Source: Clostridia bacterium
GTDB taxonomy: Bacteria; Bacillota; Clostridia; Lutisporales; Lutisporaceae
Direction of reading: 5' to 3'
Assembly: GCA_035628995.1 (NCBI GenBank)
Contig: DASPIR010000017.1
Span: forward strand, 4,651 to 68,650
DNA length: 64,000 nt
Part shown: positions 1 to 64,000 of the stretch, one piece after another
Layout: each line of letters opens with the position of its first letter
Position numbering within the stretch: position 1 is the stretch's first letter
Translations under genes and position numbers: made by a program
The notes under the pieces: generated by a model
What the model was told of the DNA's origin: nothing
The model's database searches: none
The model's input: the letters and a program-made list of their open reading frames with translations, nothing else

Positions 1-1
1 T

Positions 2-241
2 GTACAGAATTATGAGACTTTCTATGAGACTATAAAACAATTAGGTAGCTATTGGTGTCACCCTTTAGAATCAGTATGGCTTGTTAAAACAAGTTTGAGT
101 TCGGTGGATATATATAATAGTATTAAACCAGTCTTACAATCAGATAACGATTTATTATTTATTGTTGAAATTACAGAAAACTATTATGGATGCATGAGTA
201 ATGAGACTTGGGAACATATTAAAAACGGAATTTTTGCATAA
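2..241 (+). CDS. hypothetical small protein, C-terminal part (5' end outside the window)
   Basis: Frame 2 is open from the window edge to TAA at 239-241 (..YETFYETIKQLGSYWCHPLESVWLVKTSL..FIVEITENYYG..). A hairpin/T-run terminator follows directly. No family recognised. Confidence 0.4.
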   Translation, partial: VQNYETFYETIKQLGSYWCHPLESVWLVKTSLSSVDIYNSIKPVLQSDNDLLFIVEITENYYGCMSNETWEHIKNGIFA

Positions 242-243
242 TA

Positions 244-271
244 AAAAGCACTCATTACGAGTGCTTTTTTT
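244..271 (+). terminator. rho-independent terminator
   Basis: aaaaGCACTC-attac-GAGTGCttttttt sits immediately after the stop at 239-241. Confidence 0.7.
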
Positions 272-488
272 ATGATTGCTGTTTTTTCATATATATGTTA
301 TCTAGTGGTGAGAACTTTTTATAGTTATTTAGCACATATGCCGAAGCTAATTGAGAATATTTCCGTACCATTTGAAGAGAAGTATGTCCTAGGATATGCT
401 GAAAGCTGAAAATATCTCCACTATTCATAAGATAGTTTGTTGCGAATGTATGTCCCAGTGAATAGTGAGTGCTAGGCACCGCTCGCAT
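270..488 (-). pseudogene. tyrosine recombinase (phage-integrase family) C-terminal stub
   Basis: The 72-aa ORF carries only the box II to Tyr region (..HYSLGHTFATNYL..FQHILGHTSLQMVRKYSQ..). The N-terminal ~250 aa are absent, and the box II Arg position reads Gly (LGH instead of LRH). Confidence 0.75.
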
Positions 489-1130
489 ATATTAAGGTAA
501 ATATTTACTATAGATACACCTTCTGATACTATAATGTCAGGGGGTATATTATTTGGGGGAACTATAGATAAAATAAGCGGAGTGCGATATAGGCATAACA
601 GAATCCGCGGTAAGTAGGGACCTAATAAAATAAGTGCGAAACTGCGGTGCCTGACACCATATTTAATGAAGCTAAAGTGAAAGCAGATGGCTATGAGTTT
701 CTGCTTGTTTGTACCAGGCTATACCTGGCAAGACATGCTCCGGATTTGGTAGAGAAAAAAGAGTTGCCGAAGCCTATAAATCAACATCGGCAACAGAAGC
801 CGTGCCATAGAACTTCTAATATAAGCGAGGATATTATAGACAAAATTAATGCACTGCAGGAATGGCATACCTTACCGGGTAAGAAATTGTCTTGTAGAGA
901 GATTGCAACAAAACGGTTTATGGTATTCAGATTGATTACTCGACAGTATGCAGGGTCCTAAAAGGTACTTATAAGCCTAAGTTGAAGAAGAGTTAAGAAT
1001 CGAGTGAGCTGTTGCCGAAGTCCGAATATCAATATTGGCAACACTGATAGAAATAAACAAGCTACATTTCTATCAGTAGAACGATTAAAAAATCGAGACA
1101 ATGTTATATGATGTGCAGGGATAGGCCCAA

Positions 1131-1376
1131 ATGTGGAGAATAATACCATACAAAGGGGTGATTTATGTGTATAAATCTGATGATGACGACCCGCATAAGA
1201 AGTTTGGAGTCATAAAAGGCGGTGGCAAGGATACTAAGAAGAAAGAGTCTTTTGAGGACCATTTAAGCAAACATATAGAGACCCCATCAAGCCATAAAAA
1301 CAGAATTACTCACTCAGGTGGTACTGACCCTGAACCAAAAGAATGGTCACATGTGGATGATCCACGCCCAGACTGA
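1131..1376 (+). CDS. small hydrophilic hypothetical protein (start uncertain; possible GTG near 1166 after the GGGGTG Shine-Dalgarno)
   Basis: ORF with charged low-complexity sequence (..KSDDDDPHKKFGVIKGGGKDTKKKE..). A hairpin/T-run lies downstream at 1423-1446. No family recognised. Confidence 0.3.
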   Translation: MWRIIPYKGVIYVYKSDDDDPHKKFGVIKGGGKDTKKKESFEDHLSKHIETPSSHKNRITHSGGTDPEPKEWSHVDDPRPD

Positions 1377-1422
1377 AAGTCAAATATAGACGATCCAGAT
1401 CCGTATTAATATATTATTTATG

Positions 1423-1446
1423 AGAGCCAATAGGCTCTTTTATTTT
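1423..1446 (+). terminator. putative rho-independent terminator
   Basis: AGAGCC-aata-GGCTCT followed by tttatttt. Confidence 0.5.
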
Positions 1447-1523
1447 GTGGATTACTTTTACATCATTAATTGTCCACCTTTCTACTATGTGATAATATGG
1501 GAATAGAAGGAAGGCGATTGTAT

Positions 1524-1859
1524 ATGCGTAATCAAAATAATGAAACTCTTATTATAAAGGCAATAGGAGAAAGAAAGGTAATCACATTTGACTACAAAAG
1601 CGATGCCGACCCAATAGGAACAATGAGAAGTGGCAATCCTCATGCAATGTATGAACACCTAAAAACGGGTAATGTTTTACTTGATTTATTTCAAACAGAA
1701 GGTCAATCAAGTGAGAGATATAAATTACCAGTATGGCGAGAATTTAAGGTAGATAAAATGAGTAATATTAGAATTATGGATAATAGAAATTTTGAGACAC
1801 AGAAGAATTACAATCCAAATGCCGAAAAGTACTTAAGGGCAATCGCTAAAATAAGATAG
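1524..1859 (+). CDS. hypothetical protein, possibly WYL-like domain
   Basis: ATG at 1524 follows GAAGGAAGG. The sequence ..RKVITFDYKS..RSGNPHAMY..GNVLLDLFQTEGQS..WREFKVDKMSNIRIMD.. resembles the WYL-type beta-barrel pattern. This is a weak call made by eye. Confidence 0.4.
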   Translation: MRNQNNETLIIKAIGERKVITFDYKSDADPIGTMRSGNPHAMYEHLKTGNVLLDLFQTEGQSSERYKLPVWREFKVDKMSNIRIMDNRNFETQKNYNPNAEKYLRAIAKIR

Positions 1860-1862
1860 TTA

Positions 1863-1925
1863 GTGCCAGGTACAGCACTTAAGAACATATTGTTATAATA
1901 AGTTCTTAAGTGCTGTACCTGGCAC
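1863..1925. repeat. 24-bp perfect inverted repeat (long hairpin)
   Basis: GTGCCAGGTACAGCACTTAAGAAC (1863-1886), then a 15-nt loop, then GTTCTTAAGTGCTGTACCTGGCAC (1902-1925). No T-run follows. Confidence 0.9.
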
Positions 1926-2029
1926 CAATTTCGGAATCATACTTTATGAAATCAAATAGGGTTAAGAAAACTTTTGTGAAATGATTTTATTAATTCACTT
2001 TTATAAAAGAATAGAAAGAAGGTTTTGCA

Positions 2030-3196
2030 ATGAAAAGAATATGCTTTCTAGTTATAGTTCTACTTTTGAGTATGATTAGCGTTTATGCTTCTGACAGCGT
2101 AGTAACAATAACTGATATTGATACATGGAATCATCCTGTAAAGTTAGTCTTGTCTGACTATGGTGTAAATGTAACGAAAGTAGAGTTTCTTAGTAATAAG
2201 ACATATCCAGTAATTTATTGCAATTTTCCAGCATATTCAGCGTTGCAAGAAAAGGAAACTTTTGAGCAAATGTTAGTAGAAGTCTTAAAGTCAAATGGAT
2301 ATTGGAGCTATAAGTTAGTAAGCGATAAATATGAAGTCAATGTAGAAGGAGATATTAATGATAAAAAATACATAAAAATATCCTATAAAAATATGGACAA
2401 GTATTTTAAAATGTTTCCTAACGCTGAAAACATTAAGATTAATCTTGAACAAGCTACAAAATTAATGACAAATGAATTTGGCGAGAGCCATGAAACTGAA
2501 TTAATTGAAGAAGGCAATTATAAAGTATCCATAATTAATGCAATAGATGGAGTAATTGAATACGATAACAATTATTATTATAGTGTCCATACTTATGAAT
2601 CACATTATGACCATACTGCAACTTTGGGATGGGCCTTAATTGACGCTATTGATGGCAGCATATATTACGATAATCTGGATGATACAGCTACCCTTGTTAA
2701 TGATAGTAAGAAGTCAATTGTGTTGAATTCGCTTAATGATGGGACTGTCTATAAATTACTTAATTCATCACTTGCTTCGTACAAATATTCATATTTATGG
2801 CAATACAATAAGAAAACTAAAGAACTCCAGAAGGTAGATCTGAATGGATTAAAGATTGTAGCAAATATAAAACTTTCAGAAACATTTATTAAGGGAGATG
2901 TAATTAGCGTTGATGAGCCAGGTATCTATTCAGGTGAGAGCGTTTCTACAAATACCGTGGTAGTAGCTACAAAGGATAAGGAGCAATTTAATATTTATAA
3001 ATCAATCAATGAAAGTGATAATTTCAAATGGTATTTAGATATTAATTCTTTAAAGTCAGTTTATAAAGAGTTGACTGATGTAGCATATTTTAAAGGCGAA
3101 TATACTTATGAACTATCAATTAATTATGGGAAAATAATGATTGAATTTATTAATGATTCAAGTGATGGGTGGATTGATTTATCAAATAATAAATAG
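2030..3196 (+). CDS. secreted hypothetical protein
   Basis: 388-aa ORF with an N-terminal signal peptide (MKRICFLVIVLLLSMISVYA/SD). Asn/Tyr-rich. No catalytic motif recognised. Confidence 0.6.
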   Translation: MKRICFLVIVLLLSMISVYASDSVVTITDIDTWNHPVKLVLSDYGVNVTKVEFLSNKTYPVIYCNFPAYSALQEKETFEQMLVEVLKSNGYWSYKLVSDKYEVNVEGDINDKKYIKISYKNMDKYFKMFPNAENIKINLEQATKLMTNEFGESHETELIEEGNYKVSIINAIDGVIEYDNNYYYSVHTYESHYDHTATLGWALIDAIDGSIYYDNLDDTATLVNDSKKSIVLNSLNDGTVYKLLNSSLASYKYSYLWQYNKKTKELQKVDLNGLKIVANIKLSETFIKGDVISVDEPGIYSGESVSTNTVVVATKDKEQFNIYKSINESDNFKWYLDINSLKSVYKELTDVAYFKGEYTYELSINYGKIMIEFINDSSDGWIDLSNNK

Positions 3197-3337
3197 CATC
3201 AAAAGACTAATAAAAGCTAAGTGCCACATAAGTTTTTTATTAAGATATTCACCCTTCGCCGATGATCTTTAGTAACACTTTATTTTCGCTTGCATAGTAT
3301 GTATAGTGCACTAATTTTGAAAATAAGAGGCGATATA

Positions 3338-3559
3338 ATGGATACTGCCAGAGAGCAAGTAGGCGCAACAAATTTTCCAAACTACCTGAAAAAGTTTATT
3401 GGTAAAAAAGTCAGTATTGATTTTCTGATTGGCACAAACAAGTTGATTCATAAAACCGGAGTTTTAAAAGATGTTGGACCTGATTATGTTGCTTTCGTTA
3501 ATCCAAATGGATTAACAACTATAGCTGATTTATTCTCAATTAAATTTATAGATGTATGA
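3338..3559 (+). CDS. GerQ-like spore coat protein (small)
   Basis: ATG at 3338 follows AAGAGG. The sequence ..YLKKFIGKKVSIDFLIGTNKLIHKTGVLKDVGPDYVAFVNPNGLTTIADLFSIKFI.. matches the GerQ/YwdL-type pattern recalled from Bacillus. Confidence 0.5.
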   Translation: MDTAREQVGATNFPNYLKKFIGKKVSIDFLIGTNKLIHKTGVLKDVGPDYVAFVNPNGLTTIADLFSIKFIDV

Positions 3560-3563
3560 GATA

Positions 3564-3622
3564 AGTGGCAGGCACTAGAGTTATTTATGAGTAAATCTCA
3601 AATAACTTTGGTGCCTGCCACT
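3564..3622 (+). terminator. long imperfect hairpin after the GerQ-like gene
   Basis: AGTGGCAGGCAC pairs with GTGCCTGCCACT as the outer 12-bp stem, and there is further imperfect inner pairing. Confidence 0.5.
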
Positions 3623-3652
3623 CTAATTTCTTCAACATTTGACATAGATACA

Positions 3653-3690
3653 AATACCTCGCAACCTTGTATACAAAGTTGCGAGGTATT
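3653..3690. repeat. 38-nt near-perfect palindrome between convergent genes
   Basis: AATACCTCGCAACCTTGTA|TACAAAGTTGCGAGGTATT has one mismatch and a TTGTATACAA core. It is probably a bidirectional terminator hairpin. Confidence 0.7.
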
Positions 3691-3714
3691 GTCCTAAAAA
3701 CTGAACTTCTGTAT

Positions 3715-5199
3715 TTAGAGTATATATCCCAGTGCGAAGATTATCAGCGCTAAAACGAATATGCCGTATGCTGAGTTTCTCCAAACATTGAACTGCTTGT
3801 CTAATGCAGCTTTTTCCGCTACAGTCGGAGGAGTGGTCTGTAATGTGAGCAATTCCAAATCAATAGATTCCTGCGGAATTGGTCTCTTTCTTACAAAAAT
3901 GAAGTAATAACCCAAGCATATCACCGACAAGATAATGTTGTAAGGAAGAGCGGTCCAATCTACAGCCAGTACCATTAAGCCGGCATATGTGACGATACTG
4001 AAGTATGCACCAAATACACCAAAGGGTACTTTGAATGGTCTTTCGAGATTCGGTTCTTTTTTATATAGCATGATATAAGAAATGTAACCGATAATGTAAG
4101 CAATCATCTGAGAAAATGCACACATTGCAGCAATGATAGCTATAGAGCCGGTTGCAATTAATAGTATAGCTATAATACCAACGACTACTACTGCGAAATG
4201 AGGGCTCTTGTACTTCGGATGAATCTTTCCGAATACCTTAGGGAAACAACCGTCCTGAGCCATAATGTACATGTATCTTGCAGGGCCGGCTACACAAGGA
4301 TTCATTGTGGAGAAGTCACCACCGAAGGTAATTCCGAGACACAATACAATGAACGGAATTCCAATGATACCAGCAAGCTGCATAGCCTCTGCAAACGGAG
4401 CTCCTGCGGTTGCTAACATAGCCTGGCTAGCCAGTGGAGTAAGTCCTACTAAGAACCACTGGAACAGAGCGTTCACACCAAATACGATAAATGGAGAAAT
4501 GACCAATGCGCGAGGAATTGTGATCTGCGGGAACTTTACTTCTGCACCCATACCTACAACAGTTTCAAATCCTGCAAAGCACCACCATACCATAACTATG
4601 ACCTTTGCAAATGCAGTGACTTCATGCGGTACGCCCTGCAACAACGGAACAAAGTTTTGGAACTGCATATCTTTGATTACCATTGCGAACCATACGAGGG
4701 ATGCTCCCCAGAAGAAGTACATGAAAGCGTTCTGCCATTTTCCGGCAAATTCGATGCCTTTGTAATTAATTACAACGAAGAAGACCATCATGACACTGGC
4801 TATGATTCTGCTGTCAAATTCATAATCAACTCCAACTGCCTTTAGCAGCCATCCAAAATAGTTGGCGAAAGCCAAAGCTTCAGAACCACCGATGCCGATT
4901 TGAGCAACCGTATAATGCCAGCTGCAGAATACGGCTGTAGGGTAGTTAATTGCACGCCTAGCATAGGCATATGTACCGCCGGCTAAAGGAAGAGTTGCTC
5001 CCAATTCACCATAAATAGCAGCGGGCCACAGTACCAACAAGAATGCCAAAATAGTTGCCAGTATAACGGAACTTCCCATTACACCCACTTGTGAAGAACC
5101 AACTGTGAACAGACCTACACCAATTACAGCACCGGTTGTGATGGTGACGCACTCGGGTAATCCAAGGGCACGAGTTAATTGCTTGTCAGATACGTTCAT
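3715..5199 (-). CDS. APC-family amino acid permease
   Basis: About 12 TM segments with typical APC N-terminus (..ITTGAVIGVGLF..). Start chosen at the ATG (5199) preceded by GGAGGTTGG. Confidence 0.8.
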   Translation of the reverse strand: MNVSDKQLTRALGLPECVTITTGAVIGVGLFTVGSSQVGVMGSSVILATILAFLLVLWPAAIYGELGATLPLAGGTYAYARRAINYPTAVFCSWHYTVAQIGIGGSEALAFANYFGWLLKAVGVDYEFDSRIIASVMMVFFVVINYKGIEFAGKWQNAFMYFFWGASLVWFAMVIKDMQFQNFVPLLQGVPHEVTAFAKVIVMVWWCFAGFETVVGMGAEVKFPQITIPRALVISPFIVFGVNALFQWFLVGLTPLASQAMLATAGAPFAEAMQLAGIIGIPFIVLCLGITFGGDFSTMNPCVAGPARYMYIMAQDGCFPKVFGKIHPKYKSPHFAVVVVGIIAILLIATGSIAIIAAMCAFSQMIAYIIGYISYIMLYKKEPNLERPFKVPFGVFGAYFSIVTYAGLMVLAVDWTALPYNIILSVICLGYYFIFVRKRPIPQESIDLELLTLQTTPPTVAEKAALDKQFNVWRNSAYGIFVLALIIFALGYIL

Positions 5200-5534
5200 T
5201 CTCCAACCTCCTAATTTAATAAAATAGATATGAGTGAGTTTCATAAAAATAAAATTTTCATAGAAATTTTATTTTTATGAAAAAATGTAGTTTTGTGAAA
5301 AATGTTGCAGAAAAAAGTTATATATCGAAATTTGCAATTTTCTGTCACATTATCACCTGCTATAATTATACTCTCTGGGATAATTGTCCCACTAGCACAA
5401 ATCGGAAATTGATTATTTTTTTTTAAAATGATAAACTGAAAGTGAATTTGGACATGTTCCGATTTGTACTAGTTAATAATTTAATCCTAATATAGACTAT
5501 AGTAAAAGCAGCAAAAAGGAGCGGAAGCAGTAAT

Positions 5535-6431
5535 ATGTCATACATTATCAGTGACAGGCAATATCTGTCCTCAAACAGAAGAAAAGCCAAATACGTTCCG
5601 TACAAGACTCGCTTGGATTCCTGTACACATGAAGAATTAGAGGTCACATTCGGACATCCTCTCTATACTTTTGTTGCGGATTTTTTAGAAATTTCACCAA
5701 ACCTTACTGGTGTGCCTGGAGATGGATTTGAATTTCCAATCATTCCAGATGGGTGTGTCTCTATTATTATAATTCTCAACAAGGGTGAAATCCGGGGTTA
5801 TTTATGCGGAGTAATCGAGGAGATTCAAAAAATCATACTCCATGAAAATGAGATTGCCTTTATAGCCCGTTACCTCCCCGGTGGAGTTCGTCCTTTTTTG
5901 CGGGAGCCGATCCGTACATATACTAACCGCTCCTGTTCTTTGTCGGAAGTGCTCCCTAATTACAGTCTTCTCTTTTCCGCTTTCGCAAAGTCTTCAGCAT
6001 TTTCAGAACGCTTACTTGCCTTTTCCAAAACTATGCGTCCACAGTATCTCGATAAAAAAGAAGCACATTACTTACTGAACTATTGTGTAGACAAAATATA
6101 CGACAGAAAAGGAAATATAAAAATCTCTGATCTTTCTAAGGAGGCTGGCTTTAGCGAACGTTATATTGGAAAACTATTTGATCAATGGGTGGGAATATCT
6201 CCAAAGCTATACGCAGAAATCATGAGGTTTCAGTTTTCTCTTGAGCAATTGGAAGAGATTGAAATTAAGCCTGATAGAATTATACTAGATACAGCATTGG
6301 ATAGCGGATTCTTCGATCATGCACACATGAACCGCTGTTACCAACGTTTTTTACATTGCACGACCGGTACGCTGAGCAAATTTGGATTTGAAGGGTTAGA
6401 TCTTTCCAACGTTCCCAAATTAATACCGTAA
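5535..6431 (+). CDS. AraC-family transcriptional regulator
   Basis: C-terminal double HTH (..ISDLSKEAGFSERYIGKLFDQWVGISPKLYAEIMRFQ..). Confidence 0.8.
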   Translation: MSYIISDRQYLSSNRRKAKYVPYKTRLDSCTHEELEVTFGHPLYTFVADFLEISPNLTGVPGDGFEFPIIPDGCVSIIIILNKGEIRGYLCGVIEEIQKIILHENEIAFIARYLPGGVRPFLREPIRTYTNRSCSLSEVLPNYSLLFSAFAKSSAFSERLLAFSKTMRPQYLDKKEAHYLLNYCVDKIYDRKGNIKISDLSKEAGFSERYIGKLFDQWVGISPKLYAEIMRFQFSLEQLEEIEIKPDRIILDTALDSGFFDHAHMNRCYQRFLHCTTGTLSKFGFEGLDLSNVPKLIP

Positions 6432-6543
6432 GACAATTTCTGTGATTGCATCATCTTAAGATGATTACAACATAATATTCATTTATTTCACATGGTATAC
6501 CAAAAAAGCGGTACAGCACAATCATTTTAAAGGAGGAATTGGC

Positions 6544-8040
6544 GTGGCCAAAAAATTTTATTTAGGTCTTGACCAAGGTACTACAAGTACCACAGCCTTG
6601 CTCTTGGATTCAGAATGGAACGTTGCAGCCAGAGGGAATAAAACACACACACAATACTATCCAAAGCCCGGATGGATTGAGCATGACCCTATGGAAATAT
6701 GGAGAGCAATTTTAGAATCAATACAGATGGCTATGACCGAGGCCGATGCAAAGCCCGAAGAAATTGCCTGTATTGGTCTTGATAATCAAGGAGAAACCGT
6801 ACTCCTATGGGATAAGTTAACCGGCGTACCTATCTACAATGCCATTGTTTGGCAGGACCGCCGTACTGCCCGCTATGCAGATTCTTTAACTGAAAAACAT
6901 GGTGAATTAGTCCGGAAAAAAACAGGGTTAATGATCGACGCCTATTTTAGTGCGACCAAAATCAAATGGATTTTAGATAATGTTCCAGGTGCGAAAGAGA
7001 AGGCCCGGGAAGGCAGGATTATTGCAGGTACTCTGGATACTTGGATGATTTGGAAAATGACTCACGGTCGGATTCATATTACTGACTATTCCACCGCTTC
7101 CCGAACGATGCTCCTCAATATACATACCGGTCAATGGGATGAAGATATTTTAAATATTCTAGAGATAGACAAGCGCATCTTGCCGGAAATCTGCGATAGT
7201 TCAATGGTATACGGATACACCGATCCTTTGGACTTCTTCGGTGCTAAAATTCCCATTTCCGGTTCTGTCGTAGACCAACAGGCCGCACTGTTTGGACAGG
7301 CCTGCTACACTCCGGGAAGCATCAAAACCACATACGGAACAGGATGCTTTATGCTTATGAACACAGGAGACAAACCAGTATATTCGAAAAACGGACTTCT
7401 GACCACCGTCGCCTGGGGCCTAAACGGCAAGATGACCTTCGCTTTAGATGGCGGCATCTACATTGCCGGTGCAGCAACCCAATGGCTCAAGGACGGCATC
7501 AAAATTATTGAAAAGGCTTCTCAGACAGAGGAAATGGCCGTAGCTGCTAAAAGCAATGGAGGCGTTTACTTTGTCCCTGCTTTCTCAGGACTTGCCGCGC
7601 CTCACTGGGACTCTTATGCTCGAGGTATGATGATTGGTATTACCGGCGGCACTTCAAGAGAAGAGATCGTACGTGCCACACTGGAAGCCATAGCATATCA
7701 AGTCAAAGATAATCTAGACGTTATGAACATGGATGCCAGTATTCCAATTAAAATCATGCGGGCAGACGGTGGAGCCGTAGTCAACAATTTCCTGATGCAA
7801 TTCCAAGCTGATATTTTAGGTATTGCCGTGGATATTCCGGAAATCAATGAGTCCACAGCTTTGGGCGCAGCTTATCTGGCAGCCCTAGGCATCGGTGAAT
7901 TCAAATCCATCCATGAACTTGCGGACAATTGGAAGTTGGCCAAGCGTTTTGAACCAAAGATGGGCTCCGACGAACGAGAATCTCTTCTCTACAACTGGCA
8001 TCGTGCCGTAGAACGGTCAAAAAACTGGATTCAAGATTAA
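6544..8040 (+). CDS. glpK: glycerol kinase family (FGGY) protein
   Basis: Near-collinear with canonical GlpK (..LDQGTTS.., YPKPGWIEHDPMEIW, IVWQDRRT, TYGTGCFMLMNTG). Position 83 is Gly in NQGET where E. coli GlpK has Arg (NQRET). Confidence 0.85.
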   Translation: MAKKFYLGLDQGTTSTTALLLDSEWNVAARGNKTHTQYYPKPGWIEHDPMEIWRAILESIQMAMTEADAKPEEIACIGLDNQGETVLLWDKLTGVPIYNAIVWQDRRTARYADSLTEKHGELVRKKTGLMIDAYFSATKIKWILDNVPGAKEKAREGRIIAGTLDTWMIWKMTHGRIHITDYSTASRTMLLNIHTGQWDEDILNILEIDKRILPEICDSSMVYGYTDPLDFFGAKIPISGSVVDQQAALFGQACYTPGSIKTTYGTGCFMLMNTGDKPVYSKNGLLTTVAWGLNGKMTFALDGGIYIAGAATQWLKDGIKIIEKASQTEEMAVAAKSNGGVYFVPAFSGLAAPHWDSYARGMMIGITGGTSREEIVRATLEAIAYQVKDNLDVMNMDASIPIKIMRADGGAVVNNFLMQFQADILGIAVDIPEINESTALGAAYLAALGIGEFKSIHELADNWKLAKRFEPKMGSDERESLLYNWHRAVERSKNWIQD

Positions 8041-8078
8041 CTTATATATATGTAATATCTGAAGGGAGATGTTTTTCA

Positions 8079-9164
8079 TTGAGTAAACCAAAATTATTTA
8101 GTCCGGGTCCTGTTATGGTAAAGGACAATGTTCGCGAGGCGCTGCTTCATTATGACATCTGCCACCGTGGGGCAGAATTTGAGACACTTTTTGAAGACAT
8201 GCAAAAAAAGATCAATACGCTGTTCAATGCCGATGACAGCTACTACTCTGTAATAATTTCAGGTTCTGGTACATCCGCAAACGAAACAGTACTTTCCTCT
8301 GTTTTTCAGAATGGTGATCAAGCACTGCTAGTCAAAAATGGCGTATTCGGAGAAAGACTGGAAGATATACTTCGTAAATATGAAGTGCCTATAGTAGAGG
8401 CTTCCTTTGAATGGTCTGAGTATCCGGATTTAGCAAAAATAGAAGAATTGATTGCGGCAAACCCAAAGGTCAAGGTAGTTGCCATGGTATTCCATGAAAC
8501 CTCGACTGGTATGATTAATCCAGTCAAAGAAGTGGGCGCTCTATGTAAGAAATACAATAAGTGGTTTTATGTAGATTCCGTATCCGCTGCAGCTGGGGAG
8601 TATATTGATGTGGTGGAAAATAATATCACATTTACCTCATCAGTAGGCGGCAAATGCGTTGGTGCATTCCCTGGCTCCGCATATGTATGTGCAAAGGAAG
8701 AAGTCCTGAAATCCATTACTAAGGAACAGGGCAAGAATGTATATCTAAACTTGGCAAAACATTATGCAAGTGCAAAAGAAAGCCATCAGACGCCAAACAC
8801 GCCGAACGTTACCCTCTTCTGGGCGTTAAATCAAGCTCTGACGAATATTCTGGAGGAAGGACTGGATCAGCAGATCATGCGTTATAAAAAATGTGCCTCC
8901 ATCCTCCGCACCGGCATGCATGACTTGGGGCTGAAAATGCTCCTTCCTGAAAAATATATGTCCAATACCGTTACCTCCGTATTCCTACCAGAAGGCAAGG
9001 ATCTGAATACGTTCCTGAAAGATATGGAAGACCACGGTTATGTGGTGTACAGCGGTAAAGGAAAATATCTGGATATGGGCATGTTCCAAGTCGCTAACAT
9101 GGGCGAAATCTACGAAGAAGACTGCAAAGAATTCTTAAAGGTTCTGGAAGCCTGCATCAAATAA
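8079..9164 (+). CDS. class V PLP-dependent aminotransferase (serine-pyruvate / AEP-transaminase-like)
   Basis: ..LFSPGPVMV..HRGAEF..ISGSGTSANE..SSVGGKCVGAFPG.. (putative PLP lysine). Confidence 0.75.
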   Translation: MSKPKLFSPGPVMVKDNVREALLHYDICHRGAEFETLFEDMQKKINTLFNADDSYYSVIISGSGTSANETVLSSVFQNGDQALLVKNGVFGERLEDILRKYEVPIVEASFEWSEYPDLAKIEELIAANPKVKVVAMVFHETSTGMINPVKEVGALCKKYNKWFYVDSVSAAAGEYIDVVENNITFTSSVGGKCVGAFPGSAYVCAKEEVLKSITKEQGKNVYLNLAKHYASAKESHQTPNTPNVTLFWALNQALTNILEEGLDQQIMRYKKCASILRTGMHDLGLKMLLPEKYMSNTVTSVFLPEGKDLNTFLKDMEDHGYVVYSGKGKYLDMGMFQVANMGEIYEEDCKEFLKVLEACIK

Positions 9165-9282
9165 TAAGTCTGCCGCTACTTTCTATCCAATATTTTCGAG
9201 GTATTTGTTTATTAATGATCTTGTGAGTATAAAACTATGTGCAATTCAGCATAAATTATTACAATAAAAAAACTCCTAATAT

Positions 9283-9316
9283 AAAAATAGCACCCTGCTA
9301 AGGGTGCTATTTTTAT
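9283..9316 (+). terminator. rho-independent terminator
   Basis: ATAGCACCCT-gcta-AGGGTGCTAT followed by ttttt. Confidence 0.75.
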
Positions 9317-9320
9317 ATTC

Positions 9321-9422
9321 TTTCACAAATCTGGGAAATATCATGTTTATGCGCTGGATCATCGAGGGCATGGAAAGTCTGGACGGGCTGTCGGGCACTT
9401 TAAACTTCTCTATCGCTCTTGA
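9321..9422 (+). pseudogene. short remnant of an alpha/beta-hydrolase (lysophospholipase-like) gene
   Basis: The frame reads FHKSGKYHVYALDHRGHGKSGRAVGHF.., the typical DHRGHG(K/R)S segment. It has no start and no downstream nucleophile elbow, and it overlaps the 3' end of the opposite-strand gene. Confidence 0.45.
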
Positions 9423-9972
9423 AACCCTTAGCATTCTCCTGTATGAGTTTTATTTTTTCAATAAACCATTTTAAGAGTATAGCGGTAAATAAGTACGTTG
9501 GAATAGAGTAAATATATTTCCAGGTTATTAAATCGTAAAGGTTCATCCAAACAAGGATAGGCTCCAGAATGAATGAAAAAACAAATGTAAGGATTATGTT
9601 AGCAATGATAAACGATTTCCACTTAGGAAAGTATTGATATATGAGTACGAATATAATGGGTACCATTGAATAATTAGCCGGAATTAAACGTGGAAGAATT
9701 GGTATTACTTTAACTGGATAAACCCACATAGTAAGGGTTGAACCAATCTCATCCAACAGAATGGCTATGCTTGATGTCATAGCCAGGTAAAGAAGCATTT
9801 CTTTAAGTCTGCCTTTATCTACTAAACGATACCATATAAACCATGGGATAATAAGGGATAATAAAAGAACCCACCATCCGAAAGTAAATATATCGTTATT
9901 TATCCAGTCACTAAATCTCACTTGATGCAAAAGCTTTTGTAGATTAACTATTACCTGTTGCTCTGGCGTCAT
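9400..9972 (-). CDS. CBO0543-type integral membrane protein (paralog 1)
   Basis: 190 aa, multi-TM. ..WWVLLLSLIIPWFIWYRLVDKGRLKEMLLY..LDEIGS..MWVYP..QYFPKWKSFIIANI.. is collinear with its neighbour. Confidence 0.65.
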   Translation of the reverse strand: MTPEQQVIVNLQKLLHQVRFSDWINNDIFTFGWWVLLLSLIIPWFIWYRLVDKGRLKEMLLYLAMTSSIAILLDEIGSTLTMWVYPVKVIPILPRLIPANYSMVPIIFVLIYQYFPKWKSFIIANIILTFVFSFILEPILVWMNLYDLITWKYIYSIPTYLFTAILLKWFIEKIKLIQENAKGFKSDREV

Positions 9973-10021
9973 GATACACCTTCTATTTTTATCATTATAT
10001 AGAAAATTACGAGTTAAATGT

Positions 10022-10582
10022 TTATGTTGCTGACTTATTCTCGATAGTATTCACTGTCTCAATAAACAATTTTGAAATAAGTGCCGCTATTATGAATATA
10101 AACGTTGAGTATACGTATTTCCATTTTAATAATATAAGAAAGCTCCACCGTGTTGCCAGTGGCAGCAAAATGAGAGTAAGAACAGTTGAAGTAATAACAG
10201 CTGCAATTATAAAGCTCTTCCATTTGGGGAAGTATTGATAAAGCAACATATAAATAATAGGTGCTAAAGAATAGTTCAGGGGCATTAAATGAGGGAATAA
10301 TGGTGTAATCTTCACTGGGTAAGCCCATAAAGTTAACTCACTGCCTATTTCATCAATTAATAAAATGATGCCAGACATTAGAGCGCCATAAACAAGCATT
10401 TCTACTATCCTCTTTTTATCTACCAAGCTGTACCACGCAATCCAGGGAACAACAAGTAATCCTAAGAGAATCCACCATCTAGGAGTAAAGGCAACATTAT
10501 TTACCCAATACTGAAAGTTTGCTTTATATAATAGTTTTTCATATTCAAGAATTAACTGAGTACTTGGATCTATTGTGCACAC
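10022..10582 (-). CDS. CBO0543-type integral membrane protein (paralog 2)
   Basis: 186 aa with the same motifs (..WWILLGLLVVPWIAWYSLVDKKRIVEMLVY..IDEIGS..LWAYP..QYFPKWKSFIIAAV..). GTG start. Confidence 0.65.
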   Translation of the reverse strand: MCTIDPSTQLILEYEKLLYKANFQYWVNNVAFTPRWWILLGLLVVPWIAWYSLVDKKRIVEMLVYGALMSGIILLIDEIGSELTLWAYPVKITPLFPHLMPLNYSLAPIIYMLLYQYFPKWKSFIIAAVITSTVLTLILLPLATRWSFLILLKWKYVYSTFIFIIAALISKLFIETVNTIENKSAT

Positions 10583-10788
10583 CCCATTTATCAGTAAATG
10601 TCACTTTTTCAATGGTTAAGTCCATCAAGAACTAGTATCTCTAATAAAGACCATTGTATTCAATGTGAGTATATATGCCAGATAACGGAGTTATCCACTA
10701 TAAAATAAATAAATGATTTCAGAATCTGTCGTTTAATGGTATAATTTAGGTATGATGTATGAGCGAATAAAGATTGGCGGTGAAGCTA

Positions 10789-11235
10789 ATGTATAAAATC
10801 AGTAGTGAAAGCATAGGGGACGTAAAAAAGTACGTATGGCATTATAGGAAGGACAACAAGGAGCATGGGCCTTTTACCTATGAGGATATTGTTGAAATGG
10901 CGAAAAAAGGCGATATTGGTCCTGAGGACTATGTATTGAAGTTCGGCAACAGGAAATTCTTCAAGGCTTCGGAAGTGCAAGGACTTTTTGATGGAGTAGT
11001 GCAGGATGAGGTAAAGCAGGAAGAGAAGACAGCGATTCCTGGAGAACAGATTGCAGTTAGCGCGGAGGAAACTAAGGAAGAGATAAAAGAAGATATCCAT
11101 GCAGTATTTGAAAATAGGACGGTACATGCGCATACAAGGCAGAAGCAGGAATCCTCAGGGAATAAGGTAATTATGATTGCTGCTGGCTTAATGGGTTTAT
11201 GCGTGGCAGTTTGGATATTAACACGATTGTTTTAG
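10789..11235 (+). CDS. GYF_2 (DUF4339) domain protein with C-terminal TM anchor
   Basis: ..WHYRKDNKEHGPFTYEDIVEMAKKGDIGPEDYVLKFG.. followed by a hydrophobic C-terminus. Confidence 0.6.
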   Translation: MYKISSESIGDVKKYVWHYRKDNKEHGPFTYEDIVEMAKKGDIGPEDYVLKFGNRKFFKASEVQGLFDGVVQDEVKQEEKTAIPGEQIAVSAEETKEEIKEDIHAVFENRTVHAHTRQKQESSGNKVIMIAAGLMGLCVAVWILTRLF

Positions 11236-11242
11236 AGTTATT

Positions 11243-11271
11243 AAAGCCTTGAGAGATGTCAAGGCTTTTTC
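11243..11271 (+). terminator. rho-independent terminator
   Basis: AAAGCCTT-gagagatgtc-AAGGCTTT followed by tt. Confidence 0.65.
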
Positions 11272-11343
11272 ATTTATGGGAGCAAAAATATCTATGAGAG
11301 CCGTCTGATGACGGATAATGAATAAAATTGCGGAGGGGTTAAT

Positions 11344-12120
11344 ATGAATCAGGTTATTGAGTCACTTTTAAGCAGGAAGTCAGTCAGGGCATATGAGGAG
11401 AGGGCAATCCCGGAAGAGATTAAGGAGACAATTATAAAGTCAGCCATGAGGGCTCCAACGGCAGGCAATCAGATGCTGTATTCCATAGTGGAGGTCGCTG
11501 ATCAGAAATCCAGGGAAGTATTGGTAAGAACTTGTGATGATCAGCCCTTTATAGCCAAGGCTCCTTTTGTGCTGCTGTTTCTTGCAGACTATCAGAGGTG
11601 GTTTGACTACTTCATGGTAGCAGGAGTGCCTGAGCTTTGCAAGGAGAAAGGCGAACCGCTGAGGAAGCCAGAGGAAGGAGACTTGCTCCTTGCTTGCTGT
11701 GATGCTCTGATTGCTGCTCATGCTGCAGTAGTTGCAGCGGAGTCCATGGGAATCGGTACCTGCTACATAGGGGACATAATGGAGAACTACGAAGAACATA
11801 GAGAATTGTTCGATTTGCCGCAATATGTATTTCCAATTGCAATGGTTTGCTTTGGGTATCCTACAGAGCAGCAGAAGGAAAGGCCGCAGCCGGAAAGATA
11901 CAAGCAGGAATATGTGGTGTTTAAGGATAAATACAGAAGGCTCAGCAAGGAAGAATTCGATGACATGTTTAAGAGTACAAATGACAGACTGTTCGGGAGC
12001 AACGGCTCAATAAAAGGAGCAGAGAACTATGGGCAGCACATGTACATAAAAAAATTCGACAGTGCATTCTCAAAGGAAGCGAACCGGTCTGTACAAGAGA
12101 TTTTGAAGAACTGGAAATAG
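11344..12120 (+). CDS. nitroreductase-family oxidoreductase
   Basis: ..LLSRKSVRAYEERAIPEE..APTAGNQM.. N-terminal signature. Confidence 0.8.
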   Translation: MNQVIESLLSRKSVRAYEERAIPEEIKETIIKSAMRAPTAGNQMLYSIVEVADQKSREVLVRTCDDQPFIAKAPFVLLFLADYQRWFDYFMVAGVPELCKEKGEPLRKPEEGDLLLACCDALIAAHAAVVAAESMGIGTCYIGDIMENYEEHRELFDLPQYVFPIAMVCFGYPTEQQKERPQPERYKQEYVVFKDKYRRLSKEEFDDMFKSTNDRLFGSNGSIKGAENYGQHMYIKKFDSAFSKEANRSVQEILKNWK

Positions 12121-12168
12121 TGATAAAGCCCCCCGATCCTGTTTTGTGCAGGAACGGAGGGCTTTATA

Positions 12169-13635
12169 TTATTCAGCTGTTTTCCTGCTTAGATTAATAT
12201 TTTCCATATTAAACATTCGCAATGAGCCTTTTATATCTTTCTCAACAGCCATTTTCCCGTGCTTGTCAACCTCGCTCTTGTCCTTGGGGCCGTGGCACAA
12301 GGAGGCTGCGCCTCCGATACAGCCATTTACACAGGTCATACCTTCGATAAAGTTTTCTTTCAGGCGGTTAAACTTGGCGAGCTTTAACGCTTTATCACAT
12401 TCAGCTATGCCATCACATACAACAGGGCGGAAGTCCAGCTCAAGGTTCTCTGATTCTATGACATGCCTGACTGCTTCTGTCAAACCGCCTGTGCGGGCAA
12501 ATATCCTGCCAAAGAAAGAGGCATTATCAAGTACAGCTTCCTCGCAGTTCTCTATGTCTACTTCCATGGCATCCAACATTGCGCATAATTCCTCGAAAGT
12601 TAATACATATTCTGTATCACCCTTAAGCTCATCTCTCATGATTTCTGCTTTCTTGGATGTGCAAGGTCCTATGAATACAATGCGGGCTTTATCATCCATG
12701 GACTTAATCAGCCTTGAGATGGCAATCATTGGGGATACCGAATCAGATATATTATTCTTCAATGTAGGATAAAACTTCTCAATATATCTTACAAAGGAAG
12801 GACAGCAGGAGCTTGTTACAAACTTCTTCTTGCCAACCGCTGCCGCAAGCTCTTTTGTCTCATGCATCGCCACCATGTCTGCTCCAAGGGCTACTTCTAC
12901 CACATCATGGAACCCCATCTGCTTTATCCCTTTGATTACTTGTCCTATAGTTGCATTGTCAAACTGGCTGGAGATGGAGGGAGCTATAACGGCGTAAAGC
13001 CTTATGCTATTATTGTGCGCAGCCTCCTTCAGCTCCTCAATGACATTTACTATGAAGGACTTGTCTGCAATAGCTCCAAATGGACATTGATAAGCACAGG
13101 CACCACACTGAATGCATTTTTCATTATCAATTATTGCCTTTTTATCATCATCAAAGTTAAGAGCGTGTGTAGGGCACGCTTTCTTACAAGGGCGCATAAC
13201 ATCAGAAATGGCATTGTAAGGGCATACTGCTTTGCATTTGCCGCATTCTATGCACTTATTGGGGTTAATATATGCTCTTCCGCTAACATGCTGTATAGCA
13301 CCCACAGGGCACGCTTCGGAACAGCGGTGTGCCAGGCATCCGCGGCAGGCTTCTGTTACTGTGAAGCGGTAAATTGGACACTCATCACAGGCAATGTCCA
13401 TCACTTCAATTATATTTGGATTATCCGCGCTGCCTCCGGTTGCCAGCTTTATCCTCTGCTCCATTATGGCGCGTTCCTTATGAATGCAGCACCTTATCCT
13501 CGGCTTAGGCCCGGGAGCGATTATTTTCGGAAGTGCCCCAAGCTTTTCATCCAGTGAACCTTCCAAAGCCAGCTCTGCTACACCGCGAAGAACTTCATAT
13601 TTTATCAATTGTACATCTGTCTCAAATTTTCTCAT
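12169..13635 (-). CDS. [FeFe]-hydrogenase-family protein (HfsD-like, with ferredoxin-type clusters)
   Basis: Several CxxCxxCxxxCP motifs plus H-cluster motifs FVTSSCCPSFV, FIGPCTSKKAE and EGMTCVNGCIGG. Confidence 0.85.
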   Translation of the reverse strand: MRKFETDVQLIKYEVLRGVAELALEGSLDEKLGALPKIIAPGPKPRIRCCIHKERAIMEQRIKLATGGSADNPNIIEVMDIACDECPIYRFTVTEACRGCLAHRCSEACPVGAIQHVSGRAYINPNKCIECGKCKAVCPYNAISDVMRPCKKACPTHALNFDDDKKAIIDNEKCIQCGACAYQCPFGAIADKSFIVNVIEELKEAAHNNSIRLYAVIAPSISSQFDNATIGQVIKGIKQMGFHDVVEVALGADMVAMHETKELAAAVGKKKFVTSSCCPSFVRYIEKFYPTLKNNISDSVSPMIAISRLIKSMDDKARIVFIGPCTSKKAEIMRDELKGDTEYVLTFEELCAMLDAMEVDIENCEEAVLDNASFFGRIFARTGGLTEAVRHVIESENLELDFRPVVCDGIAECDKALKLAKFNRLKENFIEGMTCVNGCIGGAASLCHGPKDKSEVDKHGKMAVEKDIKGSLRMFNMENINLSRKTAE

Positions 13636-13652
13636 TTCATATACCCCACAAG

Positions 13653-14828
13653 TTAAATATAAGTTAGTTGAATCCTTTTTCCTAAGCGCTCCATAAGATC
13701 TGCCAGTTCTGCAACCACTTTGAGCTTTATTCCAAGATCTATAGGAAAGTCAGGATTTTGGTGAGCAGGATTTACCGCTTTGCCCACCCAGATATTCAAG
13801 TGGGTGCAATCCTCTATCAGGAGCTTTGCCAGTTGAGAGGCACCATCCAGCTTGTCGAAGCTGCAGCGGCCCTCACGGTTAGCGCTGCTATTGATATACG
13901 CTTTAATTTTATCAACGGTCTTTCGTAAAGTGAGCACACCTTCGGTCACCAGGTCTATTCCCTTTATAGATGCGGTAGGAGGTACCTCCAGATCAAAAAA
14001 ATCCATATTTGTTACTATTTCCTGATTTAACTCACGTGCAGCAATTTTAGCAGCTGTCCCGCCGCAAACTACTCTCCTGCCTTTGGCCTGCTTAAGCTTT
14101 TTGATAATCCAGGCATCATCTTCGGGGTTCAATGGAGGGCCTGTAAACAAGTCTACTTCTTCGGACTGTCGGAGCTTTACCGTGACCACTGTGGCATCAT
14201 CCCCCGGCCTGCTCTCATAAAGGTTGTGGCATGCCTCAATAAGACTCTTTGATATATTAGCTGCACATTTCTCTATACAAGCTTGGCGTTCCAAGTATTC
14301 TTCTATGTTCCCCCACTGCCAGCCCAGATTTAGAATTCCACCTACGCCGGCATGAACTACACCGTCGCTGACAACAGTAAGCGCATCACCCTCGCTCATA
14401 AGGAAGGAGCTTTCCTTTACTATACGGTCATTCACCAAAATCGCAGTATTTTGCATGTCGGTCTGATTTTTCCCTTTGTGCAGGAGGAATATTGGCGGAT
14501 TGTCATATTCGGCTACATATACCTGCCCGCTCTCATGAATTTTTATTATTGTAAAGGTTGAATATGCAAGCTTTCGTACGCTGCATACAGGCAAGGTCTG
14601 AATGATGGTATCCACAGTCTCAAAAATGCTTGCGCCTTCCTTAAGCATAGTGGCTGCAATCTTACAGGTAAGGGTAGCGAGAATATTCGCCTTTACGCCG
14701 CTGCCCAAGCCATCGGAGATGACAATTATCACGCTGTCCTCGGTGCGTACTATCTCGACCTTGTCTCCGCAGAGCTCTTCACCATATTTATTCAAACTAT
14801 TATAGGCTATATCAATAAAATAACTCAT
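13653..14828 (-). CDS. PP2C/SpoIIE-family serine phosphatase
   Basis: ..GEELCGDKVEIV..VISDGLGSGVKANI..GDALTVVSDGV... A 4-nt overlap with the upstream gene indicates translational coupling. Confidence 0.8.
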   Translation of the reverse strand: MSYFIDIAYNSLNKYGEELCGDKVEIVRTEDSVIIVISDGLGSGVKANILATLTCKIAATMLKEGASIFETVDTIIQTLPVCSVRKLAYSTFTIIKIHESGQVYVAEYDNPPIFLLHKGKNQTDMQNTAILVNDRIVKESSFLMSEGDALTVVSDGVVHAGVGGILNLGWQWGNIEEYLERQACIEKCAANISKSLIEACHNLYESRPGDDATVVTVKLRQSEEVDLFTGPPLNPEDDAWIIKKLKQAKGRRVVCGGTAAKIAARELNQEIVTNMDFFDLEVPPTASIKGIDLVTEGVLTLRKTVDKIKAYINSSANREGRCSFDKLDGASQLAKLLIEDCTHLNIWVGKAVNPAHQNPDFPIDLGIKLKVVAELADLMERLGKRIQLTYI

Positions 14829-16558
14829 TCTAAATCACCGGCTTCTCCAATAACTATTTCCTTTAGCTTGGTAAGTATTACTTTGGTCTCTGCAGTTGTT
14901 TCTCCCAATAGTCCAGCAATTTCCTGAGCCACCCGCATTTGCTTCGTAATTACCTTTTGAGCGGCTTCAAGGGTATTCTGCTTTACCCGTGTAAGCTCTT
15001 CCTTATGCTTCTCATCCAGTGTTACATCCATCATGATAGCCAGTATAAGGTTCTGCTTTTCCAGGTAAACCAGATTCATCATAAAAACCAAATCATATTG
15101 TGAAAATCGCACCTTCTGCTTATAAATGCCCTGTCTTGTTTCAATAACCTTCACAAAATCCGAGTCATCCATTAAGAGGCTTACAGGCTTGTCCTTTGCA
15201 CCAATGGCGCTTATATTGAAAAGTCTTTCTGCTGTGGGGTTGAACTCCTTAACCCGCAGTTCCTCGTCCACAAGCATGATAATATTCGGGGAATGCTCGA
15301 ATATGACGTTTGACAAGCTTTCTGCCTTGCTTCTCATATAGGGCAGACACATGGACATTTCCGCCATGCCGTCAATTACAGCCTTTGCCTTTTCCCGGCA
15401 GCTGTTATAACCGCAAGCTCCACAGTTGAGCTCGTCAGCAGGTGTGTACTTCCCCATTCTGGAAAGTACTCTTACCAAATCTTCCTCTGATGCAGGAGAA
15501 TTCCTTAAGGCTTTATCATGGAATTCCTTCGAGAAGCTTATGGAATCAAGTAATGCATCTGTCTCGTAATAACCATAGCTTGAGGCTTCCTGCTTCTTTG
15601 AATATTCTCTGACACGTTGATAGCATTTGAAGTGGTTTCTATTATCCTTAGGCATTCCCGGCCCTCCCAGGCAGCTCCCTTCGCAAATGCTTACCTCTAC
15701 GCAGACATTTTCAAGCAGCCCCTTCTCCAAGGCCTGAAAAACCTCCAGGCATTTGTTTATACCGTCAACCTTCAGGAGTTCATAGCTCTTATTACGTCCA
15801 GCGGTTGGAAGGCTTCCTACAACTCCTCCTGAAATGGGATACTGACGCCCTTTGGATGAAGCCCTATGATCAAAGCCAGAAGGGGGCAGCTGCTTCAAAT
15901 CAATATCCTCTTCGAACAGCCATTGACTTAGTTCCTCAAAGGTCAATACAGCATCTATTGAACCATTATATTGCATGCCAAATGCCTCAGCTTTTTTTGC
16001 CACACAAGGACCAATAAAAACTACGCAGATATCTGAACCTAGTGTATGCTTTAAAAGTCGTCCGTGGACCAGCATAGGGGATGCAATAGGTATCATAAGC
16101 GGAATAAGAGAAGGGTGGTACTTTTCTATTAAATAGTTGGCAGAAGGACAACAGGTGGTAATAAGATTAGTCTGGTCACTTTCGGTCAAATACTCATTAT
16201 ACAGCATCGTCACAACGTCAGCCCCTGAGGCGGTTTCTTCAACAATAGAAAAGCCAAGCTGTTTCAGAGCGGTATCCATTTGCCCGGGGTCTGACATCTC
16301 GAATGCTCCTGCAAAGCTGGGAGCAAGACTTGCTATAACAGTTTTGCCTTCGGCAATATAAGCTTTGATTTGATTAAGATCACTTCTTATGTTTCTTGCA
16401 TCCTGGGGACACACGGACAGGCAATGGCCACAGGCAATGCAGCGGTCTTCCATTATATTAGCCTGCTCATCCTTTATCTGGATTGCTTTTACCGGGCAGG
16501 AGCGCAGACATCGATAGCAGTTCTTACAGTTCGCTTTAGAGAAATTAATGAGGTTCAA
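14825..16558 (-). CDS. putative sensory [FeFe]-hydrogenase (HydS/HfsB-like) with C-terminal PAS domain
   Basis: 2x[4Fe-4S] N-terminus. H-cluster motifs TTCCPSANY, FIGPCVAKKAE and VSICEGSCLGGPG. An extra CGACGYNSC-x16-C (Cx2Cx4Cx16C) motif is followed by a PAS-like region. Confidence 0.85.
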   Translation of the reverse strand: MNLINFSKANCKNCYRCLRSCPVKAIQIKDEQANIMEDRCIACGHCLSVCPQDARNIRSDLNQIKAYIAEGKTVIASLAPSFAGAFEMSDPGQMDTALKQLGFSIVEETASGADVVTMLYNEYLTESDQTNLITTCCPSANYLIEKYHPSLIPLMIPIASPMLVHGRLLKHTLGSDICVVFIGPCVAKKAEAFGMQYNGSIDAVLTFEELSQWLFEEDIDLKQLPPSGFDHRASSKGRQYPISGGVVGSLPTAGRNKSYELLKVDGINKCLEVFQALEKGLLENVCVEVSICEGSCLGGPGMPKDNRNHFKCYQRVREYSKKQEASSYGYYETDALLDSISFSKEFHDKALRNSPASEEDLVRVLSRMGKYTPADELNCGACGYNSCREKAKAVIDGMAEMSMCLPYMRSKAESLSNVIFEHSPNIIMLVDEELRVKEFNPTAERLFNISAIGAKDKPVSLLMDDSDFVKVIETRQGIYKQKVRFSQYDLVFMMNLVYLEKQNLILAIMMDVTLDEKHKEELTRVKQNTLEAAQKVITKQMRVAQEIAGLLGETTAETKVILTKLKEIVIGEAGDLE

Positions 16559-16560
16559 TA

Positions 16561-16803
16561 TTAAAACCTCCCAGCGACATGCTCATCAAAAAACTGCCCA
16601 ACAGTATTGTCACATACTGAAAGTACCGGACCATCATCTATCTGCACCGAAACAGCACTGGTACAGCAGCCCAGACAGAAAGCTGCTCTTAAAGTTATAA
16701 TGTCCTGAAGGCTCTTTTCATTGATAAGCTTCTGAAGACTATTTATGACGTTGTATGCGCCTTTTAGATGACAGGCGCTTCCTATGCAAACCTGAATTAT
16801 CAT
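16561..16803 (-). CDS. thioredoxin-like [2Fe-2S] ferredoxin (NuoE/HfsA-like)
   Basis: ..IQVCIGSACHLKG..AFCLGCC... Start set at the ATG (16803) behind AGGAG. The longer ORF-track start adds only a hydrophobic leader. Confidence 0.7.
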   Translation of the reverse strand: MIIQVCIGSACHLKGAYNVINSLQKLINEKSLQDIITLRAAFCLGCCTSAVSVQIDDGPVLSVCDNTVGQFFDEHVAGRF

Positions 16804-16920
16804 AATAACAACTCCTATGAATAAAATGATTATAACAAAATACTTGTATATTGTATACAAGATAGATCTAATTATAGTACATTGTTAAATTTATGTCAAC
16901 TTAACATGTTTCTAAACTCC

Positions 16921-16955
16921 AAGAAAAAGAAAAGCAGCCAAGTAATTGGCTGCCA
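16921..16955 (-). terminator. rho-independent terminator of the LysE-family gene
   Basis: GCAGCCA-agtaat-TGGCTGC with a T-run on the minus strand. Confidence 0.6.
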
Positions 16956-16992
16956 TTATGACATAAGGCTTATAGAGGTTGATTAGCAAGTA

Positions 16993-17586
16993 CTATAATA
17001 TCATTTCAAAAATAGCTACAGCACAATACAATAACAGGAGGCTCATTGTTATATTAAAAGCTTTTCTGTATTTCGATAAGAACTTTTGAAACAATGCACC
17101 GAACAAGGCCCAGCAAGTTGTTGAGACAAACCCCACAAAAGCCAGCAGGAGTGAGAATAGCATCAGTGCTGCATGTGTATTGTAATAGGGTATTATGAAG
17201 CTGGAAATAGCTGTGATTCCATATAATATAACCTTTGGATTAACAAATTGCAGCAAAAATCCAGTAAGAAATGAATTCATATGGGTATTATCGTTTTCTC
17301 CTTCAACATGTTTGTTGGTGTAGATATTATATGCCAGATAGATCATATATATTGATCCTATGATGGCCATAATGATTTTTACTCTTGGTATAAGGTTGAA
17401 CAACAGCAGATTGAAATAGCTGCATGCCAGCATAATGACCATAAAACCTGCAAAAACGCCAAGATTGAAATTGATTGTCTTTTTGAAGCCATCCCGGTTG
17501 GCATTTGTCATCGACATTATGTTATTAGGGCCAGGAGTAAAGGTTGTGACAAATACATACGAAAGAAAAGGAACTAAGTTAATCAT
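16993..17586 (-). CDS. LysE/RhtB-family amino acid exporter
   Basis: 197 aa, 6 TM, N-terminal ..TFTPGPNN.. signature. Confidence 0.8.
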   Translation of the reverse strand: MINLVPFLSYVFVTTFTPGPNNIMSMTNANRDGFKKTINFNLGVFAGFMVIMLACSYFNLLLFNLIPRVKIIMAIIGSIYMIYLAYNIYTNKHVEGENDNTHMNSFLTGFLLQFVNPKVILYGITAISSFIIPYYNTHAALMLFSLLLAFVGFVSTTCWALFGALFQKFLSKYRKAFNITMSLLLLYCAVAIFEMIL

Positions 17587-17700
17587 CTCATTGACCTCCG
17601 AAAATATGATATACTATACATAAAGTGCGTTATAACGAGTGTATGCTATAATTATACAACATGTGCGTTATAGAATACAATAGAGGAGGAAACATTTATT

Positions 17701-18255
17701 TTGGAAAACTTAAATGAGGTAGTTGCCAGAAACCTAAAAAGCATACGTGAAGAAAAGAAGTTAAGCCTGGACAAGGTAGCAGAGTTTACCGGCGTAAGCA
17801 AGAGCATGCTCGGACAGATAGAAAGAGGAGAGTCAAACCCAACTATAACTACAGTCTGGAAAATAGCTAACGGCCTCAAAATTTCCTTCACTTCTCTTAT
17901 TAACACTCCACAGCAGGATACCGTTATTATAAATCGAAGTGAAATAGAGCCTCTTATTGAGGATAATGGAAAGTATCGACTTTACCCATACTTCCCCTAT
18001 GAGGATGGACGGCGTTTTGAGGTATATTCTGTAGAGATTGAGAAAGGCGGATATTTAAGTGCTGATGCTCACCCCGAAGGCACTCAGGAGTTTATAACGG
18101 TATTTGATGGTGAATTGACTATTAGAGTAAACGATGAGGAGTATTCAATAAAAGAGGGAGACTCAATCAGATTTAAGGCCGATAAATCCCACACCTATCA
18201 TAATTCGGGCAATAAGCTTGCAAAGGTAAGTTTGGTTATTTATTACCCCCTTTAA
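17701..18255 (+). CDS. XRE-family HTH regulator with C-terminal cupin domain
   Basis: ..LSLDKVAEFTGVSKSMLGQIERGESNPT.. plus cupin (..GDSIRFKADKSHTYHN..). Divergent from the LysE exporter. Confidence 0.85.
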   Translation: MENLNEVVARNLKSIREEKKLSLDKVAEFTGVSKSMLGQIERGESNPTITTVWKIANGLKISFTSLINTPQQDTVIINRSEIEPLIEDNGKYRLYPYFPYEDGRRFEVYSVEIEKGGYLSADAHPEGTQEFITVFDGELTIRVNDEEYSIKEGDSIRFKADKSHTYHNSGNKLAKVSLVIYYPL

Positions 18256-18329
18256 TAACCAATGGTATATTTACAGGTACTATAATAAAATATTTATTAG
18301 AAGCTTATTAATGTAGAGAGGTATATTTT

Positions 18330-19400
18330 ATGTATGATGTTATAATTGTCGGCGCTGGACCCGCAGGGGCCACACTGGCAAGGCTAATAGGAAAAAGATA
18401 TAAAGTACTTATGCTGGACAAAAGGCAGCTTATCGAAACATCATTAAGGAGGACCTTCGAAAAATGCTGCGGCGGGCTTATTGCGCCTGATGCTCAGCAT
18501 ATGCTGGCGACTTTGGGTCTGGGAGTGCCTAAGGACGTACTGGTTGGACCACAGCTTTTTACTGTAAGAACAATCGATATGCAGAACTCCATAGAAAGAT
18601 ACTACCAGAGACATTACATAAATGTTGACAGGGAGAAATTTGACCAGTGGATGGTTTCGCTGATTCCGGATGAAGTAGATATTAGATGCGGCTGCTTGTT
18701 TAAGAGATATGAAGAGGAGGATGACAGGTTCAAGGTAAGCTATATTCAAAACGGTAAGGAATATGTGGAATATGCGAACATGCTTGTAGGAGCAGATGGA
18801 GCCTCGTCGGTAGTAAGAAAGCAGGCATTCCCCGCTGAAGCTGCTCCAAAGCTTTATACGTCTATACAGGAATGGCTTAAGTTTGATAACGCGCTGCCTT
18901 ACTTTTCATCAATATTTGACAGCCAAATCACAGACTTTTACTCGTGGACAATTCCCAAAGAGGATTGCTTGCTTGTGGGTACCGCAATTCCATATGGCGA
19001 GGATGCATGGGGAAAGTTTAATCTTCTAAAGGAAAAGATGAGAAATTATAATTATAAATTAGGTAAAAGTATAAAGACCAAAGGTGCTTTCATATATAGA
19101 CCTGTTAAGCTTGATCAGATATGCACAGGAAGAGGCAGGATAGCACTTATCGGAGAAGCGGCAGGCTGGATAAGCCCCAGCTCGGCAGAGGGTATGAGCT
19201 ACTCAATGAGAAGTGCCCTTGCTCTGGCGCAGAGCTTAGAGAGCGGTCTGGATGACTTTATAGGCAATTATAAAAAGAACGTTGCTTCACTGAAAAGAAA
19301 TATCCTTGTCAAGAATTTGAAATCACCCTTTATGTACAATCCGATAATACGAAAGGCAGTGATGAAATCAGGACTCTTAAGCATGGAGATAAAGGGATAG
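18330..19400 (+). CDS. FAD-dependent oxidoreductase (geranylgeranyl-reductase-like)
   Basis: MYDVIIVGAGPAGATLA dinucleotide-binding motif and ..LVGADGASSVVR... Confidence 0.75.
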   Translation: MYDVIIVGAGPAGATLARLIGKRYKVLMLDKRQLIETSLRRTFEKCCGGLIAPDAQHMLATLGLGVPKDVLVGPQLFTVRTIDMQNSIERYYQRHYINVDREKFDQWMVSLIPDEVDIRCGCLFKRYEEEDDRFKVSYIQNGKEYVEYANMLVGADGASSVVRKQAFPAEAAPKLYTSIQEWLKFDNALPYFSSIFDSQITDFYSWTIPKEDCLLVGTAIPYGEDAWGKFNLLKEKMRNYNYKLGKSIKTKGAFIYRPVKLDQICTGRGRIALIGEAAGWISPSSAEGMSYSMRSALALAQSLESGLDDFIGNYKKNVASLKRNILVKNLKSPFMYNPIIRKAVMKSGLLSMEIKG

Positions 19401-19470
19401 GCAGAATGTATAGGAAGGGCTTGCATAATTATTAACAAATTACCTCAATATATTTGTGAGGTGAGATAAT

Positions 19471-19938
19471 ATGCAAATATTGAAGTATACACATGTATTT
19501 TATTTTGCAGTTACATGGGTTTTTGTGCTTATATTTATTAAGCCAAAACGCATCAAGGAACTAATTCCGGTGGCTGTATTGGGAGTTATAGGATTAACCA
19601 TAGTTGATGTTTATATTACTTCTCTTAATTTGTACCAGTATAACAACCCGGTGGTCAACGTCTTAGGTGCTCCTTTATTCCACTTGCTGTGGGGAGGAGG
19701 AGCGGCAATAGTATACATTCACTACATGAAACCCGGATTCAGCCGAAAACTTGTAAATGTGATACTTTTTTCTATAATTACATTAGCACTTGAATTTATA
19801 GCAGAAAAGGCTGGGGTAGCTTCCCGACTAGGGAGCTATAGTATCCTGCACAGTGCACTGCTGGACTTTTCCGCTTTGGTCGTGCTGCTGTGGATTGCTG
19901 AAGGTTTGTATGGCAATAGGATATATAAAAGATATTAA
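19471..19938 (+). CDS. integral membrane protein, distant CBO0543-like
   Basis: 155 aa, 4-5 TM. ..KPKRIKELIPVAVL..LYQYNNPV.. is loosely collinear with 9400-10582. Confidence 0.5.
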   Translation: MQILKYTHVFYFAVTWVFVLIFIKPKRIKELIPVAVLGVIGLTIVDVYITSLNLYQYNNPVVNVLGAPLFHLLWGGGAAIVYIHYMKPGFSRKLVNVILFSIITLALEFIAEKAGVASRLGSYSILHSALLDFSALVVLLWIAEGLYGNRIYKRY

Positions 19939-19967
19939 AGCATCTTAAGAACTCAATAGCACATCAA

Positions 19968-20016
19968 CATAAAGCGCACTGTATTTAAGTAAATTACAGT
20001 GCGCTTTATGTTATTT
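19968..20016. terminator. bidirectional terminator hairpin
   Basis: 16-bp stem CATAAAGCGCACTGTA/TACAGTGCGCTTTATG between convergent genes. Confidence 0.75.
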
Positions 20017-20052
20017 AATTGGCTTGCCAGCTTAGGTGCAGGGCATCTATTC

Positions 20053-21765
20053 TTATATCTTGAATTTCTCAACCATATTATTGAGCTTCTTTGCCAGCAC
20101 AGCTTGATTTTGAGTTGATTTAGCTATTTCCTCAATTGCAACAGCAGTATCCTTTAGACTGTCTGCAATACTATCAGTACCGGCTGAAGTCTGTTGGGCA
20201 GTAGCTGAAACATTTTGGATTGCACTGTCTATTTGCTCCATAGATTCTGACATTAATTTTGAGGCACTTGAAATCTTGTTTGCCATTCCATGTATGTATA
20301 GAGCATCTTCCTCATATTGTATGCCCATACCGACAAATGCCTTATAATCTGGATCTACTGTATTTTCTATAAAATCTAATATCTCTCTTGTATTTTGAGA
20401 CAGATTGTCAAATGCTGTTTTTACTTGAATAGTTACATTTTGGATATTAACTACAGTTTGTGATGATTGCTCAGCTAGATGACGAACCTCGTTCGCAACT
20501 ACGGCAAATCCTTTGCCTTGCTCTCCTGCTCTTGCGGCTTCAATAGCAGCATTTAATGAAAGCATGTTTGTCTGAGCGGAAATATCACTAATAATATCGG
20601 CCATTACCTTTATATTCTCAACTACCTTTCCATCTTCAATGGCTCTAAGTACATTAGCCTGCTTTACATCATATATCGATCTTACTGATTCCATTGATCG
20701 GCTCCCTTTTTCTTTTATTTGGGCAGCACGTATTTGTATCTCATTGGAGGAGGAATCAGCATCGGTCGCATTATTGCTAAGTTCAGCTGTAGCTGCGCTT
20801 ACCTCTTCAATTGTTGCCGTAATTTCCTCAGTTGCAGCACTGAGCTCTTCGGCTCCCTTGGATATTTCACCAGTGGACTCGCTGATGCTTTCCATAGTTG
20901 AAGAAACCTCTTCTACTGTTGCTGATAATTCTTCGCTCAAAGTACTGATATCTCCTGCACCAGCTATGATGTCTGAAATAAGCTGCCTCGTATTCTCTCC
21001 GGCTTTGTTAAGCGCTTTAGCTAAAGCACCTATTTCGTCTTTTGTATTAATATTAATTGATTTTGTAAGGTCCCCATTGCCAATAGCCTCTGCAAACAAC
21101 ATAACCTTTCTAAGCTGTCGCGAGATGACAGTTGATATAATTAAACCAAATAGAATTGCAACTGAAAAACCTATGACTGTTGTTACAAGAATAAAGTTAA
21201 TTGAGTTTTTATATATTGAATTGTTAATAATATAAGTATTGGCAGCCATCTGTGTATTTAAATCTACGAGCTTGTCTAAAACTTCATATGTCTTTGTTTT
21301 TGATTCCGTTACTTTTGTAAATGCGGCTGCTGCTTCCTCATACTGGTTATTTTTGACTAAACTGATGATTTCCTCTTGTATGCTTCTGTAATCCTGTAGA
21401 TCCGTCTTAAACTGATCAAATAGTTCTTTTCCTTTTATTATACTGTTTGTCTTTTCAAATTCTTGCATCAGCTTATCATTTTCTAATTTAAGCAAATCTA
21501 TATTGGTAAAGCGCTTGACAAGAATGTCAGAATCTCTCACATATACAATGTATAAAAAATCCGTGTATACTTCATCAAGATTTTCCTTAATTGTTCTTAT
21601 AGAGTTTGTCCCAATAAAATTTTCATTATATAGACTTTCTGCATTTGAATTAATTCTAGACATGTTAGCTAAACCGGAATATCCAACAATCCCTATAAAT
21701 AGACACACAAAAATAAAGCTGGCCACCAGTTTTTGGGACAGCTTGAGATTCAGAAAGTATTTCAT
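20053..21765 (-). CDS. methyl-accepting chemotaxis protein
   Basis: N-terminal TM, sensor region, HAMP, and the conserved signalling hairpin (..[35 protein letters not shown]..). Confidence 0.9.
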
Positions 21766-22002
21766 ATCAACAACTCCTCATTTAAATATTGACAATTGGC
21801 ATGTATAGTTAATTGAGGAGAAACTAATTCAATAATATAACTATTTTGCTAAAAATGCAATGTATATGAAAATTATGTATATATATATGAGGAATAACCT
21901 AATGAAAACGCGAGCATATGCAGTAAATTGATTAACCTATAAATCTTTACAAAAAAATATTGTTATATGTTTACATATTTCGGCATATGTGCTAAACTCA
22001 AA

Positions 22003-22023
22003 TTGTCGACAATTGGTATACAA
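22003..22023. promoter_or_regulatory. candidate GntR operator(s) upstream of the regulator gene
   Basis: TTGTCGACAA is immediately followed by TTGGTATACAA. Both fit the GT-Nx-AC palindrome type, 20 nt upstream of the ATG. Confidence 0.45.
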
Positions 22024-22042
22024 AGTTTAAGGAGAGAAGTTT

Positions 22043-22687
22043 ATGAAGGATAATTGTAAACAAATGGCTTATGATTATTTATACAATTCCATAATAACCA
22101 ATCAACTAAAGCCGGGACAACCTGTTATCGAACAGGAAATATCCGACAACCTCGGAACCAGCCGTACCCCTGTACGAGAAGCGTTGAAACAATTAGAGTC
22201 AGAGGGTTTAGTTCGTCATATGCCTGGAAGAGGTGCATTTGTCTCTGAAGTCACCACAGAAGATGTAGAAGAGATATTTGTGTTAAGGGAAATGTTGGAA
22301 GTACTTGCGCTGCAAGTTGCATGGAAAAAAATTGGGGATGAAGAAATAAATAAAGCAGAACAGTTTCTTTCATCACTAGATTCAAATTGTTCTATAGATG
22401 ACTTCTATAAGAGTGACAGGATGATTCATGATTTAATAGTACGTAATGGTAATAATCGCAGACTTGAGGGCTTTCTAAACAATATTAATGCTCAAATAGA
22501 GAGGATAAGGATACTTTCATCATTAACTCCTCAGCGCCTTGGCAAATCCAAAGCAGAGCATCTTGAAATCATTAGCGCTATGAAGGAAAGAAATTTAGAG
22601 AAGACTGAGGAGTTATTGCGAGTTCATATAAATAATGTTAAAGAGAGTGCAATAGAAGTTTGCAGAAGTATGAGATATAGTAGGTAA
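22043..22687 (+). CDS. GntR-family (FadR/FCD subfamily) transcriptional regulator
   Basis: ..ISDNLGTSRTPVREALKQLESEGLV.. wHTH plus a helical FCD-like C-terminus. Confidence 0.85.
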   Translation: MKDNCKQMAYDYLYNSIITNQLKPGQPVIEQEISDNLGTSRTPVREALKQLESEGLVRHMPGRGAFVSEVTTEDVEEIFVLREMLEVLALQVAWKKIGDEEINKAEQFLSSLDSNCSIDDFYKSDRMIHDLIVRNGNNRRLEGFLNNINAQIERIRILSSLTPQRLGKSKAEHLEIISAMKERNLEKTEELLRVHINNVKESAIEVCRSMRYSR

Positions 22688-22715
22688 AATTATGCTTTTT
22701 TACCTTAAATTGTCC

Positions 22716-22735
22716 ACAGATTGTATACAATCTGT
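22716..22735. promoter_or_regulatory. candidate GntR operator (20-bp perfect palindrome)
   Basis: ACAGATTGTA|TACAATCTGT lies between the gntR stop (22687) and the AcnX start (22832). Confidence 0.55.
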
Positions 22736-22831
22736 CGGCAAGGAATATATTTATTTTTGGAGGTGATGATGTGAGGTTCTGCTCACAGGAATCAAATTTA
22801 TTTGGAATACAACAGAGAAAGGAGGATATGT

Positions 22832-24070
22832 ATGCGATTAACAAATGAAGAAGAACGGATGTTAGAAGGTAAATATGGGTATCCTGTGCAAAAAGCAATG
22901 GAAATCCTTGTGAAGTTAGGTGAAATTTATAATGCTGAAGAGATGCTTCCAATATCCAGCGTACATATGCCAGGAGCATCAGCAGTAGTTGCTGGTGAGG
23001 CGGCAACTAAATTTGTAGAAATGATGGCTGAAAAAGGAGGAAAATTCAGAGTATTTACAACTTTGAATACTGCAGCTATTGACTTTGAATTTTGGAAAGA
23101 AATCGGTTACCCAGAAGATATATATAAATTGCAAAACAGGCTTACTCGCGCATATGAAGCTATGGGAGGGATAGCCTGCCACTCATGTACGCCTTATCTA
23201 ATAGGAAACAATCCCCGACTTGGAGAAAACATAGCTTGGGGTGAATCATCAGCGATTGCTTTTGTCAATTCAGTACTTGGAGCTCGGACAAACCGACACG
23301 GAGGTCCATCAGCACTTGCAGCTGCACTTACTGGACGTGTTCCTGCGTACGGGTATCATCTTCAGGAAAATAGGTATGGGCATATATTGGTTAATGTGAC
23401 AACGGTATTGAATGGTATAGATGATTATGGCAGCTTGGGTTACTGGGTTGGAAAAATTGTAGAGAGCAAAGTACCTGTCTTTACTGGTATTCCTAAAGAT
23501 GTAACTAATGATCAGCTTAAGATGCTTAGTGCTGCCCTAGCTTCATCAGGTTCTGTTGCATTATTTCATGTAGTAGGTATTACTCCGGAAGCACCTACTG
23601 TAGATGCTGCTTTTGGAGGACGACAACCTGAGCTGGTGCTTGAGTTTGGGAAGAATCAATTAATGGAAGGTCAGAATTCTCTAAATAAACAGCAAGGGCA
23701 AGAAATTTCACTGGTAACAATCGGATGCCCACATGCATCAATCTCCGAAATCGGGACGATTGCTAAAATGCTTGCCAATAAAAAGTTACATGCCGGAGTA
23801 GAATTGTGGGTAATTACTGCAATGCCAAACAAAATTTACGCAGAACGATGCGGCTATAAGGGAATTATCGAAGCTGCAGGAGGTCATATAATTAGTGATA
23901 CTTGTCCGATTCTTTCGCCTATGGCTTATGTAGCTAAGGAAAAAGGATATACGGCCATCGCTACAAATTCTGCAAAATTAGCACATTATGCTCCGGGGCA
24001 ATGGGCACTCCCAACCTATTATGGTAGCATGGAGAGATGCATAAATGCCGCTTTGAACGGCAGATTTTAA
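22832..24070 (+). CDS. aconitase X catalytic (large) subunit, DUF521 family
   Basis: MRLTNEEERMLEGKYGYPVQKAMEILVKLGEIYNAEEMLPISSVH.. is the typical AcnX N-terminus. ATG at 22832 follows GGAGGA. Confidence 0.85.
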   Translation: MRLTNEEERMLEGKYGYPVQKAMEILVKLGEIYNAEEMLPISSVHMPGASAVVAGEAATKFVEMMAEKGGKFRVFTTLNTAAIDFEFWKEIGYPEDIYKLQNRLTRAYEAMGGIACHSCTPYLIGNNPRLGENIAWGESSAIAFVNSVLGARTNRHGGPSALAAALTGRVPAYGYHLQENRYGHILVNVTTVLNGIDDYGSLGYWVGKIVESKVPVFTGIPKDVTNDQLKMLSAALASSGSVALFHVVGITPEAPTVDAAFGGRQPELVLEFGKNQLMEGQNSLNKQQGQEISLVTIGCPHASISEIGTIAKMLANKKLHAGVELWVITAMPNKIYAERCGYKGIIEAAGGHIISDTCPILSPMAYVAKEKGYTAIATNSAKLAHYAPGQWALPTYYGSMERCINAALNGRF

Positions 24071-24091
24071 GGATGCGGAGGGAAATGAACT

Positions 24092-24493
24092 ATGCAAATT
24101 ATTAAAGGTCGTAAAGTAATTGGCGGCAAAGCAAAGGGGGAAGCTTTAGTAACCTCTGAGCCAATATGTTTTCTTGGTGGTATAGATGTAAAGACAGGGC
24201 AGGTTACGGAAGTAGGCCATCCTCTATATGGTAAAAGTATTGCGGGGAAAATATTAGTATTTCCTACAGGAAAGGGTTCTACAGGAGGTTCTTATTTAAT
24301 ATATGAAGCAGCATCCAACGGTGTAGGTCCAGCAGCTATGATTAATTATAATGTTGAACAGGTTACTGCCATTGGCTGCATCATAGCGGAGATTCCCCTG
24401 ATAGATCAAGCAGAGCTTGACCCCATAAAGCTTATAAAAGATGGTGATTGCGTAGAAGTGGATGCAGATGCAGGAACCATCACTATATTATAA
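24092..24493 (+). CDS. aconitase X swivel-domain (small) subunit, DUF126 family
   Basis: ..GRKVIGGKAKGEALVTSEPICFLGGIDVKTGQV..GKILVFPTGKGSTGGS... Confidence 0.85.
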   Translation: MQIIKGRKVIGGKAKGEALVTSEPICFLGGIDVKTGQVTEVGHPLYGKSIAGKILVFPTGKGSTGGSYLIYEAASNGVGPAAMINYNVEQVTAIGCIIAEIPLIDQAELDPIKLIKDGDCVEVDADAGTITIL

Positions 24494-24511
24494 AGAGAGG
24501 TAGAATGGAAT

Positions 24512-25174
24512 ATGCCGTTTGAACAATATCGAGCACGACTAGAGAAGCTATCCTCAACAAATATTGCTGATGCATTGGATACATACGGTCTAAAGGGTGC
24601 TACCTATGGAATTCGTCCTATTTGGGAAGGTGCAAGTAAAATAGTTGGAGAAGCGGTTACGGTTAAATTGATAGCAGCTGGGCTGACAAAGGGTAAGAAT
24701 CATCTAGGAGTTAAAGCCATCGATGCGGCTAAGGCCGGGGATGTAATAGTAGTCGATAACGGCGGACGATTGGACACTTCATGCTGGGGTGGAATTTTGG
24801 CCAATGGAGCAAAGATGAAGGGCGTAAATGGAGTAGTAATTGATGGGGCATGTCGTGATGTAGATGACTATGTAGATATCAAATTCCCTGTATACTCAAG
24901 GGGTTCTGTTGTAGCAACTGCACGTGGAAGGATTATGGAAGAAGCAACTAATATAATGATTCAATTTGCAGGTGTTCAAGTCCGACCTGGAGATATAGTA
25001 TTTGGTGATCGCAGTGGAGTTGTAGTTATTCCTGCGGAAAAACTGGAAGAAGTTTTAGTAAAAGCTGAAGAACTTTATGAAAAAGAGGAAGCTATGATTT
25101 CTGAAATACGTGCAGGAAAGTCTATGCTTGAAGTAGATAATAAATACAGTTATGAAAAGATGCTCAGTAAGTAA
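24512..25174 (+). CDS. RraA-family protein (HMG/CHA aldolase or oxaloacetate decarboxylase type), paralog 1
   Basis: ..TNIADALD..GDVIVVDNGG..CWGGILANGAKMKGVNGVVIDGACRD... Confidence 0.8.
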   Translation: MPFEQYRARLEKLSSTNIADALDTYGLKGATYGIRPIWEGASKIVGEAVTVKLIAAGLTKGKNHLGVKAIDAAKAGDVIVVDNGGRLDTSCWGGILANGAKMKGVNGVVIDGACRDVDDYVDIKFPVYSRGSVVATARGRIMEEATNIMIQFAGVQVRPGDIVFGDRSGVVVIPAEKLEEVLVKAEELYEKEEAMISEIRAGKSMLEVDNKYSYEKMLSK

Positions 25175-25199
25175 AGATGATGCTTAAGGAGATGAGGGC

Positions 25200-25838
25200 A
25201 TGGTAAATAGAGAAGAGATAGAGCAGTTCAGTAAACTTCCCACAGGCAATGTTTGTGATGCCAATAACAAAAGTGGAAATATGGATTTTAATATTAAGCC
25301 TATAGACAAAAAAAGCAAGCTGGTAGGGCCTGCTGTTACAGTAAGATGCCAGCCTGGAGATAACTTGATAATACATGAAGCTATATATAGGGCACAACCT
25401 GGCTCGGTTCTCGTTATCGACGCTCATGGCTACACAGGTGCAGGGCCAATGGGAGAAATAGTAGTTATAGCTTGTCAGGAAAGAGGTATTGCGGGCATCG
25501 TAGTTGATGGTACATGCCGTGATGCAAACGATATCGAGGAATTGTGCTTCCCATTTTTCTGCAGAGGCTTTAATCCTGGCGGTACGGTAAAAGAAAGCTG
25601 GGGAACTATTAACGAAACTATTCAATGTGGTGGTGTAGTAGTTAACCCAGGCGACATAGTCGTTGGAGATGTGGATGGAGTAGTAGTTGTTCCTAAGGAA
25701 AAAGCGGCAGAAGTTTTGAACAAGGCAGCGGCTATAGCGGAAAAGGAAATTAAGGTAAGGGAAATGCTTCGCCAAGGGAAGACGACTCTTGAAATATATG
25801 GTTTTGACAAGGTTATTGAACAAAAAGGATATAAGTAG
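25200..25838 (+). CDS. RraA-family protein, paralog 2
   Basis: ..GNVCDANN..GSVLVIDAHG..GEIVVIACQERGIAGIVVDGTCRD... Confidence 0.8.
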   Translation: MVNREEIEQFSKLPTGNVCDANNKSGNMDFNIKPIDKKSKLVGPAVTVRCQPGDNLIIHEAIYRAQPGSVLVIDAHGYTGAGPMGEIVVIACQERGIAGIVVDGTCRDANDIEELCFPFFCRGFNPGGTVKESWGTINETIQCGGVVVNPGDIVVGDVDGVVVVPKEKAAEVLNKAAAIAEKEIKVREMLRQGKTTLEIYGFDKVIEQKGYK

Positions 25839-25848
25839 GAGGGGTAAT

Positions 25849-26520
25849 ATGAATAGCGTACCCAAAATTGATCTATCAATTATTGAAGCCTTCAAGGAGC
25901 TTGATACTACTAGTGTTTCTGACGCTTTGGATCGCCTTGGTATAACAGGGGGGCTCCTGGGCATTAAACCTGTAGTTGCTGATACTGCAATTTGTGGACA
26001 GGCATTTACAGTGCACTACGTTCCATGCGGTAATGTGAAAGGAACTGTAGGGGATTTTCTTGATGATGTTGAGCCTGGTCAGGTAGTGGTAATAGATAAC
26101 TCTGGCCGTGATTACTGTACTGTATGGGGAGACTTAATGTCAATAAGATCAACACGAATGGGTGTGGCAGGAACGGTTATTGACGGAGTATGCAGAGATA
26201 TACCTGCAATAAAGAAAATAGGATATCCAATTTTTACAAAGGGAACCTACATGGTTACTGGCAAGGACAGGGTTTATGTAGATGCAGTGAATGTGCCTGT
26301 TTCTATCTCCGGAGTTCAAGTTAAAGCTGGTGATATCATTATTGGAGATGAGACAGGAGTTCTGGTAGTTCCTATGGAGAGAGCAGGGGAAGTTCTTAAA
26401 GTATCACAGGAGATTGCTCAGAAAGAAGCTTTTATAGAAGAAGCAATTAAAAATGGATCTACACTGAGAGATGCCCGCGCTAAAGCAGGTTATCACCAGT
26501 TGCAGACACGCAAGGATTAG
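25849..26520 (+). CDS. RraA-family protein, paralog 3
   Basis: ..TSVSDALD..GQVVVIDNSG..VWGDLMSIRSTRMGVAGTVIDGVCRD... ATG at 25849 follows GGAGGGG. Confidence 0.8.
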   Translation: MNSVPKIDLSIIEAFKELDTTSVSDALDRLGITGGLLGIKPVVADTAICGQAFTVHYVPCGNVKGTVGDFLDDVEPGQVVVIDNSGRDYCTVWGDLMSIRSTRMGVAGTVIDGVCRDIPAIKKIGYPIFTKGTYMVTGKDRVYVDAVNVPVSISGVQVKAGDIIIGDETGVLVVPMERAGEVLKVSQEIAQKEAFIEEAIKNGSTLRDARAKAGYHQLQTRKD

Positions 26521-26569
26521 AAAATTATAATTGGTACTATACTAACGACATGGTAATGGGGGTATTTTA

Positions 26570-27859
26570 ATGAAAGATTTAAGTGTAAAACTAGGACCAT
26601 TAACTCTAAAGAATCCAATAATAGCTGCAGGTGGACCTCTGGCTGGCACGGTTGGACATATCAAAGACTGTGTAGATGCAGGCTTCGGAGCTATAGTGAC
26701 TAAAACTGCGTCTACAGTATGGTACCTGCAGAGATATCCAAGACCATTATATAAATTAATAGATTACAAAAAAGATAATAATAACGCATACTTCGTTCCG
26801 AATGACTATAACTGGATGCATAGAGAGCATAACTCGGTTTATCCTCCAAAACAGTTTGCGAAAATCATAAAAGAAGCTGCTCCTTATGCTAAGGAACATA
26901 ATTGTTCTATTATAGGAAGTTATTCTGCAAGATTCATGGAAGAATGGGTTGAGATAGCGAAACTCTATGAGGAGGCTGGGTGTGCAGCATTAGAACTGAA
27001 CTTCTGTTGTCCTTTCCCTCCTGAAGGATTAGCTAAGAGCCCGGATGATGTAAGAGTAGGTATTCACTACACAAAACATCCTGAAGAGGGAGTAGCGATA
27101 GTAAAGAAATTAAAAGAATTTGTGAAGATACCAATGTTCGTAAAGATGAGTCCTGACGGTTCAAACTTTGAACAGGTGGCTAAGATGCTTGAAGAGGCAG
27201 GAGCAGACGGGGTAACAATGTTTGCCAATAATAAGGTTATGAGAGTTGATATAGAGACAGGCAAACCTATTGCCTATGGCCCAGCACCAGGTACAGGCCC
27301 GGGGGTTAAGGCTCTAAGTTTAAGATGGGTAGCAGAGGTTTCTTCTAAGTGCGATTTTGCAGTTATGGGGAACCGCGGGGCTTCATCTTGGCAGGATGCT
27401 ATTGAATTCTTAATGTCCGGAGCTTCAGCAGTACAGTATTGCACACCTGTTATGATTCGAGGATTGGTTTATGTAAAAGAACTTCTTGACGGAATGGAAA
27501 AGTTTATGGAAAGAAGAGACTATAACAGTATAAACGAGTTCCAGGGCGTAGCGATGAGACAAATGTACAGCAATCAAGAACTCGTTGACAAAGTTAAGGC
27601 TCTATATGCTGAGGTTGATTATAGTAAATGTACAGGTTGTAAACGCTGCAGTCAGGTATGCTGGTATGATGCAATAAAAGTGGCAAAGAAAGCAATAATT
27701 AAGAAGCAACATTGTGCAGGTTGCAGCTTGTGTAGCCAGGTATGTCCCGTGAATGCAATTTCCATGCATGAAAGGGAAAATGATATTGAACATTTCCAAG
27801 CTATGGCTTCTGCGCATCCAGAGCTGGTACCGGACTTTTTTCCGGATGGAGAAAAATAA
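26570..27859 (+). CDS. dihydroorotate/dihydropyrimidine dehydrogenase (PreA)-like flavoenzyme with C-terminal 2x[4Fe-4S] domain
   Basis: ..LKNPIIAAGGPLAGT..GFGAIVTKT.. TIM-barrel N-terminus. C-terminal CTGCKRCSQVC and CAGCSLCSQVCP. Confidence 0.75.
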   Translation: MKDLSVKLGPLTLKNPIIAAGGPLAGTVGHIKDCVDAGFGAIVTKTASTVWYLQRYPRPLYKLIDYKKDNNNAYFVPNDYNWMHREHNSVYPPKQFAKIIKEAAPYAKEHNCSIIGSYSARFMEEWVEIAKLYEEAGCAALELNFCCPFPPEGLAKSPDDVRVGIHYTKHPEEGVAIVKKLKEFVKIPMFVKMSPDGSNFEQVAKMLEEAGADGVTMFANNKVMRVDIETGKPIAYGPAPGTGPGVKALSLRWVAEVSSKCDFAVMGNRGASSWQDAIEFLMSGASAVQYCTPVMIRGLVYVKELLDGMEKFMERRDYNSINEFQGVAMRQMYSNQELVDKVKALYAEVDYSKCTGCKRCSQVCWYDAIKVAKKAIIKKQHCAGCSLCSQVCPVNAISMHERENDIEHFQAMASAHPELVPDFFPDGEK

Positions 27860-28902
27860 TGAGGAAGTATACTATTGCACTTATCCCAGGTGATGGTATT
27901 GGAGAAGAAGTAATTGCAGCGGCTAAAGAAGTTCTTGAGGTAGTACAGGCTAATTCGGGAGACTTCAAACTTGAATTTGAGGTGTATCCTGCAGGGCAGG
28001 AAACATATCAAAGGTTAGGCAAAGCATTGCCTCAAGAGACTCTAGATGGGATAAGGAACACCGATGCTGCTCTTATTGGTGCACTCAATGCTAATCCAGC
28101 GCCGGCACCAAGCCCGGTAGGACAAATGCGGAAAGAACTTGATTTATATGCAGATGTTCGTCCGGTGATGTCCTGGCCAGGGGTATGGAGTTTAAAGCCC
28201 GGTATTGATCTTATTTGTATACGAGAGAATACAGAAGGATTCCTTGCAGATCGCAACTTGCATATGGGTAACGGAGAGTTCATGCCTACGGAGGATGTTG
28301 TAATGTCAGTCAGAGTACTGACACGACAAGGCTCTGAAAGAATTGCCAAATATGCTTTTGAGCTTGCTCGTAAGCAAAATCGAAATAAGATTACAGTAAT
28401 ACACAAAGCTAATGTCCTTAGAAAGGGCTGTGGTTTCTTTCTCGAAATTGTAAGGGAAATAGCAAAAAGTTATCCGGATATAGAACTTACAGATGAATAT
28501 GTAGACAATACTGCGAACCAACTTATCTTATGCCCGGAGAAATATGACATAATACTTGCGACAAATTTATTTGGAGATATTATTTCCGATGAAGCTGCAG
28601 CACTAGTATCAAATCTGGTACCATCAGCGAACATAGGTAAGGACTGTGCCGTATTTTCACCGGTGAATCATGATGGGAGAATGAGTGAAGCAGGGAAAGA
28701 TATAGCGAACCCATTAGTTCACATAATCTGCGCTGCTATGATGCTCGAACATCTCGGGGAGAAGGAAGCAGGTCAGACTATCTATAAAGCTGTAAAATCA
28801 GTTCTCGCAGATGGTGTGTTAAAGCCTCGGGATTTAGGAGGGAATAGTAGTACCTCCCAAATAACATCGGCAATATGTCATAGAATAGCCGGAAATAATT
28901 AA
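27859..28902 (+). CDS. isocitrate/isopropylmalate dehydrogenase-family beta-decarboxylating dehydrogenase
   Basis: ..YTIALIPGDGIGEEV..NLFGDIISDEAA... Its start overlaps the previous stop (TAATG). Confidence 0.85.
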   Translation: MRKYTIALIPGDGIGEEVIAAAKEVLEVVQANSGDFKLEFEVYPAGQETYQRLGKALPQETLDGIRNTDAALIGALNANPAPAPSPVGQMRKELDLYADVRPVMSWPGVWSLKPGIDLICIRENTEGFLADRNLHMGNGEFMPTEDVVMSVRVLTRQGSERIAKYAFELARKQNRNKITVIHKANVLRKGCGFFLEIVREIAKSYPDIELTDEYVDNTANQLILCPEKYDIILATNLFGDIISDEAAALVSNLVPSANIGKDCAVFSPVNHDGRMSEAGKDIANPLVHIICAAMMLEHLGEKEAGQTIYKAVKSVLADGVLKPRDLGGNSSTSQITSAICHRIAGNN

Positions 28903-28915
28903 GGAGGAACCTGTA

Positions 28916-30193
28916 ATGGGAATGACTATCGTAGAGAAGATTTTGGCCAAAAATAGCGGACTTGCTGAGGTCCATCCTGGTGAAATTGTTGAAGCAAGAG
29001 TAGATACTGTAATGCTGCATGATATAGGGGCTCCCGGTGTTCAGAGACCTTTGAAGGAGCTTGGGATTGATAAGATTTCAGATAATGTTGAATGTGTAAT
29101 TATACCGGACCATTTTGTACCAGCGCCAACAGTGCAGGCTGCAGAAAATTTGAAAATAACCAGAAACTTCGCTGTTTCAATGGGAGTAAAAGATTTCTAT
29201 GATATAGGACGAGGCGGAGTCTGCCATCAAGTGATGGCAGAAAAGGGCCATGTGAGACCAGGGCAGATTATTGCAGCCCCTGACTCTCATGCTACGACAT
29301 ATGGAGCCTTCGGCGCTTTGGGAACAGGCTTTGGTGTAACTGATGTGGCAATAGCCTTAGGAACTGGACATCTATGGTTTATGGTTCCAGAAACTGCGAA
29401 AATCATTTTAAATGGTCAACTTGGAGAAGGCGTAAGTGCCAAGGATGTAATCCTATACATGCTAAAAGTATTTGGTGAAGCCAGGTTTATATACAAAGTT
29501 ATAGAATTAAGCGGAGCTATTATTGAAAATATGAGCATGGAAGGAAGAATGTGCATAGCAAACTTGGCTTATGAGCTAGGCGTAAAAACGTGTATTATCC
29601 CTCCTGATGATATAACAATAAATTACCTAAAGGAGCGCACGAATAAGGAATTCGAATCTATACTTCCAGATGCTGATGCTCGTTATTGTGAAGTTGTCGA
29701 ACTTAATTTGAGCAACCTCACTCCCATGGTGGCTGCACCTCACAGTCCATCAAACGGTAAAACTATAGCTGAAGTGGAAGGCACCAAGATACATCAGGCT
29801 TTCCTCGGTTCATGCACTAATGGAAGAATTGAGGATTTAAGAATAGCAGCAGCCCTCCTTGAAGGCAGGTCGGTACACCCTGATGTACGCATGATAGTAA
29901 CTCCAGCCTCTCAGGCAGTTCATTTGCAGGCTTTGAGAGAAGGAATCATAGAGGTGCTACTTAAAGCAGGAGCCTGTGTAACCAATTCTGGCTGTGGAGT
30001 ATGCCTTGGAGGACACTTGGGGGTCATTGCAGCTGATGAGGTATGCATATCATCCTCTAACCGTAATTTCCGGGGGAGGATGGGAAGTGTACATGGTTCC
30101 ATATATCTTGCCTCACCTGCTACAGTAGTTGCTTCTGCAATTATGGGAGAGATTACAGACCCAAGAGGTTTGGGGGTGAAGTTGCATGATTAG
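28916..30193 (+). CDS. aconitase-family dehydratase large subunit (LeuC/HacA-like)
   Basis: ..MTIVEKILAKN..DSHATTYGAFGA..LGSCTNGR..NRNFRGRMG... Confidence 0.85.
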   Translation: MGMTIVEKILAKNSGLAEVHPGEIVEARVDTVMLHDIGAPGVQRPLKELGIDKISDNVECVIIPDHFVPAPTVQAAENLKITRNFAVSMGVKDFYDIGRGGVCHQVMAEKGHVRPGQIIAAPDSHATTYGAFGALGTGFGVTDVAIALGTGHLWFMVPETAKIILNGQLGEGVSAKDVILYMLKVFGEARFIYKVIELSGAIIENMSMEGRMCIANLAYELGVKTCIIPPDDITINYLKERTNKEFESILPDADARYCEVVELNLSNLTPMVAAPHSPSNGKTIAEVEGTKIHQAFLGSCTNGRIEDLRIAAALLEGRSVHPDVRMIVTPASQAVHLQALREGIIEVLLKAGACVTNSGCGVCLGGHLGVIAADEVCISSSNRNFRGRMGSVHGSIYLASPATVVASAIMGEITDPRGLGVKLHD

Positions 30194-30674
30194 AGCTAAG
30201 GTTTGGAAATATGGCAAGAACATTGATACGGAAGAAATCTATCCGGCAAGGTATTTAGTTCATTTTGATCCTAAGGAAGTAGCTAAGCATGCTATGGAGG
30301 ATATCGATCCTCAATTCTCCCAGCGTGTTAAGCCTGGAGATATTATTGTAGCAGGAGATAATTTTGGATGTGGCTCCGCAAGAGAGCAGGCAGCCATGAC
30401 TCTGAAGTATGCAGAAGTAGGTGCAATAATAGCAGACTCTATCTCTAGAGCATTTTATAGGAATTGTGTAAATAACGGACTGCCCGTTCTTGCTATGGAA
30501 GGGATTTCAGAAAAAGTCAACGAGGGTGACGAGCTCGAGGTTGATTTAGAACAGGGAATTATCGTCAACCATACAACTGGAACGCAGTGGAAGACAAAAC
30601 CTGCTCCAAAGCTCATACTCGATATCATATCAATGGGTGGAGCTATAGCGTATTATAAAAAGAATTTGAAATGA
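30186..30674 (+). CDS. aconitase-family dehydratase small subunit (LeuD/HacB-like)
   Basis: ..GDNFGCGSAREQA... An 8-nt overlap with the large subunit. Confidence 0.85.
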   Translation: MIRAKVWKYGKNIDTEEIYPARYLVHFDPKEVAKHAMEDIDPQFSQRVKPGDIIVAGDNFGCGSAREQAAMTLKYAEVGAIIADSISRAFYRNCVNNGLPVLAMEGISEKVNEGDELEVDLEQGIIVNHTTGTQWKTKPAPKLILDIISMGGAIAYYKKNLK

Positions 30675-30720
30675 TGTCCTACATATATATTTGAACTTAT
30701 TTAGGAAAAGGAGGAGCCAA

Positions 30721-32148
30721 ATGCCTAAAAGCTTAAGAAGTTATCTGGAAACACTTCAGACATTGTGTCCTGAAGAAGTAGTTGAGGTAAAGAAAGAAGT
30801 AGTTCCTAAGTTTGAAGCTACTACATTTTTAAGGAAATTAGAGTTGGAAGGCCGTTCACCTATGGCAGTCTTTCCACATGTACAGAACCTATATGGGGAA
30901 AAATCCGAGGTGGCATTGGGATTCAATGCTTTTGCTAGTCGAAAGAAACTTGCGGTGGCACTTGATCTTAAGCCCGAGCAGTACAAGATGGAGCCTGTAC
31001 TAGAATTGGCAAAACGTTATCGCAATCAAGGGATAGTTGAAGTAATAAAGCCTGAGGATGCTCCTGTAAAAGAAGTTATAAAGAAGGGTGAAGAAGTGGA
31101 TTTATATAAGCTTCCTATCCCCACTCATCACTCAAAGGATGGCGGTCCATATATATTAGGCGCGTCCACTGCTATGAGAAATCCAGAAACAGGGGTATAT
31201 AACCTTGCTATGCTTAGACTTCATGTTAAAAGTAAAAATAGAACTACTATACATGCCGAGCTTAACCATCATTCCGGTATGATTATAAGTTCAAATCGTG
31301 AGGCAGGAAAAGAGACTCCTATAGCTATTGTAGTAGGACATCACCCTACTTTCTATCTAGGCAGCCAATGGGAAGGCCCTTATGGAAGAGATGAATACGA
31401 AATTGCCAGTGCGGCTATGGGTGAAACATTAAGAGTAGTTCCTTCAGAAACATGGGGTGAAGACTTCATGGTTCCTGCGGATGCTGAGATGATAATTGAA
31501 GGTGTTGTTTCATCTGATGAAGTTGATGAGGAAGGACCCGTAGGAGAACATACACGCTATTATAAGACAATACGTGGGGGCAAAATAGATAAAAGGCTTG
31601 ACCCGGTGGTAAAGATTACTGCTATTACTTATAGAAAAAATGCAATATATTTATCAAATAATATGGCGCATTCAGACCAAGGCTTCATAGGCTCACTACC
31701 CAAGGAAGCGGTAATCTATGAAAGAGCAAAGGGCTGCTGCCCAGGCGTAACTGCCGTATACCTAACACCAGGCGGAGTGTGCCGCTATATTTGCTATATA
31801 TCGCTTAAACAGCGTGTTGCTGGTGAGGCAAAGGATGCAATAATGGCTTCCTTCATCAGTGATTGGCATATAAAGTTTGCTGTTGCTGTTGATGAAGATG
31901 TAGATATATTCAGTGATCAGGAAGTTCTCTGGGCTATTGCCACAAGAACCCAACCCCACCGCAGATTTTTCATAATTCCTGAGGCTATGGGGGCTAGCTT
32001 GGATCCGACAGTAAGTATGGAATCATCAAAACCCGTGACTTCGAAGATGGGGATTGACGCAACGAAACCGTATGGCGAGCCTTTTTCAGAAGTATGTGAA
32101 GTTCCGCTTGATCTGCTTCAACAGATTCGCCTTGAAGATTATATTTAA
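30721..32148 (+). CDS. UbiD-family (prFMN-dependent) decarboxylase
   Basis: 475 aa with the typical UbiD N-terminus (..LRSYLETL..EEVVEVKKEV..) and length. ATG at 30721 follows GGAGGAG. Confidence 0.8.
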   Translation: MPKSLRSYLETLQTLCPEEVVEVKKEVVPKFEATTFLRKLELEGRSPMAVFPHVQNLYGEKSEVALGFNAFASRKKLAVALDLKPEQYKMEPVLELAKRYRNQGIVEVIKPEDAPVKEVIKKGEEVDLYKLPIPTHHSKDGGPYILGASTAMRNPETGVYNLAMLRLHVKSKNRTTIHAELNHHSGMIISSNREAGKETPIAIVVGHHPTFYLGSQWEGPYGRDEYEIASAAMGETLRVVPSETWGEDFMVPADAEMIIEGVVSSDEVDEEGPVGEHTRYYKTIRGGKIDKRLDPVVKITAITYRKNAIYLSNNMAHSDQGFIGSLPKEAVIYERAKGCCPGVTAVYLTPGGVCRYICYISLKQRVAGEAKDAIMASFISDWHIKFAVAVDEDVDIFSDQEVLWAIATRTQPHRRFFIIPEAMGASLDPTVSMESSKPVTSKMGIDATKPYGEPFSEVCEVPLDLLQQIRLEDYI

Positions 32149-32237
32149 GCTCAAAACGGTGAAAGAAAGGAGGAGGGAAAACTACTGGCGGGTTATATCT
32201 AAATAGAAATAAATGAATTTAAGGGAGGTCAAAATTG

Positions 32238-33269
32238 ATGAAACTTAACAAGAAAAAAATTGCGCTTGTTACACTGTTTGTCTTTTTATTAGGCTCTATT
32301 TCATTAGTAGGTTGTGCACCTAAACCAGCTGTTGAGGGAACCGCACCAGCTGTGGAGAAAACTGCAAGTTCAGACTACCCATCCCGACCAGTAACTATGC
32401 TTATCCCTCATAAAGCAGGCAGCAGTACTGACATTATGGCTCGTGCTTTACAACCGTATCTTCAGAAGTATCTTGGTGAAAAAGCATCTGTCGTTATAGA
32501 AAATGAAGGCGGTGGCGGAGGTAATGCTGCTCATGTGAAAACTTACAAAGCAGCTCCGGATGGATATACTATTGAAATGTCCGCATTCCCTTCTGTTACA
32601 CTTGGCGAGCTTGTTAAGGGTGGAGAGTTTAAAGCTTTGGAATATACATACTTGCATACTGTAACCGGTGGTGATTATAACGGTATTTTCGTAAAGTATG
32701 ATTCTCCATACAACGATATTAAGAGCTTAGTAGAAGCAGCAAAAACCAAAAAGATTACAATGTCAGGCTCAGGAATTGGCACAAATGGTCATATGGCTAT
32801 GAAACTATTGGAAAAGTCATCAGGTACTATATTTGAATATGTATCTTATGACGGCGGAACAGAAGCAGCTGTAGCTGTGGCTGGCGGACACACTGTAAGC
32901 GGTGTAGGAAATATCGTATCTCTAAAACAAATGGTAGACGAAAAGAAAATTAAAATATTGGCTGTTATTGGTGCGAATAGACATCCAAATTATCCGGATG
33001 TTCCAACTGCTGTTGAAGCAGGATATACAGATGCAGCCATGGATGTTTGCGTTGGCGTATACGCACCTCCAAGCCTGCCTGCTGATATAGCAAAGGCGTT
33101 GGAAGATGCTTTAAGCAAGGCTGTAAACGATCCTGAATTTAAGGCACAAGCTGAAAAGTTAGGTTCAAGTATTGTACCGCTAGGCTCAGCAGAGTTTAAA
33201 AAATTAGCTGAAAACATCTATAATCAAGCAAATATGGTAAAAGACGATCTTAAGGAAACTACGAAATAA
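32238..33269 (+). CDS. tctC: tripartite tricarboxylate transporter substrate-binding lipoprotein (Bug/TctC family)
   Basis: Lipobox ..SLVGCAP.. and ..YPSRPVTMLIPHKAGSSTD... Confidence 0.85.
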   Translation: MKLNKKKIALVTLFVFLLGSISLVGCAPKPAVEGTAPAVEKTASSDYPSRPVTMLIPHKAGSSTDIMARALQPYLQKYLGEKASVVIENEGGGGGNAAHVKTYKAAPDGYTIEMSAFPSVTLGELVKGGEFKALEYTYLHTVTGGDYNGIFVKYDSPYNDIKSLVEAAKTKKITMSGSGIGTNGHMAMKLLEKSSGTIFEYVSYDGGTEAAVAVAGGHTVSGVGNIVSLKQMVDEKKIKILAVIGANRHPNYPDVPTAVEAGYTDAAMDVCVGVYAPPSLPADIAKALEDALSKAVNDPEFKAQAEKLGSSIVPLGSAEFKKLAENIYNQANMVKDDLKETTK

Positions 33270-33354
33270 GCTTCATGAATGTTGTTAGGAGAAAGAGGTA
33301 TTACTCCTCTTTCTCCTATTCTGGCAATGGAAGCTTTATATAAGGGGGTATACT

Positions 33355-33834
33355 ATGAATATCACATCCCATGCAAATCGAAAGAAACTAGTAGACAGAT
33401 TATTCACAATAGCAATTATCGTTCTCTTTACTATCGTTATTGTGATGACATTTTCATTATCCGAGACAGCGGGGAGTGTACCAAGACTAATCAGTATAAT
33501 TGGAATTGTACTATCTGTCATTACGCTAGTTAAAGACTTTAAACAAAATGATGGTAAACCAAAAAATAATGATGCTGCTTCGGATGAAAATCAGGGAATG
33601 TCTTTTATAAAGTGCTTTGGCTTGTTGATAGCATATTTAGCAGCAATGGTTGTATTGGGATTCGCTATATCCACCTGCCTAATGTTATTTTTTATACCGA
33701 TATTCCTGAAATACAGAAACCTTAAAATCAATATAATCTTCTCTGTTATAACAACAGCAGTTCTTTACTTTAGCTTCACATACTTATTCTACGTTCGCTT
33801 GCCGGTCGGTATTCTGTTCGAGTTATTTTTATAG
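33355..33834 (+). CDS. tctB: tripartite tricarboxylate transporter small membrane subunit (TctB family)
   Basis: 159 aa, 4 TM, positioned between tctC and tctA. Confidence 0.7.
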   Translation: MNITSHANRKKLVDRLFTIAIIVLFTIVIVMTFSLSETAGSVPRLISIIGIVLSVITLVKDFKQNDGKPKNNDAASDENQGMSFIKCFGLLIAYLAAMVVLGFAISTCLMLFFIPIFLKYRNLKINIIFSVITTAVLYFSFTYLFYVRLPVGILFELFL

Positions 33835-33846
33835 GGTGGTGAGATT

Positions 33847-35337
33847 ATGGAAAACATGATGTCTGCAATAACTAATATATTCTCTGTGACTAATGTGTTG
33901 TATTTGATTATCGGATCAGTAATTGGACTTGTCATTGGTGTGTTGCCTGGGTTGGGTCCGGTTTTTGGCACAGCTTTAGTATTACCATTTACTTTTGGTA
34001 TGAGTGCTGATTCAGCGTTAATTCTCCTGAGTGCAGTTTATGCATGTACTGCATATGGAGATGGTATTACTTCAATCCTCTTAAATGTGCCCGGTGGACC
34101 GGGAGGAGTGGCTCTTACATTTGACGGATATCCTCTTACACGTAAGGGTAGAGCGGCTGAAGCCCTGGGAGCTCTGGTTGGCTCATCCTTCATTGGCGGG
34201 TTAATAGGGGTTCTTGCATTAATATTTATTGCACCTCCTATGGCAGAGTTCTCATTAAAGATTGGGCCGGCTGAATATTTTATGCTTGCTATGTTTGGTT
34301 TATCAATGGTAGCTGTAGCCGGAAAGGGTGATACGGCAAAAGGACTCATTCTCGGCTGTTTGGGTTTGCTCTTTTCCTTTGTAGGGATGGATGTAATTAC
34401 AGGAGCAGAAAGGTTCACTTTCGGCAGTAATTTCTTAGAAGACGGGATATCGACTGTAAGTGCCACAATAGGACTGTTTGCCCTTTCTCAAGTGTTTATA
34501 CTTGCAGAAGAAGGCGGCACAATAGCAGGTGAATTTACTCTGGCAACTAAGCCCTGGAAAGGAATTAGTGCTACATTAAAGTACTGGTATGTTACATTAC
34601 GCTCATCTATACTCGGGGTTTGCATAGGCATGGTACCAGGAATAGGAATATCTACGGCTAGTATGTTGTCTTACGTAGCTGAGAAGAGGATGGCAAAAGA
34701 TCCTGAGACTTATGGAGAGGGTAATATTAGAGGTATTATTGCTCCTCAGGCAGCTTCAAATGCTTGTACAAGTGGAGAACTTATTCCTGCTTTCGCACTG
34801 GGAATACCGGGAGGTGCTACAGCTGCTATATTTTTGGCTGCAATGACCTTACATGGTCTCAGACCTGGTCTTAGTTTCTTTACATCAGGTGGTGTGTTGG
34901 TTGATACAGTTTTTCTGGGAATGATTTTGGCACAATTTGTTATTTTGTTTTTTGGATTAACAGCTACACCGCTATTGGCAAAAATCACAAAAGTTCCAAA
35001 TGCAATCTTAGTGCCAATAATTGTAGCTCTTTGTTTTGTAGGGGCATTCGCAGTAAATAATAATATTGAAGATGTGGTTGTTGCTATGGTTTTTGGAGTT
35101 ATAGGATATGTACTGTTCAAGAATAAATGGCCTGTACAGTGCCTAGTTCTTGGCTTGGTACTGGGTGAGATCGCTGAGAGCAACTTCCACCGTGCACTGC
35201 AAATCTCAGACGGATCATACGGCATATTTGTGCAGAAACCCATTTCTCTGATTTTATTTATTGCAATTATTGCAATTTTAGTGTGGACTTATTGTGGGGG
35301 CATAATTAAAGCAAAAATGCAAAATGCAAAAGCTTAA
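33847..35337 (+). CDS. tctA: tripartite tricarboxylate transporter large membrane subunit (TctA family)
   Basis: 496 aa polytopic protein (..GVLPGLGP..LNVPGGPG..GMVPGIG..). Confidence 0.85.
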   Translation: MENMMSAITNIFSVTNVLYLIIGSVIGLVIGVLPGLGPVFGTALVLPFTFGMSADSALILLSAVYACTAYGDGITSILLNVPGGPGGVALTFDGYPLTRKGRAAEALGALVGSSFIGGLIGVLALIFIAPPMAEFSLKIGPAEYFMLAMFGLSMVAVAGKGDTAKGLILGCLGLLFSFVGMDVITGAERFTFGSNFLEDGISTVSATIGLFALSQVFILAEEGGTIAGEFTLATKPWKGISATLKYWYVTLRSSILGVCIGMVPGIGISTASMLSYVAEKRMAKDPETYGEGNIRGIIAPQAASNACTSGELIPAFALGIPGGATAAIFLAAMTLHGLRPGLSFFTSGGVLVDTVFLGMILAQFVILFFGLTATPLLAKITKVPNAILVPIIVALCFVGAFAVNNNIEDVVVAMVFGVIGYVLFKNKWPVQCLVLGLVLGEIAESNFHRALQISDGSYGIFVQKPISLILFIAIIAILVWTYCGGIIKAKMQNAKA

Positions 35338-35407
35338 AGTGTATAATGACAGAATTAAAGGTGATGTATATTGGGGTAATGCTTCAAGCCCCACTTACAC
35401 CACCATT

Positions 35408-36544
35408 CTATTTTTTTATCTGAAAACAGTTGACTTCACTAATTATATGCTGTAGGTTTTGAAAATCGGTACGCTGAATTTGAAATAAAAAGGATTCTCG
35501 TTGTTTCGGTATTTGGAGCTTTCCATTCACTATTCGAGGGTTACCTTTTAAAGTACTTTCAGACGGTATTTGTATGAGTTCAACATTGCCTTTATCTTTC
35601 AAAGTGTCGAGAATCTTGTCTCCTTTTTCGTTATTGCTTAAAATCAACGATACACCAAGATCATTTTTGTATTCCTTTGGTACACCCCAATAATCTGCAA
35701 GTGTTAGGTCTCCCTGCCTGGGCATACTGCAAAAGGAACAACTGTAGCAGGCATCATTTAAATATAAATCGCTAAGGAATCCAACTAAGAAGGGGTCTTG
35801 TCGAAAAGTATCTGAATAACTGCTTCCATCAGTAAAATCAATTGATATTCGGAATTTGGACCAGCCGTTTTCTTTATTGCGAAAGTTAATAGATTTAGCG
35901 GTACGTGAGTTACTTACATATTCCAGATATCTATGAAAAACGATGATGGAAGGTGTGCCGTGACAAACAAGATCGATGGTTATGAGATTTTCACTATCGA
36001 CAAATTTATGGAGGGCTGCTACCTGACAAGGTAAACCGGAAAACAAAACAGTCCTACCGTTTCTGACCATTTGAGAAATTTCCTTATAAGTTAACCCAAT
36101 ATTACTTTGGAGATATTTAGAGCCCTGGAATGGCAGCAATTCCTGCTTGGATTCTGCTTTTGCATGACAAAGAGTCCAGTCGGATTTCCATCTTACTCCA
36201 TATACAATGCCGCTCCAGTCTAAAATAGTATTTGCTATCTCAGTAAAGATTCCACCGGAGGAGCTATTTTTTCGTAAAGCATTATTTTTCGACCAGGCAG
36301 CATAAGACAGAATATTAGCTTCAGTTCTATTTATAGGAGAAGCGGATGTATTTCCAAGTGTCGGGCATTTTATGGAACATAGACCGCAATTATTGCAACG
36401 GCTTGTAACTATTTCTGGTCTATAAAAACCATATGGCGATAATTTCATTTTTATGGCATTGTTAGGACATGCATTGTAACAGGCGAAACAACCTGTGCAC
36501 TTATCATATGGTAACATGGCCACGGTGTTATTATTAAGATGCAT
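35408..36544 (-). CDS. FrhB-family (coenzyme F420 hydrogenase/dehydrogenase beta-like) flavo-iron-sulfur protein
   Basis: N-terminal CTGCFACYNACP and CNNCGLCSIKCP, then the ..SSSGGIFTEIA.. FrhB-type flavin-binding region. Confidence 0.7.
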   Translation of the reverse strand: MHLNNNTVAMLPYDKCTGCFACYNACPNNAIKMKLSPYGFYRPEIVTSRCNNCGLCSIKCPTLGNTSASPINRTEANILSYAAWSKNNALRKNSSSGGIFTEIANTILDWSGIVYGVRWKSDWTLCHAKAESKQELLPFQGSKYLQSNIGLTYKEISQMVRNGRTVLFSGLPCQVAALHKFVDSENLITIDLVCHGTPSIIVFHRYLEYVSNSRTAKSINFRNKENGWSKFRISIDFTDGSSYSDTFRQDPFLVGFLSDLYLNDACYSCSFCSMPRQGDLTLADYWGVPKEYKNDLGVSLILSNNEKGDKILDTLKDKGNVELIQIPSESTLKGNPRIVNGKLQIPKQRESFLFQIQRTDFQNLQHIISEVNCFQIKK

Positions 36545-36695
36545 ATCAGTACCTCACTAGTATAGTTGTAATATGTATATTTTAACATGTTTTGCTGCTT
36601 GAACAATAGTATATAGGATAAGTTCTGCACAGGCTATGATATACTTGAGAAAGTATATATGAATTATTCGTAGCAGTTTTTGTTCGTAGAAAGGA

Positions 36696-37259
36696 GTGTC
36701 AGGTTTGAAAATCATAGTAGGAATAAGTGGTGCTTCAGGTGCCATATATGGAATAAGGCTACTGGAGGAATTGAAAAAAAGAAAGATTGAAACCCATTTA
36801 ATAATGAGTAAGTGGGGTGCAGTAACTATTACTAAGGAAACCGATTTTTCAGTGGAATGGGTAAAGTCCCTTGCTGATAAAGTATATGGAGAAGACGATG
36901 TGAGCGCAGCAATATCCAGTGGCTCTTTTCAAACTAACGGAATGATTATAGCTCCTTGCAGCATGAAGACTCTGAGTGGAATTGCTAATGGGTATGCAGA
37001 GGATCTGTTGATCAGGGCAGCTGACGTTTGTATAAAGGAAAGGCGAAAACTTATTCTAGTAGCTAGGGAAACACCTCTAAATTCTATACATCTAGAAAAT
37101 ATGTTGAAGCTCTCGCGAATTGGAGTTGAAATTATGCCTCCGGTTCCAGCTTTCTATTCACGCCCTCAAACCCTTGATGATATTGTTAACCATACAGTAG
37201 GCCGAATCATGGATCATATCGGTATAGAAAACCAACTCTTTACAAGGTGGGAGGGGTAG
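36696..37259 (+). CDS. ubiX: flavin prenyltransferase UbiX
   Basis: ..KIIVGISGASGAIYGIRLLE..IAPCSMKTLSGIANGYA... The start may instead be the in-frame TTG at 36705. Confidence 0.9.
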   Translation: MSGLKIIVGISGASGAIYGIRLLEELKKRKIETHLIMSKWGAVTITKETDFSVEWVKSLADKVYGEDDVSAAISSGSFQTNGMIIAPCSMKTLSGIANGYAEDLLIRAADVCIKERRKLILVARETPLNSIHLENMLKLSRIGVEIMPPVPAFYSRPQTLDDIVNHTVGRIMDHIGIENQLFTRWEG

Positions 37260-37261
37260 TG

Positions 37262-37636
37262 ATGTTATCCCAAATTTATGAAAGCGTTGAAGATGGAAGA
37301 TATTCTCTTGAAGCCTTACTTGTGATAACAGATGATGGTATCATGTTATATGTAGGTGGGGGAGATAAACCGCATATAGGAACCGTAGTTGTAAGCCAGC
37401 CTCGTCCAAGTATGAAAGTTGACAATGGTGTCAGCTGTACCACTTCAGTAACAAACATGTTATCACATAAAGACGACTTAATAATAGTCCCCATAGCTGA
37501 GGCCGTTTGCAAAAAAGCAAATACAGTAGTTGCAGCCTCGGGAGGGGTTCATATTGACGATGCGGAAGCCTTTGATATAAAAAGATTGATGGATAATATG
37601 GAAGAAATAACAAAAAAGATATTAATAAAACTTTAA
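37262..37636 (+). CDS. small protein coupled to ubiX, possibly an LpdD-like prFMN-decarboxylase accessory subunit
   Basis: 124 aa, adjacent to ubiX (its ATG follows the ubiX stop within ~2 nt, behind GGGAGGGG). Motif ..YVGGGDKPHIGTVVV... The assignment rests on position, size and recollection of lpdB-lpdD type operons. Confidence 0.45.
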   Translation: MLSQIYESVEDGRYSLEALLVITDDGIMLYVGGGDKPHIGTVVVSQPRPSMKVDNGVSCTTSVTNMLSHKDDLIIVPIAEAVCKKANTVVAASGGVHIDDAEAFDIKRLMDNMEEITKKILIKL

Positions 37637-37690
37637 TGTGATTTGAGATCATTGACAATTAAGCCTTACAGAGAATATAATTGGAAATGC

Positions 37691-37733
37691 AGTCAGTTCG
37701 TGACCATCCTGACTTAAAATAAAACTACGGAGG
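37691..37733 (+). promoter_or_regulatory. preQ1-I riboswitch
   Basis: AGUCAG-UUCGUGACCAUC-CUGACU hairpin followed by the A-rich tail UAAAAUAAAACUACGGAGG, which sequesters the SD. It sits directly upstream of queT and is collinear with the B. subtilis queC element (AGAGGUUCUAGCUACACCCUCUAUAAAAAACUAAGG). Confidence 0.75.
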
Positions 37734-37742
37734 TTTTAGAAA

Positions 37743-38207
37743 ATGAATAGAAACAGATACTGGGTGCATGCTGCATTCATAGCAGCTATATATGCAGTGC
37801 TAACCATTGCATTTGCGCCGCTTAGCTATGGGCAGATACAAGTTAGGTTTGCTGAAGCGCTTACCATACTGCCTTTCTTTACACCTGCTGCGATTCCGGG
37901 TCTTTTTGTAGGCTGTATATTAGCAAACTTCTTTGGCCCAGGCGGAATGATCGATGTGATATTTGGAAGTGCAGCAACGCTTATAGCCGCATACCTTTCC
38001 TCCAAAATGCCGGCAAAGTGGCTGGTGCCGCTGCCACCGGTAATAGCAAACGGAATTATTATTGGATATATGCTAAATTATCTCTATCAGCTGCCTTTGC
38101 TGATAACCATTGGATGGGTGGCTCTGGGTGAGTTGATATCCTGCTACTTCATAGGATATCCGCTTTTGCTTCTTCTTGAGAAGTATAGGGATAGAATATT
38201 CAGGTAA
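37743..38207 (+). CDS. queT: queuosine-precursor transporter QueT
   Basis: 154 aa, 5 TM. ..AAIYAVLTIAFAPLSYGQIQVRFAEAL.. QueT signature. Confidence 0.8.
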   Translation: MNRNRYWVHAAFIAAIYAVLTIAFAPLSYGQIQVRFAEALTILPFFTPAAIPGLFVGCILANFFGPGGMIDVIFGSAATLIAAYLSSKMPAKWLVPLPPVIANGIIIGYMLNYLYQLPLLITIGWVALGELISCYFIGYPLLLLLEKYRDRIFR

Positions 38208-38208
38208 C

Positions 38209-38247
38209 AAAAAGCTTATCAGATTAATAATCTGATAAGCTTTTTTT
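38209..38247. terminator. bidirectional terminator
   Basis: 14-bp stem AAGCTTATCAGATT/AATCTGATAAGCTT flanked by an A-run and a T-run, between convergent genes. Confidence 0.8.
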
Positions 38248-39418
38248 ATATATTATTCACTGCCTGCTCTATTCGATTGAGCGCTTCTGCCAATAGGCTT
38301 CTGGGGCAGGCTATATTCATTCGCATGAAGCCTTCTCCGCCAGCTCCAAAAACAGCCCCGTCATTTAATCCTACCTGGGCTTTGTTTATAAAGAAGCTTA
38401 TCAGCTCCTTCTGGTTCATTCCCAGTTCCCTGCAATCCAGCCATATAAGATAGGTGCCCTCAGGCTTTGATACTTTTATTCCCGGTATTTTACTTTCAAA
38501 GTAATCCATCAGGAAGTCAACATTGCCTTCAAGATAAGCGAGGAGCTGGTCCAGCCACTCATTTCCGTGGGTATATGCAGCCTCGAGTGCAGTAATGCCG
38601 AATAAATTGCTCATTTCTATGCCAAGACGCTTTATAGTATTATTAAACTTTTCACGCAAATCCTTATTTGGAATGATAGTTACAGAGGTTGATAGCCCGG
38701 CTATATTGAAGGTCTTGCTGGGTGCAATACAGGTTACTGTGCACTGAGCCAGCTCCTCAGATATTGAAGCGGTAGGTGTATGAGTATTGCCGGCATAAAT
38801 TAGGTCCGAATGTATTTCATCGGAAATAAGTACCACATTATGCTTTATGCATAGCTCACCAACCTTAGTAAGCTCTTCCCTGCTCCAAATCCGGCCAATA
38901 GGGTTGTGGGGGCTGCATAGTATCATGGCTTTTACCCCGTCCCCAAGCATGGCTTCAAGGTCTTCAAAGTCCACGAAGTACCTGCCCTTTTCATATATTA
39001 GCTGGTTATCTACAATAATCCTGTTATTAACTTCTATTGATGAAAAGAATGGGTGGTACACAGGAGACTGTATCAGCACCTTATCCCCAGGCTCTGTAAA
39101 GGAGAGTACACTGAAGCTTAATGTAGGAACAACTCCGGGAGAAGCCGATATCCATTCGCTGCTTATATTCCATCCGTGCCTTTTTTTCATCCAGCTTGCA
39201 ATGGAGGAATAGAAGGAATCAGGCTTCTCGGTATAGCCATAAATTCCATGTTGAGCTCTTTTAACAACAGCATCAATCACTGGCTGAGGAACTTCAAAAT
39301 CCATATCTGCCACCCACATGGGCAGTACTGATCCATTGCCGAAGGTCCTGTCCAGATAGTCCCATTTAACTGAGCTGGTACCTATCCGATTTACACTTTT
39401 ATCAAAGTTGTACTTCAT
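38246..39418 (-). CDS. PatB/MalY-type PLP-dependent C-S lyase (class I/II aminotransferase fold)
   Basis: MKYNFDKSVNRIGTSSVKWD.. is the canonical N-terminus, with ..CSPHNPIGR..SKTFNIAGL... Start set at 39418. The longer ORF-track start would overlap the upstream gene. Confidence 0.85.
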   Translation of the reverse strand: MKYNFDKSVNRIGTSSVKWDYLDRTFGNGSVLPMWVADMDFEVPQPVIDAVVKRAQHGIYGYTEKPDSFYSSIASWMKKRHGWNISSEWISASPGVVPTLSFSVLSFTEPGDKVLIQSPVYHPFFSSIEVNNRIIVDNQLIYEKGRYFVDFEDLEAMLGDGVKAMILCSPHNPIGRIWSREELTKVGELCIKHNVVLISDEIHSDLIYAGNTHTPTASISEELAQCTVTCIAPSKTFNIAGLSTSVTIIPNKDLREKFNNTIKRLGIEMSNLFGITALEAAYTHGNEWLDQLLAYLEGNVDFLMDYFESKIPGIKVSKPEGTYLIWLDCRELGMNQKELISFFINKAQVGLNDGAVFGAGGEGFMRMNIACPRSLLAEALNRIEQAVNNI

Positions 39419-39434
39419 TATGTTCAATCCCCTT

Positions 39435-41219
39435 TTAGATTGCTCTGGTTTCGTGTTTAAGCCAAGTTTTTTCTTGTTCATTGAGGGATGGTGACAGCTT
39501 TTCATAAACTTCTTTATGGTAGTTATTGAGCCAATCCTTTTCCTGCTGTGTGAGTAAATCATTATCAAGTCCGTCCAGGTCTATAGGACAGAAGGAAATG
39601 GTATCAAACTTCATATACTTGCCATATTCTGTTTCGAAGTCATCCACTACCAGCATAATATTCTCAGTACGTACACCATGTAAGCCTTCTTTATATATTC
39701 CAGGTTCGTTGGTCAATATCATACCAGGCTCGAGTACCACAGTATTTATTACAGGAGCCCGCTTGAAGCCCTGTGGACCTTCGTGGACACTAAGCAGGTA
39801 GCCCACTCCGTGGCCTGTTCCACAGCGGTAATCCAAGCCTTCTTCCCATATAGGCCTTCTTGCAAGTATATCAAGATGCGTACAGGTGCAGCCGTACATG
39901 AACTTAGCTGTTGCCAGACCTATATGAGCTTTAAGCACGAGTGTGAAGTCCTTTCGCTGCTCTGCAGTCAGCTTGCCCAATACAATTGTCCTTGTTGTAT
40001 CTGTAGTGCCGTCAAGATATTGTCCGCCGGAGTCAATAAGAAGCATGCCTTCTTTTTCAAGGGCGTATTCAATTCCTGGGACAGCTTTATAATGCATCAT
40101 TGCAGCATGGTCCTTGTAGCCTGCTATGGTATCAAAGCTCGGCCCCTTTGAGAGCTCCTGCTGCAGTCTGAATTCCTTCAGCTTCTCATCAACGGTGATT
40201 TCTGTAATGCCTTCTTTTCCCAGATTGTTGTCAAGCCATATGAGGAATTTCACCAGGGCAACTCCGTCTTTGATATGGCAATTTCGAAGGTTCTTGACTT
40301 CTACATTGTTTTTCAAAGTCTTCAGGTTTGTGGTTATGTTAGGCTCCTGGATTATTTCGAAAGCAGCGGGTACTGACTTGTATAGCCATACATTTGTCTT
40401 TTGGGGGTCTATTGTTATAGCAGCCTCACCCTTTAGAGAGGTAATGGCATTCTCAATTTTGTCATAGTCAAGCACTTCTACATTATCAGCCTTTAATTCT
40501 TTTTTGACTTCGCTGTTTACTTTACTTTGGTCTATAAAAAGCTGGCAGCCAGTCTGTGAAACCAGTACATAGGCTGTAACCACAGGGGTGTTGGGAACAT
40601 CTCCGCCCCTGATATTCAAAAGCCATGCAATATCTTCCAAGGCTGAAAGCAGATAATAGCTAACGCTGAGTTTTTTCATTTCAGCTCGTACGACCTTAAG
40701 TTTTTCGGTTCTTGATTTTCCTGCGTATTTAATATCGTGGGTGAATATCGGAACTTGAGGGATTGCCGGTCTGTCTGCCCATAATTGACCTATAAAGTCG
40801 TAGCTTGCTTCAAAGGAAAGCCTCTTGGATTTATATGCTTTTTCCATTTCATTATAGAGGGAAACCGACATGGATTTTCCATTGAAACCGACTATTCCAT
40901 GGACCGGAAGTACCTCTTTAACCCAATCAATATAGGTTGGCACAACCGGCAGTCCCATTTTGAAAAGCTTTACCTCAGAGCCTTCAAGCTGTTTTTCGGC
41001 TTGCAGAAAATATCTGCCGTCAGTCCATAGGCCCGCTTCCTTTTGTGTAACAACTACAGTCCCCGCAGAGCCTGTGAAGCCTGATATCCACTGCCTTGCC
41101 TTCCAATGCTCCGGTACATACTCGCTCTGATGAGCATCAAAGCTGGGAACTATGAAGGCGTCGATATTTTTCTCTTTCATGAGACCCCTGAGCTTGGAGA
41201 TTCTTTCATTAATCGTCAA
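39435..41219 (-). CDS. aminopeptidase P / Xaa-Pro aminopeptidase (M24B family)
   Basis: 594 aa with creatinase-like N-domains and the M24 core (..DSGGQY..TDTTRT..GHGVGYLLSVHEGP..NEPGIY..). Confidence 0.85.
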   Translation of the reverse strand: MTINERISKLRGLMKEKNIDAFIVPSFDAHQSEYVPEHWKARQWISGFTGSAGTVVVTQKEAGLWTDGRYFLQAEKQLEGSEVKLFKMGLPVVPTYIDWVKEVLPVHGIVGFNGKSMSVSLYNEMEKAYKSKRLSFEASYDFIGQLWADRPAIPQVPIFTHDIKYAGKSRTEKLKVVRAEMKKLSVSYYLLSALEDIAWLLNIRGGDVPNTPVVTAYVLVSQTGCQLFIDQSKVNSEVKKELKADNVEVLDYDKIENAITSLKGEAAITIDPQKTNVWLYKSVPAAFEIIQEPNITTNLKTLKNNVEVKNLRNCHIKDGVALVKFLIWLDNNLGKEGITEITVDEKLKEFRLQQELSKGPSFDTIAGYKDHAAMMHYKAVPGIEYALEKEGMLLIDSGGQYLDGTTDTTRTIVLGKLTAEQRKDFTLVLKAHIGLATAKFMYGCTCTHLDILARRPIWEEGLDYRCGTGHGVGYLLSVHEGPQGFKRAPVINTVVLEPGMILTNEPGIYKEGLHGVRTENIMLVVDDFETEYGKYMKFDTISFCPIDLDGLDNDLLTQQEKDWLNNYHKEVYEKLSPSLNEQEKTWLKHETRAI

Positions 41220-41240
41220 TTCTATTTACCCCTTTCTTAA

Positions 41241-43601
41241 CTAAAAGCTTTTGTGTTCCGTCCTTGTGATTATCTCTTCCTGAAGGGCTTCTGTCAGGTC
41301 ACAGAAGTAGTCGCTGTAGCCTGCTACCCTTACTATAAGGTCTTTGTGCTGCTCGGGGTTTTTCTGTGCCCTTTTTAGTGTATCGGCACTTACAATATTA
41401 AACTGTATATGGTGGCCATCCAGCTTGAAGTAGCTTCTTACAAGCTGAGACAGTCTGTCGATGCCTTCCTCATTCTGCACCAGATCCGGGGTGAATTTGA
41501 TATTCAAGAGAGTGCCTCCGGTTCTTATGTGATCCATTTTCCCTGCAGATTTTATTACTGCTGTTGGTCCATATATATCAGAGCCTTGAACCGGTGATAT
41601 GCCTTCCGACTGAGGCTGACCGGATCTTCTTCCATCCGGTGTAGCACCTGTGACAGAGCCGAAGTACACGTGGCAGGTAGTTGGCAGCATATCTATCCGA
41701 TAGGTCCCGCCTTTTACCGTCTTTCTCCCATTCACTTCGTTGTAATATGCATCGAAGAGCTCCTTCATTATATCATCAGCGTAATCATCATCGTTGCCAT
41801 ACTTTGGGGTATTGTTCATTATAAGCTGTCTCATCCTGTCATTGCCTTCGAAGTTGCTCTTCAAGGCCTCCAGGAACTCAGTCATTTCATATGTTTTATT
41901 TTCAAATACATGCTTTTTTATAGAAGCAAAGCTGTCAGTCAAGGTTCCTATTCCCACACCCTGAATGTAGTTGGAGTTGTATCTTGCGCCTCCCGCATTA
42001 TAATCCTTTCCACTCTTTATGCAGTCGTCAGTCATAATAGAGAGGAAGGGGGAGGGCATCAAGTCGGCGTAAAGCTTTTCTATCACATTGTTTCCTCTGA
42101 TTTTTATTTCGATAAAATGATGCAGCTGTTTCTTGAAAGCAGTCATTAGCTCTTCATAACTCTTGAATTCATTGGCATTTCCTGTCGCTAGACCTATTTT
42201 CTTGCCTGTCCTTGGGTCTATGCCATTATTGAGAGTTATTTCAAGGACTTTTACCAGGTTGAAATAGCCGGTGAGTATATACGCTTCTTTGCCGAAGGCA
42301 CCTGCCTCGACACAGCCGCTGGTTCCGCCGTCTCGCGCATCTTCTACGCTTTTACCCTGACGTACAAGCTCTTCAACTACAGAGTCAGCGTTGAATATAG
42401 AAGGCTGCCCCCAGCCTTTGCTTATTATCCTGCAAGCCCGCTTCAAGAACCTATCTGGATTCTTTTTGCTCAGCTGTATGTTTGAACTGGGCTGCAGCAG
42501 ACGCATCTCGTCTATAACATCGAGTACCATATAGGTCACGTCGTTGACTCCATCTGAGCCGTCAATCTTCAGACCTCCGCTGTTAATGTTGGCAAAGTCG
42601 GTGTAGGTACCGCTCTCCTGAAGGGTTATGCCTACCTTTGGAGGAGCAGGCTGATTGTTGAATTTTACCCAGAAGCACTGGAGCAATTCTTCTGCTGCCT
42701 CAGGTGTCAGTGTACCATCTTCCAGACCCTTTTTGTAGAAGGGCTGGAGATGCTGATCCAATCTTCCCGGGTTGTATGCATCCCAAGTGTTAAGCTCAGT
42801 AATTACACCAAGGTGTGCGAACCAGTACATCTGCAAAGCCTCTCGGAAATTCCTCGGGGCGTTGGCAGGCACATGGGAGCAGACCTCCGTAATTTGCTCA
42901 AGCTCTTTTTTCCTCTCGGGATTGTTTTCCTTCGCTGCCAGCTCAATAGCTTTTTCTGCATGGCGTTTTCCAAAGCTTATAATAGCATCAGCACATATGC
43001 TCATCGCTTTTAGTTCTTCCTGCTTATCATAAACATCCATATCATTGACAAAATCAAGAGCTGCAAGCTGGTTTTCTATATCCTTCCTAAAGCCCAGGAA
43101 GCCCTTCTTATATATCTTGCCATCTCCGACAGTATGGCCGGGAGCTCTTTGCTCCATAAATTCCGTAAATATTCCGCTGCTATAGCAATCCTGCCATTCC
43201 TGGGTCATCTGATCAAACATCAGATCTCTCATGGACTTACCCTTCCAATAGGGTATTATCTCATCCTTTTGTATTTCTTTAGCCTCTTCACTTACTCTGA
43301 AGAATATCTTTTGTCTTTTATCTATGACATCGAAGTCCTCGACAGTATGACAGCACAGCTCCGGGTATGTAGGAGTGGCCTTTGGTGAAGGCCCCCTCTC
43401 ACCCACGATAAGCTCCCCTTCATTGATGCAGATGGTTTTGTTCTCCATCAATGCCTTGAAGGTAAGTGCCCTGAGTACTGGTATAGATACTTTGCCCGCA
43501 TGCTTTTTATATGTGTCTGTAACTATCTGGGCTCTCTCCAAGGACATGGTCGGCACTGCATCAATGCTCTTCTGCCTTAATATCCTGACTCTATCGTTCA
43601 T
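41241..43601 (-). CDS. hypD: glycyl radical enzyme, probably trans-4-hydroxy-L-proline dehydratase
   Basis: 786 aa with the C-terminal glycyl-radical motif ..LIVRVAGYSDYF... Long stretches match my recollection of HypD (FTEFMEQRAPGHTV, WVKFNNQPAPPKVGITL, KTPKYGNDDDYAD, DMLPTTCH.YFG, DGHHIQFN). Confidence 0.7.
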   Translation of the reverse strand: MNDRVRILRQKSIDAVPTMSLERAQIVTDTYKKHAGKVSIPVLRALTFKALMENKTICINEGELIVGERGPSPKATPTYPELCCHTVEDFDVIDKRQKIFFRVSEEAKEIQKDEIIPYWKGKSMRDLMFDQMTQEWQDCYSSGIFTEFMEQRAPGHTVGDGKIYKKGFLGFRKDIENQLAALDFVNDMDVYDKQEELKAMSICADAIISFGKRHAEKAIELAAKENNPERKKELEQITEVCSHVPANAPRNFREALQMYWFAHLGVITELNTWDAYNPGRLDQHLQPFYKKGLEDGTLTPEAAEELLQCFWVKFNNQPAPPKVGITLQESGTYTDFANINSGGLKIDGSDGVNDVTYMVLDVIDEMRLLQPSSNIQLSKKNPDRFLKRACRIISKGWGQPSIFNADSVVEELVRQGKSVEDARDGGTSGCVEAGAFGKEAYILTGYFNLVKVLEITLNNGIDPRTGKKIGLATGNANEFKSYEELMTAFKKQLHHFIEIKIRGNNVIEKLYADLMPSPFLSIMTDDCIKSGKDYNAGGARYNSNYIQGVGIGTLTDSFASIKKHVFENKTYEMTEFLEALKSNFEGNDRMRQLIMNNTPKYGNDDDYADDIMKELFDAYYNEVNGRKTVKGGTYRIDMLPTTCHVYFGSVTGATPDGRRSGQPQSEGISPVQGSDIYGPTAVIKSAGKMDHIRTGGTLLNIKFTPDLVQNEEGIDRLSQLVRSYFKLDGHHIQFNIVSADTLKRAQKNPEQHKDLIVRVAGYSDYFCDLTEALQEEIITRTEHKSF

Positions 43602-43604
43602 GTG

Positions 43605-44510
43605 TTACCCTCCAATCTTTACTTTTATTCCATATGCCAAGAACTTGCCTGCAATGGACTCCACATACTCACTGGATGGTACGGGAATGTCCATTAGGCT
43701 GTTCTGCTTTCCAAGTCTATTATATTTGTCCGCTGCAATATTATGATAAGGCAAAATATTGACTTGTTCTATTCCTGGGGTGCTTTGTATAACCTCCGCT
43801 GTCGCCTTGATATTGCTCTCATCGTCATTGATGCCCGGTATCAGAGGTATTCTTATAAAAATCTTGTTGCCAAGCTGAGATATTGTCTTGAGGTTCTCCA
43901 GTATCAGCTTGTTGGATACTCCGGTGTATTTCATATGCTTATCATCATCCATGAGCTTAAGGTCATAAAGGAACAGGTCAGTCAGACCGCTTATCGTTTT
44001 TATTGTTTCTGGAGCCCCGTAGCCGCTTGTATCAACTGCTGTATGATATTCCCTTTTCTTGCACTGGGTCAGCAGCTCCAGCAGGAATTCCGGCTGTGAA
44101 AGTGGCTCTCCTCCGGAGAAGGTGACACCGCCACCGGATTCGTCATAAAAAATACTATCCTTATCAATCTGATACATAACTTCTTGCACAGCAGCCCACT
44201 TTCCTGCAGCTTCCCTTGCTTTTGCGTAGCAGATCTCAGTGCAGCTGCCGCAAGAAGTGCACGTATCTCTATTAAAGTGCAGTGAGCCATCTAACAAGAA
44301 CAAAGCACCGTGCTTGCAGACCTCCACACACTTGCCGCAGCCTATGCATCTTTTATTGTACAGCATAATCTCAGGGCCAAAAGCCTGGCTCTCGGGGTTG
44401 TGGCACCAGATGCAGGAGAGTGGGCAGCCCTTAAGGAAGACTGTTGTGCGGATACCTGGTCCATCATGTATTGAATATTTTTGAATGTTGAATATTCTTC
44501 CATTACACAA
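43605..44510 (-). CDS. glycyl-radical enzyme activating protein (radical SAM)
   Basis: ..HDGPGIRTTVFLKGCPLSCIWCHNPE.. plus an additional ferredoxin-type Cys cluster region. Start assigned to the in-frame TTG (44510) 5 nt after GAGGTG. Confidence 0.85.
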   Translation of the reverse strand: MCNGRIFNIQKYSIHDGPGIRTTVFLKGCPLSCIWCHNPESQAFGPEIMLYNKRCIGCGKCVEVCKHGALFLLDGSLHFNRDTCTSCGSCTEICYAKAREAAGKWAAVQEVMYQIDKDSIFYDESGGGVTFSGGEPLSQPEFLLELLTQCKKREYHTAVDTSGYGAPETIKTISGLTDLFLYDLKLMDDDKHMKYTGVSNKLILENLKTISQLGNKIFIRIPLIPGINDDESNIKATAEVIQSTPGIEQVNILPYHNIAADKYNRLGKQNSLMDIPVPSSEYVESIAGKFLAYGIKVKIGG

Positions 44511-44542
44511 ATTATCACCTCGCTTAGATACCGAATTAATGT

Positions 44543-44558
44543 AGCAAATAGCATGCCA
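44543..44558 (-). promoter_or_regulatory. sigma-54 (-24/-12) promoter
   Basis: The minus strand reads TGGCATgctatTTGCT, matching TGGCAC-N5-TTGCW, about 33 nt upstream of the activase start. Confidence 0.75.
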
Positions 44559-44617
44559 TATTCTCCTATCGCACAAATGCAGTATCTCTGTCATTCGTGT
44601 AAACGCAAAAAATAAAC

Positions 44618-44633
44618 GTACCGAAAATGGTAC
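44618..44633. promoter_or_regulatory. candidate enhancer (UAS) palindrome 1
   Basis: GTACCGAAAATGGTAC, embedded in a longer hairpin (AAACGTACC..GGTACGTTT) that could also act as the terminator of the regulator gene. Confidence 0.5.
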
Positions 44634-44658
44634 GTTTACGCACTTAATTTAATACGAA

Positions 44659-44674
44659 GTACCGAAAATGGTAC
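44659..44674. promoter_or_regulatory. candidate enhancer (UAS) palindrome 2
   Basis: An identical GTACCGAAAATGGTAC lies 41 bp centre-to-centre from copy 1, abutting the regulator stop codon (its last base is the first base of the stop triplet). Confidence 0.5.
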
Positions 44675-46098
44675 TATTCAATTTCTTTAACAAGCCTTAT
44701 ATTATGCTTTTTAATTTTGTTGTGCATCGTTTGCTTTGGCAGTCCGAGAGTTCTGGCGGCCATGGATATGTTGCCCTTGGAAGCCTTGAGTGCTTTGACC
44801 AGCAGGCTTTTCTCATATTTATCAACAGAAGCATTCAAATCTCCCATGGGAGTGTCCAAGGGGAGTGCCTCTGTATCCATGGCTGCAAGCTTCAGCCTTT
44901 TATCGAAGTAATACTGAATATCATCAAGGACAATGGTTTCGGTGTCAATTAGGTTCATGGTGCTTTCCACAAGGTGTTCCAGTTCCCTTACGTTTCCCGG
45001 CCAGGGGTATTCTTCGAAGACCCTCATAGCCTCCTTGTCAACACCTGCAACCTTTTTTCCCAGCTGTTCATTATTCCGTTCAATGAAATAGCGTACCAGT
45101 ACGCTTATATCCTCACGCCTTTCCCTTAAAGGCGGCAGCTCCAAATAGATTACATTGAGCCTGTAATAAAGGTCTTCCCGCAGAAGCTTCTTTTCCACCA
45201 GCTCAGAGGGAGGCTCATTTGTAGACGCTATTATCCGCACATCCACGTCCTTGGTCTTGGCGGCACCTACTCTTCTTACGACTCCATCCTGGATAACCCT
45301 GAGAAGCTTAGCCTGAAGCTCTATGTTAAGAGAATTCACTTCATCCAGGTAAAGGGTGCCCCCATGAGCAAGCTCAAAAAGTCCGGGATTGTCCTTCGCC
45401 CCTGTGAAGCTGCCCGCTGCTGTGCCGAAAAGGATTGATTCAAGAAGGCTGAAGGGGAGGGCTGCACAGTTCTGGGCTATAAAGGGTTTGTTTCTTCGCT
45501 TGTGGTCTGCATTGTGGATTGCCTGGACTAATAGCTCCTTGCCTGTGCCTGTCTCACCGTACACCAATACCGGGGAATTGCTTTTGGCTATACGCCTTGC
45601 CTTTTCCTTAAGCCCCACTATGGGCTCGCTGTTCCCTATTATGTTGTCAAAGGTGTATTTTGCGCCGCTTTCATTGTATTCCTTTTTACCTGTACTGCTT
45701 TTATACAGCTGCTCCTGAAGGTGCATAATCTTTTCAGATAAATCTACCACCTGGGTAAGATCCTTGAAGACTTCAAAGCAGCCCACCATTTCTCCATTTT
45801 CAAATATGGGGATGGTGGAGGTCACAGTAGAAACCTTTTTGCCCTGATAATTTGTATAATGCTGTATATGTTCAATTATAGGCTTCTTATTATTTATGAC
45901 ACTGTAGAAGGTGCTTGTTTCTTTTGTAAGGTCAGGGAAAACATCAAGTATGTTTTTGCCTATAGCTGTATGGGAGTCGATACCTCCAATATTGGTGGCA
46001 GGCTCTTTGTAGAAGGTTATATCAGCTTTTGCATCTGTGACTATGATTCCTTCGTCAAGGTTTAGAAGTATAAGCTCCAGCAGTCTTTTATAGTTCAT
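44674..46098 (-). CDS. sigma-54-dependent transcriptional activator (PAS sensor + AAA+ + Fis-type HTH)
   Basis: ..VLVYGETGTGKELLVQAIH..GAFTGA-type ..GSFTGAK..ELFELAHGGTLYLDEV.. and C-terminal ..GNISMAARTLGLPKQTMHNKIKK... Confidence 0.9.
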   Translation of the reverse strand: MNYKRLLELILLNLDEGIIVTDAKADITFYKEPATNIGGIDSHTAIGKNILDVFPDLTKETSTFYSVINNKKPIIEHIQHYTNYQGKKVSTVTSTIPIFENGEMVGCFEVFKDLTQVVDLSEKIMHLQEQLYKSSTGKKEYNESGAKYTFDNIIGNSEPIVGLKEKARRIAKSNSPVLVYGETGTGKELLVQAIHNADHKRRNKPFIAQNCAALPFSLLESILFGTAAGSFTGAKDNPGLFELAHGGTLYLDEVNSLNIELQAKLLRVIQDGVVRRVGAAKTKDVDVRIIASTNEPPSELVEKKLLREDLYYRLNVIYLELPPLRERREDISVLVRYFIERNNEQLGKKVAGVDKEAMRVFEEYPWPGNVRELEHLVESTMNLIDTETIVLDDIQYYFDKRLKLAAMDTEALPLDTPMGDLNASVDKYEKSLLVKALKASKGNISMAARTLGLPKQTMHNKIKKHNIRLVKEIE

Positions 46099-46247
46099 AA
46101 TAATGCCCCCATACAAAATAATTCTTATTTATAATGATAAAGAACTCTTGACGGTTAATCAAGGGGGAGTTAAAAGCCTTTAAGGCACTAAATGAAATAT
46201 GCCTTATAAAAATTAACAAAAGATATATACTAAGGTGAGGTGTTTTT

Positions 46248-47327
46248 ATGCAAGTCGCAATAATTGGAGCGGGATTAGCCGGGCTTTCCTGTGCAATAGT
46301 ATTAGAAAAGAACGGAATAATCCCCGTAGTTTATGAAAAAACAAATTTCATAGGTGACCGGGAAGCGCATGTAGGAGCTAGCTTAAAGATAGTGGACAGA
46401 CCTGTTAAGGATATTACCAAATATCTGAAAAAGAGCTTTGATATAGACGTAAAACCTTTGAATACAATAACCAAGCTCACTCACTATGCACCCGCAGCTA
46501 CTACATCTATCAGTGGAAGCTTCGGCTTGTTTTTCAGGAGAGATAAAGAGGAAACTTCATTAAAAGGTCAGCTTTTTTCCCAGCTCCAGAAAACCGAAAT
46601 ACAGTTCAATATGGATGTTGATTATAAGGTCATATCCAAGGAATTTGATTATGTTGTATTAGCCGATGGTAAGCCGGACATGTCAGAAAAATTAGGATGC
46701 TGGACTGACTGGGTAAGGGGGATAATTAAAGGAGCTGTTTTAGAAGGTAACTTTGACCCGCAGGAACTAATTATGTGGCTAAATAAAACATACTGTAAGG
46801 CTGGTTACGCCTATCTTACTCCATTTAGTGACAGGAGGGCTTCAATTAGTCTTTATGTTCCTGATATCAGTATTGATGAAATAGATTACTATTGGGACTT
46901 ATTCTTAAAAGATCTGCATTTTAAGTATGAAATTGTAGAAACCTTCAAGGTAAGACATGGCAGCGGGCATGTGTATCCTCATAAGGTTGATAATATTCTT
47001 CTTGCCGGCAGCGTCGGGGGAGCTATTGATCCGTTCCTTGGTTTTGGTATAGTTAAATCTATTACGATGGGCGGCTTAGCTGCAAAATCTATAATAGAAG
47101 GCTCTGATTATGAGAAATTGGTAAAGAATATATATAAGCAAAGTCTAAGGCTTTACGAAATAAGAGAGTCTTTTAATATGGCTTCTAATGAAAACTATGA
47201 TACTATGGTAAAGCTTATAGGAATTCCTGGTGTAAAGCCTATGCTTTATGACGTGCCTATAAATGTATTAAAGCTTGGAAATGTGGGATTGAAATTGAAA
47301 AGAAAGATAAAAGGTGAGCGTTTATAG
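46248..47327 (+). CDS. FAD/NAD(P)-dependent oxidoreductase
   Basis: MQVAIIGAGLAGLSCA.. Rossmann motif. Geranylgeranyl-reductase-like length. Confidence 0.7.
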   Translation: MQVAIIGAGLAGLSCAIVLEKNGIIPVVYEKTNFIGDREAHVGASLKIVDRPVKDITKYLKKSFDIDVKPLNTITKLTHYAPAATTSISGSFGLFFRRDKEETSLKGQLFSQLQKTEIQFNMDVDYKVISKEFDYVVLADGKPDMSEKLGCWTDWVRGIIKGAVLEGNFDPQELIMWLNKTYCKAGYAYLTPFSDRRASISLYVPDISIDEIDYYWDLFLKDLHFKYEIVETFKVRHGSGHVYPHKVDNILLAGSVGGAIDPFLGFGIVKSITMGGLAAKSIIEGSDYEKLVKNIYKQSLRLYEIRESFNMASNENYDTMVKLIGIPGVKPMLYDVPINVLKLGNVGLKLKRKIKGERL

Positions 47328-47353
47328 CCCACCTTTTATCTATTAATCAAAAG

Positions 47354-48718
47354 CTACATATATTTTTCTGCAATCTGGGCCAGAGGACTTCGCTCAACCT
47401 TGTTCAAGGTCACATGACCGGTGATAGGGAAGGGCTTCATTTTTTCAATGGTATAAACCAGACCGTTCGATCGGGCATCAACCAGTACATTGTCTATCTG
47501 ACTGTCTGTTGGGTCGCCCAGAAATACGAACTTGGCTCCGAAGCCTGCACGGGTCAGCATCATCTTGGCAAGATGAGGAGTGATCTCTTGTGCCTCATCT
47601 ACTATAACAAGGGCATCTGACAATGTCCTTCCTCTCATATACGTAAAGGTCTTGGTTTCGATAATTCCGTGCTGCCGATAGTCGTCTATAAAGGAATCTA
47701 CTGTAAAGGAAGGTTTGGCAGAGCTGTCTGTCTTGCCTCCCTTTTCCTTACGCCTGTATTTGTTGCCGAATAGATTGTCTACAGCATCGTAGAAGGAGCC
47801 CATCCAAGGCTTAAGCTTTTCTTCCTCTGTACCGGGAAGGAAGCCAATATCGTTGCCAGCCGGCACAACCGGTTTTACAAGGACGATCTTTCTGAAAACC
47901 TCTTCTTCGATGACCTTCTGGAGAGCAACTGCTGTAGAAAGAATAGTTTTGCCCGAGCCGGCGCCCCCTGCAAGAGTAACAAAATGTATATTGTTATCCA
48001 TCAGGAGCTCAAAGGCCATTTTCTGCTCCCTGTTTATCGGAACCAGGCCCCAGGCTGAACTATTTGCATATTTTAACGGTACTATCCTTTCACCATTGAA
48101 AATGGTGAGAACTTCATGACTTGATGAATCGTTGCTTCTTATATGAATAAACTCATTGGGATATATAGTCTGATCAAGCTGTTTTGGCAGCTTCAGACCG
48201 TCCTTGAAAATCTTCTCGATATCTTTGGAGGAGAGCATCAGCTCTGTATAACCGTTGTAAATCGATTCAACAGTAACTTTATCATTTTCATAATCTTGAA
48301 CTGTTATGCCCAAGCTGTCACCTTTGATAGCCATGTAGACATCTTTAGTGACAAGTATGGTCGGCTGTTCAGTATTCTCCTTCTGGAGATTTTTCGTAAG
48401 AGCAAGTATTTTGTTGTCAACCTTGGAAATATCCAAACCATCTGGCAGATCCACGGTATCCAGATGATCCAGTTCAATCTTGAGCATGCCTCCGCCGGGT
48501 AAGTTAACTCCTTCACTTAGACTGCCGTATTCACGAAGTTTATTTATTTCTTTTGCAGCACTTCTTGCGTGAAAACCTATCATACCCTCCCTCTTTTTCA
48601 GACTATCCAGCTCTTCAACTACCATGATCGGGATTATCACATTGTTATCCTGGAAATTGGAGATACAGTAAGGGTCGTGTACCAGCACATTTGTATCAAG
48701 TATAAAGTTTTTTATCAT
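47354..48718 (-). CDS. PhoH-family ATPase with N-terminal PIN domain (YlaK-like)
   Basis: ..FILDTNVLVHDP.. PIN, and ..LAGGAGSGKT..VIVDEAQ.. PhoH P-loop. Confidence 0.85.
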   Translation of the reverse strand: MIKNFILDTNVLVHDPYCISNFQDNNVIIPIMVVEELDSLKKREGMIGFHARSAAKEINKLREYGSLSEGVNLPGGGMLKIELDHLDTVDLPDGLDISKVDNKILALTKNLQKENTEQPTILVTKDVYMAIKGDSLGITVQDYENDKVTVESIYNGYTELMLSSKDIEKIFKDGLKLPKQLDQTIYPNEFIHIRSNDSSSHEVLTIFNGERIVPLKYANSSAWGLVPINREQKMAFELLMDNNIHFVTLAGGAGSGKTILSTAVALQKVIEEEVFRKIVLVKPVVPAGNDIGFLPGTEEEKLKPWMGSFYDAVDNLFGNKYRRKEKGGKTDSSAKPSFTVDSFIDDYRQHGIIETKTFTYMRGRTLSDALVIVDEAQEITPHLAKMMLTRAGFGAKFVFLGDPTDSQIDNVLVDARSNGLVYTIEKMKPFPITGHVTLNKVERSPLAQIAEKYM

Positions 48719-49133
48719 GCATTTACCTCCATATTATACATAGATGCTTCGTGGTATACGGCTCTAATGCTGGGAGTATAAATACCTTGGCGGTTCTCAA
48801 GAATGTTATATAATAAATTCTGCCAAAAAGTCTCAAATTCCTGCATGAATCGTACAGAATTTACATAAACATTACATTGGAATGTAAGCTTACATAATAT
48901 CTTTTTTGCTTCTTATAGATTATAATAGTTTTTTAGGCAGAATTACTAAATTTAGGAACTCAAATAGAACATCTGCGTATATTGAACTAGACATATGTAC
49001 AAGGGGTGAAAGGTTAAAGAAGGCACATATAAAAATATTGGGTTAATACTTTATATGCATGGGAATTGTTTTTGAGCATAGTTCTTTGGAAAAACACCAG
49101 ATTCTACAGCAAATATAAGAGGAGGTTATAGCT

Positions 49134-49952
49134 ATGGATATGCATTCGGTTTTTATTGCTTTTGGGATGACACTTATTGCGGGCATTTCCACGGGTTTAG
49201 GAAGTCTTATTGCTCTTCTTACAAAAAAGACAAATACAAAACTCATATCTGCGGTCTTGGGTTTCTCCGCAGGAGTAATGATATATGTATCACTGGTAGA
49301 TTTGTTTCCTCAGGCCAATAAGATGCTGACAGCATCAATGGGGAAGGTCACAGGCAGTTGGATAACGGTAGCATCCTTTTTCGGAGGTATATTATTAATT
49401 GCATTAATAGATAAGCTTATACCATCTTTTGAAAACCCTCATGAGACGAGAAGGGTGGAAGAAATGAGCGAATATAGCGATATGAAGCCGAACAGTATGA
49501 AGAGCCTAATGAAAATGGGTGTCTTTACAGCTGTAGCAATTGCAGTCCACAACTTCCCTGAAGGGATAGCCACCTTTATTGCGGCACTAAAGGATCCCCA
49601 GCTTGGCATAGCAATAACAATAGCAATAGCAATACACAATATACCTGAGGGTATTGCCGTATCTGTGCCGATTTACTGCGCTACAGGAAGCAGGCGCAAA
49701 GCATTTGTTTACTCCCTGCTGTCAGGTTTTTCTGAGCCTCTTGGTGCTCTTCTGGCTTATTTATTCCTGATGCCAATATTGAACGATCAGGTATTTGGAA
49801 GTATGTTTGCTGTTGTAGCAGGCATTATGGTATTCATATCCCTGGATGAACTGCTGCCTACTGCAAGAGAATATGGCGAGCCCCATTTGGCCACATATGG
49901 TCTTGTGGCAGGTATGGCGGTAATGGCAGTAAGCTTACTGCTGTTTATTTAG
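49134..49952 (+). CDS. zupT: ZIP-family zinc transporter ZupT
   Basis: ..HNFPEGIATF.. and ..HNIPEGIAVS.. motifs. 272 aa, 8 TM. Confidence 0.85.
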   Translation: MDMHSVFIAFGMTLIAGISTGLGSLIALLTKKTNTKLISAVLGFSAGVMIYVSLVDLFPQANKMLTASMGKVTGSWITVASFFGGILLIALIDKLIPSFENPHETRRVEEMSEYSDMKPNSMKSLMKMGVFTAVAIAVHNFPEGIATFIAALKDPQLGIAITIAIAIHNIPEGIAVSVPIYCATGSRRKAFVYSLLSGFSEPLGALLAYLFLMPILNDQVFGSMFAVVAGIMVFISLDELLPTAREYGEPHLATYGLVAGMAVMAVSLLLFI

Positions 49953-50010
49953 CATGAAGAATTGATGGAGCGGGGGTGCAAGGCTCTCGTTATTTTTTTC
50001 AATCTGTATT

Positions 50011-50025
50011 GACTGACAGTCAGTC
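50011..50025. promoter_or_regulatory. candidate TetR operator overlapping the promoter
   Basis: GACTGAC-a-GTCAGTC (7-1-7 palindrome) overlaps TTGACT, with a -10-like TAATAT downstream. Confidence 0.45.
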
Positions 50026-50050
50026 GGTATGGTAATATGAGATTATACAA

Positions 50051-50686
50051 ATGGAGGTGATTGTTTTGGCGAGAATAACAAAGAATCCTGAAGAACGTAA
50101 GGCGGAGATTATGAATACTGCTGAAGTTCTGTTTTCTGAAAAGGGCTTCCGAAATGTAGCTGTCAGCGATATCGTTAAAAAAGTTGGGGTGGCACAAGGA
50201 ACCTTTTATTATTACTTCAAATCCAAAGAAGATCTGTTGAATCAAACTCTGGAGAGGCAGCTTGACGGCATAATGCAAACCGTGAGCTCAATAGCTGAAG
50301 GATCCGAGCTGGATGCACTGCAAAAGCTTCAAAGCATGCTGAAGATAGTCTTGCTTTCAGGCCTTGGGAGACAAAATATGACGGAACACATGGATAACAA
50401 TCAGGATAATGAGATGCACAGCAGACTTGAAGAAAAGTTTCACGGTAAGTTTTATCCTGTACTGCTTTATGTAATTGAACAGGGCATAAAAGAAGGATAT
50501 TTTGAATTGAATTCATATAAAGAGGTGACTCAGATACTTCTCTTGGGAATACAAGGCTACATGCATGCGATTTACCCATTATTAAAGGATAGGGAGACTG
50601 TAAACGAGAAGATGAAGGCCATAGAAGAGGTAATCGTGAATGTGTTGGGTTTGAAAAAAGGGAGTATACATATAACATTGGAATAG
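50051..50686 (+). CDS. TetR/AcrR-family transcriptional regulator
   Basis: ..RKAEIMNTAEVLFSEKGFRNVAVSDIVKKVGVAQGTFYYYFKSKEDL... The true start may be the in-frame TTG at 50066 behind GGAGGTG. Confidence 0.85.
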   Translation: MEVIVLARITKNPEERKAEIMNTAEVLFSEKGFRNVAVSDIVKKVGVAQGTFYYYFKSKEDLLNQTLERQLDGIMQTVSSIAEGSELDALQKLQSMLKIVLLSGLGRQNMTEHMDNNQDNEMHSRLEEKFHGKFYPVLLYVIEQGIKEGYFELNSYKEVTQILLLGIQGYMHAIYPLLKDRETVNEKMKAIEEVIVNVLGLKKGSIHITLE

Positions 50687-50696
50687 GGGAGATATT

Positions 50697-51473
50697 ATGA
50701 AAAATCAAAAAATTAGAAGGTTCATACTGCTATTATCATTTATTTTACTGCCTGCAACCTTGAATTATTTCTCGCCATACTTAATAATAGAGGGGCTGTT
50801 CGAAAAGGTGATAGGCGGCGCCTTTGTCATATGGCTGTTGTTCTTATTGAGCTCATTGGTGTTTGGGAGAGCAGCATGTTCGTATGTATGCCCATATGGA
50901 GGGCTGCAAATGCTAATTGATAAGTTTCACGGCAAGAGTCTGAAGCAAATAGCATGGCTCAGGTGGTTCAAATATGGATTGGGAGTTATCTGGATATCAG
51001 CGATTATCGTACCTTTAGTATTGGTAGGAGGGCAGAAGCAGTTCAATATGCTTTATATGACTGAGAATTTTGTCTCGGTGGATCATTGGGGCAAGCTGAT
51101 ATTTTACTATATGCTTATAACAATTCTTGCAATTATGCCTTTTATTTTAGGTAAAAGGGCAGTCTGCCACTATTTATGCCCAATGTCAATTTTAACTATC
51201 ACCGGCAGCAAGCTCTCTAACTGTTTGAACACACCCTCTCTTCACCTGACAGTAAGGAAGGATAAGTGCATCAAGTGCGGAAAGTGCAACAAAGCTTGTC
51301 CAATGAGTCTGGATGTAATGGGAATGGTTCAAAAAGGCAACATGAGAAACACCGAGTGTATATTATGCGGAGAGTGCTGCAGTGCTTGTGGCTGTGGTGT
51401 TCTTAGAAGAGAATTCGGCAGCAGAACAACAGTAAAAATTGGAGAAAACGAGAAGCTCGGCGCAGAGGTATAA
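50697..51473 (+). CDS. membrane-bound 4Fe-4S binding protein (NapH/MauN-like)
   Basis: Several TM segments with CxxxCP motifs (..ACSYVCPYG.., ..CHYLCPM..) and C-terminal CIKCGKCNKACP / CILCGECCSAC. Confidence 0.7.
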   Translation: MKNQKIRRFILLLSFILLPATLNYFSPYLIIEGLFEKVIGGAFVIWLLFLLSSLVFGRAACSYVCPYGGLQMLIDKFHGKSLKQIAWLRWFKYGLGVIWISAIIVPLVLVGGQKQFNMLYMTENFVSVDHWGKLIFYYMLITILAIMPFILGKRAVCHYLCPMSILTITGSKLSNCLNTPSLHLTVRKDKCIKCGKCNKACPMSLDVMGMVQKGNMRNTECILCGECCSACGCGVLRREFGSRTTVKIGENEKLGAEV

Positions 51474-51541
51474 AAGTCCCTGATTAATGGTATTATATTG
51501 CTGTAAAAGGCTTAAAAATAAAGAAGTTCCAAAATTTACGA

Positions 51542-51570
51542 TTGACAAAAAGTTCATTTCGATATAATAT
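51542..51570 (+). promoter_or_regulatory. sigma-A-type promoter for the tRNA
   Basis: TTGACA, 17 nt, TAATAT (with TATAAT two nt earlier), about 15 nt upstream of the tRNA 5' end. Confidence 0.6.
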
Positions 51571-51585
51571 TTTAATGTGACAAAT

Positions 51586-51662
51586 GCACCTATAGCTCAG
51601 CAGGATAGAGCGACGGTTTCCTAAACCGCAGGTCGTGGGTTCGACTCCCTCTAGGTGCACCA
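51586..51662 (+). tRNA. tRNA-Arg (anticodon CCU), CCA-encoded
   Basis: Manual cloverleaf: 7-bp acceptor GCACCTA/TAGGTGC, D arm GCTC/GAGC, anticodon loop TTCCTAA, 5-nt variable loop, T loop TTCGACT, 3' ACCA. There is one A.C mismatch in the anticodon stem and one U.U in the T stem. Confidence 0.8.
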
Positions 51663-51674
51663 TATTGAAAGTTT

Positions 51675-51706
51675 AACACCATATCAGCTATGGTGTTTTT
51701 TATTTT
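51675..51706 (+). terminator. rho-independent terminator after the tRNA
   Basis: AACACCATA-tcagc-TATGGTGTT followed by ttttatttt. Confidence 0.8.
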
Positions 51707-51713
51707 AGAGACC

Positions 51714-53216
51714 GTAAATAATTTTGTGGGTAGGAAAGGACAGCGTCCTTTCTAGACAAGATTCGCCCGTATTTAGTTAGTTCTATTTTGTCAGAATCGC
51801 TCAATTTTATGTATGAAATTGGACGGTTCTGGCAATAATTTTATTAGACAAGATTATAAAAAAGACTCCGATAGAAGGCATGGGCGTCTGGCTGCTCGGC
51901 CTTTTATCATTTATGGCTATCTAAATATACTGAGTTACCTGATCTTCGAACATAATCATCAGATGATTCAAAACCTGGTCCCAGTCCCGGTATCTTTGGG
52001 TCCATTTTTTGAGGACGTTCCTGCTTGATAAATAAAGCATTTTTTCTAAGGCTGAGTCTGATGGAAAGACAGTCTTTGTCTTCGTTACCTTCCTGAATTG
52101 CCTATGTAAGCTTTCAATTATGCTGGTTGTGTAAATCATTTTACTGATACCCTCAGGGTACTTGAAGAATGGACTTAGAACATCCCAATTAGCCTCCCAG
52201 TTCCTTGTAGCATAAGGATATTGCTTGCCCCATTTACTGTTTACTTCACTCAGCTTCATTAAAGCAACCTCCTCATTTACAGCGGTATATACTGCTTTAA
52301 AATCCCTGGCAATTCTTTAAGATGTTTGTAGGATACATACTTGAAAGAGTTTCTAAGCTGGTGAATAATGCACCTTTGTATCTCGGCTTTTGGATATGCT
52401 GCCTGTATAGCTTCCTTAAGGCCACTCAGTCCATCAACGCTGAATATCAGTACATCTTGTACGCCTCTGTTCTTAAGCTCTGTCAAAACTCCAAGCCAAA
52501 ACTTTGAGGATTCATTTTCTCCTATCCATACGCCCAATATGTCTTTATTCCCTTCCAGGTCGATGCCTAATACCACATATGCAGCTCTGTTTAGAATATG
52601 TCCGTCCTCTCTAACCTTGTAATGTATGGCATCCATGAATATGAATGGGTACATGGGTTCAAGAGCTCTATTCTGCCATTCTTTTATTTCAGGGACAAGC
52701 CTTTCTGTGATTTTGCTGACCATTTCGGCAGATACTTCAATGCCCTATAGATCTTTGATTTGATCATGAATATCTCTTGTAGACATTCCGCGGGAGTAGA
52801 GGGAAATTATCTTTTCCTCCAAGCAGGATATATCCCTTTTGTATTTAGGAACTATTTTGGGCTCAAAATCGCCTTTTCGATCTCTGGGAATATTCAGTTC
52901 AAACTCTCCAAATTGGCTTTTTACAGTCTTTTGAGAGTGCCCATTACGCTCATTATCATCTCAATCAACTTCTCGTTCTTAGGATACCCAATCGATACAT
53001 CAAGCTCAGCTTCCAGCATTTCCTGGATAGTGTCTTTAAACAAATCTTTTAGATAGCCATAGATGTCACCTACGTTTTGAAATTGGTTCTCCTTAATCAT
53101 TTCCTTGGTAAAATTCTTTTGTATTGCGGTGCTCATAAAAAAGACTCCTTTCTGGCTTATATTTGATTCTTGCCAGAAAGGAGTTAACTTTTTCATTCAC
53201 CCACAGAATTATTTAC
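51714..53216 (-). mobile_element. IS256-family insertion sequence, decayed
   Basis: Terminal inverted repeats GTAAATAATTTTGTGGGT (51714-51731) and ACCCACAGAATTATTTAC (53199-53216) match 17/18. The interior encodes a broken IS256-type transposase. Confidence 0.8.
51921..53196 (-). pseudogene. IS256-family transposase, split by at least 2 frameshifts and 1 in-frame stop
   Basis: Three ORF pieces (52921-53196, 52277-52723, 51921-52259) carry N-terminal, DDE-core (..FMDAIHYKVRED..VDGLSGL..QRCIIHQLRN..) and C-terminal (..KWGKQYPYATRNW..) segments. There is an in-frame TAG at 52745-52747 (..IKDL*GIEVS..), and frameshifts near 52920 (A-run) and near 52300. Confidence 0.85.
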
Positions 53217-53373
53217 ATTACCGTGAAAATTACTTTTTTACCATTTATATACATAAAACAACACTTTATATACTAAAAATTGACAATTAAATACCCTAAA
53301 CATATTATTATCTACAGGGATGTAAAAAATGTTATTTAGTTATATTCAAATTTATATTTGTTGTTTATATAAC

Positions 53374-53763
53374 TTATTTTATTTTACCTCTAATAAAATT
53401 ATCTATCATTTTGATATCCGCTAAATCTTTTTCGCGCCCTAATTCAATTTTTTGTTTTTTTATACTCTCTAAGCTACCGACTGGGAAGCAATTAATATAT
53501 TCAATATGATCAACATTCCAATTTTCAAATACTTCTATAATATTATTAATTTTAAGGCTTCTTGAGTTATTACTAGATATTTTAACTTTGTGCCTCTGTA
53601 ATATAAGTTGCTCGAATAACTCATTGGTACAGCCTATATCAATGTCCCTGGTTTCATCTTTTACACCATGTATTACTAATCCAGCACCCGCTGTTATCCA
53701 ATATTCATCTATTGGTAAATTTAATTTATCCATAATATCAAATATTGACTCTCTATTAAGCAT
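53374..53763 (-). CDS. small nucleotidyltransferase-fold protein (Pol-beta superfamily)
   Basis: ..WITAGAGLVIHGVKDETRDIDIG.. (G-x-G..D-x-D type). ATG at 53763 follows GGAGGGG. 129 aa. Confidence 0.55.
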   Translation of the reverse strand: MLNRESIFDIMDKLNLPIDEYWITAGAGLVIHGVKDETRDIDIGCTNELFEQLILQRHKVKISSNNSRSLKINNIIEVFENWNVDHIEYINCFPVGSLESIKKQKIELGREKDLADIKMIDNFIRGKIK

Positions 53764-54159
53764 GAAAGACCCCTCCAAAATATTAAATAAAGGAATGCTA
53801 AAGTTCCAAATACTTAGACTGTTTTTATAATTATGCCTATCCAATATTGAATACATAACTAAACAATTGAATAAATAGGTAAACTACCATCATAATAACA
53901 AATTATAGTTTGTATTTCCACTTATGTTTATCAAAACATTATTGTAATTAATGAATGTATAGAAAATGAATACCGGAGAAATAGTTGTGATTCTAAATAA
54001 CTTTCAAGATTATAAAAAAAGCTGAGAATATCCTTTAATAAGTATATTCATTATAAAGATTAATACTCAATATATTTTTCAATTTATTAATATTGAAAGT
54101 TATTAAATAAGAAAACAAAAATGTAATAAACAAAACGACTTAAATGAAGGGAGAAAAGA

Positions 54160-55023
54160 ATGGAAGACTATAATAATAACTCATCACCATTAAGTGTATG
54201 TTGGAATATCACATCGGTTTGTAATGACAACTGTGAGTTTTGTTATCGTAACTCTAATTCCAAGATATTAAGTTTAGAAGAAAATAAAACTATTTTAAGA
54301 AAATTAATAAAAAGCGGAGTAAAAAAAATATCGTTGATTGGAGGAGAACCATTATTATATGATGGGCTCTTTGATTTAATAATGTTAGCACATGAAGCAG
54401 GAGTGGTAACATCCCTTACTACGAATGGGATTCTTTTAGATAAAGAAATACTAACAATTCTAGATAAGTGTCTTGATTGGTTGACTTTGTCTCTAGATGC
54501 ATCTAATGAGCAACTACAGACAAGGCTAACTCGTAATGAGAATCATTTTGAGAAAAATATTTCACTTCTTGAAATTATTAAAAGTAATAATTACTCAGTT
54601 AATATAAAAATTAATACCCTGGTAACAAAGATAAACAAACACGACGTTCCGAATATTACCAATATAATAAGAGAATATAATGTGAAAAGGTGGAAAATAT
54701 TTAGGTTTTTCCCAATTAGAGGACAAGCTATCGAGAATATCAGTAAATTTAATATTACAGATGATGATTATAATAGAATGAGAAAAGAAGTAACGTTAAT
54801 GAGAAGGTTCATCAAGGGATGTAATATATGCTTTGCTGATAAAGATACACTAAAGGACTCTTATTTTTTACTGTTCTCTGATGGAACCGTAATGAACTCA
54901 TGCAACGAACAAGATGTTATTGTCGGTAATTTATTAAGCGACGAGATAGCTGACATTTGGAGCAAAGAGTATTTTAACAAGAGCAGACACATAGAAGTGC
55001 ATGACTGGCTAATAAATGAATGA
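54160..55023 (+). CDS. viperin-family radical SAM enzyme (prokaryotic viperin-like)
   Basis: CNDNCEFC (CX3CX2C) at 54220-54243. Collinear with human viperin as recalled: SVCWNITSVCNDNCEFCY / SVNYHFTRQCNYKCGFCF; ISLIGGEPLL / INFSGGEPFL; SLTTNG / SIVSNG; KINTLV / KINSVI; VKRWKIFRFFPIRG / VRWKVFQCLLIEG; LKDSYFLL / MKDSYLIL. The 287-aa length is typical of pVips. Confidence 0.8.
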   Translation: MEDYNNNSSPLSVCWNITSVCNDNCEFCYRNSNSKILSLEENKTILRKLIKSGVKKISLIGGEPLLYDGLFDLIMLAHEAGVVTSLTTNGILLDKEILTILDKCLDWLTLSLDASNEQLQTRLTRNENHFEKNISLLEIIKSNNYSVNIKINTLVTKINKHDVPNITNIIREYNVKRWKIFRFFPIRGQAIENISKFNITDDDYNRMRKEVTLMRRFIKGCNICFADKDTLKDSYFLLFSDGTVMNSCNEQDVIVGNLLSDEIADIWSKEYFNKSRHIEVHDWLINE

Positions 55024-55056
55024 TAATTTAAATTGATAGAAAGTGAGAGAGCAAAT

Positions 55057-57210
55057 ATGGAAGTATTATCCCCAGCTGGTGATATGAATCAATTAATTGC
55101 AGGAGTGAAAGCTGGCTGTGATGCTGTTTATGGCGGACTTAAGCTTTGGAATGCAAGAAATAGAGCCAAAAATTTTACAATAGAAGAATACATTGATGCA
55201 GTGTCATATTGTAAAGAAAATAATGTTAAATTTTATCTTACTATCAATACTCTAATGTATGATAATGAAATAGATGAAATCATGAATGTATTAAAAGACG
55301 AGGAATTTATCTTGCCAGACGCTGTGATTGCATCAGACTTTGGACTTATAAAGGTTTTAACAAAGGAACTACCTCATTTGCATATACATGCATCAACACA
55401 GTTTGGTGCGCATTGTTTAGATGATATTACTTTCTTAGAAAAGCTCGGTATTAAGCGAATAATATTGTCTCGAGAACTTCTTATGGATGAAATTAAATAT
55501 CTTAAGTGCAATACTAGAAGTCAACTTGAAGTATTTGTATGGGGTGTGCAATGTATAGGTTTTTCAGGGATTTGTTATTGGGGATCTCTAGTTTTTGGCG
55601 GCAGTGGTAGTAGGGGTAAATGTCTTGCTCTTTGTAGAGATATATATAGTTTTAATAATAGAAAATGCAACTTTTTTTACTCTAAAGATTTAAAGGCTTT
55701 TTGTAAAGCACATGATTTGAATGAAATAGGAATTGATAGTATAAAAATTGAAGGTAGAAGAAGCCGTGATTATTCAGAAATCTATAATACAGTATCCGGT
55801 TTTAAAGAAGCATTAAATGCAAATTATCAGAGCGAAAACGTGGAAGTAAAGAACCCGTATTGCGGTTATCTAGAAAATAAGCTACCAGTAGAAGGTCTAA
55901 TAGAATTATGTAATGAAAGAAACATTGTCAGAAATATTCCATTTAGAGAAGTTGGACAACTTGATTTGATAGTTGTATCTAATGAACTAGGTGAACCAGG
56001 GTATATAAATGCAAGTGAATTAAATAAGAATGTAGGTACAGTAGGATTTGTAAAGAGTCGGATAACAAATAAGATTGTTCGAGGTAAAAGGAATTTTTCT
56101 ATAAATATTATGAGTAATCAAGAGGATATTATAAATTGTATTTATGTAATTGGAAACAAGGGAGAAGGGAAGATGTTTAGTTTGAAAACTGATCATGATT
56201 TAATTCAGAGTGATATCTATATTATTTATAGAGATATTTTAGATTCTCTGAATGGTAATACATTATCAGAACTGACTTTCCCCAAAACAATCGATTATAA
56301 GCTGAAATTTAATAAGAATGATTATGACCTTGTTATGAACTATATAAAAGAAAAATCAGCGATACCCAATATACATATAGAAAGAAATTCTATTAGTGAA
56401 AAAAAATATAATATTCTAAATGATGCCATATCGATAGAAGTAAATGATATAAACATGATTGCAGCATTGGATAAAGCTGGGGTTAACAGGATTATATATA
56501 ATATTAATAATATTGATGAATTAAGTATTGTTCTTGAACAGTATGGAACTTATCAAAATATCATATATAAGCTACCATATTTTGACTGGAAATCAGTAGG
56601 GGTAAAGCACCTTGCAAATCTGCTGAATAATCAAAATATAATGATTACACGGTTGTCGCAAATATCCATATTAGAATATGGGAAATTCAAATCTATGGAA
56701 GCAGATTATACTGTCCACTGCTGGAATAAAAGAACCATTAATTCCTTGATGGAATATGGAATAAATAGAATTACGTTATCACCAGAGATTTCCTTCGAAG
56801 ATGCTATAAAAGTTTTTAGTGATGTGAATATAAAATTAGAAATCATATTTGCTGGACATATACCACTTGCATATACACGACATTGTTTTGCTGAGAGTTT
56901 AAATTGTAATGCTGAGTGTAATAAAATAAAAGAACTAATTAATATTGATAAAGATATGAAGTTTATGATTAGATGCAGACAAAGTCACAGAGAAATATTT
57001 TATGAAAACCCCATTTTAGTGGATGTTAAAAACATAAGCACTTTACCAAATGGAACTACTTTTCGCTATATATGTAATATGCATAATCTTGAAGAATTAT
57101 TAAATAACATTCAAATAATGAAAAATGATCAACATTACTATGAGAAACTATTGCAAACAACGCTTTGGAGGAATAGCTATGTTGGTAATTTAAAGGAGAG
57201 TGTAAGGTAA
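55057..57210 (+). CDS. U32-family ('peptidase U32') Fe-S protein with two tandem U32-like modules
   Basis: N-terminus MEVLSPAGDMNQLIAGVKAGCDAVYGG... PROSITE-like E-x-F-x2-G-x2-C..G-x-C. C-x6-C-x15-C-x3-C at 55552-55635. A second TIM-like module in the C-terminal half carries ..EIIFAGHIPLAYTRHCFAESLNCNAEC... Confidence 0.8.
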   Translation: MEVLSPAGDMNQLIAGVKAGCDAVYGGLKLWNARNRAKNFTIEEYIDAVSYCKENNVKFYLTINTLMYDNEIDEIMNVLKDEEFILPDAVIASDFGLIKVLTKELPHLHIHASTQFGAHCLDDITFLEKLGIKRIILSRELLMDEIKYLKCNTRSQLEVFVWGVQCIGFSGICYWGSLVFGGSGSRGKCLALCRDIYSFNNRKCNFFYSKDLKAFCKAHDLNEIGIDSIKIEGRRSRDYSEIYNTVSGFKEALNANYQSENVEVKNPYCGYLENKLPVEGLIELCNERNIVRNIPFREVGQLDLIVVSNELGEPGYINASELNKNVGTVGFVKSRITNKIVRGKRNFSINIMSNQEDIINCIYVIGNKGEGKMFSLKTDHDLIQSDIYIIYRDILDSLNGNTLSELTFPKTIDYKLKFNKNDYDLVMNYIKEKSAIPNIHIERNSISEKKYNILNDAISIEVNDINMIAALDKAGVNRIIYNINNIDELSIVLEQYGTYQNIIYKLPYFDWKSVGVKHLANLLNNQNIMITRLSQISILEYGKFKSMEADYTVHCWNKRTINSLMEYGINRITLSPEISFEDAIKVFSDVNIKLEIIFAGHIPLAYTRHCFAESLNCNAECNKIKELINIDKDMKFMIRCRQSHREIFYENPILVDVKNISTLPNGTTFRYICNMHNLEELLNNIQIMKNDQHYYEKLLQTTLWRNSYVGNLKESVR

Positions 57211-57939
57211 ATGAGAAAAAAAAGTGAGTGGGGTAGTTCGCCGACCAGAATTTACAGGATTCTAAATAGATTAGAGAAGGAAAAAGATAGCTTTACTACA
57301 TGCATTGTTGGTTGCTCAGACGGCAAATTTGTTTTACCTTTCGCTCGGAAGAAACATTTTATAGTAGGATATGACATTGATAGAATTGCGCTATATGGTG
57401 GAAAAAAATTATTCCCAATAAAAAGAGATATTACCAAAAAATATGAATTTGAATCTACTGAAGGAATTGTTGGAAATAAAATTACTTCGTATAAAATACC
57501 AACAGAAGAAAGAGATATGACAGGTCTATTGCAGAAGATAAAGAAAGATGGGTTAGAAAAGTATGTAGAGATAAGATTATTAGATTTCTTTAAAAGCGAA
57601 GTTGATAAAAAATATGATTTAGTCTTTACAAGTTGTTCGTTACATTATAAAAATAATAATGCATTTTCGCTTGAGCAATTGATTAATAAATTAAAAGATG
57701 CAGTAGAAGTAGACGGGTATTTATATATAGACTATATGATGACTCTCTTTGATTATCCTACTTTTGAATCAGATTTATTCTGTAAACCGGAACAGATGAA
57801 AAGCTTTTTTGTAGATGAAGATTGGAAAGTTGAATATTATAGAGAAATGAAGAAACCAGTATTTGAAGCTGCTCATGTGGATTGTGTTTATGACCACTTT
57901 CACAGGTTTGGGTACTTGCTAGCTAAGAGGCTTAAATAA
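57211..57939 (+). CDS. class I SAM-dependent methyltransferase (TehB/TPMT-like)
   Basis: Motif I ..CIVGCSDGKFVLPFA.., post-I ..VGYDID.., motif II ..YDLVFTSCSLHY... Its ATG directly abuts the U32 stop (TAAATG). Confidence 0.7.
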   Translation: MRKKSEWGSSPTRIYRILNRLEKEKDSFTTCIVGCSDGKFVLPFARKKHFIVGYDIDRIALYGGKKLFPIKRDITKKYEFESTEGIVGNKITSYKIPTEERDMTGLLQKIKKDGLEKYVEIRLLDFFKSEVDKKYDLVFTSCSLHYKNNNAFSLEQLINKLKDAVEVDGYLYIDYMMTLFDYPTFESDLFCKPEQMKSFFVDEDWKVEYYREMKKPVFEAAHVDCVYDHFHRFGYLLAKRLK

Positions 57940-58062
57940 GAGTTATATCCAGCTATAGCTTCCGTATGATACCTTTTGCATATTAATATAAGATACTAAA
58001 CTTTATAAAGCCTAGTTACTAATAACAGCATAAGAATTATTCTGCTGATAAGGAGCAATATT

Positions 58063-59292
58063 ATGAATAATAAAAATTTACTTATCCTTTCTTTTGCTAG
58101 ACATAGGGAATTTGCTCTAAAAACTTTACTAAGAAAAGGCATTAGAATTCTTACCATCGATAATGTTTTCAATAGTAAAGTTGAGGTAGCCGATTATGTA
58201 TACTATATAAATAATAGAAGAGATTCGTCAGAGATGTTTCAAGCTGCTGTGGATTTTTACAAAAAAAGGAAGTTTGATGGTGTTTTTTCTTTCCTTGATA
58301 GTAGCACCATTACACTTGGCATGTTAAGTGATTATTTTGAGCTTAGTTATTTTAGTGAATCTGTTGGAAGAATATTATCAGACAAATATGAAGTAAGGAA
58401 GTTCTTGCAAAAGATTGGTGCAAATAGACTTTTGTTTTTTAGTGTAAAGTCTGAAGCTGAGCTATATAAAGCTGCTGAAACTATAGGATTCCCTTTTGTA
58501 TTGAAGCCAAGATGTAGAAGTGCTGGAGAGGGAGTAGTAGTTATAAATAATAAACAAGAAATGTTATCTTCATATAAGCAAGTACTGCAAGCTGCTAAAT
58601 CTCAAGACCTAATTGCTGAGGAATACATTTGCGGAGATGAGTACTGTGCTGAGACTCTTATTTATAATGGTGAAGTTTATGTATTAGCAGTAACAAAGAA
58701 GTATGTAACACATGATAGGTATTGCATAGAGTATATTGAATTAACACCAGCTCCAATTCAAACTAATTTATGGAATAAGATTAGTGATTTCGTGAGGCAT
58801 ACTATTTCTGAATTTGGCATACAGAATGCTGTATTGCATATAGAACTAAAAGTCAATCAAAGCGATGAAGTCAGGCTAATTGAAATAAATCCAAGACCCG
58901 CTGGGAATAACATTATTGAATCTATATATAAAACTAAACAATTAAATCTATATGACTATGCATACGATATTGCCCTTAAAAAACCTATAGATGTTAATAA
59001 GCTAAAGCAACAAATGGACAAGCCATTTATTAGATATGCTCTAACTTACGATTTTCTAAATCCAACGTGTGAAGGAAAAATCAAAGAAATAAGTGGAATT
59101 AGGGATGCAATTTCAATGTTGGAACATGATTGTGAAAAGTTAACACTGAAATATAAAGTAGGAGACCTTCTGCCATTACCTAAGTCAAACAACGAAGTCA
59201 GGGGTTCAATATACCTTGTAGATAAAGATTACCACAGGATTATTAAAAGATCAGAGGAGATTGAAAACGTACTCCATTTTGAATTAGAATAA
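58063..59292 (+). CDS. ATP-grasp ligase 1
   Basis: ..DKYEVRKFLQKIG..GFPFVLKPRCRSAGEGVVVI..HIELKVNQSDEVRLIEINPRPAG... Confidence 0.75.
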   Translation: MNNKNLLILSFARHREFALKTLLRKGIRILTIDNVFNSKVEVADYVYYINNRRDSSEMFQAAVDFYKKRKFDGVFSFLDSSTITLGMLSDYFELSYFSESVGRILSDKYEVRKFLQKIGANRLLFFSVKSEAELYKAAETIGFPFVLKPRCRSAGEGVVVINNKQEMLSSYKQVLQAAKSQDLIAEEYICGDEYCAETLIYNGEVYVLAVTKKYVTHDRYCIEYIELTPAPIQTNLWNKISDFVRHTISEFGIQNAVLHIELKVNQSDEVRLIEINPRPAGNNIIESIYKTKQLNLYDYAYDIALKKPIDVNKLKQQMDKPFIRYALTYDFLNPTCEGKIKEISGIRDAISMLEHDCEKLTLKYKVGDLLPLPKSNNEVRGSIYLVDKDYHRIIKRSEEIENVLHFELE

Positions 59293-59405
59293 GCTGAAAA
59301 TAATTATAAGAGTTACTATTTGCATAAATCGATAGTAATTTTAAACTATTAGGTTTGTATTGGTTTACAGCTATATTATAAATATTTTTATTAAGAGGGA
59401 TTACG

Positions 59406-60452
59406 ATGATTGAAAAATTAGAAAATTTACGAAAAGAAATTGACAAAATTAATGTTAATTTACTAGATTTACTAAATAAAAGAACCGAGTTAGTGCAAGA
59501 AATTAGCACTTTGAAAGATGGGCTCAATAGTGAATACTTTGACCCTGTAAGAGAAAAGCAAATGCTAGATAACATTATAGGGCAAAATAGAGGACCTCTG
59601 CAAAACGAATCTGTCAGAACGATTTTCTATAATATATTTAGAACATCACTTAATATTATGGGATCTGTAAAAGAAAAGAGACTACTTGTTGGTGCAGGTA
59701 GTGATATTGCATTTGAGAGAATTAATGAAATGTTCGATTTACCCATTAATAGCAAAGTCATAATAGCAGGACCATGTGCTGTGGAAGAATTTGAACAACT
59801 AGATCAAATTGCTCAATTAATTAAGAGTAAAGGCCTAAAATTTTTAAGGGGAGGTGCATATAAGCCCAGAACATCGCCCTATGATTTTCAAGGGAAAAGG
59901 GAAAATGGGGTAAGAATGTTATATGAGGTAGGAAGAAAATATGATCTGAAAACTGTGACAGAGGTTGTAGATACAAGAGATGTTGAACTTGTATCTAAAC
60001 ATGTTGACATTTTACAGATTGGTGCGAGAAATATGACAAATTTTGAGCTTCTTAAAGAAGTAGGAAAGATTAATAAGCCAGTAATATTGAAGCGAGGAAT
60101 GAATGCAAAAATTGATGAATTTATATTTGCAGCTGAATATATTGCTCTTCAAGGTAATAGAAAAATAATACTTTGCGAACGAGGAATCAGGACTTTTGAA
60201 ACCAAAACACGGAATACACTTGATATCAGTAGTATTCCTATACTAAAAAAAGAAACAAATCTTCCAGTAATAGTAGATTTAAGCCACTCTTTAGGACGAA
60301 AAGATATAATAAATGATGTCGCCAAAGCCGTTGTTGCTGTTGGAGCAGAAGGTATAATGGTTGAGGTTCATCCATATCCACATCTTGCTTTATCTGATGC
60401 AGAACAACAATTAAATCCAGAAGAATTTTTAAGCTTACTTAAGCTTATTTGA
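59406..60452 (+). CDS. bifunctional chorismate mutase (AroQ) / 3-deoxy-7-phosphoheptulonate (DAHP) synthase, type I-beta
   Basis: N-terminal CM helix bundle (..[26 protein letters not shown]..) followed by ..[46 protein letters not shown].., as in the B. subtilis AroA(G) architecture. Confidence 0.85.
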
Positions 60453-60537
60453 TTTTATATTTCACTAATATTAGAAGCTGCGATATATTGTGCTAGTTAA
60501 TAGATTCTGTACAGCAATCATATTGGGAGGGAATACA

Positions 60538-61392
60538 ATGACAAAAGGATTCATAGAAACGGAAATAAAGATTCTTAATATAGATGTTAACTTTGTAATA
60601 AGTAGACTTCAAAAGGTAGGAGCAGTTTTTATAGAAGAAAATATACAGAAGATATATACATATGATGTAAATCCAATATCAACTACTTATAAGAGTTTAC
60701 TTTTTGAGCTAAACGAAAAAAGATACAATATTAAAAATGAAGATATCTTATTAAAAAGAATCAATGCAGTATTTTCAGATATGGATCATATTATCAACGA
60801 TAAAGATAGAGAAAAGTTTTATAAAATTACTAATTATTTTAGTATGCAGGAGTTTTCTAAAAGCATAAAAAAGATTGATAGTTCAATTATTAAGTTATTG
60901 AACGAAGACAGTCTAATCTCAATTATTAACTCATATTATATCAATCCTGGTAAATGGATTAGATTAAGGGAAACTGGTAATGAAGTAACAATAACAGTAA
61001 AGCAAAAAATAGGTAATAATAAAGTAAATAGTGACAATAAATATCAAATCGATAGCATAAGGGAGATTGAAGTTAAAGTTGATAGTCTTGAGAAAGGCAA
61101 TTTGCTATTATCAGAGTTAGGCTTCTTCTATAGAAATTATCAAGAAAAGAAGCGAATTAGCTATTTATACAAAGATAAAATAAGTATTGATATCGACTTC
61201 TGGCCTTTTATTCCGCCATATATAGAAATTGAGGGTGAGAATAAAGATGAAATATACGAAGTAGCGAGAATGCTTGGATATGGAAATGATGAAATAAAAG
61301 TGATGAATACTGATGAAGTATATTTAATTTATGGTATTAATATTTATGATTATAAAGAACTTAAGTTGGATAGACCTCTTATGCAATTATAA
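60538..61392 (+). CDS. CYTH-domain protein (triphosphate tunnel metalloenzyme / class IV cyclase fold)
   Basis: N-terminal ExExK signature (ETEIKIL), ..WIRLRETGNEVTITVKQK.. and ..ISIDIDFWPFIPPYIEIEGE... A ~90-aa insertion follows the first strands. ATG at 60538 follows GGGAGGG. Confidence 0.65.
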   Translation: MTKGFIETEIKILNIDVNFVISRLQKVGAVFIEENIQKIYTYDVNPISTTYKSLLFELNEKRYNIKNEDILLKRINAVFSDMDHIINDKDREKFYKITNYFSMQEFSKSIKKIDSSIIKLLNEDSLISIINSYYINPGKWIRLRETGNEVTITVKQKIGNNKVNSDNKYQIDSIREIEVKVDSLEKGNLLLSELGFFYRNYQEKKRISYLYKDKISIDIDFWPFIPPYIEIEGENKDEIYEVARMLGYGNDEIKVMNTDEVYLIYGINIYDYKELKLDRPLMQL

Positions 61393-61568
61393 TTATTCGT
61401 TTACTGTTCTAATATCATTACAGAAAAATGCACTTATTTATACAAGTTACTATTCAACTAGATAGTTTGATAAAATTATATGGGATATTATAACTTATTG
61501 TAACTATAGTTATGTTGAAGCTTAGGAGTGAACTGTAAAGTATGAGACTTGAAGTGGGGGAGAGAATA

Positions 61569-62783
61569 ATGACGGAAAAAAGATTAATTTTAGTCGGAAG
61601 TGGTTCTAGAAGGTATAGGAGTTATATTGTTGATGCGGCTGTGTCTATGGGAATCAAAATCACACTGCTTACTGATAAAGTTGTTAGATGGGAAAAAGAT
61701 CTCTGTGATAATATACTATTCGTTAATATTAGAGATGCTGAAGCTATGCAACAAAGACTTTATGAATTAATGGGAGCTATTAAGTTTGACGGTATAATTA
61801 CATATGACGAAGAATTGGTAATACCGACAGCGGAGTTAGCCCAGAGGCTAGGACTCCGATATATAAAACCCGAAACCGCTGTTGCAGCAAGAAATAAATA
61901 TGTAATGCGTTCTAAGTTAAAGGAAAACAGAATTAGAGTACCTGAATTCGTAAAAATTAGTGATGTTGAAGATTTTAAAAAAGCAATTTCAATAATGAAT
62001 TTTCCAGTAGTAATAAAACCAATTGACGGTCATAGTAGCATTGGCGTTATCAAAATAGAAACAAAGGAAGTTGCCTATAGAGTATTTGAAAATGTAACAC
62101 ATATAAAAATAAATGGGAGAAGTCAAAACACATTCATTCTTGAGGAATACGTTAAGGGAAAAGAAATAAGTGTAGAATCTTTGGTATATGAAAATGAAAT
62201 ACTTCATTTTGGGATTACACAAAAGTATACTAGCTCAGAACCATATTTCGAAGAAATAGGCCATTCTTTTCCGGCAAATATATCTCAAAGTTTAAGAGAT
62301 GAGATAATAAGTATTGTAGAAAAAGGAATTAGGGCACTCGGAATTAATATTGGGGCAACACACACAGAATTGAGATTAACGAGTGAAGGACCAGTAATTA
62401 TAGAAATTGGAGCTCGATTAGGAGGAGATAGAATACCTTATCTTGTTTATCTTGCAACTGGTGCAAATATGGCTCAAGAAACTATCAAAGTTGCATTGGG
62501 GATAAAACCCAGTATAGACATTCTATATAATCGCGGTGCGGCAATACGATTCATCATTCCGTATAAGTGTGGAGAAATAGTTGAATATCCTAATCTTGAC
62601 AAAGCATCAAACTATCCCGGAATATGTGAAGTTAGTTTCAAGGAGCAGGTTGGTCAAATAAAATTGCCACCAGAAGGGTTTTTTACACGTTTTGGGTTTG
62701 TTATAGCTATAGCAGATCAAGCAAATGAGGCATATCAGAAAGCCTGTGAAGCAGAAAAACTCATAGTTATTAATATACAATAA
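61569..62783 (+). CDS. ATP-grasp ligase 2
   Basis: ..NKYVMRSKLKENRIRVP..NFPVVIKPIDGHSSIGV..HTELRLTSEGPVIIEIGARLGGDRI... ATG at 61569 follows GGGGAG. Confidence 0.75.
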   Translation: MTEKRLILVGSGSRRYRSYIVDAAVSMGIKITLLTDKVVRWEKDLCDNILFVNIRDAEAMQQRLYELMGAIKFDGIITYDEELVIPTAELAQRLGLRYIKPETAVAARNKYVMRSKLKENRIRVPEFVKISDVEDFKKAISIMNFPVVIKPIDGHSSIGVIKIETKEVAYRVFENVTHIKINGRSQNTFILEEYVKGKEISVESLVYENEILHFGITQKYTSSEPYFEEIGHSFPANISQSLRDEIISIVEKGIRALGINIGATHTELRLTSEGPVIIEIGARLGGDRIPYLVYLATGANMAQETIKVALGIKPSIDILYNRGAAIRFIIPYKCGEIVEYPNLDKASNYPGICEVSFKEQVGQIKLPPEGFFTRFGFVIAIADQANEAYQKACEAEKLIVINIQ

Positions 62784-62820
62784 GGGGGGGCAACTTTCTG
62801 AATTATTTCAGAATAAAAGT

Positions 62821-63792
62821 ATGATTGCGATTAATGTAGATAACATAACTAGGAAGTATAAAAGTACAAATATATGGGGGCAACTAAAAAGTGAACACAT
62901 AGCCGTTGATAATGTTTCTTTTGATATAAAGAAGGGAGAACTATTTGGCCTATTAGGCCCAAATGGTGCGGGTAAAACTACTATCATAAAAATGCTTACA
63001 ACTCTACTTTTGCCAACATCAGGAACAGCACACATCATGAATTATGATATTCGGAAAGATATGCAAAGAATAAGGGCTATTATTAATTTTACTTTTGGAG
63101 GAGATAGAGGGTTATATTGGAGACTTTCTGCTAGGGATAATCTTAGATATTTTGCTGATTTATATAATGTTGAACGAGGTATTGCTGATAAAAGAATAAA
63201 TGAGATATTAGAGCTTATTGGAATGACAAAATGGGCAGATGATAGAGTAGAAAATTACTCTAAAGGAATGAAGCAACGGTTACACATAGGAAAAGTATTG
63301 ATAAATAATCCGGATATTATTTTTTTTGACGAACCAACATTAGGGTTAGACCCTGTTGGTGCTAAGGATCTAAGAAAAATAATTGTAGATCTACTAGAAT
63401 TAGATAAAACAATACTTCTTACAACTCATTATATGTTCGAAGCAGACATGCTGTGTAATAGGGTGGCTATTATAAATCACGGAAAAATTATTGCAAATGA
63501 TAGGCCAGGGGAATTGAAGAAGTTGCTTAAGGATGATGTAGTGTTAGAAATTGAAGTATATGGAGCTACAAAAGAGAGACTAGATGATATAAAAAAACTT
63601 GAATGTGTTGAAAGTCTAAATGTAAAGCAAGTGGAACAAAGTCAATTAATTCAAATACAACTTAAAGAAAATAATGAAATCATCAATCAAATTCTGAACA
63701 TCCTTAACGATGTTCAGATAAAAGAAATTAGAAACAGAAAACCTACACTGGAAGATGTTTATATTAAACTAGTAGGTGGGATAAATGAATAA
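62821..63792 (+). CDS. ABC transporter ATP-binding protein (ABC-2 / DrrA-like exporter type)
   Basis: Walker A GPNGAGKTT, signature YSKGMKQRL, Walker B IIFFDEPTLGLD. Confidence 0.9.
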   Translation: MIAINVDNITRKYKSTNIWGQLKSEHIAVDNVSFDIKKGELFGLLGPNGAGKTTIIKMLTTLLLPTSGTAHIMNYDIRKDMQRIRAIINFTFGGDRGLYWRLSARDNLRYFADLYNVERGIADKRINEILELIGMTKWADDRVENYSKGMKQRLHIGKVLINNPDIIFFDEPTLGLDPVGAKDLRKIIVDLLELDKTILLTTHYMFEADMLCNRVAIINHGKIIANDRPGELKKLLKDDVVLEIEVYGATKERLDDIKKLECVESLNVKQVEQSQLIQIQLKENNEIINQILNILNDVQIKEIRNRKPTLEDVYIKLVGGINE

Positions 63793-64000
63793 AATAATTC
63801 ATATTGCAAAAATTCAACTTGTTATGAGAACAACAAGTCAACTTTGGCGTTTCATAATTTTTATTCAACCGATTTTATATTTAATGATGACATTATTTAT
63901 GATGAATGGATCAATGAGAACCCAATATAGCATGGATGCAGTATTAGGTGCAGGAATGATGGGCACATGGAGTTCAATTCTTTTTTCTTCAGGCTCAGAT
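63785..64000 (+). CDS. ABC-2-type transporter permease, N-terminal part (runs off the window)
   Basis: The ATG at 63785 overlaps the ATPase stop by 8 nt. Hydrophobic sequence ..LWRFIIFIQPILYLMMTLF..GAGMMGTWSSILF... Confidence 0.7.
   Translation, partial: MNKIIHIAKIQLVMRTTSQLWRFIIFIQPILYLMMTLFMMNGSMRTQYSMDAVLGAGMMGTWSSILFSSGSD

Follow-up and report, generated by a model that had tools for sequence, protein, structure and literature searches.

Background

The dehydratase AcnX is paired in archaea with the tAHMP decarboxylase AMPD (PMC11052028). The archaeal mevalonate pathway combines a phosphomevalonate dehydratase with an anhydromevalonate-phosphate decarboxylase, and the AcnX and UbiD steps proposed here would mirror this logic. 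Proteins of the LpdD family (LpdD_chaperone) are described as prFMNH2 chaperones (PMC10865409). A search of the full-text literature returned no description of the present operon and no pathway with such a combination of enzymes, and within that literature the statement of the initial annotation that the gene set matches no known pathway holds.

The window analyzed in this article is a stretch of 64,000 nucleotides from a Clostridia bacterium (contig DASPIR010000017.1). It contains an operon of about 15 kb, whose products most likely import a citrate-like acid and degrade it to pyruvate without coenzyme A. Coordinates are window positions, and genes lie on the forward strand unless stated otherwise.

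Results

All 17 open reading frames of the initial annotation are present at or near the coordinates it gave and belong to the families it named (Pfam, NCBIfam), which bears out its account of gene content and layout. Downstream of gntR come 13 closely spaced genes on the same strand, then an FrhB-like gene on the opposite strand, ubiX, and a small gene coupled to ubiX. The operon encodes the large and small subunits of AcnX, three RraA-like proteins, a PreA-like flavo-FeS reductase, IPMDH-like and LeuC/LeuD-like enzymes, UbiD, and a TctCBA importer, and the junctions among the 13 genes downstream of gntR measure 21, 18, 25, 10, 49, -1, 13, -8, 46, 86, 85, and 12 bp. Four starts were moved to an ATG preceded by GGAGG, namely those of AcnXL (from 22802 to 22832), RraA3 (25789 to 25849), UbiD (30691 to 30721), and TctC (32235 to 32238); the revised starts are in line with homologues, which measure 412 aa and 475 aa. 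The GC content of the cluster (0.39–0.43) is the same as that of its flanks, so the composition carries no sign of the "island" proposed earlier.

The regulator at the head of the cluster (22043–22687) belongs to the GntR family and has an FCD effector domain (63 and 79 bits in Pfam); a GntR/FCD gene occupies this place in 23 of 33 related loci. Between gntR and acnX, the previously noted palindrome at 22716–22735 proved to be a perfect 20-mer, ACAGATTGTATACAATCTGT, the predicted GntR operator of the operon. Its core, ATTGTATACAAT, recurs at the same intergenic position in relatives, with no mismatches in L001 and L017/L037, one in L031, and two in L002/L032 and L014, and the operator persists where a relative's GntR shares only 56% identity. 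An operator-like palindrome, ATTGTCGACAAT, lies upstream of gntR (22002–22013) and is likely an autoregulation site; the motif is equally placed in L002, L032, L033, and L034, and its background rate at two or fewer mismatches is 0.088 per kb. Divergent from gntR, on the reverse strand (20053–21765), is a methyl-accepting chemotaxis protein with 4HB_MCP, HAMP, and MCPsignal domains, which has a 74%-identical counterpart at the equivalent place in L031 and is possibly, through a weak link, a chemoreceptor for the substrate of the operon.

The initial annotation called the cluster an orphan, which is incorrect, as the cluster recurs in many genomes and a functional unit is kept across phyla. We scored nine enzyme functions in 33 non-redundant related loci, none shorter than 12 kb, and at least seven of the nine are present in 25 loci. 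These come from at least five bacterial phyla (Bacillota, Spirochaetota, Acidobacteriota, Synergistota, and others), with taxa including Clostridia, Peptococcaceae, Desulfosporosinus, Oscillospiraceae, Caproicibacter, Treponema primitia, Terracidiphilus, and Synergistaceae. The PreA-like gene is found in 12 of 14 genome loci seeded with UbiD, and UbiD in 11 of 14 metagenome loci seeded with PreA (nine of the 11 at 55% identity or more). The dehydratase slot is filled by AcnX in 20 loci, PrpD in six, and an SDH-alpha-like protein in seven, the importer slot by TTT, CitMHS, ABC, DUF401, MFS, or NCS2 transporters, and in L008/L025 an OadA-like carboxyltransferase stands in place of RraA. This interchange of unrelated families within single slots indicates one conserved pathway and no chance juxtaposition. 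Minimal clusters (L007/L022 and L018) hold only AcnXL, AcnXS, UbiD, a transporter, UbiX, and LpdD. The possibility that the cluster resolves into known sub-operons is borne out only as far as the division into two GntR-headed modules in Oscillospiraceae (L009, L013, L015, L040, L068, L082); the modules still lie side by side, and no known pathway corresponds to either.

The large, catalytic subunit of AcnX type II (22832–24070; PF04412, 482 bits), a predicted Fe-S dehydratase, has an exact 412-aa match (P0121), and its nearest solved relative is the archaeal phosphomevalonate dehydratase TkAcnX (7cnr, 271 bits). Three Cys, the E-S-S motif, Lys, and Tyr are retained; the phosphate-binding Asn53 is replaced by Val and the amine-binding Asp203 position by Pro, and these residues rule out both known AcnX functions. 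The small, swivel subunit (24092–24493; PF01989, 110 bits; 7cnr_B, 122 bits) retains the catalytic Ser-Thr (GKGSTGGSY), with Gly in place of Val64.

The UbiD-family prFMN decarboxylase (30721–32148) has all three UbiD domains and belongs to an HmfF-like branch, its nearest solved relative being HmfF (6h6v, 250 bits). Across 27 orthologues, N171, R176, E281, and E286 do not vary. Where HmfF has His296, the window protein has Gln and its orthologues have His or Gln; residue checks rule out the canonical HmfF role. UbiX (36696–37259; TIGR00421, 277 against a cut-off of 109), a flavin prenyltransferase supplying prFMNH2 to UbiD, occurs in 20 of the 33 loci. The small gene earlier noted as coupled to ubiX (37247–37636) is indeed translationally coupled, and its 129-aa product can now be assigned to the LpdD-type prFMNH2-binding chaperones (PF21758, 104 bits); the pair recurs in L001, L002, L007, L018, L025, and L031.

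Three RraA-like paralogues, predicted Mg-dependent 2-oxoacid lyases or decarboxylases, all keep the aldolase/decarboxylase catalytic residues Arg123, Asp124, and Glu199 of HMG/CHA aldolase. RraA1 (24512–25174; PF03737, 142 bits) has Gly at 102 and, across orthologues, Arg at both 145 and 147. RraA2 (25200–25838), the most LigK-like of the three (3NOJ, 138 bits), also conserves T145 and K147, passes the CHA-aldolase/oxaloacetate-decarboxylase model (NF006731, 185 against 179), and accompanies LeuCD/IPMDH in split clusters. RraA3 (25849–26520; PF03737, 129 bits) retains D102, has Lys and Arg at 145 and 147, and with few exceptions lies directly beside RraA1 and the PreA-like gene.

The product of the latter (26570–27859) is a PreA-like/DHODH-like FMN TIM barrel with a C-terminal 2x[4Fe-4S] domain (DHO_dh, 99 bits, and Fer4) and a catalytic-Cys motif, E[LI]NFCCPFPPEG, near-invariant in 15 orthologues. 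It falls below the cut-off of the PreA model (NF006183, 204 against 335), and no PreT partner is present; a canonical PreA role is ruled out. We predict a C=C oxidoreductase or an allylic isomerase; for the latter we know of no precedent in its family. The FrhB-like Fe-S flavoprotein (35408–36544, reverse strand; FrhB_FdhB_N/C and Fer4), convergent with tctA and divergent from ubiX, is accessory and may pass electrons to the PreA-like enzyme; counted as part of the cluster in the initial annotation, it falls outside the conserved set, being restricted to the closest relatives (L001, L002, L031, L032).

The IPMDH-family beta-decarboxylating dehydrogenase paralogue (27859–28902; Iso_dh, 280 bits) is below all NCBIfam equivalog cut-offs, and the Asn/Arg that bind a gamma-carboxylate are missing from its substrate loop, PSPVGxLRK. 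The LeuC-like large subunit (28916–30193; Aconitase, 317 bits) matches subfamily models only (LEU2 equivalog, 477 against 611); a canonical leucine role is ruled out for these genes. The LeuD-like small subunit (30186–30674; Aconitase_C) has an isopropylmalate-isomerase-type specificity loop that reads YLVH in the window protein; most orthologues have YLV[H/L/Y/S/I], and Arg is never seen there. Together the two loops point to a substrate with an uncharged side chain.

The importer consists of the solute-binding lipoprotein TctC (32238–33269; PF03401, 138 bits), with N-terminus MKLNKKKIALVTLFVFLLGSISLVGC including a lipobox and only a remote relationship to solved Bug/TctC proteins, and the small and large membrane subunits of this tripartite tricarboxylate transporter, TctB (33355–33834; PF07331, 72 bits) and TctA (33847–35337; PF01970, 444 bits). 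The TTT, CitMHS, and DASS transporters, with PrpD (2-methylcitrate dehydratase family) in the AcnX slot, indicate a putative substrate of the tricarboxylate type.

Discussion

AcnX and UbiD seem to catalyse successive steps, given the minimal AcnX-UbiD clusters, the kinship of AcnX with the archaeal phosphomevalonate dehydratase with catalytic residues kept, and the archaeal AcnX/AMPD pairing. A Synergistaceae locus has only three RraA genes and AcnX, and its neighbouring genes encode an amino-acid or opine-type oxidase, AFOR, and PFOR. This arrangement suggests a functional pairing of AcnX and RraA that may not need UbiD. An orthologous cluster on a contig of Terracidiphilus (Acidobacteriota) likewise lacks UbiD and has an NCS2 permease; with it, the "anaerobic" of the initial annotation is too narrow.

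A heteroaromatic dicarboxylate is a less favoured candidate for the substrate. Heteroaromatic rings are acted on by the characterised enzymes closest to UbiD (HmfF) and to the PreA-like protein (DHODH/DPD), and a recurrent isochorismatase-family amidohydrolase, with a NicX-like gene in some locus variants, hints at amide or N-heterocyclic precursors. The initial annotation had allowed a (hydroxy)tricarboxylate or an aromatic polycarboxylate; residue-level data speak against a benzene polycarboxylate, and a citrate-like acid is retained. For such an acid, the simplest concrete case would run from citrate or aconitate through itaconate, citraconate, and 3-methylmalate to 2-oxobutyrate. This case uses one RraA-type step only, and accounts neither for the conservation of three paralogues nor for the near-invariant contiguity of RraA1, RraA3, and PreA.

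The earlier scheme, in which a (hydroxy)tricarboxylate is imported and dehydrated and then undergoes prFMN decarboxylation, C=C reduction, and aldol-type cleavage, is still the most economical reading, refined by the uncharged side chain predicted for the LeuCD/IPMDH substrate. We infer the substrate class, the order of steps, the direction in which the PreA-like enzyme works, and the reaction of each RraA protein as follows. TctCBA with its lipoprotein TctC would take up the acid, and an effector would free GntR from the ATTGTATACAAT operators. The two-subunit AcnX would dehydrate a beta-hydroxy-acid arm, yielding an aconitate-like enoate. UbiD, whose prFMN UbiX would make and LpdD would deliver, would then take the carboxyl off the dehydrated arm, leaving a methylene or alkenyl group. 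The PreA-like FMN/[4Fe-4S] enzyme would saturate or shift the C=C bond, giving an alkyl-maleate or alkyl-malate with a now uncharged side chain, which the LeuCD-like hydro-lyase would hydrate or isomerise and the IPMDH-like enzyme oxidise to a 2-oxoacid. The three RraA-like enzymes would perform Mg-dependent C-C cleavage of 2-oxoacid intermediates, by beta-decarboxylating those of the oxaloacetate type, by retro-aldol cleavage, or by both, with pyruvate as the final product.

On balance, we lean towards the view that this GntR-controlled operon would serve to break down, independently of CoA, an imported tricarboxylate that is branched, citrate-like, and either hydroxylated or unsaturated.

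Organization and predicted regulation of the operon

An ORF map combined with Pfam scans reproduced exactly the gene list that the initial annotation had given for the cluster at 22043-37636. A GntR/FCD regulator is followed by the catalytic and swivel subunits of aconitase X (AcnXL and AcnXS), three RraA-like proteins (RraA1, RraA2 and RraA3), a PreA-like protein composed of a DHO_dh barrel and two [4Fe-4S] motifs, an Iso_dh dehydrogenase, Aconitase and Aconitase_C proteins (LeuC and LeuD), UbiD, and the transporter components TctC, TctB and TctA. After tctA come an opposite-strand gene for an FrhB-like Fe-S flavoprotein, ubiX, and a gene for a 129-aa protein that overlaps the stop codon of ubiX. 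Four start codons were moved to ATG (AcnXL 22832, RraA3 25849, UbiD 30721 and TctC 32238) because of the lengths of homologues and the presence of Shine-Dalgarno sequences. With the revised starts the spacing among the 13 genes downstream of gntR ranges from -8 to 86 bp, and UbiD lies between leuD and tctC with gaps of 46 and 86 bp. The GC content of the cluster is similar to that of its flanks, and its AcnXL is identical to a protein of a Clostridia MAG.

The palindrome noticed earlier in the gntR-acnX gap (22716-22735) is a perfect 20-mer with the core ATTGTATACAAT, and a second, related palindrome, ATTGTCGACAAT, is located immediately upstream of gntR. The ATTGTATACAAT core is also found in the gntR-acnX gap of the related loci L001, L031, L002/L032 and L014, and it is present in Caproicibacter (L017/L037), where GntR is merely 56% identical; the background density of the operator motif is 0.088 sites per kb. 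The regulator combines a GntR wHTH with an FCD domain, as expected of the FadR subfamily, and the inverted repeat conserved in its own and in the target promoter is its putative operator. Because this putative operator recurs in the relatives at a low background, the comparison supports the prediction that the cluster is one GntR-controlled, autoregulated operon. An Rfam scan of the cluster detected neither a riboswitch nor any other known RNA. Two database proteins of 646 aa (P0175 and P0176) fuse GntR and FCD to the AcnX catalytic domain; these may be genuine fusions of regulator and enzyme, or they may result from wrong gene calls across the short gntR-acnX gap.

TctC, TctB and TctA are encoded together (Pfam), as is typical of a tripartite tricarboxylate transporter (TTT), and TctC carries a Gram-positive lipoprotein signal. 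All three components are thus shared with TctCBA citrate import, whereas the TctC of the window is remote from characterised binding proteins. Comparison with solved TctC homologues is uninformative about the ligand because these are remote matches, of at most 117 bits.

Genomic surroundings

The HypD glycyl-radical enzyme and a [FeFe]-hydrogenase-like sensor encoded nearby mark the host as a strict anaerobe. HypD (41241-43601, minus strand; score 1433 with NF043068 against a cut-off of 1100) is part of a trans-4-hydroxy-L-proline dehydratase cluster at 38246-46116 on the minus strand, together with its radical-SAM activase (43605-44594), an M24 Xaa-Pro peptidase-like gene (39435-41219), a PatB-family C-S lyase (38246-39568) and a sigma-54 activator (44674-46116), all on the same strand. 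Between the two clusters lies queT (37743-38207), with a perfect sigma-70 consensus promoter at 37652-37681 and a strong terminator behind it at 38209-38245. A full-length but sub-threshold match to the PreQ1 riboswitch was recorded at 37687-37734 (18.2 bits against a gathering threshold of 39; E = 0.2 in a 301-bp search). The [FeFe]-hydrogenase-like protein, which has Fe-S and PAS domains (14825-16558, minus strand), is followed by a SpoIIE-type phosphatase (13653-14828, minus strand), and the two genes (13653-16558) look like a sensory hydrogenase signalling pair. At the far end of the window, positions 54000-64000 have a GC content of 0.29-0.33, compared with ~0.40 elsewhere, and a strongly positive GC skew; a tRNA gene (51586-51659) lies just upstream. 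This stretch may mark a boundary of foreign or differently expressed DNA.

Conservation of the gene set

Related loci were collected in three ways: 1) one genome per species was scanned with an alignment of UbiD orthologues, 2) metagenome contigs were scanned with an alignment of PreA-like proteins, and 3) contigs encoding several UbiD and AcnX homologues were included. Mapping of the window proteins on all loci by tblastn yielded 33 non-redundant loci of at least 12 kb, most of them MAG or metagenome contigs and some from related species; the paralogue labels RraA1, RraA2 and RraA3 in these relatives denote best tblastn hits. At least seven of the nine enzyme functions are present in 25 of the 33 loci. 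The PreA-like gene occurs in 12 of the 14 UbiD-seeded loci and UbiD in 11 of the 14 PreA-seeded loci, and these cross-checks weigh more because the seeding genes are present by construction. The hosts include Clostridia, Desulfosporosinus, Peptococcaceae, Oscillibacter and other Oscillospiraceae, Caproicibacter, Treponema primitia ZAS-10, Terracidiphilus and Synergistaceae. Comparison of these neighbourhoods, the kind of check proposed by the initial annotation, finds the set conserved, with co-occurrence over at least five phyla and a variable gene order. The annotation had also considered that the cluster might resolve into independently conserved sub-operons of known function. This holds in so far as Oscillospiraceae carry two adjacent GntR-headed units, LeuC-LeuD-RraA2-IPMDH and AcnXL-AcnXS-RraA1-RraA3-PreA-UbiD-transporter-UbiX; neither unit matches a known pathway, and the set co-occurs across phyla. 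RraA1, RraA3 and the PreA-like gene are contiguous almost always. The FrhB-like gene is regarded as accessory because it is present only in the closest relatives; its product is perhaps the electron donor of the PreA-like enzyme.

Several positions in the cluster are filled by different families in different organisms. The dehydratase position beside the RraA genes holds AcnX in 20 loci, MmgE/PrpD in six and an SDH-alpha-like protein in seven (the last assignment being a weak Pfam hit of 29.7 bits), and a few loci have two of these. The importer may be TTT, CitMHS, an ABC system with a Peripla_BP_6 binding protein, DUF401, MFS or NCS2, and in L008 and L025 an OadA-type carboxyltransferase occupies the usual position of the RraA genes. 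Because unrelated families replace each other in the same position, we regard this swapping as the strongest sign that the genes may encode a single pathway.

The sample also contains reduced clusters. The minimal form, in L007/L022, consists only of an isochorismatase-family hydrolase, AcnXL/S, UbiD, DUF401, UbiX and LpdD; L018 has the same genes, with the hydrolase not in view. In a Synergistaceae MAG (L029, 266-13600), three RraA genes and AcnXL/S are the only members of the cluster. They are directly followed by Fer2_4, Pyr_redox_2, Fer4, BFD and DAO genes resembling an LhpBEF/opine-oxidase complex, an oxidase of the amino-acid or opine type, with aldehyde:ferredoxin oxidoreductase (AFOR), an aminotransferase and PFOR further on, and the three RraA genes with AcnX may be a portable module of their own. 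The Terracidiphilus-like Acidobacteriota loci L028 (3629-14519) and L081 have an orthologous cluster with 62-74% identity, accompanied by a porin and an NCS2 protein (xanthine/uracil permease family). No UbiD was found within 10 kb of this cluster, and in such organisms UbiD may be an optional entry step or be encoded elsewhere. A nucleobase-like substrate suggested by the NCS2 permeases was set aside; the clue is weak because those of L005 and L028 are only 24% identical.

Other genes recur at the margins of the set. PrpD-type variants repeatedly encode a NicX-like protein of 357 aa (L005 14363-16135, L023 1-615, L054 6824-7894, L062, L065 and L067), often accompanied by an isochorismatase-family (RutB/BiuH-like) amidohydrolase. 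The protein is only remotely akin to the 2,5-dihydroxypyridine dioxygenase NicX (PDB 7cn3, E = 1e-4) and is absent from the window, and it was not accepted as a clue to a dihydroxypyridine substrate. In L026 (11977-21440), isochorismatase, BKACE, acetone-carboxylase-type HyuA, HyuB and gamma subunits, Fe-ADH and a second UbiD are encoded directly 3' of the cluster; at this single locus the pathway might release a ketone. In L082 (15820-18950), which has a split cluster of the Oscillospiraceae type, an importer of the CitMHS (citrate-Mg:H+ symporter) family is followed by an alpha/beta-hydrolase, which could be a lactonase or esterase for a precursor, and by UbiX.

Sequence features of the enzymes

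The AcnX proteins have the properties of type II, namely separate PF04412 catalytic and PF01989 swivel subunits, the Fe-S Cys ligands and the catalytic residues. In an alignment with the phosphomevalonate dehydratase TkAcnX, the SCTPY, GCPHAS and DTCP cysteines and the WGESSA, ATNSAKLAHY and GKGSTGGSY segments are all matched, and the window AcnX keeps the catalytic set (Ser of the small subunit, Glu-Ser-Ser, Lys and Tyr) as well as the residues that bind carboxylate and hydroxyl groups. TkAcnX is the closest solved relative, with 271 bits versus 224 bits for cis-3-hydroxyproline dehydratase. Identity as a phosphomevalonate dehydratase (type IIb) was rejected on the replacement of the phosphate-binding Asn53(L) by Val, and Pfam detected no mevalonate-pathway families among the neighbouring window genes. 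Identity as a cis-3-hydroxyproline dehydratase was likewise rejected, the position of the amine-binding Asp203 being Pro and that of Thr72 being Gly. The score with the NCBIfam equivalog NF051439 is 307 against a cut-off of 700. Bacterial AcnX of types IIc-f, which have the landmark residues of neither known function, are uncharacterised (Watanabe et al. 2021, PMC8184944).

UbiD has the UbiD_N, UbiD and UbiD_C domains (Pfam) and a UbiX partner, which scores 277 with TIGR00421 against a cut-off of 109. Its residues N171, R176, E281 and E286 (the Asn that binds metal and prFMN, the catalytic Arg and the E-x4-E motif) are invariant in 27 orthologues, and we take them to correspond to N168, R173, E277 and E282 of Fdc1; our arguments about the roles of residues in UbiD, RraA, LeuD and IPMDH draw in part on background literature. 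The best solved relative is the FDCA decarboxylase HmfF (6h6v, 250 bits), with UbiD, AroY and Fdc1 well behind. At the position of His296/297, which confers furan specificity on HmfF, the clade of the window has Gln and the other orthologues have His or Gln. With a match of only 250 bits, Gln in place of the specificity His and no hmf genes, the protein is probably not HmfF itself. The 129-aa gene product belongs to PF21758 (LpdD family, 104 bits), and its overlap with the end of ubiX also suggests an LpdD-type chaperone; LpdD binds prFMNH2 and helps to activate UbiD enzymes (PMC10865409). A UbiX and an LpdD-type chaperone encoded alongside are shared with the HmfF/HmfG and LpdBCD/VdcBCD sets (PMC10865409), whereas the UbiD of the window is associated with tricarboxylate enzymes and not with hmf genes.

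All three RraA paralogues keep Arg123, Asp124 and Glu199 of the Pseudomonas HMG/CHA aldolase, and because these catalytic residues are kept we conclude from the alignment that the proteins are enzymes and not RNase E regulators. RraA2 exceeds the cut-off of NF006731 (CHA aldolase/oxaloacetate decarboxylase; 185 versus 179), keeps Thr145 and Lys147 and has Glu at position 102; it is the only one of the three that qualifies as a candidate LigK-type HMG/CHA aldolase. RraA1 (Gly at position 102, Arg145 and Arg147) and RraA3 (Lys145 and Arg147) are below the cut-offs of the NCBIfam models and may bind more anionic substrates. The protocatechuate 4,5-cleavage/gallate pathway (LigI, LigJ/GalB, LigK/GalC) shares with the cluster the CHA aldolase/OAA decarboxylase type represented by RraA2, with its catalytic residues, a neighbouring (de)hydratase for a citrate-like tertiary alcohol and, as predicted here, pyruvate as end product. 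The cluster differs in that it has no LigI, LigJ or GalD homologues, three RraA paralogues, and AcnX, PrpD or an SDH-alpha-like protein as hydro-lyase; its UbiD, PreA-like protein, LeuCD and IPMDH have no role in that pathway.

The PreA-like protein contains a nearly invariant ELNFCCPFPPEG motif that includes the catalytic Cys of DHODH/DPD. It shares this Cys and the architecture of an FMN barrel with two [4Fe-4S] clusters with the NAD-dependent dihydropyrimidine dehydrogenase PreA/PreT, but this identity was rejected on a score of 204 with NF006183 against a cut-off of 335 and on the lack of a PreT-like partner gene in the cluster (Pfam).

LeuC, LeuD and the dehydrogenase match subfamily-level NCBIfam models only and miss all equivalog cut-offs. 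Because these cut-offs are not reached, LeuC and LeuD are by their scores IPMI-like paralogues and not the leucine enzyme; leuA is absent from the cluster (Pfam). The specificity loop of LeuD is YLVH, and Arg is present in no orthologue, a pattern of the isopropylmalate-isomerase type. According to a criterion reportedly formulated by Jeyakanthan in 2010, a YLV-Y/M loop indicates hydrophobic substrates, while YLRT or Arg indicates gamma-carboxylates, and the Arg in the LeuD-type loop of homoaconitases is said to be used for the gamma-carboxylate (Drevland and Jeyakanthan). In isocitrate and homoisocitrate dehydrogenases (ICDH/HICDH) an Asn or Arg of the loop binds the gamma-carboxylate; the Iso_dh loop of the window, PSPVGQMRK, contains neither for this role. 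Because the LeuD loop lacks Arg and the dehydrogenase loop lacks Asn/Arg, the side chain of the LeuCD/IPMDH substrate is probably uncharged. Iso_dh was rejected as 3-isopropylmalate, isocitrate, homoisocitrate or tartrate dehydrogenase (best scores AksF2 329 versus 540 and LeuB 226 versus 353). A LeuCD heterodimer with a YLV-x loop of the isopropylmalate-isomerase type and an IPMDH-family dehydrogenase without gamma-carboxylate binders are shared with the citramalate (pyruvate) pathway and leucine biosynthesis. The window genes differ in being below all equivalog cut-offs, in having no condensing enzyme beside them, and in their setting, an inducible import operon with a predicted catabolic direction.

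Proposed pathway

We favour, with confidence only a little above even, a CoA-free catabolic route for an imported citrate-like acid under the control of GntR. The cluster contains no CoA ligase, transferase or thioesterase, and the TTT, CitMHS and DASS transporters together with the substitution by PrpD point to a branched tricarboxylate as the putative substrate. We infer the substrates, the sequence in which the enzymes act and the direction of the PreA-like step; the conservation, the residue patterns and the exclusions of known identities are observations. A beta-hydroxy-acid arm would be dehydrated by AcnX and the enoate then decarboxylated by the prFMN-dependent UbiD, an order suggested because an AcnX-UbiD-UbiX(-LpdD) core is recurrent and AcnX resembles phosphomevalonate dehydratase. 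A charged arm would thereby become an uncharged alkenyl group, which would match the LeuD and IPMDH loops. The PreA-like enzyme would saturate the double bond or move it, LeuCD would act as a hydratase or isomerase on an alkyl-maleate or alkyl-malate, the IPMDH-like enzyme would oxidise the product of LeuCD, and the RraA enzymes would convert 2-oxoacid intermediates to pyruvate by decarboxylation or cleavage.

One specific instance, from citrate or aconitate through itaconate, citraconate and 3-methylmalate to 2-oxobutyrate, seems doubtful to us. It needs one RraA step and leaves the RraA1-RraA3-PreA triad over, and it fits neither the Synergistaceae core of three RraA genes and AcnX nor the UbiD-less Terracidiphilus cluster. 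When the chemistry was drawn on paper for citrate, trans-aconitate, tricarballylate, hydroxycitrate, homocitrate, 2-methylcitrate, 3-hydroxy-3-methylglutarate, CHA/OMA/PDC, FDCA, chelidonate and dipicolinate, none of them used every conserved enzyme, the chief obstacle being to employ all three RraA proteins together with UbiD and the PreA-like enzyme.

The nearest precedent for the first two steps is archaeal. Anhydromevalonate-phosphate decarboxylase (AMPD) is a UbiD-family enzyme, and the archaeal mevalonate pathway shares with the cluster an AcnX of two subunits in which the Fe-S ligands and the catalytic residues (Ser/Thr, Glu-Ser-Ser, Lys and Tyr) agree, the coupling of this AcnX to UbiX and a decarboxylase of the UbiD family (some minimal clusters consist of just these enzymes), and the net conversion of a beta-hydroxy acid through an enoate to an alkene and CO2. 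In archaea this pair of dehydration and decarboxylation steps lies between mevalonate 5-phosphate and isopentenyl phosphate (PMC11052028). The window differs in the Val that replaces Asn53 of AcnX, in the absence of other mevalonate-pathway genes, in that its genes belong to a catabolic operon of a bacterium, together with an importer and a GntR regulator, and in its UbiD, which among solved structures is nearest to HmfF. We tentatively suggest, as a possibility of rather low probability, that the route is a CoA-free catabolic mirror of the archaeal pathway, in which AcnX and UbiD would give an itaconate-type exomethylene acid, a DHODH-like FMN/[4Fe-4S] enzyme not recognised before would shift or reduce its double bond, and LeuCD/IPMDH and the RraA trio would complete the degradation. 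By analogy, and as speculatively, the DHODH-like enzyme might act on the double bond as IDI-2 does on IPP.

Alternative explanations

An Entner-Doudoroff-like route for a 2,3-dihydroxy polycarboxylate (tartrate- or hydroxycitrate-type, or a branched sugar acid) is unlikely in our judgement, with a chance that is nevertheless appreciable. AcnX, PrpD or the SDH-alpha-like dehydratase would turn a vicinal diol acid directly into a 2-oxoacid, RraA would act by beta-decarboxylation and/or retro-aldol cleavage to give pyruvate and an aldehyde or glyoxylate, LeuCD/IPMDH would yield a second 4-hydroxy-2-oxoacid for RraA2, and UbiD and the PreA-like enzyme would serve only entry or side branches. The dehydratase always adjoins the RraA genes, and in L029 three RraA genes and AcnX stand alone beside AFOR and PFOR; in L025 an OadA-like oxaloacetate decarboxylase domain takes the place of RraA, in L027 an HpcH/HpaI aldolase adjoins Iso_dh and LeuDC near a 44%-identical UbiD, and the extra Arg/Lys at 145 and 147 of RraA1 and RraA3 would suit polyanionic 2-oxoacids. 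Yet we know of no PrpD-family enzyme that makes 2-oxoacids, UbiD and the PreA-like gene are conserved like the rest and would have no necessary role, and the LeuD and IPMDH loops speak against a side chain that bears a carboxylate, as in hydroxycitrate. As to the chemistry of the dehydration, both known AcnX reactions, like that of serine dehydratase, proceed on beta-hydroxy acids, and serine dehydratase and cis-3-hydroxyproline dehydratase produce 2-imino/2-oxo acids (PMC8184944), in agreement with such a route. We consider it quite improbable that the cluster degrades a di- or tricarboxylate with a heteroaromatic ring (furan, pyrone or pyridone) in a manner analogous to nicotinate fermentation. 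Here the HmfF-like UbiD would remove one ring carboxyl first, the PreA-like enzyme would reduce a ring C=C like DHODH, DPD or 6-hydroxynicotinate reductase, the ring would open spontaneously (O-heterocycles) or through an isochorismatase-type amidase (N-heterocycles), and the branched aliphatic product would pass to the dehydratase, the LeuCD-type hydratase, IPMDH and the RraA lyases. The nicotinate fermentation of Eubacterium barkeri, with Hnr (a flavo-FeS reductase of rings or enoates), the SDH-like Fe-S dehydratase Hmd, the LeuCD-like hydratase DmdAB and the pyruvate-forming lyase Dml, has the same order of enzyme types as the cluster and is CoA-free in all steps, and this parallel counts for a heteroaromatic substrate. 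So do HmfF as best solved UbiD relative with His or Gln at the His296/297 position, the kinship of the PreA-like enzyme with DHODH/DPD, the adjacent or overlapping UbiD and PreA-like genes of Oscillospiraceae-type clusters, the recurrent isochorismatase-family (RutB/BiuH-like) and NicX-like genes, and the NCS2 permeases of L005 and L028. However, these two permeases are only 24% identical, transporters are mostly of the tricarboxylate type, and PrpD and AcnX suggest aliphatic substrates resembling citrate. In addition, a hydrolase for C-N bonds or lactones is absent from the window cluster and from most of its relatives, and we could derive no ring-opened product that requires LeuCD and IPMDH from FDCA, chelidonate or 2-pyrone-4,6-dicarboxylate. 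The cluster also differs from nicotinate fermentation in having no molybdenum hydroxylase, enamidase or B12-dependent 2-methyleneglutarate mutase (Pfam), in its RraA-like instead of isocitrate-lyase-like lyase, and in the additional UbiD and IPMDH.

Two further explanations conflict with the comparative data, with the equivalog scores and with the lack of partner genes. It is very improbable that independent known modules, namely leucine-type LeuBCD, a phenolic-acid decarboxylase like VdcBCD/LpdBCD, a citrate importer and RNase E regulators of the RraA type, are juxtaposed by chance or mere synteny. Each family is common by itself, UbiX and LpdD stand apart behind an opposite-strand gene, and the set is split into two GntR-headed units in Oscillospiraceae, but it co-occurs in at least five phyla despite variable gene order, LeuC, LeuD and IPMDH are under all equivalog cut-offs without a leuA, UbiD sits between leuD and tctC at short distances, the RraA paralogues keep the aldolase catalytic residues, and the shared putative GntR operator is conserved. 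A biosynthetic module, that is, a bacterial copy of the archaeal mevalonate steps or of 2-oxoacid chain elongation, is scarcely credible. AcnX of type II is nearest to TkAcnX, AcnX, UbiD and UbiX occur together as in archaea, and LeuCD and IPMDH are chain-elongation enzymes; against this, Val replaces the Asn53 that binds phosphate, the cluster lacks mevalonate kinase, IP kinase, HMG-CoA synthase/reductase and an acetyl-CoA condensing enzyme, and its importer, GntR/FCD regulator and chemoreceptor are what one expects of a catabolic system.

Conclusions

Each of the enzyme families is known and the type of operon (regulator, importer and catabolic enzymes) is ordinary, but the combination is not. 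The initial annotation had put forward that the set matches no pathway familiar to it, and this agrees with full-text literature searches, in which we found neither a description of the cluster nor a paper linking these enzyme families. The cluster appears to encode a widespread, previously undescribed, nine-enzyme CoA-free catabolic pathway. It provides a handle on the role of the bacterial two-subunit AcnX subclasses (PMC8184944), on what HmfF-like UbiD does physiologically in bacteria without furan degradation, and on the purpose of RraA-fold proteins outside lignin-degrading proteobacteria. If the reading as a mirror of the archaeal mevalonate pathway is true, it would for the first time assign a function to the bacterial AcnX subclasses of types IIc-f and provide a new route to and from itaconate-type metabolites in gut, soil and sediment bacteria, anaerobes included. 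The pathway would supply oxygen-independent, CoA-free enzymes for the conversion of tricarboxylates to C4/C5 building blocks, and if its substrate is an acid that plants or hosts contain in abundance, such as an aconitate, an analogue of citrate or a precursor of itaconate, it would be important for the flow of carbon in guts, termites, soils and sediments.

Follow-up and report, generated by a model that had tools for sequence, protein, structure and literature searches.

A viperin-like radical SAM enzyme in an acquired Clostridia gene island, a probable new pathway to a modified and probably secreted nucleoside

UbiU and UbiV of the U32 family require prephenate as oxygen donor, and TrhP and RlhA, which produce ho5U and ho5C, respectively, are both dependent on prephenate and on Fe-S (PMC10990095, PMC5727448). 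The characterised U32 enzymes that act on nucleic acid have only two targets, tRNA U34 and 23S rRNA C2501 (PMC10990095, PMC5727448). Action on a free nucleotide has not been demonstrated for any U32 enzyme, nor has the hydroxylase activity of one ever been reconstituted directly (PMC10990095). Here, we describe an island in which a U32 gene lies next to a gene for a viperin-like radical SAM enzyme, together with genes for a methyltransferase-like protein, a chorismate mutase/DAHP synthase, a CYTH protein, two ATP-grasp ligases and an ABC-2 exporter. A preliminary description of this DNA took the architecture to be undescribed, and indeed no description of it was found in the literature searched.

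The window, that is the whole stretch of DNA analysed, comprises 64,000 nt of contig DASPIR010000017.1 (GCA_035628995.1, Clostridia bacterium); positions are window coordinates. The nine co-directional genes and the AT-rich block reported before were recovered: all nine ORFs between 54160 and 64000 are on the plus strand with unchanged coordinates, and the GC content of the block is 30.9%, compared to 40.6% in the remaining window. The genes are spaced by 0-149 bp, no convincing internal terminator was found inside 54160-64000, and the nine genes form an operon-like block. Their family assignments hold in profile searches, with marginal support for the methyltransferase and, in the case of the CYTH protein, by way of motif, relatives and predicted fold (Table 1). 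The cluster was expected to end beyond 64000; on the source contig (L002) it does run on for 1.4 kb, up to the equivalent of window position 65394, and a second ABC-2 permease brings the number of genes to 10. The GC content falls from the transposase pseudogene at the left border onward, and a DDE transposase fragment on the source contig is the other flanking element. The ten genes are an acquired island in a gut-type Clostridia genome of 41% GC, borne by a mobile element and patchily distributed.

Table 1 Genes of the island and its left border in window coordinates.
Feature	Position	Strand	Support
Fragmented Mutator/IS256-type transposase pseudogene, left border of the island	51921..52723	-	Transposase_mut 176 and 56 bits, two adjacent ORF fragments
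Viperin-like radical SAM enzyme, 287 aa, CWN-type sister family	54160..55023	+	Viperin models are the best matches
Two-part U32 Fe-S protein, 717 aa	55057..57210 (alternative TTG start 55033)	+	Pfam Peptidase_U32 173 bits
Divergent class-I methyltransferase-like protein, 242 aa	57211..57939	+	Marginal Pfam support only
ATP-grasp ligase 1, 409 aa, L-amino-acid-ligase-like	58063..59292	+	ATP-grasp_4 85.8 bits
Bifunctional chorismate mutase/DAHP synthase, 348 aa	59406..60452	+	NF009239 487 bits (cut-off 279); CM_2 and DAHP_synth_1
CYTH/triphosphate-tunnel enzyme, 284 aa, with a helical insertion of ~85 residues	60538..61392 (alternative GTG start 60490)	+	Motif, fold
ATP-grasp ligase 2, 404 aa, L-amino-acid ligase type	61569..62783 (alternative start 61542)	+	ATP-grasp_4 83 bits; LAL_C2 37.9 (cut-off 29.4)
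DrrA-type ABC transporter ATPase, 323 aa	62821..63792	+	ABC_tran 108 bits; DrrA1-3_C 30.3 bits
First of two ABC-2 permeases, start only in the window	63785..64000	+	ABC2_membrane above cut-off

The radical SAM protein had been taken for a viperin, and sequence and fold agree with this in large part. The PADLOC pVip model matches it over its full length (170 bits), the top nine matches in a PDB sequence search are all viperins, and a profile of the CWN-type family gives viperins 150-166 bits as opposed to 92 bits for MoaA. The C-terminal motifs quoted before, RWKIF (residues 177-181) and KDSYFLL (232-238), are present. The predicted structure (pLDDT 94.5) superimposes on the mouse viperin-CTP complex 6q2p with a TM score of 0.84, and C21/C25/C28, G61-G62-E63, K56, R125, K150, N152, R177, K179 and Y235 are retained; the residues aligned with the triphosphate-binding K120, R194, K220, N222, R245, K247 and Y302 of the mouse enzyme are conserved. 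However, the protein stays below the cut-off of the curated NCBI viperin model NF038283 (166 bits, cut-off 180), N77 and H79 of the mouse enzyme are replaced by C14 and N16, and in the tree the CWN-type family falls outside the canonical clade with the experimentally tested viperins (bootstrap 100/100). On this placement, the protein is a member of a sister family and not a canonical viperin. Given the low score, the placement and the two replacements, we infer rather than assign synthesis of ddhNTP, and the reaction may differ from the classical dehydration. The comparison with the viperin-CTP complex, which had been proposed before, bears out the triphosphate contacts but not the base pocket: the β8 loop carries Ser247 and Asp252, which match no described pocket type, and this loop does not allow the base specificity to be read. 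Members of the larger sister branch have other residues at the positions of K120 and R245; triphosphate binding may therefore not be necessary in every member of these modules.

The U32 protein contains two stretches matching Peptidase_U32, of which the N-terminal half resembles TrhP, its best NCBIfam match, and UbiU, and the C-terminal half UbiV. Two sets of four cysteines are invariant in 12 homologues. The protein is far under the cut-offs of TrhP, UbiU and UbiV, and DUF3656, the hallmark of RlhA, was absent in a domain search; we regard it as a putative O2-independent, prephenate-dependent hydroxylase. That U32 enzymes are prephenate-dependent hydroxylases acting on C5 of pyrimidines in RNA would explain why a chorismate mutase-DAHP synthase is clustered here, and the evidence points to a role of the latter in supplying prephenate as oxygen donor. 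The preliminary description assigned no role to this enzyme. Homologues with 44-53% identity are present within the module in L004, L067, L068, L142, L144, L146, L149, L155 and L161; where ORFs were called (L004, L067, L068) they are 270-286 aa long and lack the chorismate mutase domain.

The methyltransferase-like gene directly abuts the U32 stop codon and is kept alongside U32 in every complete locus. TehB is matched with 23.5 bits (cut-off 20.4) and Methyltransf_31 with 25.6 bits (cut-off 27), and a PDB sequence search gave no match; the putative assignment as methyltransferase is marginal and the weakest of the family assignments. The CYTH protein of the window has no match in Pfam, but the CYTH domain is detected in 10 of 17 relatives, and the family shares an invariant ExExK motif (E23, E25, K27) as well as R158/R160, K171, E192/E194 and E246/E248. 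A family profile matches SaTTM 7ns8 (9e-13), and the model (pLDDT 86.6) has a predicted triphosphate tunnel with top Foldseek matches that are all CYTH/TTM proteins. CYTH is the commonest partner of the viperin-like genes; elsewhere, the CYTH variant is also paired with a radical SAM enzyme of the MoaA-like, GTP-using kind and with genes of the thymidylate synthase family, whose products modify C5 of pyrimidines.

Conservation of the neighbourhood, proposed before as a check, holds for the core of the cluster. Besides the window, over 30 loci combine viperin-like genes with U32, methyltransferase-like and CYTH genes. All 12 viperin-seeded loci with the U32, methyltransferase-like and viperin-like genes also have CYTH. 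Conversely, a full-length copy of the two-part U32 gene is accompanied by the viperin-like and methyltransferase-like genes in 21 of 23 loci, 19 of them with CYTH, and the two exceptions are contigs cut directly after U32. Where the U32 gene is of the ordinary single-domain type (about 50 loci), no module partner is present. The DAHP synthase recurs in a subset, the nine loci named above. Nearly all sister modules contain an NMP kinase, which, like the MoaA-like and thymidylate synthase-family partners of the CYTH variant, favours a nucleotide as substrate. In most relatives of the core module, a nucleotide kinase is joined by a Gre-factor-like protein and an exporter is lacking, which gives them an intracellular, defence-type look.

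Ligases 1 and 2 and the ABC-2 exporter, on the other hand, are specific to the small branch of the window. Ligase 1, encoded between the methyltransferase-like protein and the DAHP synthase, has 4dim and the L-amino acid ligase BL00235 as closest solved structures, and an orthologue is absent from all related loci examined. Ligase 2, from which the DAHP synthase gene is separated by CYTH, matches BL00235 (2e-33) and also RizA and BacD; in L005, an orthologue with 45% identity adjoins the CYTH and viperin-like genes. The ABC ATPase scores 297 bits with TIGR01188, slightly below the cut-off of 312. Both permeases are complete on the source contig (L002 10965-11738, 257 aa, and 11738-12574, 278 aa) and match ABC2_membrane above cut-off; no counterpart of the exporter was found in the related loci examined. 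The idea of an amino-acylated and secreted product is therefore backed by genes in the window, but by one ligase in a single relative and by an exporter in none; it is limited to the lineage of the window and is the least secure step.

The best, though tentative, reading of the island, with a probability of roughly 45%, is an anaerobic pathway in which viperin-type chemistry serves to make a tailored pyrimidine nucleoside, here conjugated to amino acids and exported. We infer its steps from family membership and gene linkage, except that the fold of the viperin-like enzyme and its aligned triphosphate-binding residues are shown. The viperin-like enzyme would bind an NTP and carry out radical chemistry at the ribose, most likely the viperin-type dehydration to the 3'-deoxy-3',4'-didehydro form. 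The U32 protein would hydroxylate the base independently of O2, with prephenate as oxygen source; by analogy with its relatives TrhP and RlhA, which modify RNA, the most plausible site is C5 of a pyrimidine. The chorismate mutase-DAHP synthase would drive carbon into the shikimate pathway towards prephenate. The new hydroxyl could then be capped by the methyltransferase-like protein to a 5-methoxy group; the reactions up to this point may proceed in a different order. By cutting the triphosphate, the CYTH tunnel enzyme would detoxify the chain terminator within the producer and release a nucleoside or nucleotide scaffold, to which the two ligases may attach one or two amino acids by ATP-dependent amide or ester bonds. 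Export by the DrrAB-type ABC-2 pump would also provide self-protection. The most likely product would be a C5-oxygenated, dephosphorylated, amino-acylated and exported ddh-type pyrimidine nucleoside.

Alternatively, the island could defend the cell from within against phages or plasmids, as an elaborated form of pVip. The chain-terminating nucleotide would come from the viperin-like enzyme, and its base would be altered by U32 and the methyltransferase-like protein to evade phage counter-measures or host enzymes; CYTH would curb self-toxicity, and ligases and ABC transporter would be immunity add-ons or unrelated. The match to pVip HMMs and the mobile, patchy nature of the island would fit, as would the defence-type contexts of close CWN-type relatives, with ToxN, MazF and recombinases, with a reverse transcriptase and a dCTP-deaminase-like gene, or with DUF4062 and a Gre-like gene; moreover, the sister U32 modules have an NMP kinase, the classical pVip partner, and no exporter. 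We nevertheless consider this rather unlikely, since the window cluster has neither a kinase nor a sensor nor any other gene of defence, the neighbours give only generic ABC and methyltransferase matches in PADLOC, the core module was not found on viral contigs, and two L-amino-acid ligases share the operon-like block with a complete DrrAB-type exporter. Consumption of one prephenate per product, together with a dedicated DAHP synthase, speaks for bulk production and not for an infection-triggered burst. Very improbable is a translation-tuning island in which U32 and the methyltransferase-like protein make ho5U and then mo5U, or ho5C, like TrhP with TrmR or RlhA, and the radical SAM enzyme acts on RNA or a cofactor. 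Although the known nucleic acid targets of U32 enzymes are all RNA and TrhP is the best match of the N-terminal half, the sub-cut-off scores, the missing DUF3656, the strict linkage of this U32 subfamily to enzymes of free nucleotides (viperin-like, CYTH, NMP kinase) and the location in a low-GC, transposase-flanked, patchily distributed island all argue against it.

The cluster might also combine two pathways as a mosaic. One would be the nucleotide-modifying core of viperin-like, U32, methyltransferase-like and CYTH genes, the other a separate ligase-based peptide antibiotic module, comparable to bacilysin or dapdiamide, made up of the two L-amino-acid ligases, the exporter and the chorismate mutase-DAHP synthase, the last as supplier of an aromatic or prephenate-derived amino acid. 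Shikimate-pathway genes often raise precursor supply in peptide gene clusters. Conservation of the core does not extend to ligases and exporter, ligase 2 resembles dipeptide ligases of the BacD, DdaF and RizA type, and Bacillus wiedmannii has a CYTH variant with two ATP-grasp genes and an MFS exporter but no radical SAM gene. Yet ligase and core genes are interleaved instead of forming two blocks, nine loci have the DAHP synthase within a core module that lacks ligases, and the ligase-2 orthologue of L005 directly adjoins core genes. Domain searches revealed no enzyme in the cluster that would convert prephenate or chorismate to a non-proteinogenic amino acid, and we regard such a mosaic as quite improbable.

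Altogether, the earlier interpretation is partly supported. Since the core is found in dozens of independent loci, the gene arrangement is not a chance juxtaposition, and the cluster has the look of a pathway, so far undescribed, that yields a modified and probably secreted nucleoside.

From the viperin-like gene to the end of the window, nine genes follow each other on the forward strand with intergenic gaps of 0-149 bp, and the GC content of the cluster is 30.9%, compared with 40.6% in the remaining window. The preliminary description had seen nine co-directional genes in an AT-rich block, and both the ORF listing and the base composition agree with this. An exact-protein look-up retrieved the identical locus on a 188-kb metagenome contig from ENA and on a 13-kb Logan contig; the NCBI entries for the cluster proteins (HYF82452.1 onward, 'MAG TPA: Clostridia bacterium') carry generic names only. 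The end of the cluster, which according to the preliminary description had to be sought past position 64000, was indeed found on the longer contig, 1.4 kb beyond the window and after two ABC-2 permeases. Since transposase remnants lie on both sides, the unit is a bounded ten-gene, ~11.2-kb low-GC island. A phage-borne origin was rejected because viral contigs contained no close relative. Rfam revealed no riboswitch, leader or other regulatory RNA in the cluster, and promoter and terminator scans of the cluster gave results at chance level that are uninformative.

The surroundings of the island contain further genes. Upstream of and divergent from the cluster, and present beside it on both contigs, is a small ORF that matches no family of Pfam, NCBIfam or PADLOC; a G-x-G ... 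D-I-D-I pattern seen by eye recalls minimal nucleotidyltransferases (lincosamide and aminoglycoside nucleotidyltransferases), and a role in resistance or regulation is possible. A TetR-family regulator (assigned by eye) and a membrane 4Fe-4S ferredoxin-type protein, both with host-like GC and located before the left-border transposase remnants, are probably part of the flank. A separate co-directional cluster in the window contains genes for aconitase X, an aconitase-family protein, two RraA-like aldolases, a UbiD-family decarboxylase, a dehydrogenase of the isocitrate/isopropylmalate type, an Fe-S protein resembling dihydroorotate dehydrogenase, and the tricarboxylate transporter subunits TctC/TctA; it has the look of a pathway for using tricarboxylates or aromatic acids.

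Positions of the genes and loci discussed (L-numbers denote retrieved loci)
Feature	Locus	Position	Strand	Remark
Separate co-directional cluster	window	22802-35337	+	
TetR-family regulator and ferredoxin-type protein	window	50051-51473	+	
Mutator/IS256-type transposase fragments		upstream of cluster		
Small divergent ORF	window	53374-53856	-	160 aa (called as 129 aa)
Viperin-like radical SAM enzyme	window	54160-55023	+	287 aa
U32 protein	window	55057-57210	+	717 aa; alternative TTG start 55033
Methyltransferase-like protein	window	57211-57939	+	
Ligase 1	window	58063-59292	+	
Chorismate mutase-DAHP synthase	window	59406-60452	+	
CYTH protein	window	60538-61392	+	
Ligase 2	window	61569-62783	+	
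ABC-2 exporter	window	from 62821	+	
DDE transposase fragment, then unrelated sugar-utilisation genes	longer contig	beyond cluster end		
CYTH variant, Paenibacillus solani GCA_050475945.1	L092	5226-11819		
CYTH variant, Bacillus wiedmannii GCA_004331875.1	L090	4515-13640		
CYTH variant with thymidylate-synthase-family protein	L218	7851-10843		
same	L219	6288-9280		
same	L222	3969-6929		
Split viperin-like gene	L220	6845-7666		ORFs of 182 and 72 aa
Reverse transcriptase, DCD and CWN-type genes	L223	337-4283		
same	L224	163-4109		
Gre-like gene	L007	7424-8110		
same	L225	2479-3165		
same	L039	6592-7119		
same	L068	5836-6372		
same	L079	12216-12707		
same	many of L139-L161			

The preliminary description had named co-conservation of the neighbouring genes as the test of its reading. 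This co-conservation is found for the U32, methyltransferase-like and CYTH genes and, in a subset of loci, for the DAHP synthase; ligase 2 has one orthologue, at L005, and for ligase 1 and the ABC exporter no orthologue was seen at any related locus examined. The forward test covered 80 reference-genome loci with relatives of the window protein plus the contigs of its closest homologues. The full core of U32, methyltransferase-like, viperin-like and CYTH genes is present in nine reference genomes, a tenth being interrupted by a contig end, and nine further reference genomes have CYTH and the viperin-like gene only. At about 60 reference loci the viperin-like gene is without core partners; such genes often lie amid ToxN, MazF, recombinase or LysR genes, or their neighbours are DUF4062 plus a Gre-like gene or a reverse transcriptase plus a dCTP-deaminase-like gene. 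The loci of the two closest relatives of the window protein (52% and 45% identity) have the order CYTH, viperin-like, U32, methyltransferase-like, DAHP synthase (L004) and ligase, CYTH, viperin-like, U32, methyltransferase-like (L005).

The reciprocal test, a metagenome scan seeded with the two-part U32 family, gave the same picture from the other side. Viperin-like and methyltransferase-like genes accompany 21 of 23 full-length U32 genes, the contigs of the other two stopping directly after U32; CYTH is found at 19 of these loci, a thymidylate-kinase-like NMP kinase at nearly all and a DAHP synthase at six. U32 genes of the ordinary, single-domain kind, present at ~50 loci, had no core partner at any of them. 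In a representative library, colinear full-length U32 relatives form ~50 clusters at 50% identity.

Some of the retrieved loci deserve separate mention. At L220 the viperin-like gene adjacent to CYTH is split, either as a frameshifted pseudogene or by an assembly error. At two loci a reverse transcriptase gene and a dCTP-deaminase-like (DCD) gene are followed directly by a 43%-identical CWN-type gene (CWN-type denotes the sister family of viperins to which the window protein belongs); the trio is defence-type and centred on pyrimidine nucleotides. Gre-like genes, which encode the GreA/GreB C-terminal domain, were seen beside CWN-type genes in two architectures, the triad of DUF4062, viperin-like and Gre-like genes and the U32 module, and there is none in the window. 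The copy at L039 aligns over full-length GreA with 44 bits. A Gre-like factor could free a host RNA polymerase that has stalled at a chain-terminated transcript, and such a function would indirectly support a chain terminator as product.

The preliminary description had assigned the first gene of the cluster to the viperins, and as far as superfamily and fold are concerned this was correct. The window protein matches the PADLOC pVip models over its full length with 170 bits, and in a sequence search of the PDB the best nine matches are all viperins, followed by BlsE and MoaA. A profile built from 41 homologues scores viperins at 150-166 bits compared with 92 bits for MoaA, and the alignment spans the C-terminal extension; C21, C25 and C28 of the CxxxCxxC motif and the SAM-binding G61-G62-E63 (GGE) are invariant in the 41 homologues. 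In the AlphaFold model (pLDDT 94.5) the viperin-specific C-terminal extension closes a partial barrel. In Foldseek the model superimposes on mouse viperin with bound CTP (6q2p) with a TM-score of 0.84 and an rmsd of 2.4 A over ~285 columns, and the top 11 matches are all viperins. K56, R125, K150, N152, R177, K179 and Y235 align with mouse K120, R194, K220, N222, R245, K247 and Y302; in the viperin-CTP structure the first six are presumably contacts of the triphosphate and Y302 a tyrosine of the catalytic site. Thus, the proposed comparison with that structure bears out the fold and the triphosphate side. On the side of the base, S247 and D252, which by sequence alignment only correspond to mouse C314 and K319 in the beta8 loop, match none of the described base-recognition types, i.e. 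the Cys/Lys, Arg, Asn or Asp pocket (bioRxiv 10.1101/2023.09.13.557418).

Judged by its sequence, the window enzyme is no canonical viperin. With NCBIfam NF038283 it scores 166.4 bits, below the curated equivalog cut-off of 180, and nine other CWN-type proteins score 134-150 bits; canonical viperins from Asgard archaea and Bacteroidota reach 285 and 299 bits. In a bootstrapped neighbour-joining (NJ) tree the window protein stands outside the canonical clade (100/100), which comprised mouse, Nematostella, T. virens and Bacteroidota viperins and six Asgard proteins (experimental identifiers in Shomar et al.); the tree was built without the bacterial pVips that Bernheim et al. 2021 validated. All viperin-like proteins together are separated from MoaA at 100/100. 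Profile and tree thus keep the viperin-like, non-MoaA assignment and withdraw a place inside the canonical clade and above the curated cut-off. Before the cluster cysteines, where canonical viperins have N-x-H (mouse N77 and H79), the window protein has C14-W15-N16; N-x-H is present in all 12 canonical sequences but one, a T. virens paralogue with N-x-F whose F40H variant is in the PDB. Since CW[ND]IT was the search pattern of the genome scan, the frequency of the CWN motif among the retrieved loci was selected for. CWN-type proteins have already been listed as 'viperins' by HMM-based surveys (Supplementary Table 2 of bioRxiv 10.1101/2023.09.13.557418).

Within the tree, the window protein and its relatives at L004 and L005 form a branch of their own (92/100), apart from a larger CYTH-linked branch (61/100). 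In the larger, U32-linked branch (L039, L040, L064, L067, L068, L073, L079, L080, L084) the equivalents of K120 and R245 are Ser, Asp, Ala, Asn, Glu or Gly, and the branch of the window protein therefore has the most viperin-like pocket. A hydrolase of the MBL fold (Apyc1/RNase Z-like) and a second methyltransferase are also encoded at the loci of the larger branch, and the substrate there may be other than a plain nucleoside triphosphate. A single origin of the U32 linkage is unsupported (9/100), the deep nodes of the NJ tree being weak.

The U32 protein has an N-terminal half that is TrhP/UbiU-like and a C-terminal half that is UbiV-like, and PF01136 (Peptidase_U32) matches it in two stretches with 173 bits. 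Each half has the four-cysteine Fe-S motif of U32 proteins: C174, C181, C197, C201 and C618, C625, C629, C648 (numbered from the TTG) are invariant in 12 homologues. The scores for TrhP (158 bits), UbiU (135) and UbiV (59) are below the equivalog cut-offs of 534, 440 and 275, respectively, DUF3656, the hallmark of RlhA, does not match, and no solved relative was detectable by sequence. By these profile scores, the protein is assigned to a separate subfamily. Together its two halves look like a fusion of UbiU with UbiV, or like the RlhA homologues with two U32 motifs, and the C-x6-C spacing equals that of the essential Cys169 and Cys176 of RlhA. Twelve U32 subfamilies are distinguished, most of them uncharacterised, and no in vitro assay exists; TrhP (tRNA ho5U34) and RlhA (23S rRNA ho5C2501) are Fe-S- and prephenate-dependent, and in the anaerobic hydroxylation of ubiquinone synthesis by UbiU/V the oxygen comes from prephenate, of which the chorismate mutase domain of PheA alone supplies enough (PMC10990095, PMC5727448). 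Whereas TrhP and RlhA act on RNA and UbiU-UbiV on a prenylated phenol, the gene context of the window protein suggests a free nucleotide as substrate.

The clustered chorismate mutase-DAHP synthase, a bifunctional enzyme of the AroA(Q) type, scores 487 bits with NF009239 (cut-off 279), 67.5 bits with CM_2 and 260 bits with DAHP_synth_1. Given the prephenate dependence of the U32 relatives, this enzyme, for which the preliminary description had offered no role, may have a specific one, and the analysis points to it as the putative source of prephenate for U32. Housekeeping genes of the aromatic pathway were not found elsewhere in the 64-kb window. A DAHP synthase lies inside the module at nine other loci; where ORFs were called (270-286 aa), it is devoid of the chorismate mutase domain. 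In the literature on U32 hydroxylases we found no description of a dedicated prephenate supply encoded beside a U32 gene.

The CYTH protein of the window is not matched by the Pfam CYTH model (PF01928), which detects 10 of 17 relatives with E-values up to 5e-9, and a profile of the family finds the archaeal SaTTM, a triphosphate tunnel metalloenzyme (TTM), at 9e-13. Among 38 sequences no variation is seen at E23, E25 and K27 (ExExK), R158, R160, K171, E192, E194, E246 and E248. The model (pLDDT 86.6) has an eight-stranded tunnel fold, and its top 35 Foldseek matches are all CYTH/TTM proteins with target-normalised TM-scores up to 0.80. ExExK, the paired Arg/Lys/Glu and the tunnel fold are shared with SaTTM, the class IV adenylyl cyclase CyaB and thiamine triphosphatase; a helical insertion of ~85 residues (63-147) sets the window protein apart from these as a distinct subfamily.

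The CYTH variant with this insertion also occurs in other settings. In Paenibacillus solani it is found with two glycosyltransferases, an ABC-2 exporter and a radical SAM gene, which was rejected as viperin-like since it is MoaA-like. In Bacillus wiedmannii the neighbours are two ATP-grasp genes, a gene of unknown function, an MFS exporter, a nucleotidyltransferase and a NAGPA-domain gene, and there is no radical SAM gene. Both organisms are cultured isolates with biosynthesis-like clusters and are possible tractable models for the CYTH partner. At three further loci the variant stands with two other genes, one for a thymidylate-synthase-family protein (~330 aa) and one for a protein of 345-382 aa that has a hydrophobic N-terminus and no annotation; the L222 copy of this unit lies near a serine recombinase, and the unit may be another pyrimidine-nucleotide-modifying or defence module. 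These contexts place the variant in the company of enzymes that use NTPs or modify pyrimidines at C5, of ligases and of exporters.

Both ligases are nearest to L-amino-acid ligases such as BL00235, RizA and BacD. Ligase 2 scores 83 bits with ATP-grasp_4 and 37.9 with LAL_C2 (cut-off 29.4) and finds BL00235 at 2e-33; ligase 1 scores 85.8 bits with ATP-grasp_4 and only 21.1 with LAL_C2. By its profile matches, ligase 2 combines the ATP-grasp and C-terminal LAL domains of an L-amino-acid ligase, and ligase 1 does so in part. The methyltransferase-like gene always adjoins U32. Its product scores 23.5 bits with TehB (cut-off 20.4), stays below the cut-offs of four other methyltransferase models, contains a motif-I-like VGCSDGK and has no PDB sequence match at E < 0.1; its identity as a putative class-I methyltransferase is marginal and the weakest family assignment in the cluster. 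The exporter matches ABC_tran with 108 bits and DrrA1-3_C with 30.3 bits (cut-off 27.4), its permeases match ABC2_membrane with 49 and 71 bits, and the TIGR01188 score of 297 is just below the cut-off of 312; by these scores it is classed as a DrrAB-type ABC-2 exporter.

Folds, motifs, conserved residues and gene linkage are the observations from which we infer the reactions and their order, which base is concerned and where acylation takes place. The viperin-like enzyme would process an NTP at the ribose, presumably giving a 3'-deoxy-3',4'-didehydro (ddh) NTP. U32 would hydroxylate the base using prephenate that the clustered chorismate mutase-DAHP synthase supplies, the methyltransferase-like protein would then methylate the hydroxylated base, and CYTH would remove the triphosphate. 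In the lineage of the window, the two ligases would add amino acids and the DrrAB-type pump would export the product. Hydroxylation followed by methylation has parallels in ho5U to mo5U/cmo5U and in UbiUV followed by UbiG (PMC10990095, PMC5727448, PMC6599085). That the conserved core is a pathway tailoring free nucleotides is probable. The whole chain, from the NTP through the change at the ribose, hydroxylation and methylation of the base, removal of the triphosphate and addition of amino acids to export, has in our estimate a probability of about 0.45. It is tempting to speculate that this cluster of anaerobic gut Clostridia makes and secretes a peptidyl ddh-pyrimidine nucleoside oxygenated at C5, which would act as a chain-terminator prodrug on competitors among the bacteria or on the phages of these. 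It would then be the first natural-product-type pathway on viperin chemistry, and its U32 the first to hydroxylate a free nucleotide, with a dedicated prephenate supply alongside; this full picture is doubtful.

A defence system that acts inside the cell is the main rival. It would fit well with the contexts in which many relatives lie and with the presence of kinase and Gre-like genes in the sister modules, but the ligases, the exporter and the dedicated precursor supply of the window argue against defence, and we regard it as rather unlikely for this cluster. That the island is a mosaic of two pathways has a slim chance, since the gene order is interleaved and the DAHP synthase recurs in modules free of ligases. 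[quoted passage not shown]

Among known systems, the pVips and the eukaryotic viperin-CMPK2 pair share with the window protein the fold with the C-terminal extension, the radical SAM and GGE motifs and the aligned Lys/Arg/Asn residues for the triphosphate and the Tyr, and the NMP kinase partner of pVips is kept in the sister modules. Described pVips, however, are one gene or a gene with an NMP kinase, and the window has a 10-gene operon with U32, methyltransferase-like protein, CYTH, ligases, DAHP synthase and exporter. In line with the preliminary description, which was not aware of any system with this architecture, no paper in the literature searched was found to connect viperin to U32 or prephenate, to ATP-grasp ligases or to CYTH as an operon partner, although the names are obscured by the Amycolatopsis strain 'U32' and the human cytohesin genes called 'CYTH'. 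The only published hint of a link between viperin and CYTH that we found comes from four eukaryotic proteins, all uncharacterised, in which viperin is fused to COG1437, a 'triphosphatase or cyclase' domain (bioRxiv 10.1101/2023.09.13.557418).

Clusters for peptidyl-nucleoside antibiotics follow the same logic of a sugar-altered nucleotide scaffold, ATP-dependent ligation of amino acids and a resistance-type pump, and BlsE, the radical SAM enzyme of blasticidin S, is the next-best solved relative of the window protein after the viperins. Nikkomycin and polyoxin are made with ATP-grasp ligases, and pacidamycin-type compounds contain 3'-deoxy-4',5'-enamino-uridine. Unlike these clusters, which share no orthologous gene with the island, the window system would rely on anaerobic chemistry (radical SAM and U32), and its host is an uncultured gut-type member of the Clostridia and not an actinomycete. 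Ligase 2 resembles BacD of bacilysin, DdaF of dapdiamide and RizA of rhizocticin in having ATP-grasp and LAL_C2 and in its matches to BL00235, RizA and BacD, and bacilysin also draws on prephenate. In contrast to the dipeptide antibiotics, prephenate-tailoring enzymes of the BacA or a similar type are absent and the ligases are interleaved with nucleotide enzymes; the ligase scores are far under the BacD and DdaF cut-offs. Apparently, the window system is a viperin-family nucleotide system with a conserved, undescribed tailoring module, to which conjugation and export functions are added in the window.

The system is real, recurrent and unannotated; its product and biological role we infer. 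The core, usually together with the kinase, is present in dozens of gut and rumen genomes, and since finders of defence systems see only 'pVip', it is a blind spot of annotation. No U32 hydroxylase has yet been reconstituted in vitro, and the substrates known to date are awkward ones (ribosome precursors, tRNA, prenylated phenols); if the proposal is true, a U32 protein for a soluble nucleotide with a neighbouring prephenate source would make prephenate-dependent, O2-independent hydroxylation directly testable in vitro. A modified ddh-nucleoside would likewise offer a new starting point for chain terminators directed at viruses or bacteria. The finding connects research on antiviral nucleotides with that on prephenate-dependent hydroxylation, both of them active fields. 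If the proposed pathway holds, viperin-type chemistry would serve as a scaffold for multi-step tailoring, possibly towards secreted antibiotics of gut anaerobes, which are little explored for natural products.

Follow-up and report, generated by a model that had tools for sequence, protein, structure and literature searches.

The 64,000-nucleotide stretch of Clostridia DNA analysed here (the window) encodes a 717-residue protein with two U32 modules, which we identified as a diverged paralog of the RlhA-type U32 "oxidases" with two predicted [4Fe-4S] sites. About 60 full-length relatives of this protein were found, and nearly all of them are paired with a dedicated methyltransferase of ~236-242 aa. 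What appears to be new is this U32 clade in nucleotide-metabolism cassettes, and we judge it somewhat probable that the clade was recruited out of RNA modification into free-nucleotide chemistry. The U32 enzyme, which shares its cassette with the methyltransferase (MT240), a viperin-like enzyme and DAHP synthase (DAHPS), is the best current candidate for an O2-free, prephenate-dependent hydroxylase of free nucleotides; in the literature searched, U32 proteins and viperin are not mentioned together in this sense. The features of the window that are relevant for this analysis are the following.

54160-55023, forward strand: prokaryotic viperin-like radical SAM enzyme (287 aa) with the CX3CX2C motif CNDNCEFC and a PADLOC pVip match
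55057-57210, forward strand: RlhA-type double-module U32 Fe-S protein (717 aa), recognised by profile matches, alignments and an AlphaFold2 (AF2) model
55552-55635, forward strand: N-module Cys motif C166-x6-C173-x15-C189-x3-C193, predicted [4Fe-4S] ligands
56884-56976, forward strand: C-module Cys motif C610-x6-C617-x3-C621-x18-C640, predicted second Fe-S site
57211-57939, forward strand: class I SAM methyltransferase-like partner MT240 (242 aa), recognised by its identity to, and adjacency in, related loci
58063-59292, forward strand: ATP-grasp ligase A (409 aa; Pfam ATP-grasp_4, E 3e-24)
59406-60452, forward strand: AroQ-type chorismate mutase (CM; residues ~1-95) fused to a type I-beta DAHP synthase (NF009239)
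60538-61392, forward strand: CYTH-like triphosphate-tunnel protein (284 aa in the public gene annotation; weak TIGR00318 cyaB match)
61569-62783, forward strand: ATP-grasp L-amino-acid-ligase-like enzyme B (404 aa; Pfam ATPgrasp_N, ATP-grasp_4, LAL_C2)
62821-63792, forward strand: DrrA-type ABC transporter ATPase (profile match)
from about 63785 to past the window end, after the ATPase: two ABC-2 permease genes (L001 genes 10592-12201)

The U32 open reading frame begins with MEVLSPAG, a start common to its homologs; an in-frame alternative, TTG at 55033, lies upstream. Its product scored 173 bits with the Pfam model PF01136 (Peptidase_U32; cutoff 22.4) over two matched stretches, and is built of an N-terminal U32 module (residues 1-268), a beta-rich middle part (~270-455) and a second U32 module (~456-717). 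The first-pass annotation had described this second module as U32-like and more degenerate, which is borne out by a match of the NCBIfam UbiV model to residues 516-612 (E 6e-16), by a profile-profile comparison of the N- and C-modules (95% probability, E 4e-8) and by the AF2 model (pLDDT 88.5, pTM 0.89). The best PDB match of this model is 5D88, which to our knowledge is the sole solved U32 structure. The resemblance to a fused heterodimer, which had been put forward as well, does not amount to a novel layout: over 681 columns (E 2e-97), the window protein aligns colinearly with RlhA-type U32-DUF3656-U32 proteins, whose double-module layout and second motifs were already described in 2017 (PMC5727448).

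The N-module motif lies at the coordinates assigned to it previously; its four cysteines are invariant in 41 of 41 family members, and C166/C173/C189/C193 align to C170/177/193/197 of TrhP and C169/176/192/196 of RlhA. The HC-x6-C-x3-C motif noticed in the second module was found as H609-C610-x6-C617-x3-C621, and the earlier motif lacked a fourth invariant cysteine, C640. Residues C610, C617 and C640 are present in all 41 family members and C621 in 39 of them. In the profile-profile comparison, C173/C189/C193 pair with C610/C617/C621, and C610 aligns to C180 of UbiV. The family name, together with older work on PrtC and HP0169 that PMC5727448 cites, would make the 717-aa protein a U32 peptidase (collagenase). 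This is scarcely credible, however, given that both Fe-S Cys motifs are invariant, that a signal peptide and a secretion context are both absent, and that the genes partnered with it encode nucleotide enzymes throughout.

The product of the viperin-like gene matches PADLOC pVip models at E 1e-50 and NCBIfam NF038283 at 166 bits, slightly below the equivalog cutoff of 180, and is 38% identical to the radical SAM enzyme (rSAM) of sister cassette L009. On the other side of the U32 gene, MT240 starts at the very base that follows the U32 stop codon, as had been noted. With the partner genes of other loci it shares 45-49% identity. Members of the MT240 family (40-59% identical across loci) lie next to U32 in most of the related loci; the family is small and unnamed, with 209 matches among 1.84 billion representatives (E<=1e-3). 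The folds nearest to the AF2 model of MT240 (pLDDT 83.8) are those of TehB and small-molecule methyltransferases.

All ~35 examined loci with a full-length U32 relative contain nucleotide-metabolism genes, which include those for a thymidylate-kinase-like NMP kinase, a PfkB/nucleoside kinase, pVip or RNR and dCMP deaminase, as well as CYTH, HAD, NUDIX, Ham1 and HD proteins. The cassette recurs in gut anaerobes. Of 27 species-level loci, nearly all have MT240 and the thymidylate-kinase-like gene, about 20 have a pVip-like rSAM, and most have CYTH-like and GreA-like genes. The minimal cassette consists of PfkB kinase, NMP kinase, U32, MT240 and pVip; in an alternative form, NrdD/NrdG or another RNR replaces pVip. 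Comparative genomics of the ~35 loci supports the proposal that the U32 protein acts in nucleotide chemistry and not on RNA or quinones, and the near-constant, dedicated methyltransferase supports hydroxylation followed by methylation; in both cases the support is comparative. A point against is that the window cluster itself is without the NMP kinase, GreA-like factor and HAD phosphatase that are typical of the sister cassettes.

The same gene pair could also be read as an extra RlhA/TrhP-type RNA hydroxylase that modifies rRNA or tRNA together with its methyltransferase (ho5C/mo5C or ho5U/mo5U), and that could, for example, shield the translation or transcription machinery of the producer from the nucleotide product of the cluster. 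The full-length colinearity with RlhA-type proteins agrees with this, as does the fact that the Cys motifs match those of known RNA hydroxylases exactly, and pairing U32 with MT240 mirrors the pairing of TrhP with TrmR in mo5U synthesis (PMC6599085; PMC6158493). However, the region equivalent to DUF3656 is shortened, poorly aligned and undetected by Pfam, and MT240 resembles small-molecule methyltransferases and not TrmR. Moreover, locus L009 holds, besides its clade member, a normal housekeeping 837-aa U32-DUF3656-U32 protein of the RlhA type, and the partner genes of the clade encode nucleotide kinases, deaminases, RNR/pVip and NTP pyrophosphatases, with none for RNA-handling proteins. We therefore regard a role in RNA modification as unlikely.

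The RNR-type variants raise another possibility, namely that the cassette supplies a mobile element with a modified deoxynucleotide (e.g. 5-hydroxy- or 5-methoxy-dUTP or dCTP) to be built into its DNA, in the manner of phage hypermodification kits. Besides RNR, these variants encode dCMP deaminase, a thymidylate-kinase-like protein and HD/Ham1/DHH/NUDIX hydrolases, a gene set that resembles the dCTPase, hydroxymethylase and dNMP kinase logic of T4, and they adjoin integrases or HTH_17 genes. Against this, a viperin-type enzyme is present in the window and in most cassettes, and ddh products are chain terminators that are unable to build DNA. Polymerase and phage structural genes are absent within 10 kb, the 50,697 phage records screened contain no full-length homolog, and the abundant variants are flanked by housekeeping genes, under a LysR regulator, all of which makes modification of DNA very unlikely.

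A CM-DAHPS fusion had been placed three genes downstream of U32, and the third gene indeed passes NF009239 (487 bits, cutoff 279). Its product shares 51% identity with Listeria 3NVT over its full length. The DAHPS domain shares 58% with that enzyme, but only 47% with the stand-alone DAHPS of the sister cassettes; this closer relationship to the housekeeping Listeria enzyme implies independent recruitment. The CM domain is an ordinary Bacillota DAHPS N-terminal domain with a Met where the Listeria and Geobacillus enzymes have a Gln, a position that we take to be that of the catalytic Gln88 of E. coli CM. Replacement of this Gln makes local synthesis of prephenate doubtful, and the "locally made prephenate" proposed earlier is better read as a locally boosted or prephenate-sensed shikimate flux.

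Stand-alone DAHPS genes that pass the NCBIfam DAHPS cutoffs lie beside the U32 gene in five species-level loci (L018, L021, L024, L027 and L032) and in the abundant gut variant L093. The species-level frequency, 5 of 27 cassette loci, compares with 0 of 41 loci that carry a different U32 protein (Fisher p=0.008). A CM domain is absent from every sister locus. Hence, of the suggested link between the U32 protein and chorismate mutase, the shikimate side stands, and the recurrent partner is the entry to that pathway, DAHP synthase, not chorismate mutase. Since only a minority of the cassettes carry DAHPS, the enzyme would be helpful but not required.

The remaining genes set the window apart. 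ATP-grasp ligase A is found in none of the sister cassettes and is specific to the window version. The CYTH-like reading frame reaches back to a GTG at 60490; the cyaB match of its product is weak (E 5e-7), and it is 30-37% identical to the CYTH proteins of sister cassettes, some of which match PF01928. The locus has island character (30% GC), and a glycyl radical enzyme and an Fe-S DHODH-like protein mark a strictly anaerobic host context. The CM-DAHPS gene, which sits between both ligase genes, may be unrelated to U32 and instead feed aromatic amino acids to the two ATP-grasp ligases for the peptide moiety of an exported product, a fallback that the first-pass annotation had itself offered. 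ATP-grasp B matches the models of the dipeptide ligases BacD and DdaF (E 1e-21 to 1e-23), and a BagF/FevY model is among the profile matches. Extra DAHPS copies are, moreover, common in aromatic natural-product clusters. On the other hand, all six sister cassette types with DAHPS directly beside U32 are without any ATP-grasp gene. A 50% identical Geosporobacter homolog of ATP-grasp B lies beside the same three ABC genes with neither a U32 nor a DAHPS gene, and DAHPS is found in 0 of 81 loci that carry ATP-grasp B relatives. That DAHPS serves the ligases and has nothing to do with U32 is thus doubtful, though deserving of more weight than the alternatives above; the two roles of DAHPS, in U32 chemistry and in ligase supply, are not mutually exclusive and can both hold.

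On balance, we lean towards a U32 enzyme that hydroxylates the pyrimidine of a free nucleotide, which is then O-methylated, before or after the action of viperin. In the first step, the U32 protein would hydroxylate an aromatic carbon of the base without O2 and with prephenate as the oxygen donor. The most parsimonious target is C5 of the base in a cytosine or uracil nucleotide, given that ho5C and ho5U are the products of the closest relatives characterised so far. MT240, as an obligate partner, would O-methylate the new hydroxyl; the viperin-like rSAM would supply or consume the triphosphate, and the result would be a base-modified 3'-deoxy-3',4'-didehydro nucleotide; and the CYTH protein would remove or rearrange the triphosphate. 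One prephenate would be used per turnover, and we propose that the cassette carries DAHP synthase for this reason, to raise the shikimate flux. The window enzyme is of the prephenate/chorismate-sensing CM-DAHPS type and those of the sister cassettes are of the regulator-free stand-alone type. The two ATP-grasp ligases and the ABC exporter suggest an exported, amino-acylated nucleoside as the final product of the window version. We infer the C5 position, the pyrimidine substrate, the use of prephenate, the order of steps relative to viperin and the product; the dCMP deaminase and thymidylate kinase genes point to pyrimidines, but a purine or other aromatic substrate is also possible. Prephenate is the oxygen donor or a requirement for UbiU/V, TrhP and RlhA (PMC10990095; PMC11574389), and in vitro hydroxylation has so far been shown for no U32 protein (PMC10990095).

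Among the closest known systems is RlhA (YdcP), the 23S rRNA C2501 5-hydroxylase, which includes the double-U32 forms RlhA1+RlhA2 (Kimura et al. 2017, PMC5727448). It catalyses a prephenate-dependent, O2-independent C5 hydroxylation of cytosine, and shares the domain order and the CX6CX15CX3C motif with the window protein. The window protein nevertheless belongs to a separate clade (30-42% identical internally), of which BLAST aligns well only the N-terminal ~37% to RlhA-type proteins; its middle domain is not recognised by Pfam as DUF3656, to which it aligns poorly, and its clade lies in nucleotide-metabolism cassettes, whereas RlhA stands alone. The best match of the N-module is TrhP (YegQ; NF011996, E 7e-46), and the N-module profile of the clade likewise scores TrhP (199 bits) and RlhA (181 bits), which both hydroxylate C5 of a pyrimidine, above UbiU (155 bits). 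TrhP genetically requires prephenate (PMC6599085), and with TrmR/CmoB in the tRNA ho5U34 pathway it likewise pairs a hydroxylase with a SAM-dependent O-modifying enzyme. However, TrhP has a single module, the window protein scores far under its equivalog cutoff (157 vs 534 bits), and MT240 is unrelated to TrmR/CmoB by Pfam and NCBIfam.

The heterodimer UbiU-UbiV, which hydroxylates ubiquinone anaerobically and for which prephenate was shown to be the oxygen donor (PMC10990095), also uses two different U32 modules, each with a four-Cys site. In the window protein, by contrast, the modules are fused in one chain with a beta domain between them, C640 is placed differently from C39 of UbiV, the scores are far under the equivalog cutoffs, and the locus has no UbiT or quinone context. 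The CM-DAHPS is alike to the Bacillota-type enzymes (Listeria 3NVT, Geobacillus 5J6F) in full-length identity and in passing the equivalog model, and differs in being an extra copy on a low-GC island, within a specialised cluster, and in its Met for the conserved Gln. Finally, the cassette shares a pVip-family rSAM with the ddhNTP-producing anti-phage systems; NMP kinase, present in sister loci, is a known pVip partner, and viperin fusions with triphosphatase or cyclase domains have been reported (bioRxiv 10.1101/2023.09.13.557418). Those systems comprise a single gene or a pair of genes and do not modify the base, whereas the cassette further encodes a U32 oxidase, one or two methyltransferases, CYTH, HAD and GreA-like proteins, a deaminase and sometimes DAHPS, to which the window version adds the ligases and the exporter.

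The genes considered here form a compact cluster, all on the + strand with short gaps between them, in a part of the window where the G+C content is low (29-33% from ~53.3 kb to the window end, versus 39-45% in the preceding 20 kb).

Cluster genes and preceding elements in the window
51586-51662, +: tRNA-Arg(CCT), preceding the low-GC stretch
51921-52723, -: Mutator-family transposase fragments (148-aa piece, PF00872, E 2e-51), just before the drop to ~30% GC
54160-55023, +: viperin-like radical SAM (rSAM) enzyme
55057-57210, +: U32 protein, 717 aa
57211-57939, +: methyltransferase-like protein, 242 aa
58063-59292, +: ATP-grasp ligase A
59406-60452, +: chorismate mutase-DAHP synthase (CM-DAHPS)
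60538-61392, +: CYTH-like protein
61569-62783, +: ATP-grasp ligase B, L-amino-acid-ligase-like
62821-63792, +: ABC transporter ATPase

Together, the tRNA gene, the transposase fragments and the drop in G+C make the cluster look like a horizontally acquired island inserted beside a tRNA gene. A public contig with identical genes has two ABC-2 permease genes after the ABC ATPase gene. An Rfam scan of the whole window detected no riboswitch upstream of the cluster, its sole match being the tRNA-Arg gene, and promoter and terminator scans gave the same counts as shuffled sequence. Divergent from the cluster is a small ORF (53374-53856, -; 160 aa, or 129 aa by the public gene call) with a G-x-G ... 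D-I-D pattern reminiscent of small nucleotidyltransferases such as the lincosamide nucleotidyltransferases. This ORF, which had no match in Pfam, NCBIfam or PADLOC, might serve in resistance or immunity. The remaining window genes reflect strictly anaerobic metabolism (a glycyl radical enzyme, a UbiD-type decarboxylase, Fe-S proteins). The glycyl radical enzyme (786 aa, PFL-like plus Gly_radical) is located at 41241-46116 (-) together with a sigma-54 activator and an adjoining 329-aa ORF, probably its activase.

The U32 protein is annotated publicly, from a metagenome-assembled genome, as "peptidase U32 family protein [Clostridia bacterium]", and Pfam places it in PF01136 (173 bits versus a gathering cutoff of 22.4; two matched stretches). 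We consider it very unlikely that it is a true peptidase. The N-terminal module contains the motif C166-x6-C173-x15-C189-x3-C193 exactly where the first-pass annotation had placed it (55552-55635), and all 41 of the 41 family members keep it. In the alignment that had been proposed as a check, this CX6CX15CX3C motif lines up with the Cys motifs of Escherichia coli TrhP (the tRNA ho5U34 hydroxylase) and RlhA (the 23S rRNA ho5C2501 hydroxylase), and its cysteines are predicted to be [4Fe-4S] ligands. The C-terminal module carries C610-x6-C617-x3-C621, as previously described, and an additional Cys, C640, that is invariant in the family. That the second half is U32-like is borne out by a match of the UbiV model to residues 516-612 and by a profile-profile comparison of the two modules (probability 95%, E 4e-8), in which C173/C189/C193 fall on C610/C617/C621; C610 aligns with UbiV C180. 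The NCBIfam TrhP and UbiU models match residues 1-202. Scores were below the equivalog cutoffs for TrhP (NF011996, 157 versus 534 bits) and for UbiU and UbiV, the anaerobic ubiquinone hydroxylation pair (NF047963 and NF047965, 134.6 versus 440 and 58.7 versus 275 bits), and no SCP2/UbiT gene encoding a UbiT partner is present within the cluster. An AlphaFold2 model (pLDDT 88.5, pTM 0.89) consists of two alpha/beta modules with a beta-rich domain between them. Its top Foldseek match in the PDB is 5D88, the sole solved U32 structure (E 1e-5; target-normalised TM-score 0.64), a match that does not specify the module; a PDB sequence search found no relative, and 5D88 was recovered by fold search only. 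According to this model, the protein is predicted to have a TIM-barrel fold like that of 5D88.

The first-pass annotation had also likened the protein to a fused heterodimer. This arrangement is not a new invention: the family is colinear with U32-DUF3656-U32 proteins of 700-850 aa over 681 columns (hhalign, probability 100%, E 2e-97), and a second U32 motif, RlhA2a or RlhA2b, has already been reported on about half of the RlhA1 proteins (Kimura et al. 2017, PMC5727448). The layout is therefore of the RlhA type. Pfam did not find DUF3656 (PF12392), the domain criterion for RlhA, in the U32 protein at E<=0.01, and only a low-confidence alignment connects the middle domain with the DUF3656 region in RlhA-type proteins. 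The close relatives of the U32 protein form a clade of ~60 sequence clusters (670-720 aa, 30-42% full-length identity), and BLAST matches to ordinary RlhA-type proteins are limited to its N-terminal third. Judged by these comparisons, the architecture is known and the clade looks new and distinct from the ordinary RlhA-type proteins.

We examined the gene context of the clade in 8 loci from assemblies, 27 full-length loci from species-representative genomes and 3 more reached via the methyltransferase. A methyltransferase gene of 235-242 aa, 40-59% identical to that at 57211-57939, is almost always located beside or near the U32 gene. Nearly all loci contain a thymidylate-kinase-like NMP kinase gene, and a viperin-like rSAM gene is present in ~20 of the 27 species-representative loci. 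Genes encoding CYTH-like, GreA-like, Cof-type HAD, dCMP-deaminase-like and Orn/Arg-decarboxylase-fold proteins and a second methyltransferase are frequent, and the minimal cassette, that of the L088 type, contains five genes, for a PfkB kinase, the NMP kinase, U32, the methyltransferase and viperin. In a second cassette type, a ribonucleotide reductase (RNR; NrdD with NrdG, or a Ribonuc_red_lgC protein) replaces viperin, and PfkB kinase, HD, Ham1, DHH, NUDIX, dCMP deaminase and Orn/Arg-decarboxylase-fold genes are added; these cassettes may make a base-modified deoxynucleotide. Some cassettes adjoin integrases, transposases or conjugation genes, and the abundant gut variants are found between housekeeping genes, behind a LysR regulator. 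One sister cassette belongs to Lachnospiraceae bacterium MA2020 (JQKK01000014.1).

Selected features of loci on other contigs and genomes (L numbers)
L002, L005, L006, L010, L028, L033, L037, L038: cassettes of the ribonucleotide reductase type
L009 2115-4628, -: RlhA-type U32-DUF3656-U32 gene, 837 aa, on the same contig as, and 5 kb from, the cassette's 703-aa clade member
L010 8007-8495; L012 9448-9990; L014 12883-13356; L093 1756-2957; many other loci: GreA/GreB-like transcript-cleavage factor paralogs, regular in sister cassettes and sometimes in 2-3 copies
L088 5484-6185; L091 5382-6122; L093 5434-6111: metallo-beta-lactamase-fold protein matching the Anti-Pycsar Apyc1 family (cyclic-nucleotide phosphodiesterase-like)

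The Apyc1-family genes are located between the kinase gene and the GreA-like or U32 gene in several cassettes. The GreA/GreB-like paralogs are absent from the window; as a speculation, they might rescue the host RNA polymerase from chain-terminated transcription caused by a chain-terminating product.

This context points to a free nucleoside or nucleotide as the substrate, and none of it to RNA or a quinone. If the U32 protein were instead an RNA-modifying RlhA paralog, its RlhA-type layout would be accounted for, but the gene context fits this poorly and argues against rRNA C2501 as the target; moreover, the presence of both genes on the L009 contig implies that the RlhA-type protein and the clade member are paralogs with separate roles. 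We therefore regard an RNA target as quite improbable. DNA hypermodification could apply to the RNR-type cassettes, but it is unlikely for the viperin-type ones, and a tblastn search of 50,697 phage records gave only matches of N-terminal-module length (32-38% of the query) and no full-length homolog; for the cassette as a whole it is a highly improbable role. For the same reason, a phage origin is unsupported.

The methyltransferase belongs to a small and unnamed family, here called MT240, with 209 matches at E<=1e-3 in a profile search of 1.84 billion representatives; roughly 270 contigs bear an MT240 gene. Its structural model resembles TehB and small-molecule N-/O-methyltransferases. We also considered whether it could be a CmoA-like, prephenate-using carboxy-SAM synthase, which was rejected: NCBIfam gave no CmoA match, and CmoA was outside the top 50 structural neighbours. 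Two representatives of the family (P0365 and P0367, 456-461 aa) have double the normal length and four matched stretches, which suggests tandem or fused forms. The viperin-like protein carries the CX3CX2C motif as CNDNCEFC; it matches the PADLOC model for prokaryotic viperin (pVip) over its full length (E 1e-50) and scores 166 bits against NCBIfam NF038283, below the cutoff of 180.

Co-clustering of the U32 gene with chorismate mutase had been proposed as a source of prephenate. In the window this association stands, as both domains are present in the fusion protein (NF009239, 487 versus a cutoff of 279 bits; CM_2, 67.5 bits; DAHP_synth_1, 260 bits), but no CM domain was found in any sister locus, and the recurrent partner is DAHPS. 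A stand-alone DAHPS of ~260 aa, exceeding the NF006421 and TIGR01361 cutoffs, is encoded inside the cassette in L018, L021, L024, L027, L032 and the abundant variant L093/L094, usually directly between the U32 and methyltransferase genes. DAHPS was present in 5 of 27 cassette loci and in none of the 41 loci that the same scan had fetched for other U32 proteins (p=0.008). The L024 gene is split into two ORFs (7025-7782) by a frameshift or as a pseudogene, which suggests that DAHPS is dispensable in some carriers. The window DAHPS domain shares 58% identity with the housekeeping Listeria enzyme but only 47% with the cassette enzymes, which suggests more than one recruitment of DAHPS.

The CM domain of the window protein is the one usually found at the N-terminus of Bacillota DAHPS. 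Its Arg, Lys, Asp and Arg-Glu positions line up with those of the Listeria and Geobacillus enzymes, and a Met ("...LNIM") is found at the Gln of their "...LELQ" motif, which we take to be Gln88 of E. coli CM. In the Listeria and Geobacillus enzymes, chorismate or prephenate exerts feedback inhibition through this N-terminal domain. Given this role and the Met-for-Gln replacement, we infer that the fusion is a prephenate-responsive flux valve and not a dedicated prephenate synthase.

The DAHPS association is most simply read as a sign that the U32 step needs a co-substrate derived from chorismate, which fits with prephenate being the oxygen donor for UbiU/V and genetically required for TrhP and RlhA (PMC10990095; PMC11574389). 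The first-pass annotation had named a competing use, in which DAHPS feeds the ATP-grasp ligases. The two roles are not mutually exclusive, but the DAHPS-bearing sister cassettes, which contain no ATP-grasp ligase and no other obvious user of aromatic precursors, weaken the second one, and none of the 81 loci with relatives of ATP-grasp B contains DAHPS. As a negative control only, a metagenome scan yielded 80 loci with such relatives (<=39% identity), none with U32, MT240, pVip or DAHPS genes. The module of ATP-grasp B and three ABC genes is also present, with heptose-type genes and no DAHPS, in the following locus.

L095, Geosporobacter ferrireducens CP017269, 2949406-2970641: ATP-grasp B homolog (50% identical) with an ABC ATPase and two ABC-2 permeases

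Its partners there are a GHMP kinase, an SIS isomerase, two further ATP-grasp genes, an epimerase and an NTP-transferase/HAD fusion (heptose-nucleotide-like), and the locus, which comes from a cultured strain, could be a separate cluster for a glyco- or nucleoside-peptide. Overall, we think it rather unlikely that DAHPS supplies the ligases. The location of DAHPS beside the U32 gene in cassettes lacking another use for aromatic precursors offers independent genomic support for the prephenate hypothesis.

Taking prephenate as the probable co-substrate, a pathway can be proposed. By homology, the U32 protein would hydroxylate C5 of a pyrimidine nucleotide, and O-methylation would follow; C5 is the parsimonious target because the nearest characterised relatives act on C5 of cytosine (RlhA) and uracil (TrhP). 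By context, the kinases would phosphorylate the nucleotide further, viperin or an RNR would alter the ribose, and the CYTH and HAD proteins would trim phosphates. In the window only, the two ligases would add amino acids and the ABC system would export the product. The cassette may serve in phage defence, or it may make an antibiotic. Read jointly, the cassette, widespread in gut Bacillota and Clostridia, would produce didehydro- or deoxy-nucleotides of a new, base-modified class (5-hydroxy or 5-methoxy pyrimidines); the RlhA-derived double-U32 protein would be the first enzyme to hydroxylate a free nucleotide in a prephenate-dependent manner, the repeated, independent recruitment of DAHPS would be a signature of stoichiometric prephenate consumption, and the window version would yield an exported amino-acyl nucleoside antibiotic. 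We hold this complete picture tentatively, at somewhat less than an even chance.

The U32 "oxidases" are the sole enzymes thought to take oxygen from an organic molecule, prephenate, and none has yet been reconstituted in vitro (PMC10990095; PMC11574389), partly because their substrates, namely ribosome assembly intermediates, tRNA and polyprenyl phenols, are awkward. If the clade does act on a soluble nucleotide, it would provide a tractable system to study the mechanism, including what each of the two Fe-S sites does, what becomes of prephenate and which electron acceptor is used, and a model of high practical value for prephenate-dependent hydroxylation. It would also take viperin biology beyond unmodified ddhNTPs to analogues with a modified base, and abundant gut anaerobes would be a source of new nucleoside antimetabolites.

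Searches across a collection of 8 million papers and preprints returned nothing linking U32 proteins with viperins or free nucleotides, and nothing relevant on viperin with ATP-grasp, on viperin-like gene clusters or on U32 with thymidylate kinase or radical SAM. The U32 substrates listed in recent reviews are ubiquinone and RNA only (PMC11574389), and kinases and triphosphatase fusions, but neither U32 proteins nor methyltransferases, are mentioned in a survey of the genes around viperins (bioRxiv 10.1101/2023.09.13.557418). Thus, U32 oxidases and pVip systems are both of known kinds, and, as judged from their genes, we rate the cassette as apparently joining them in a combination not yet described.
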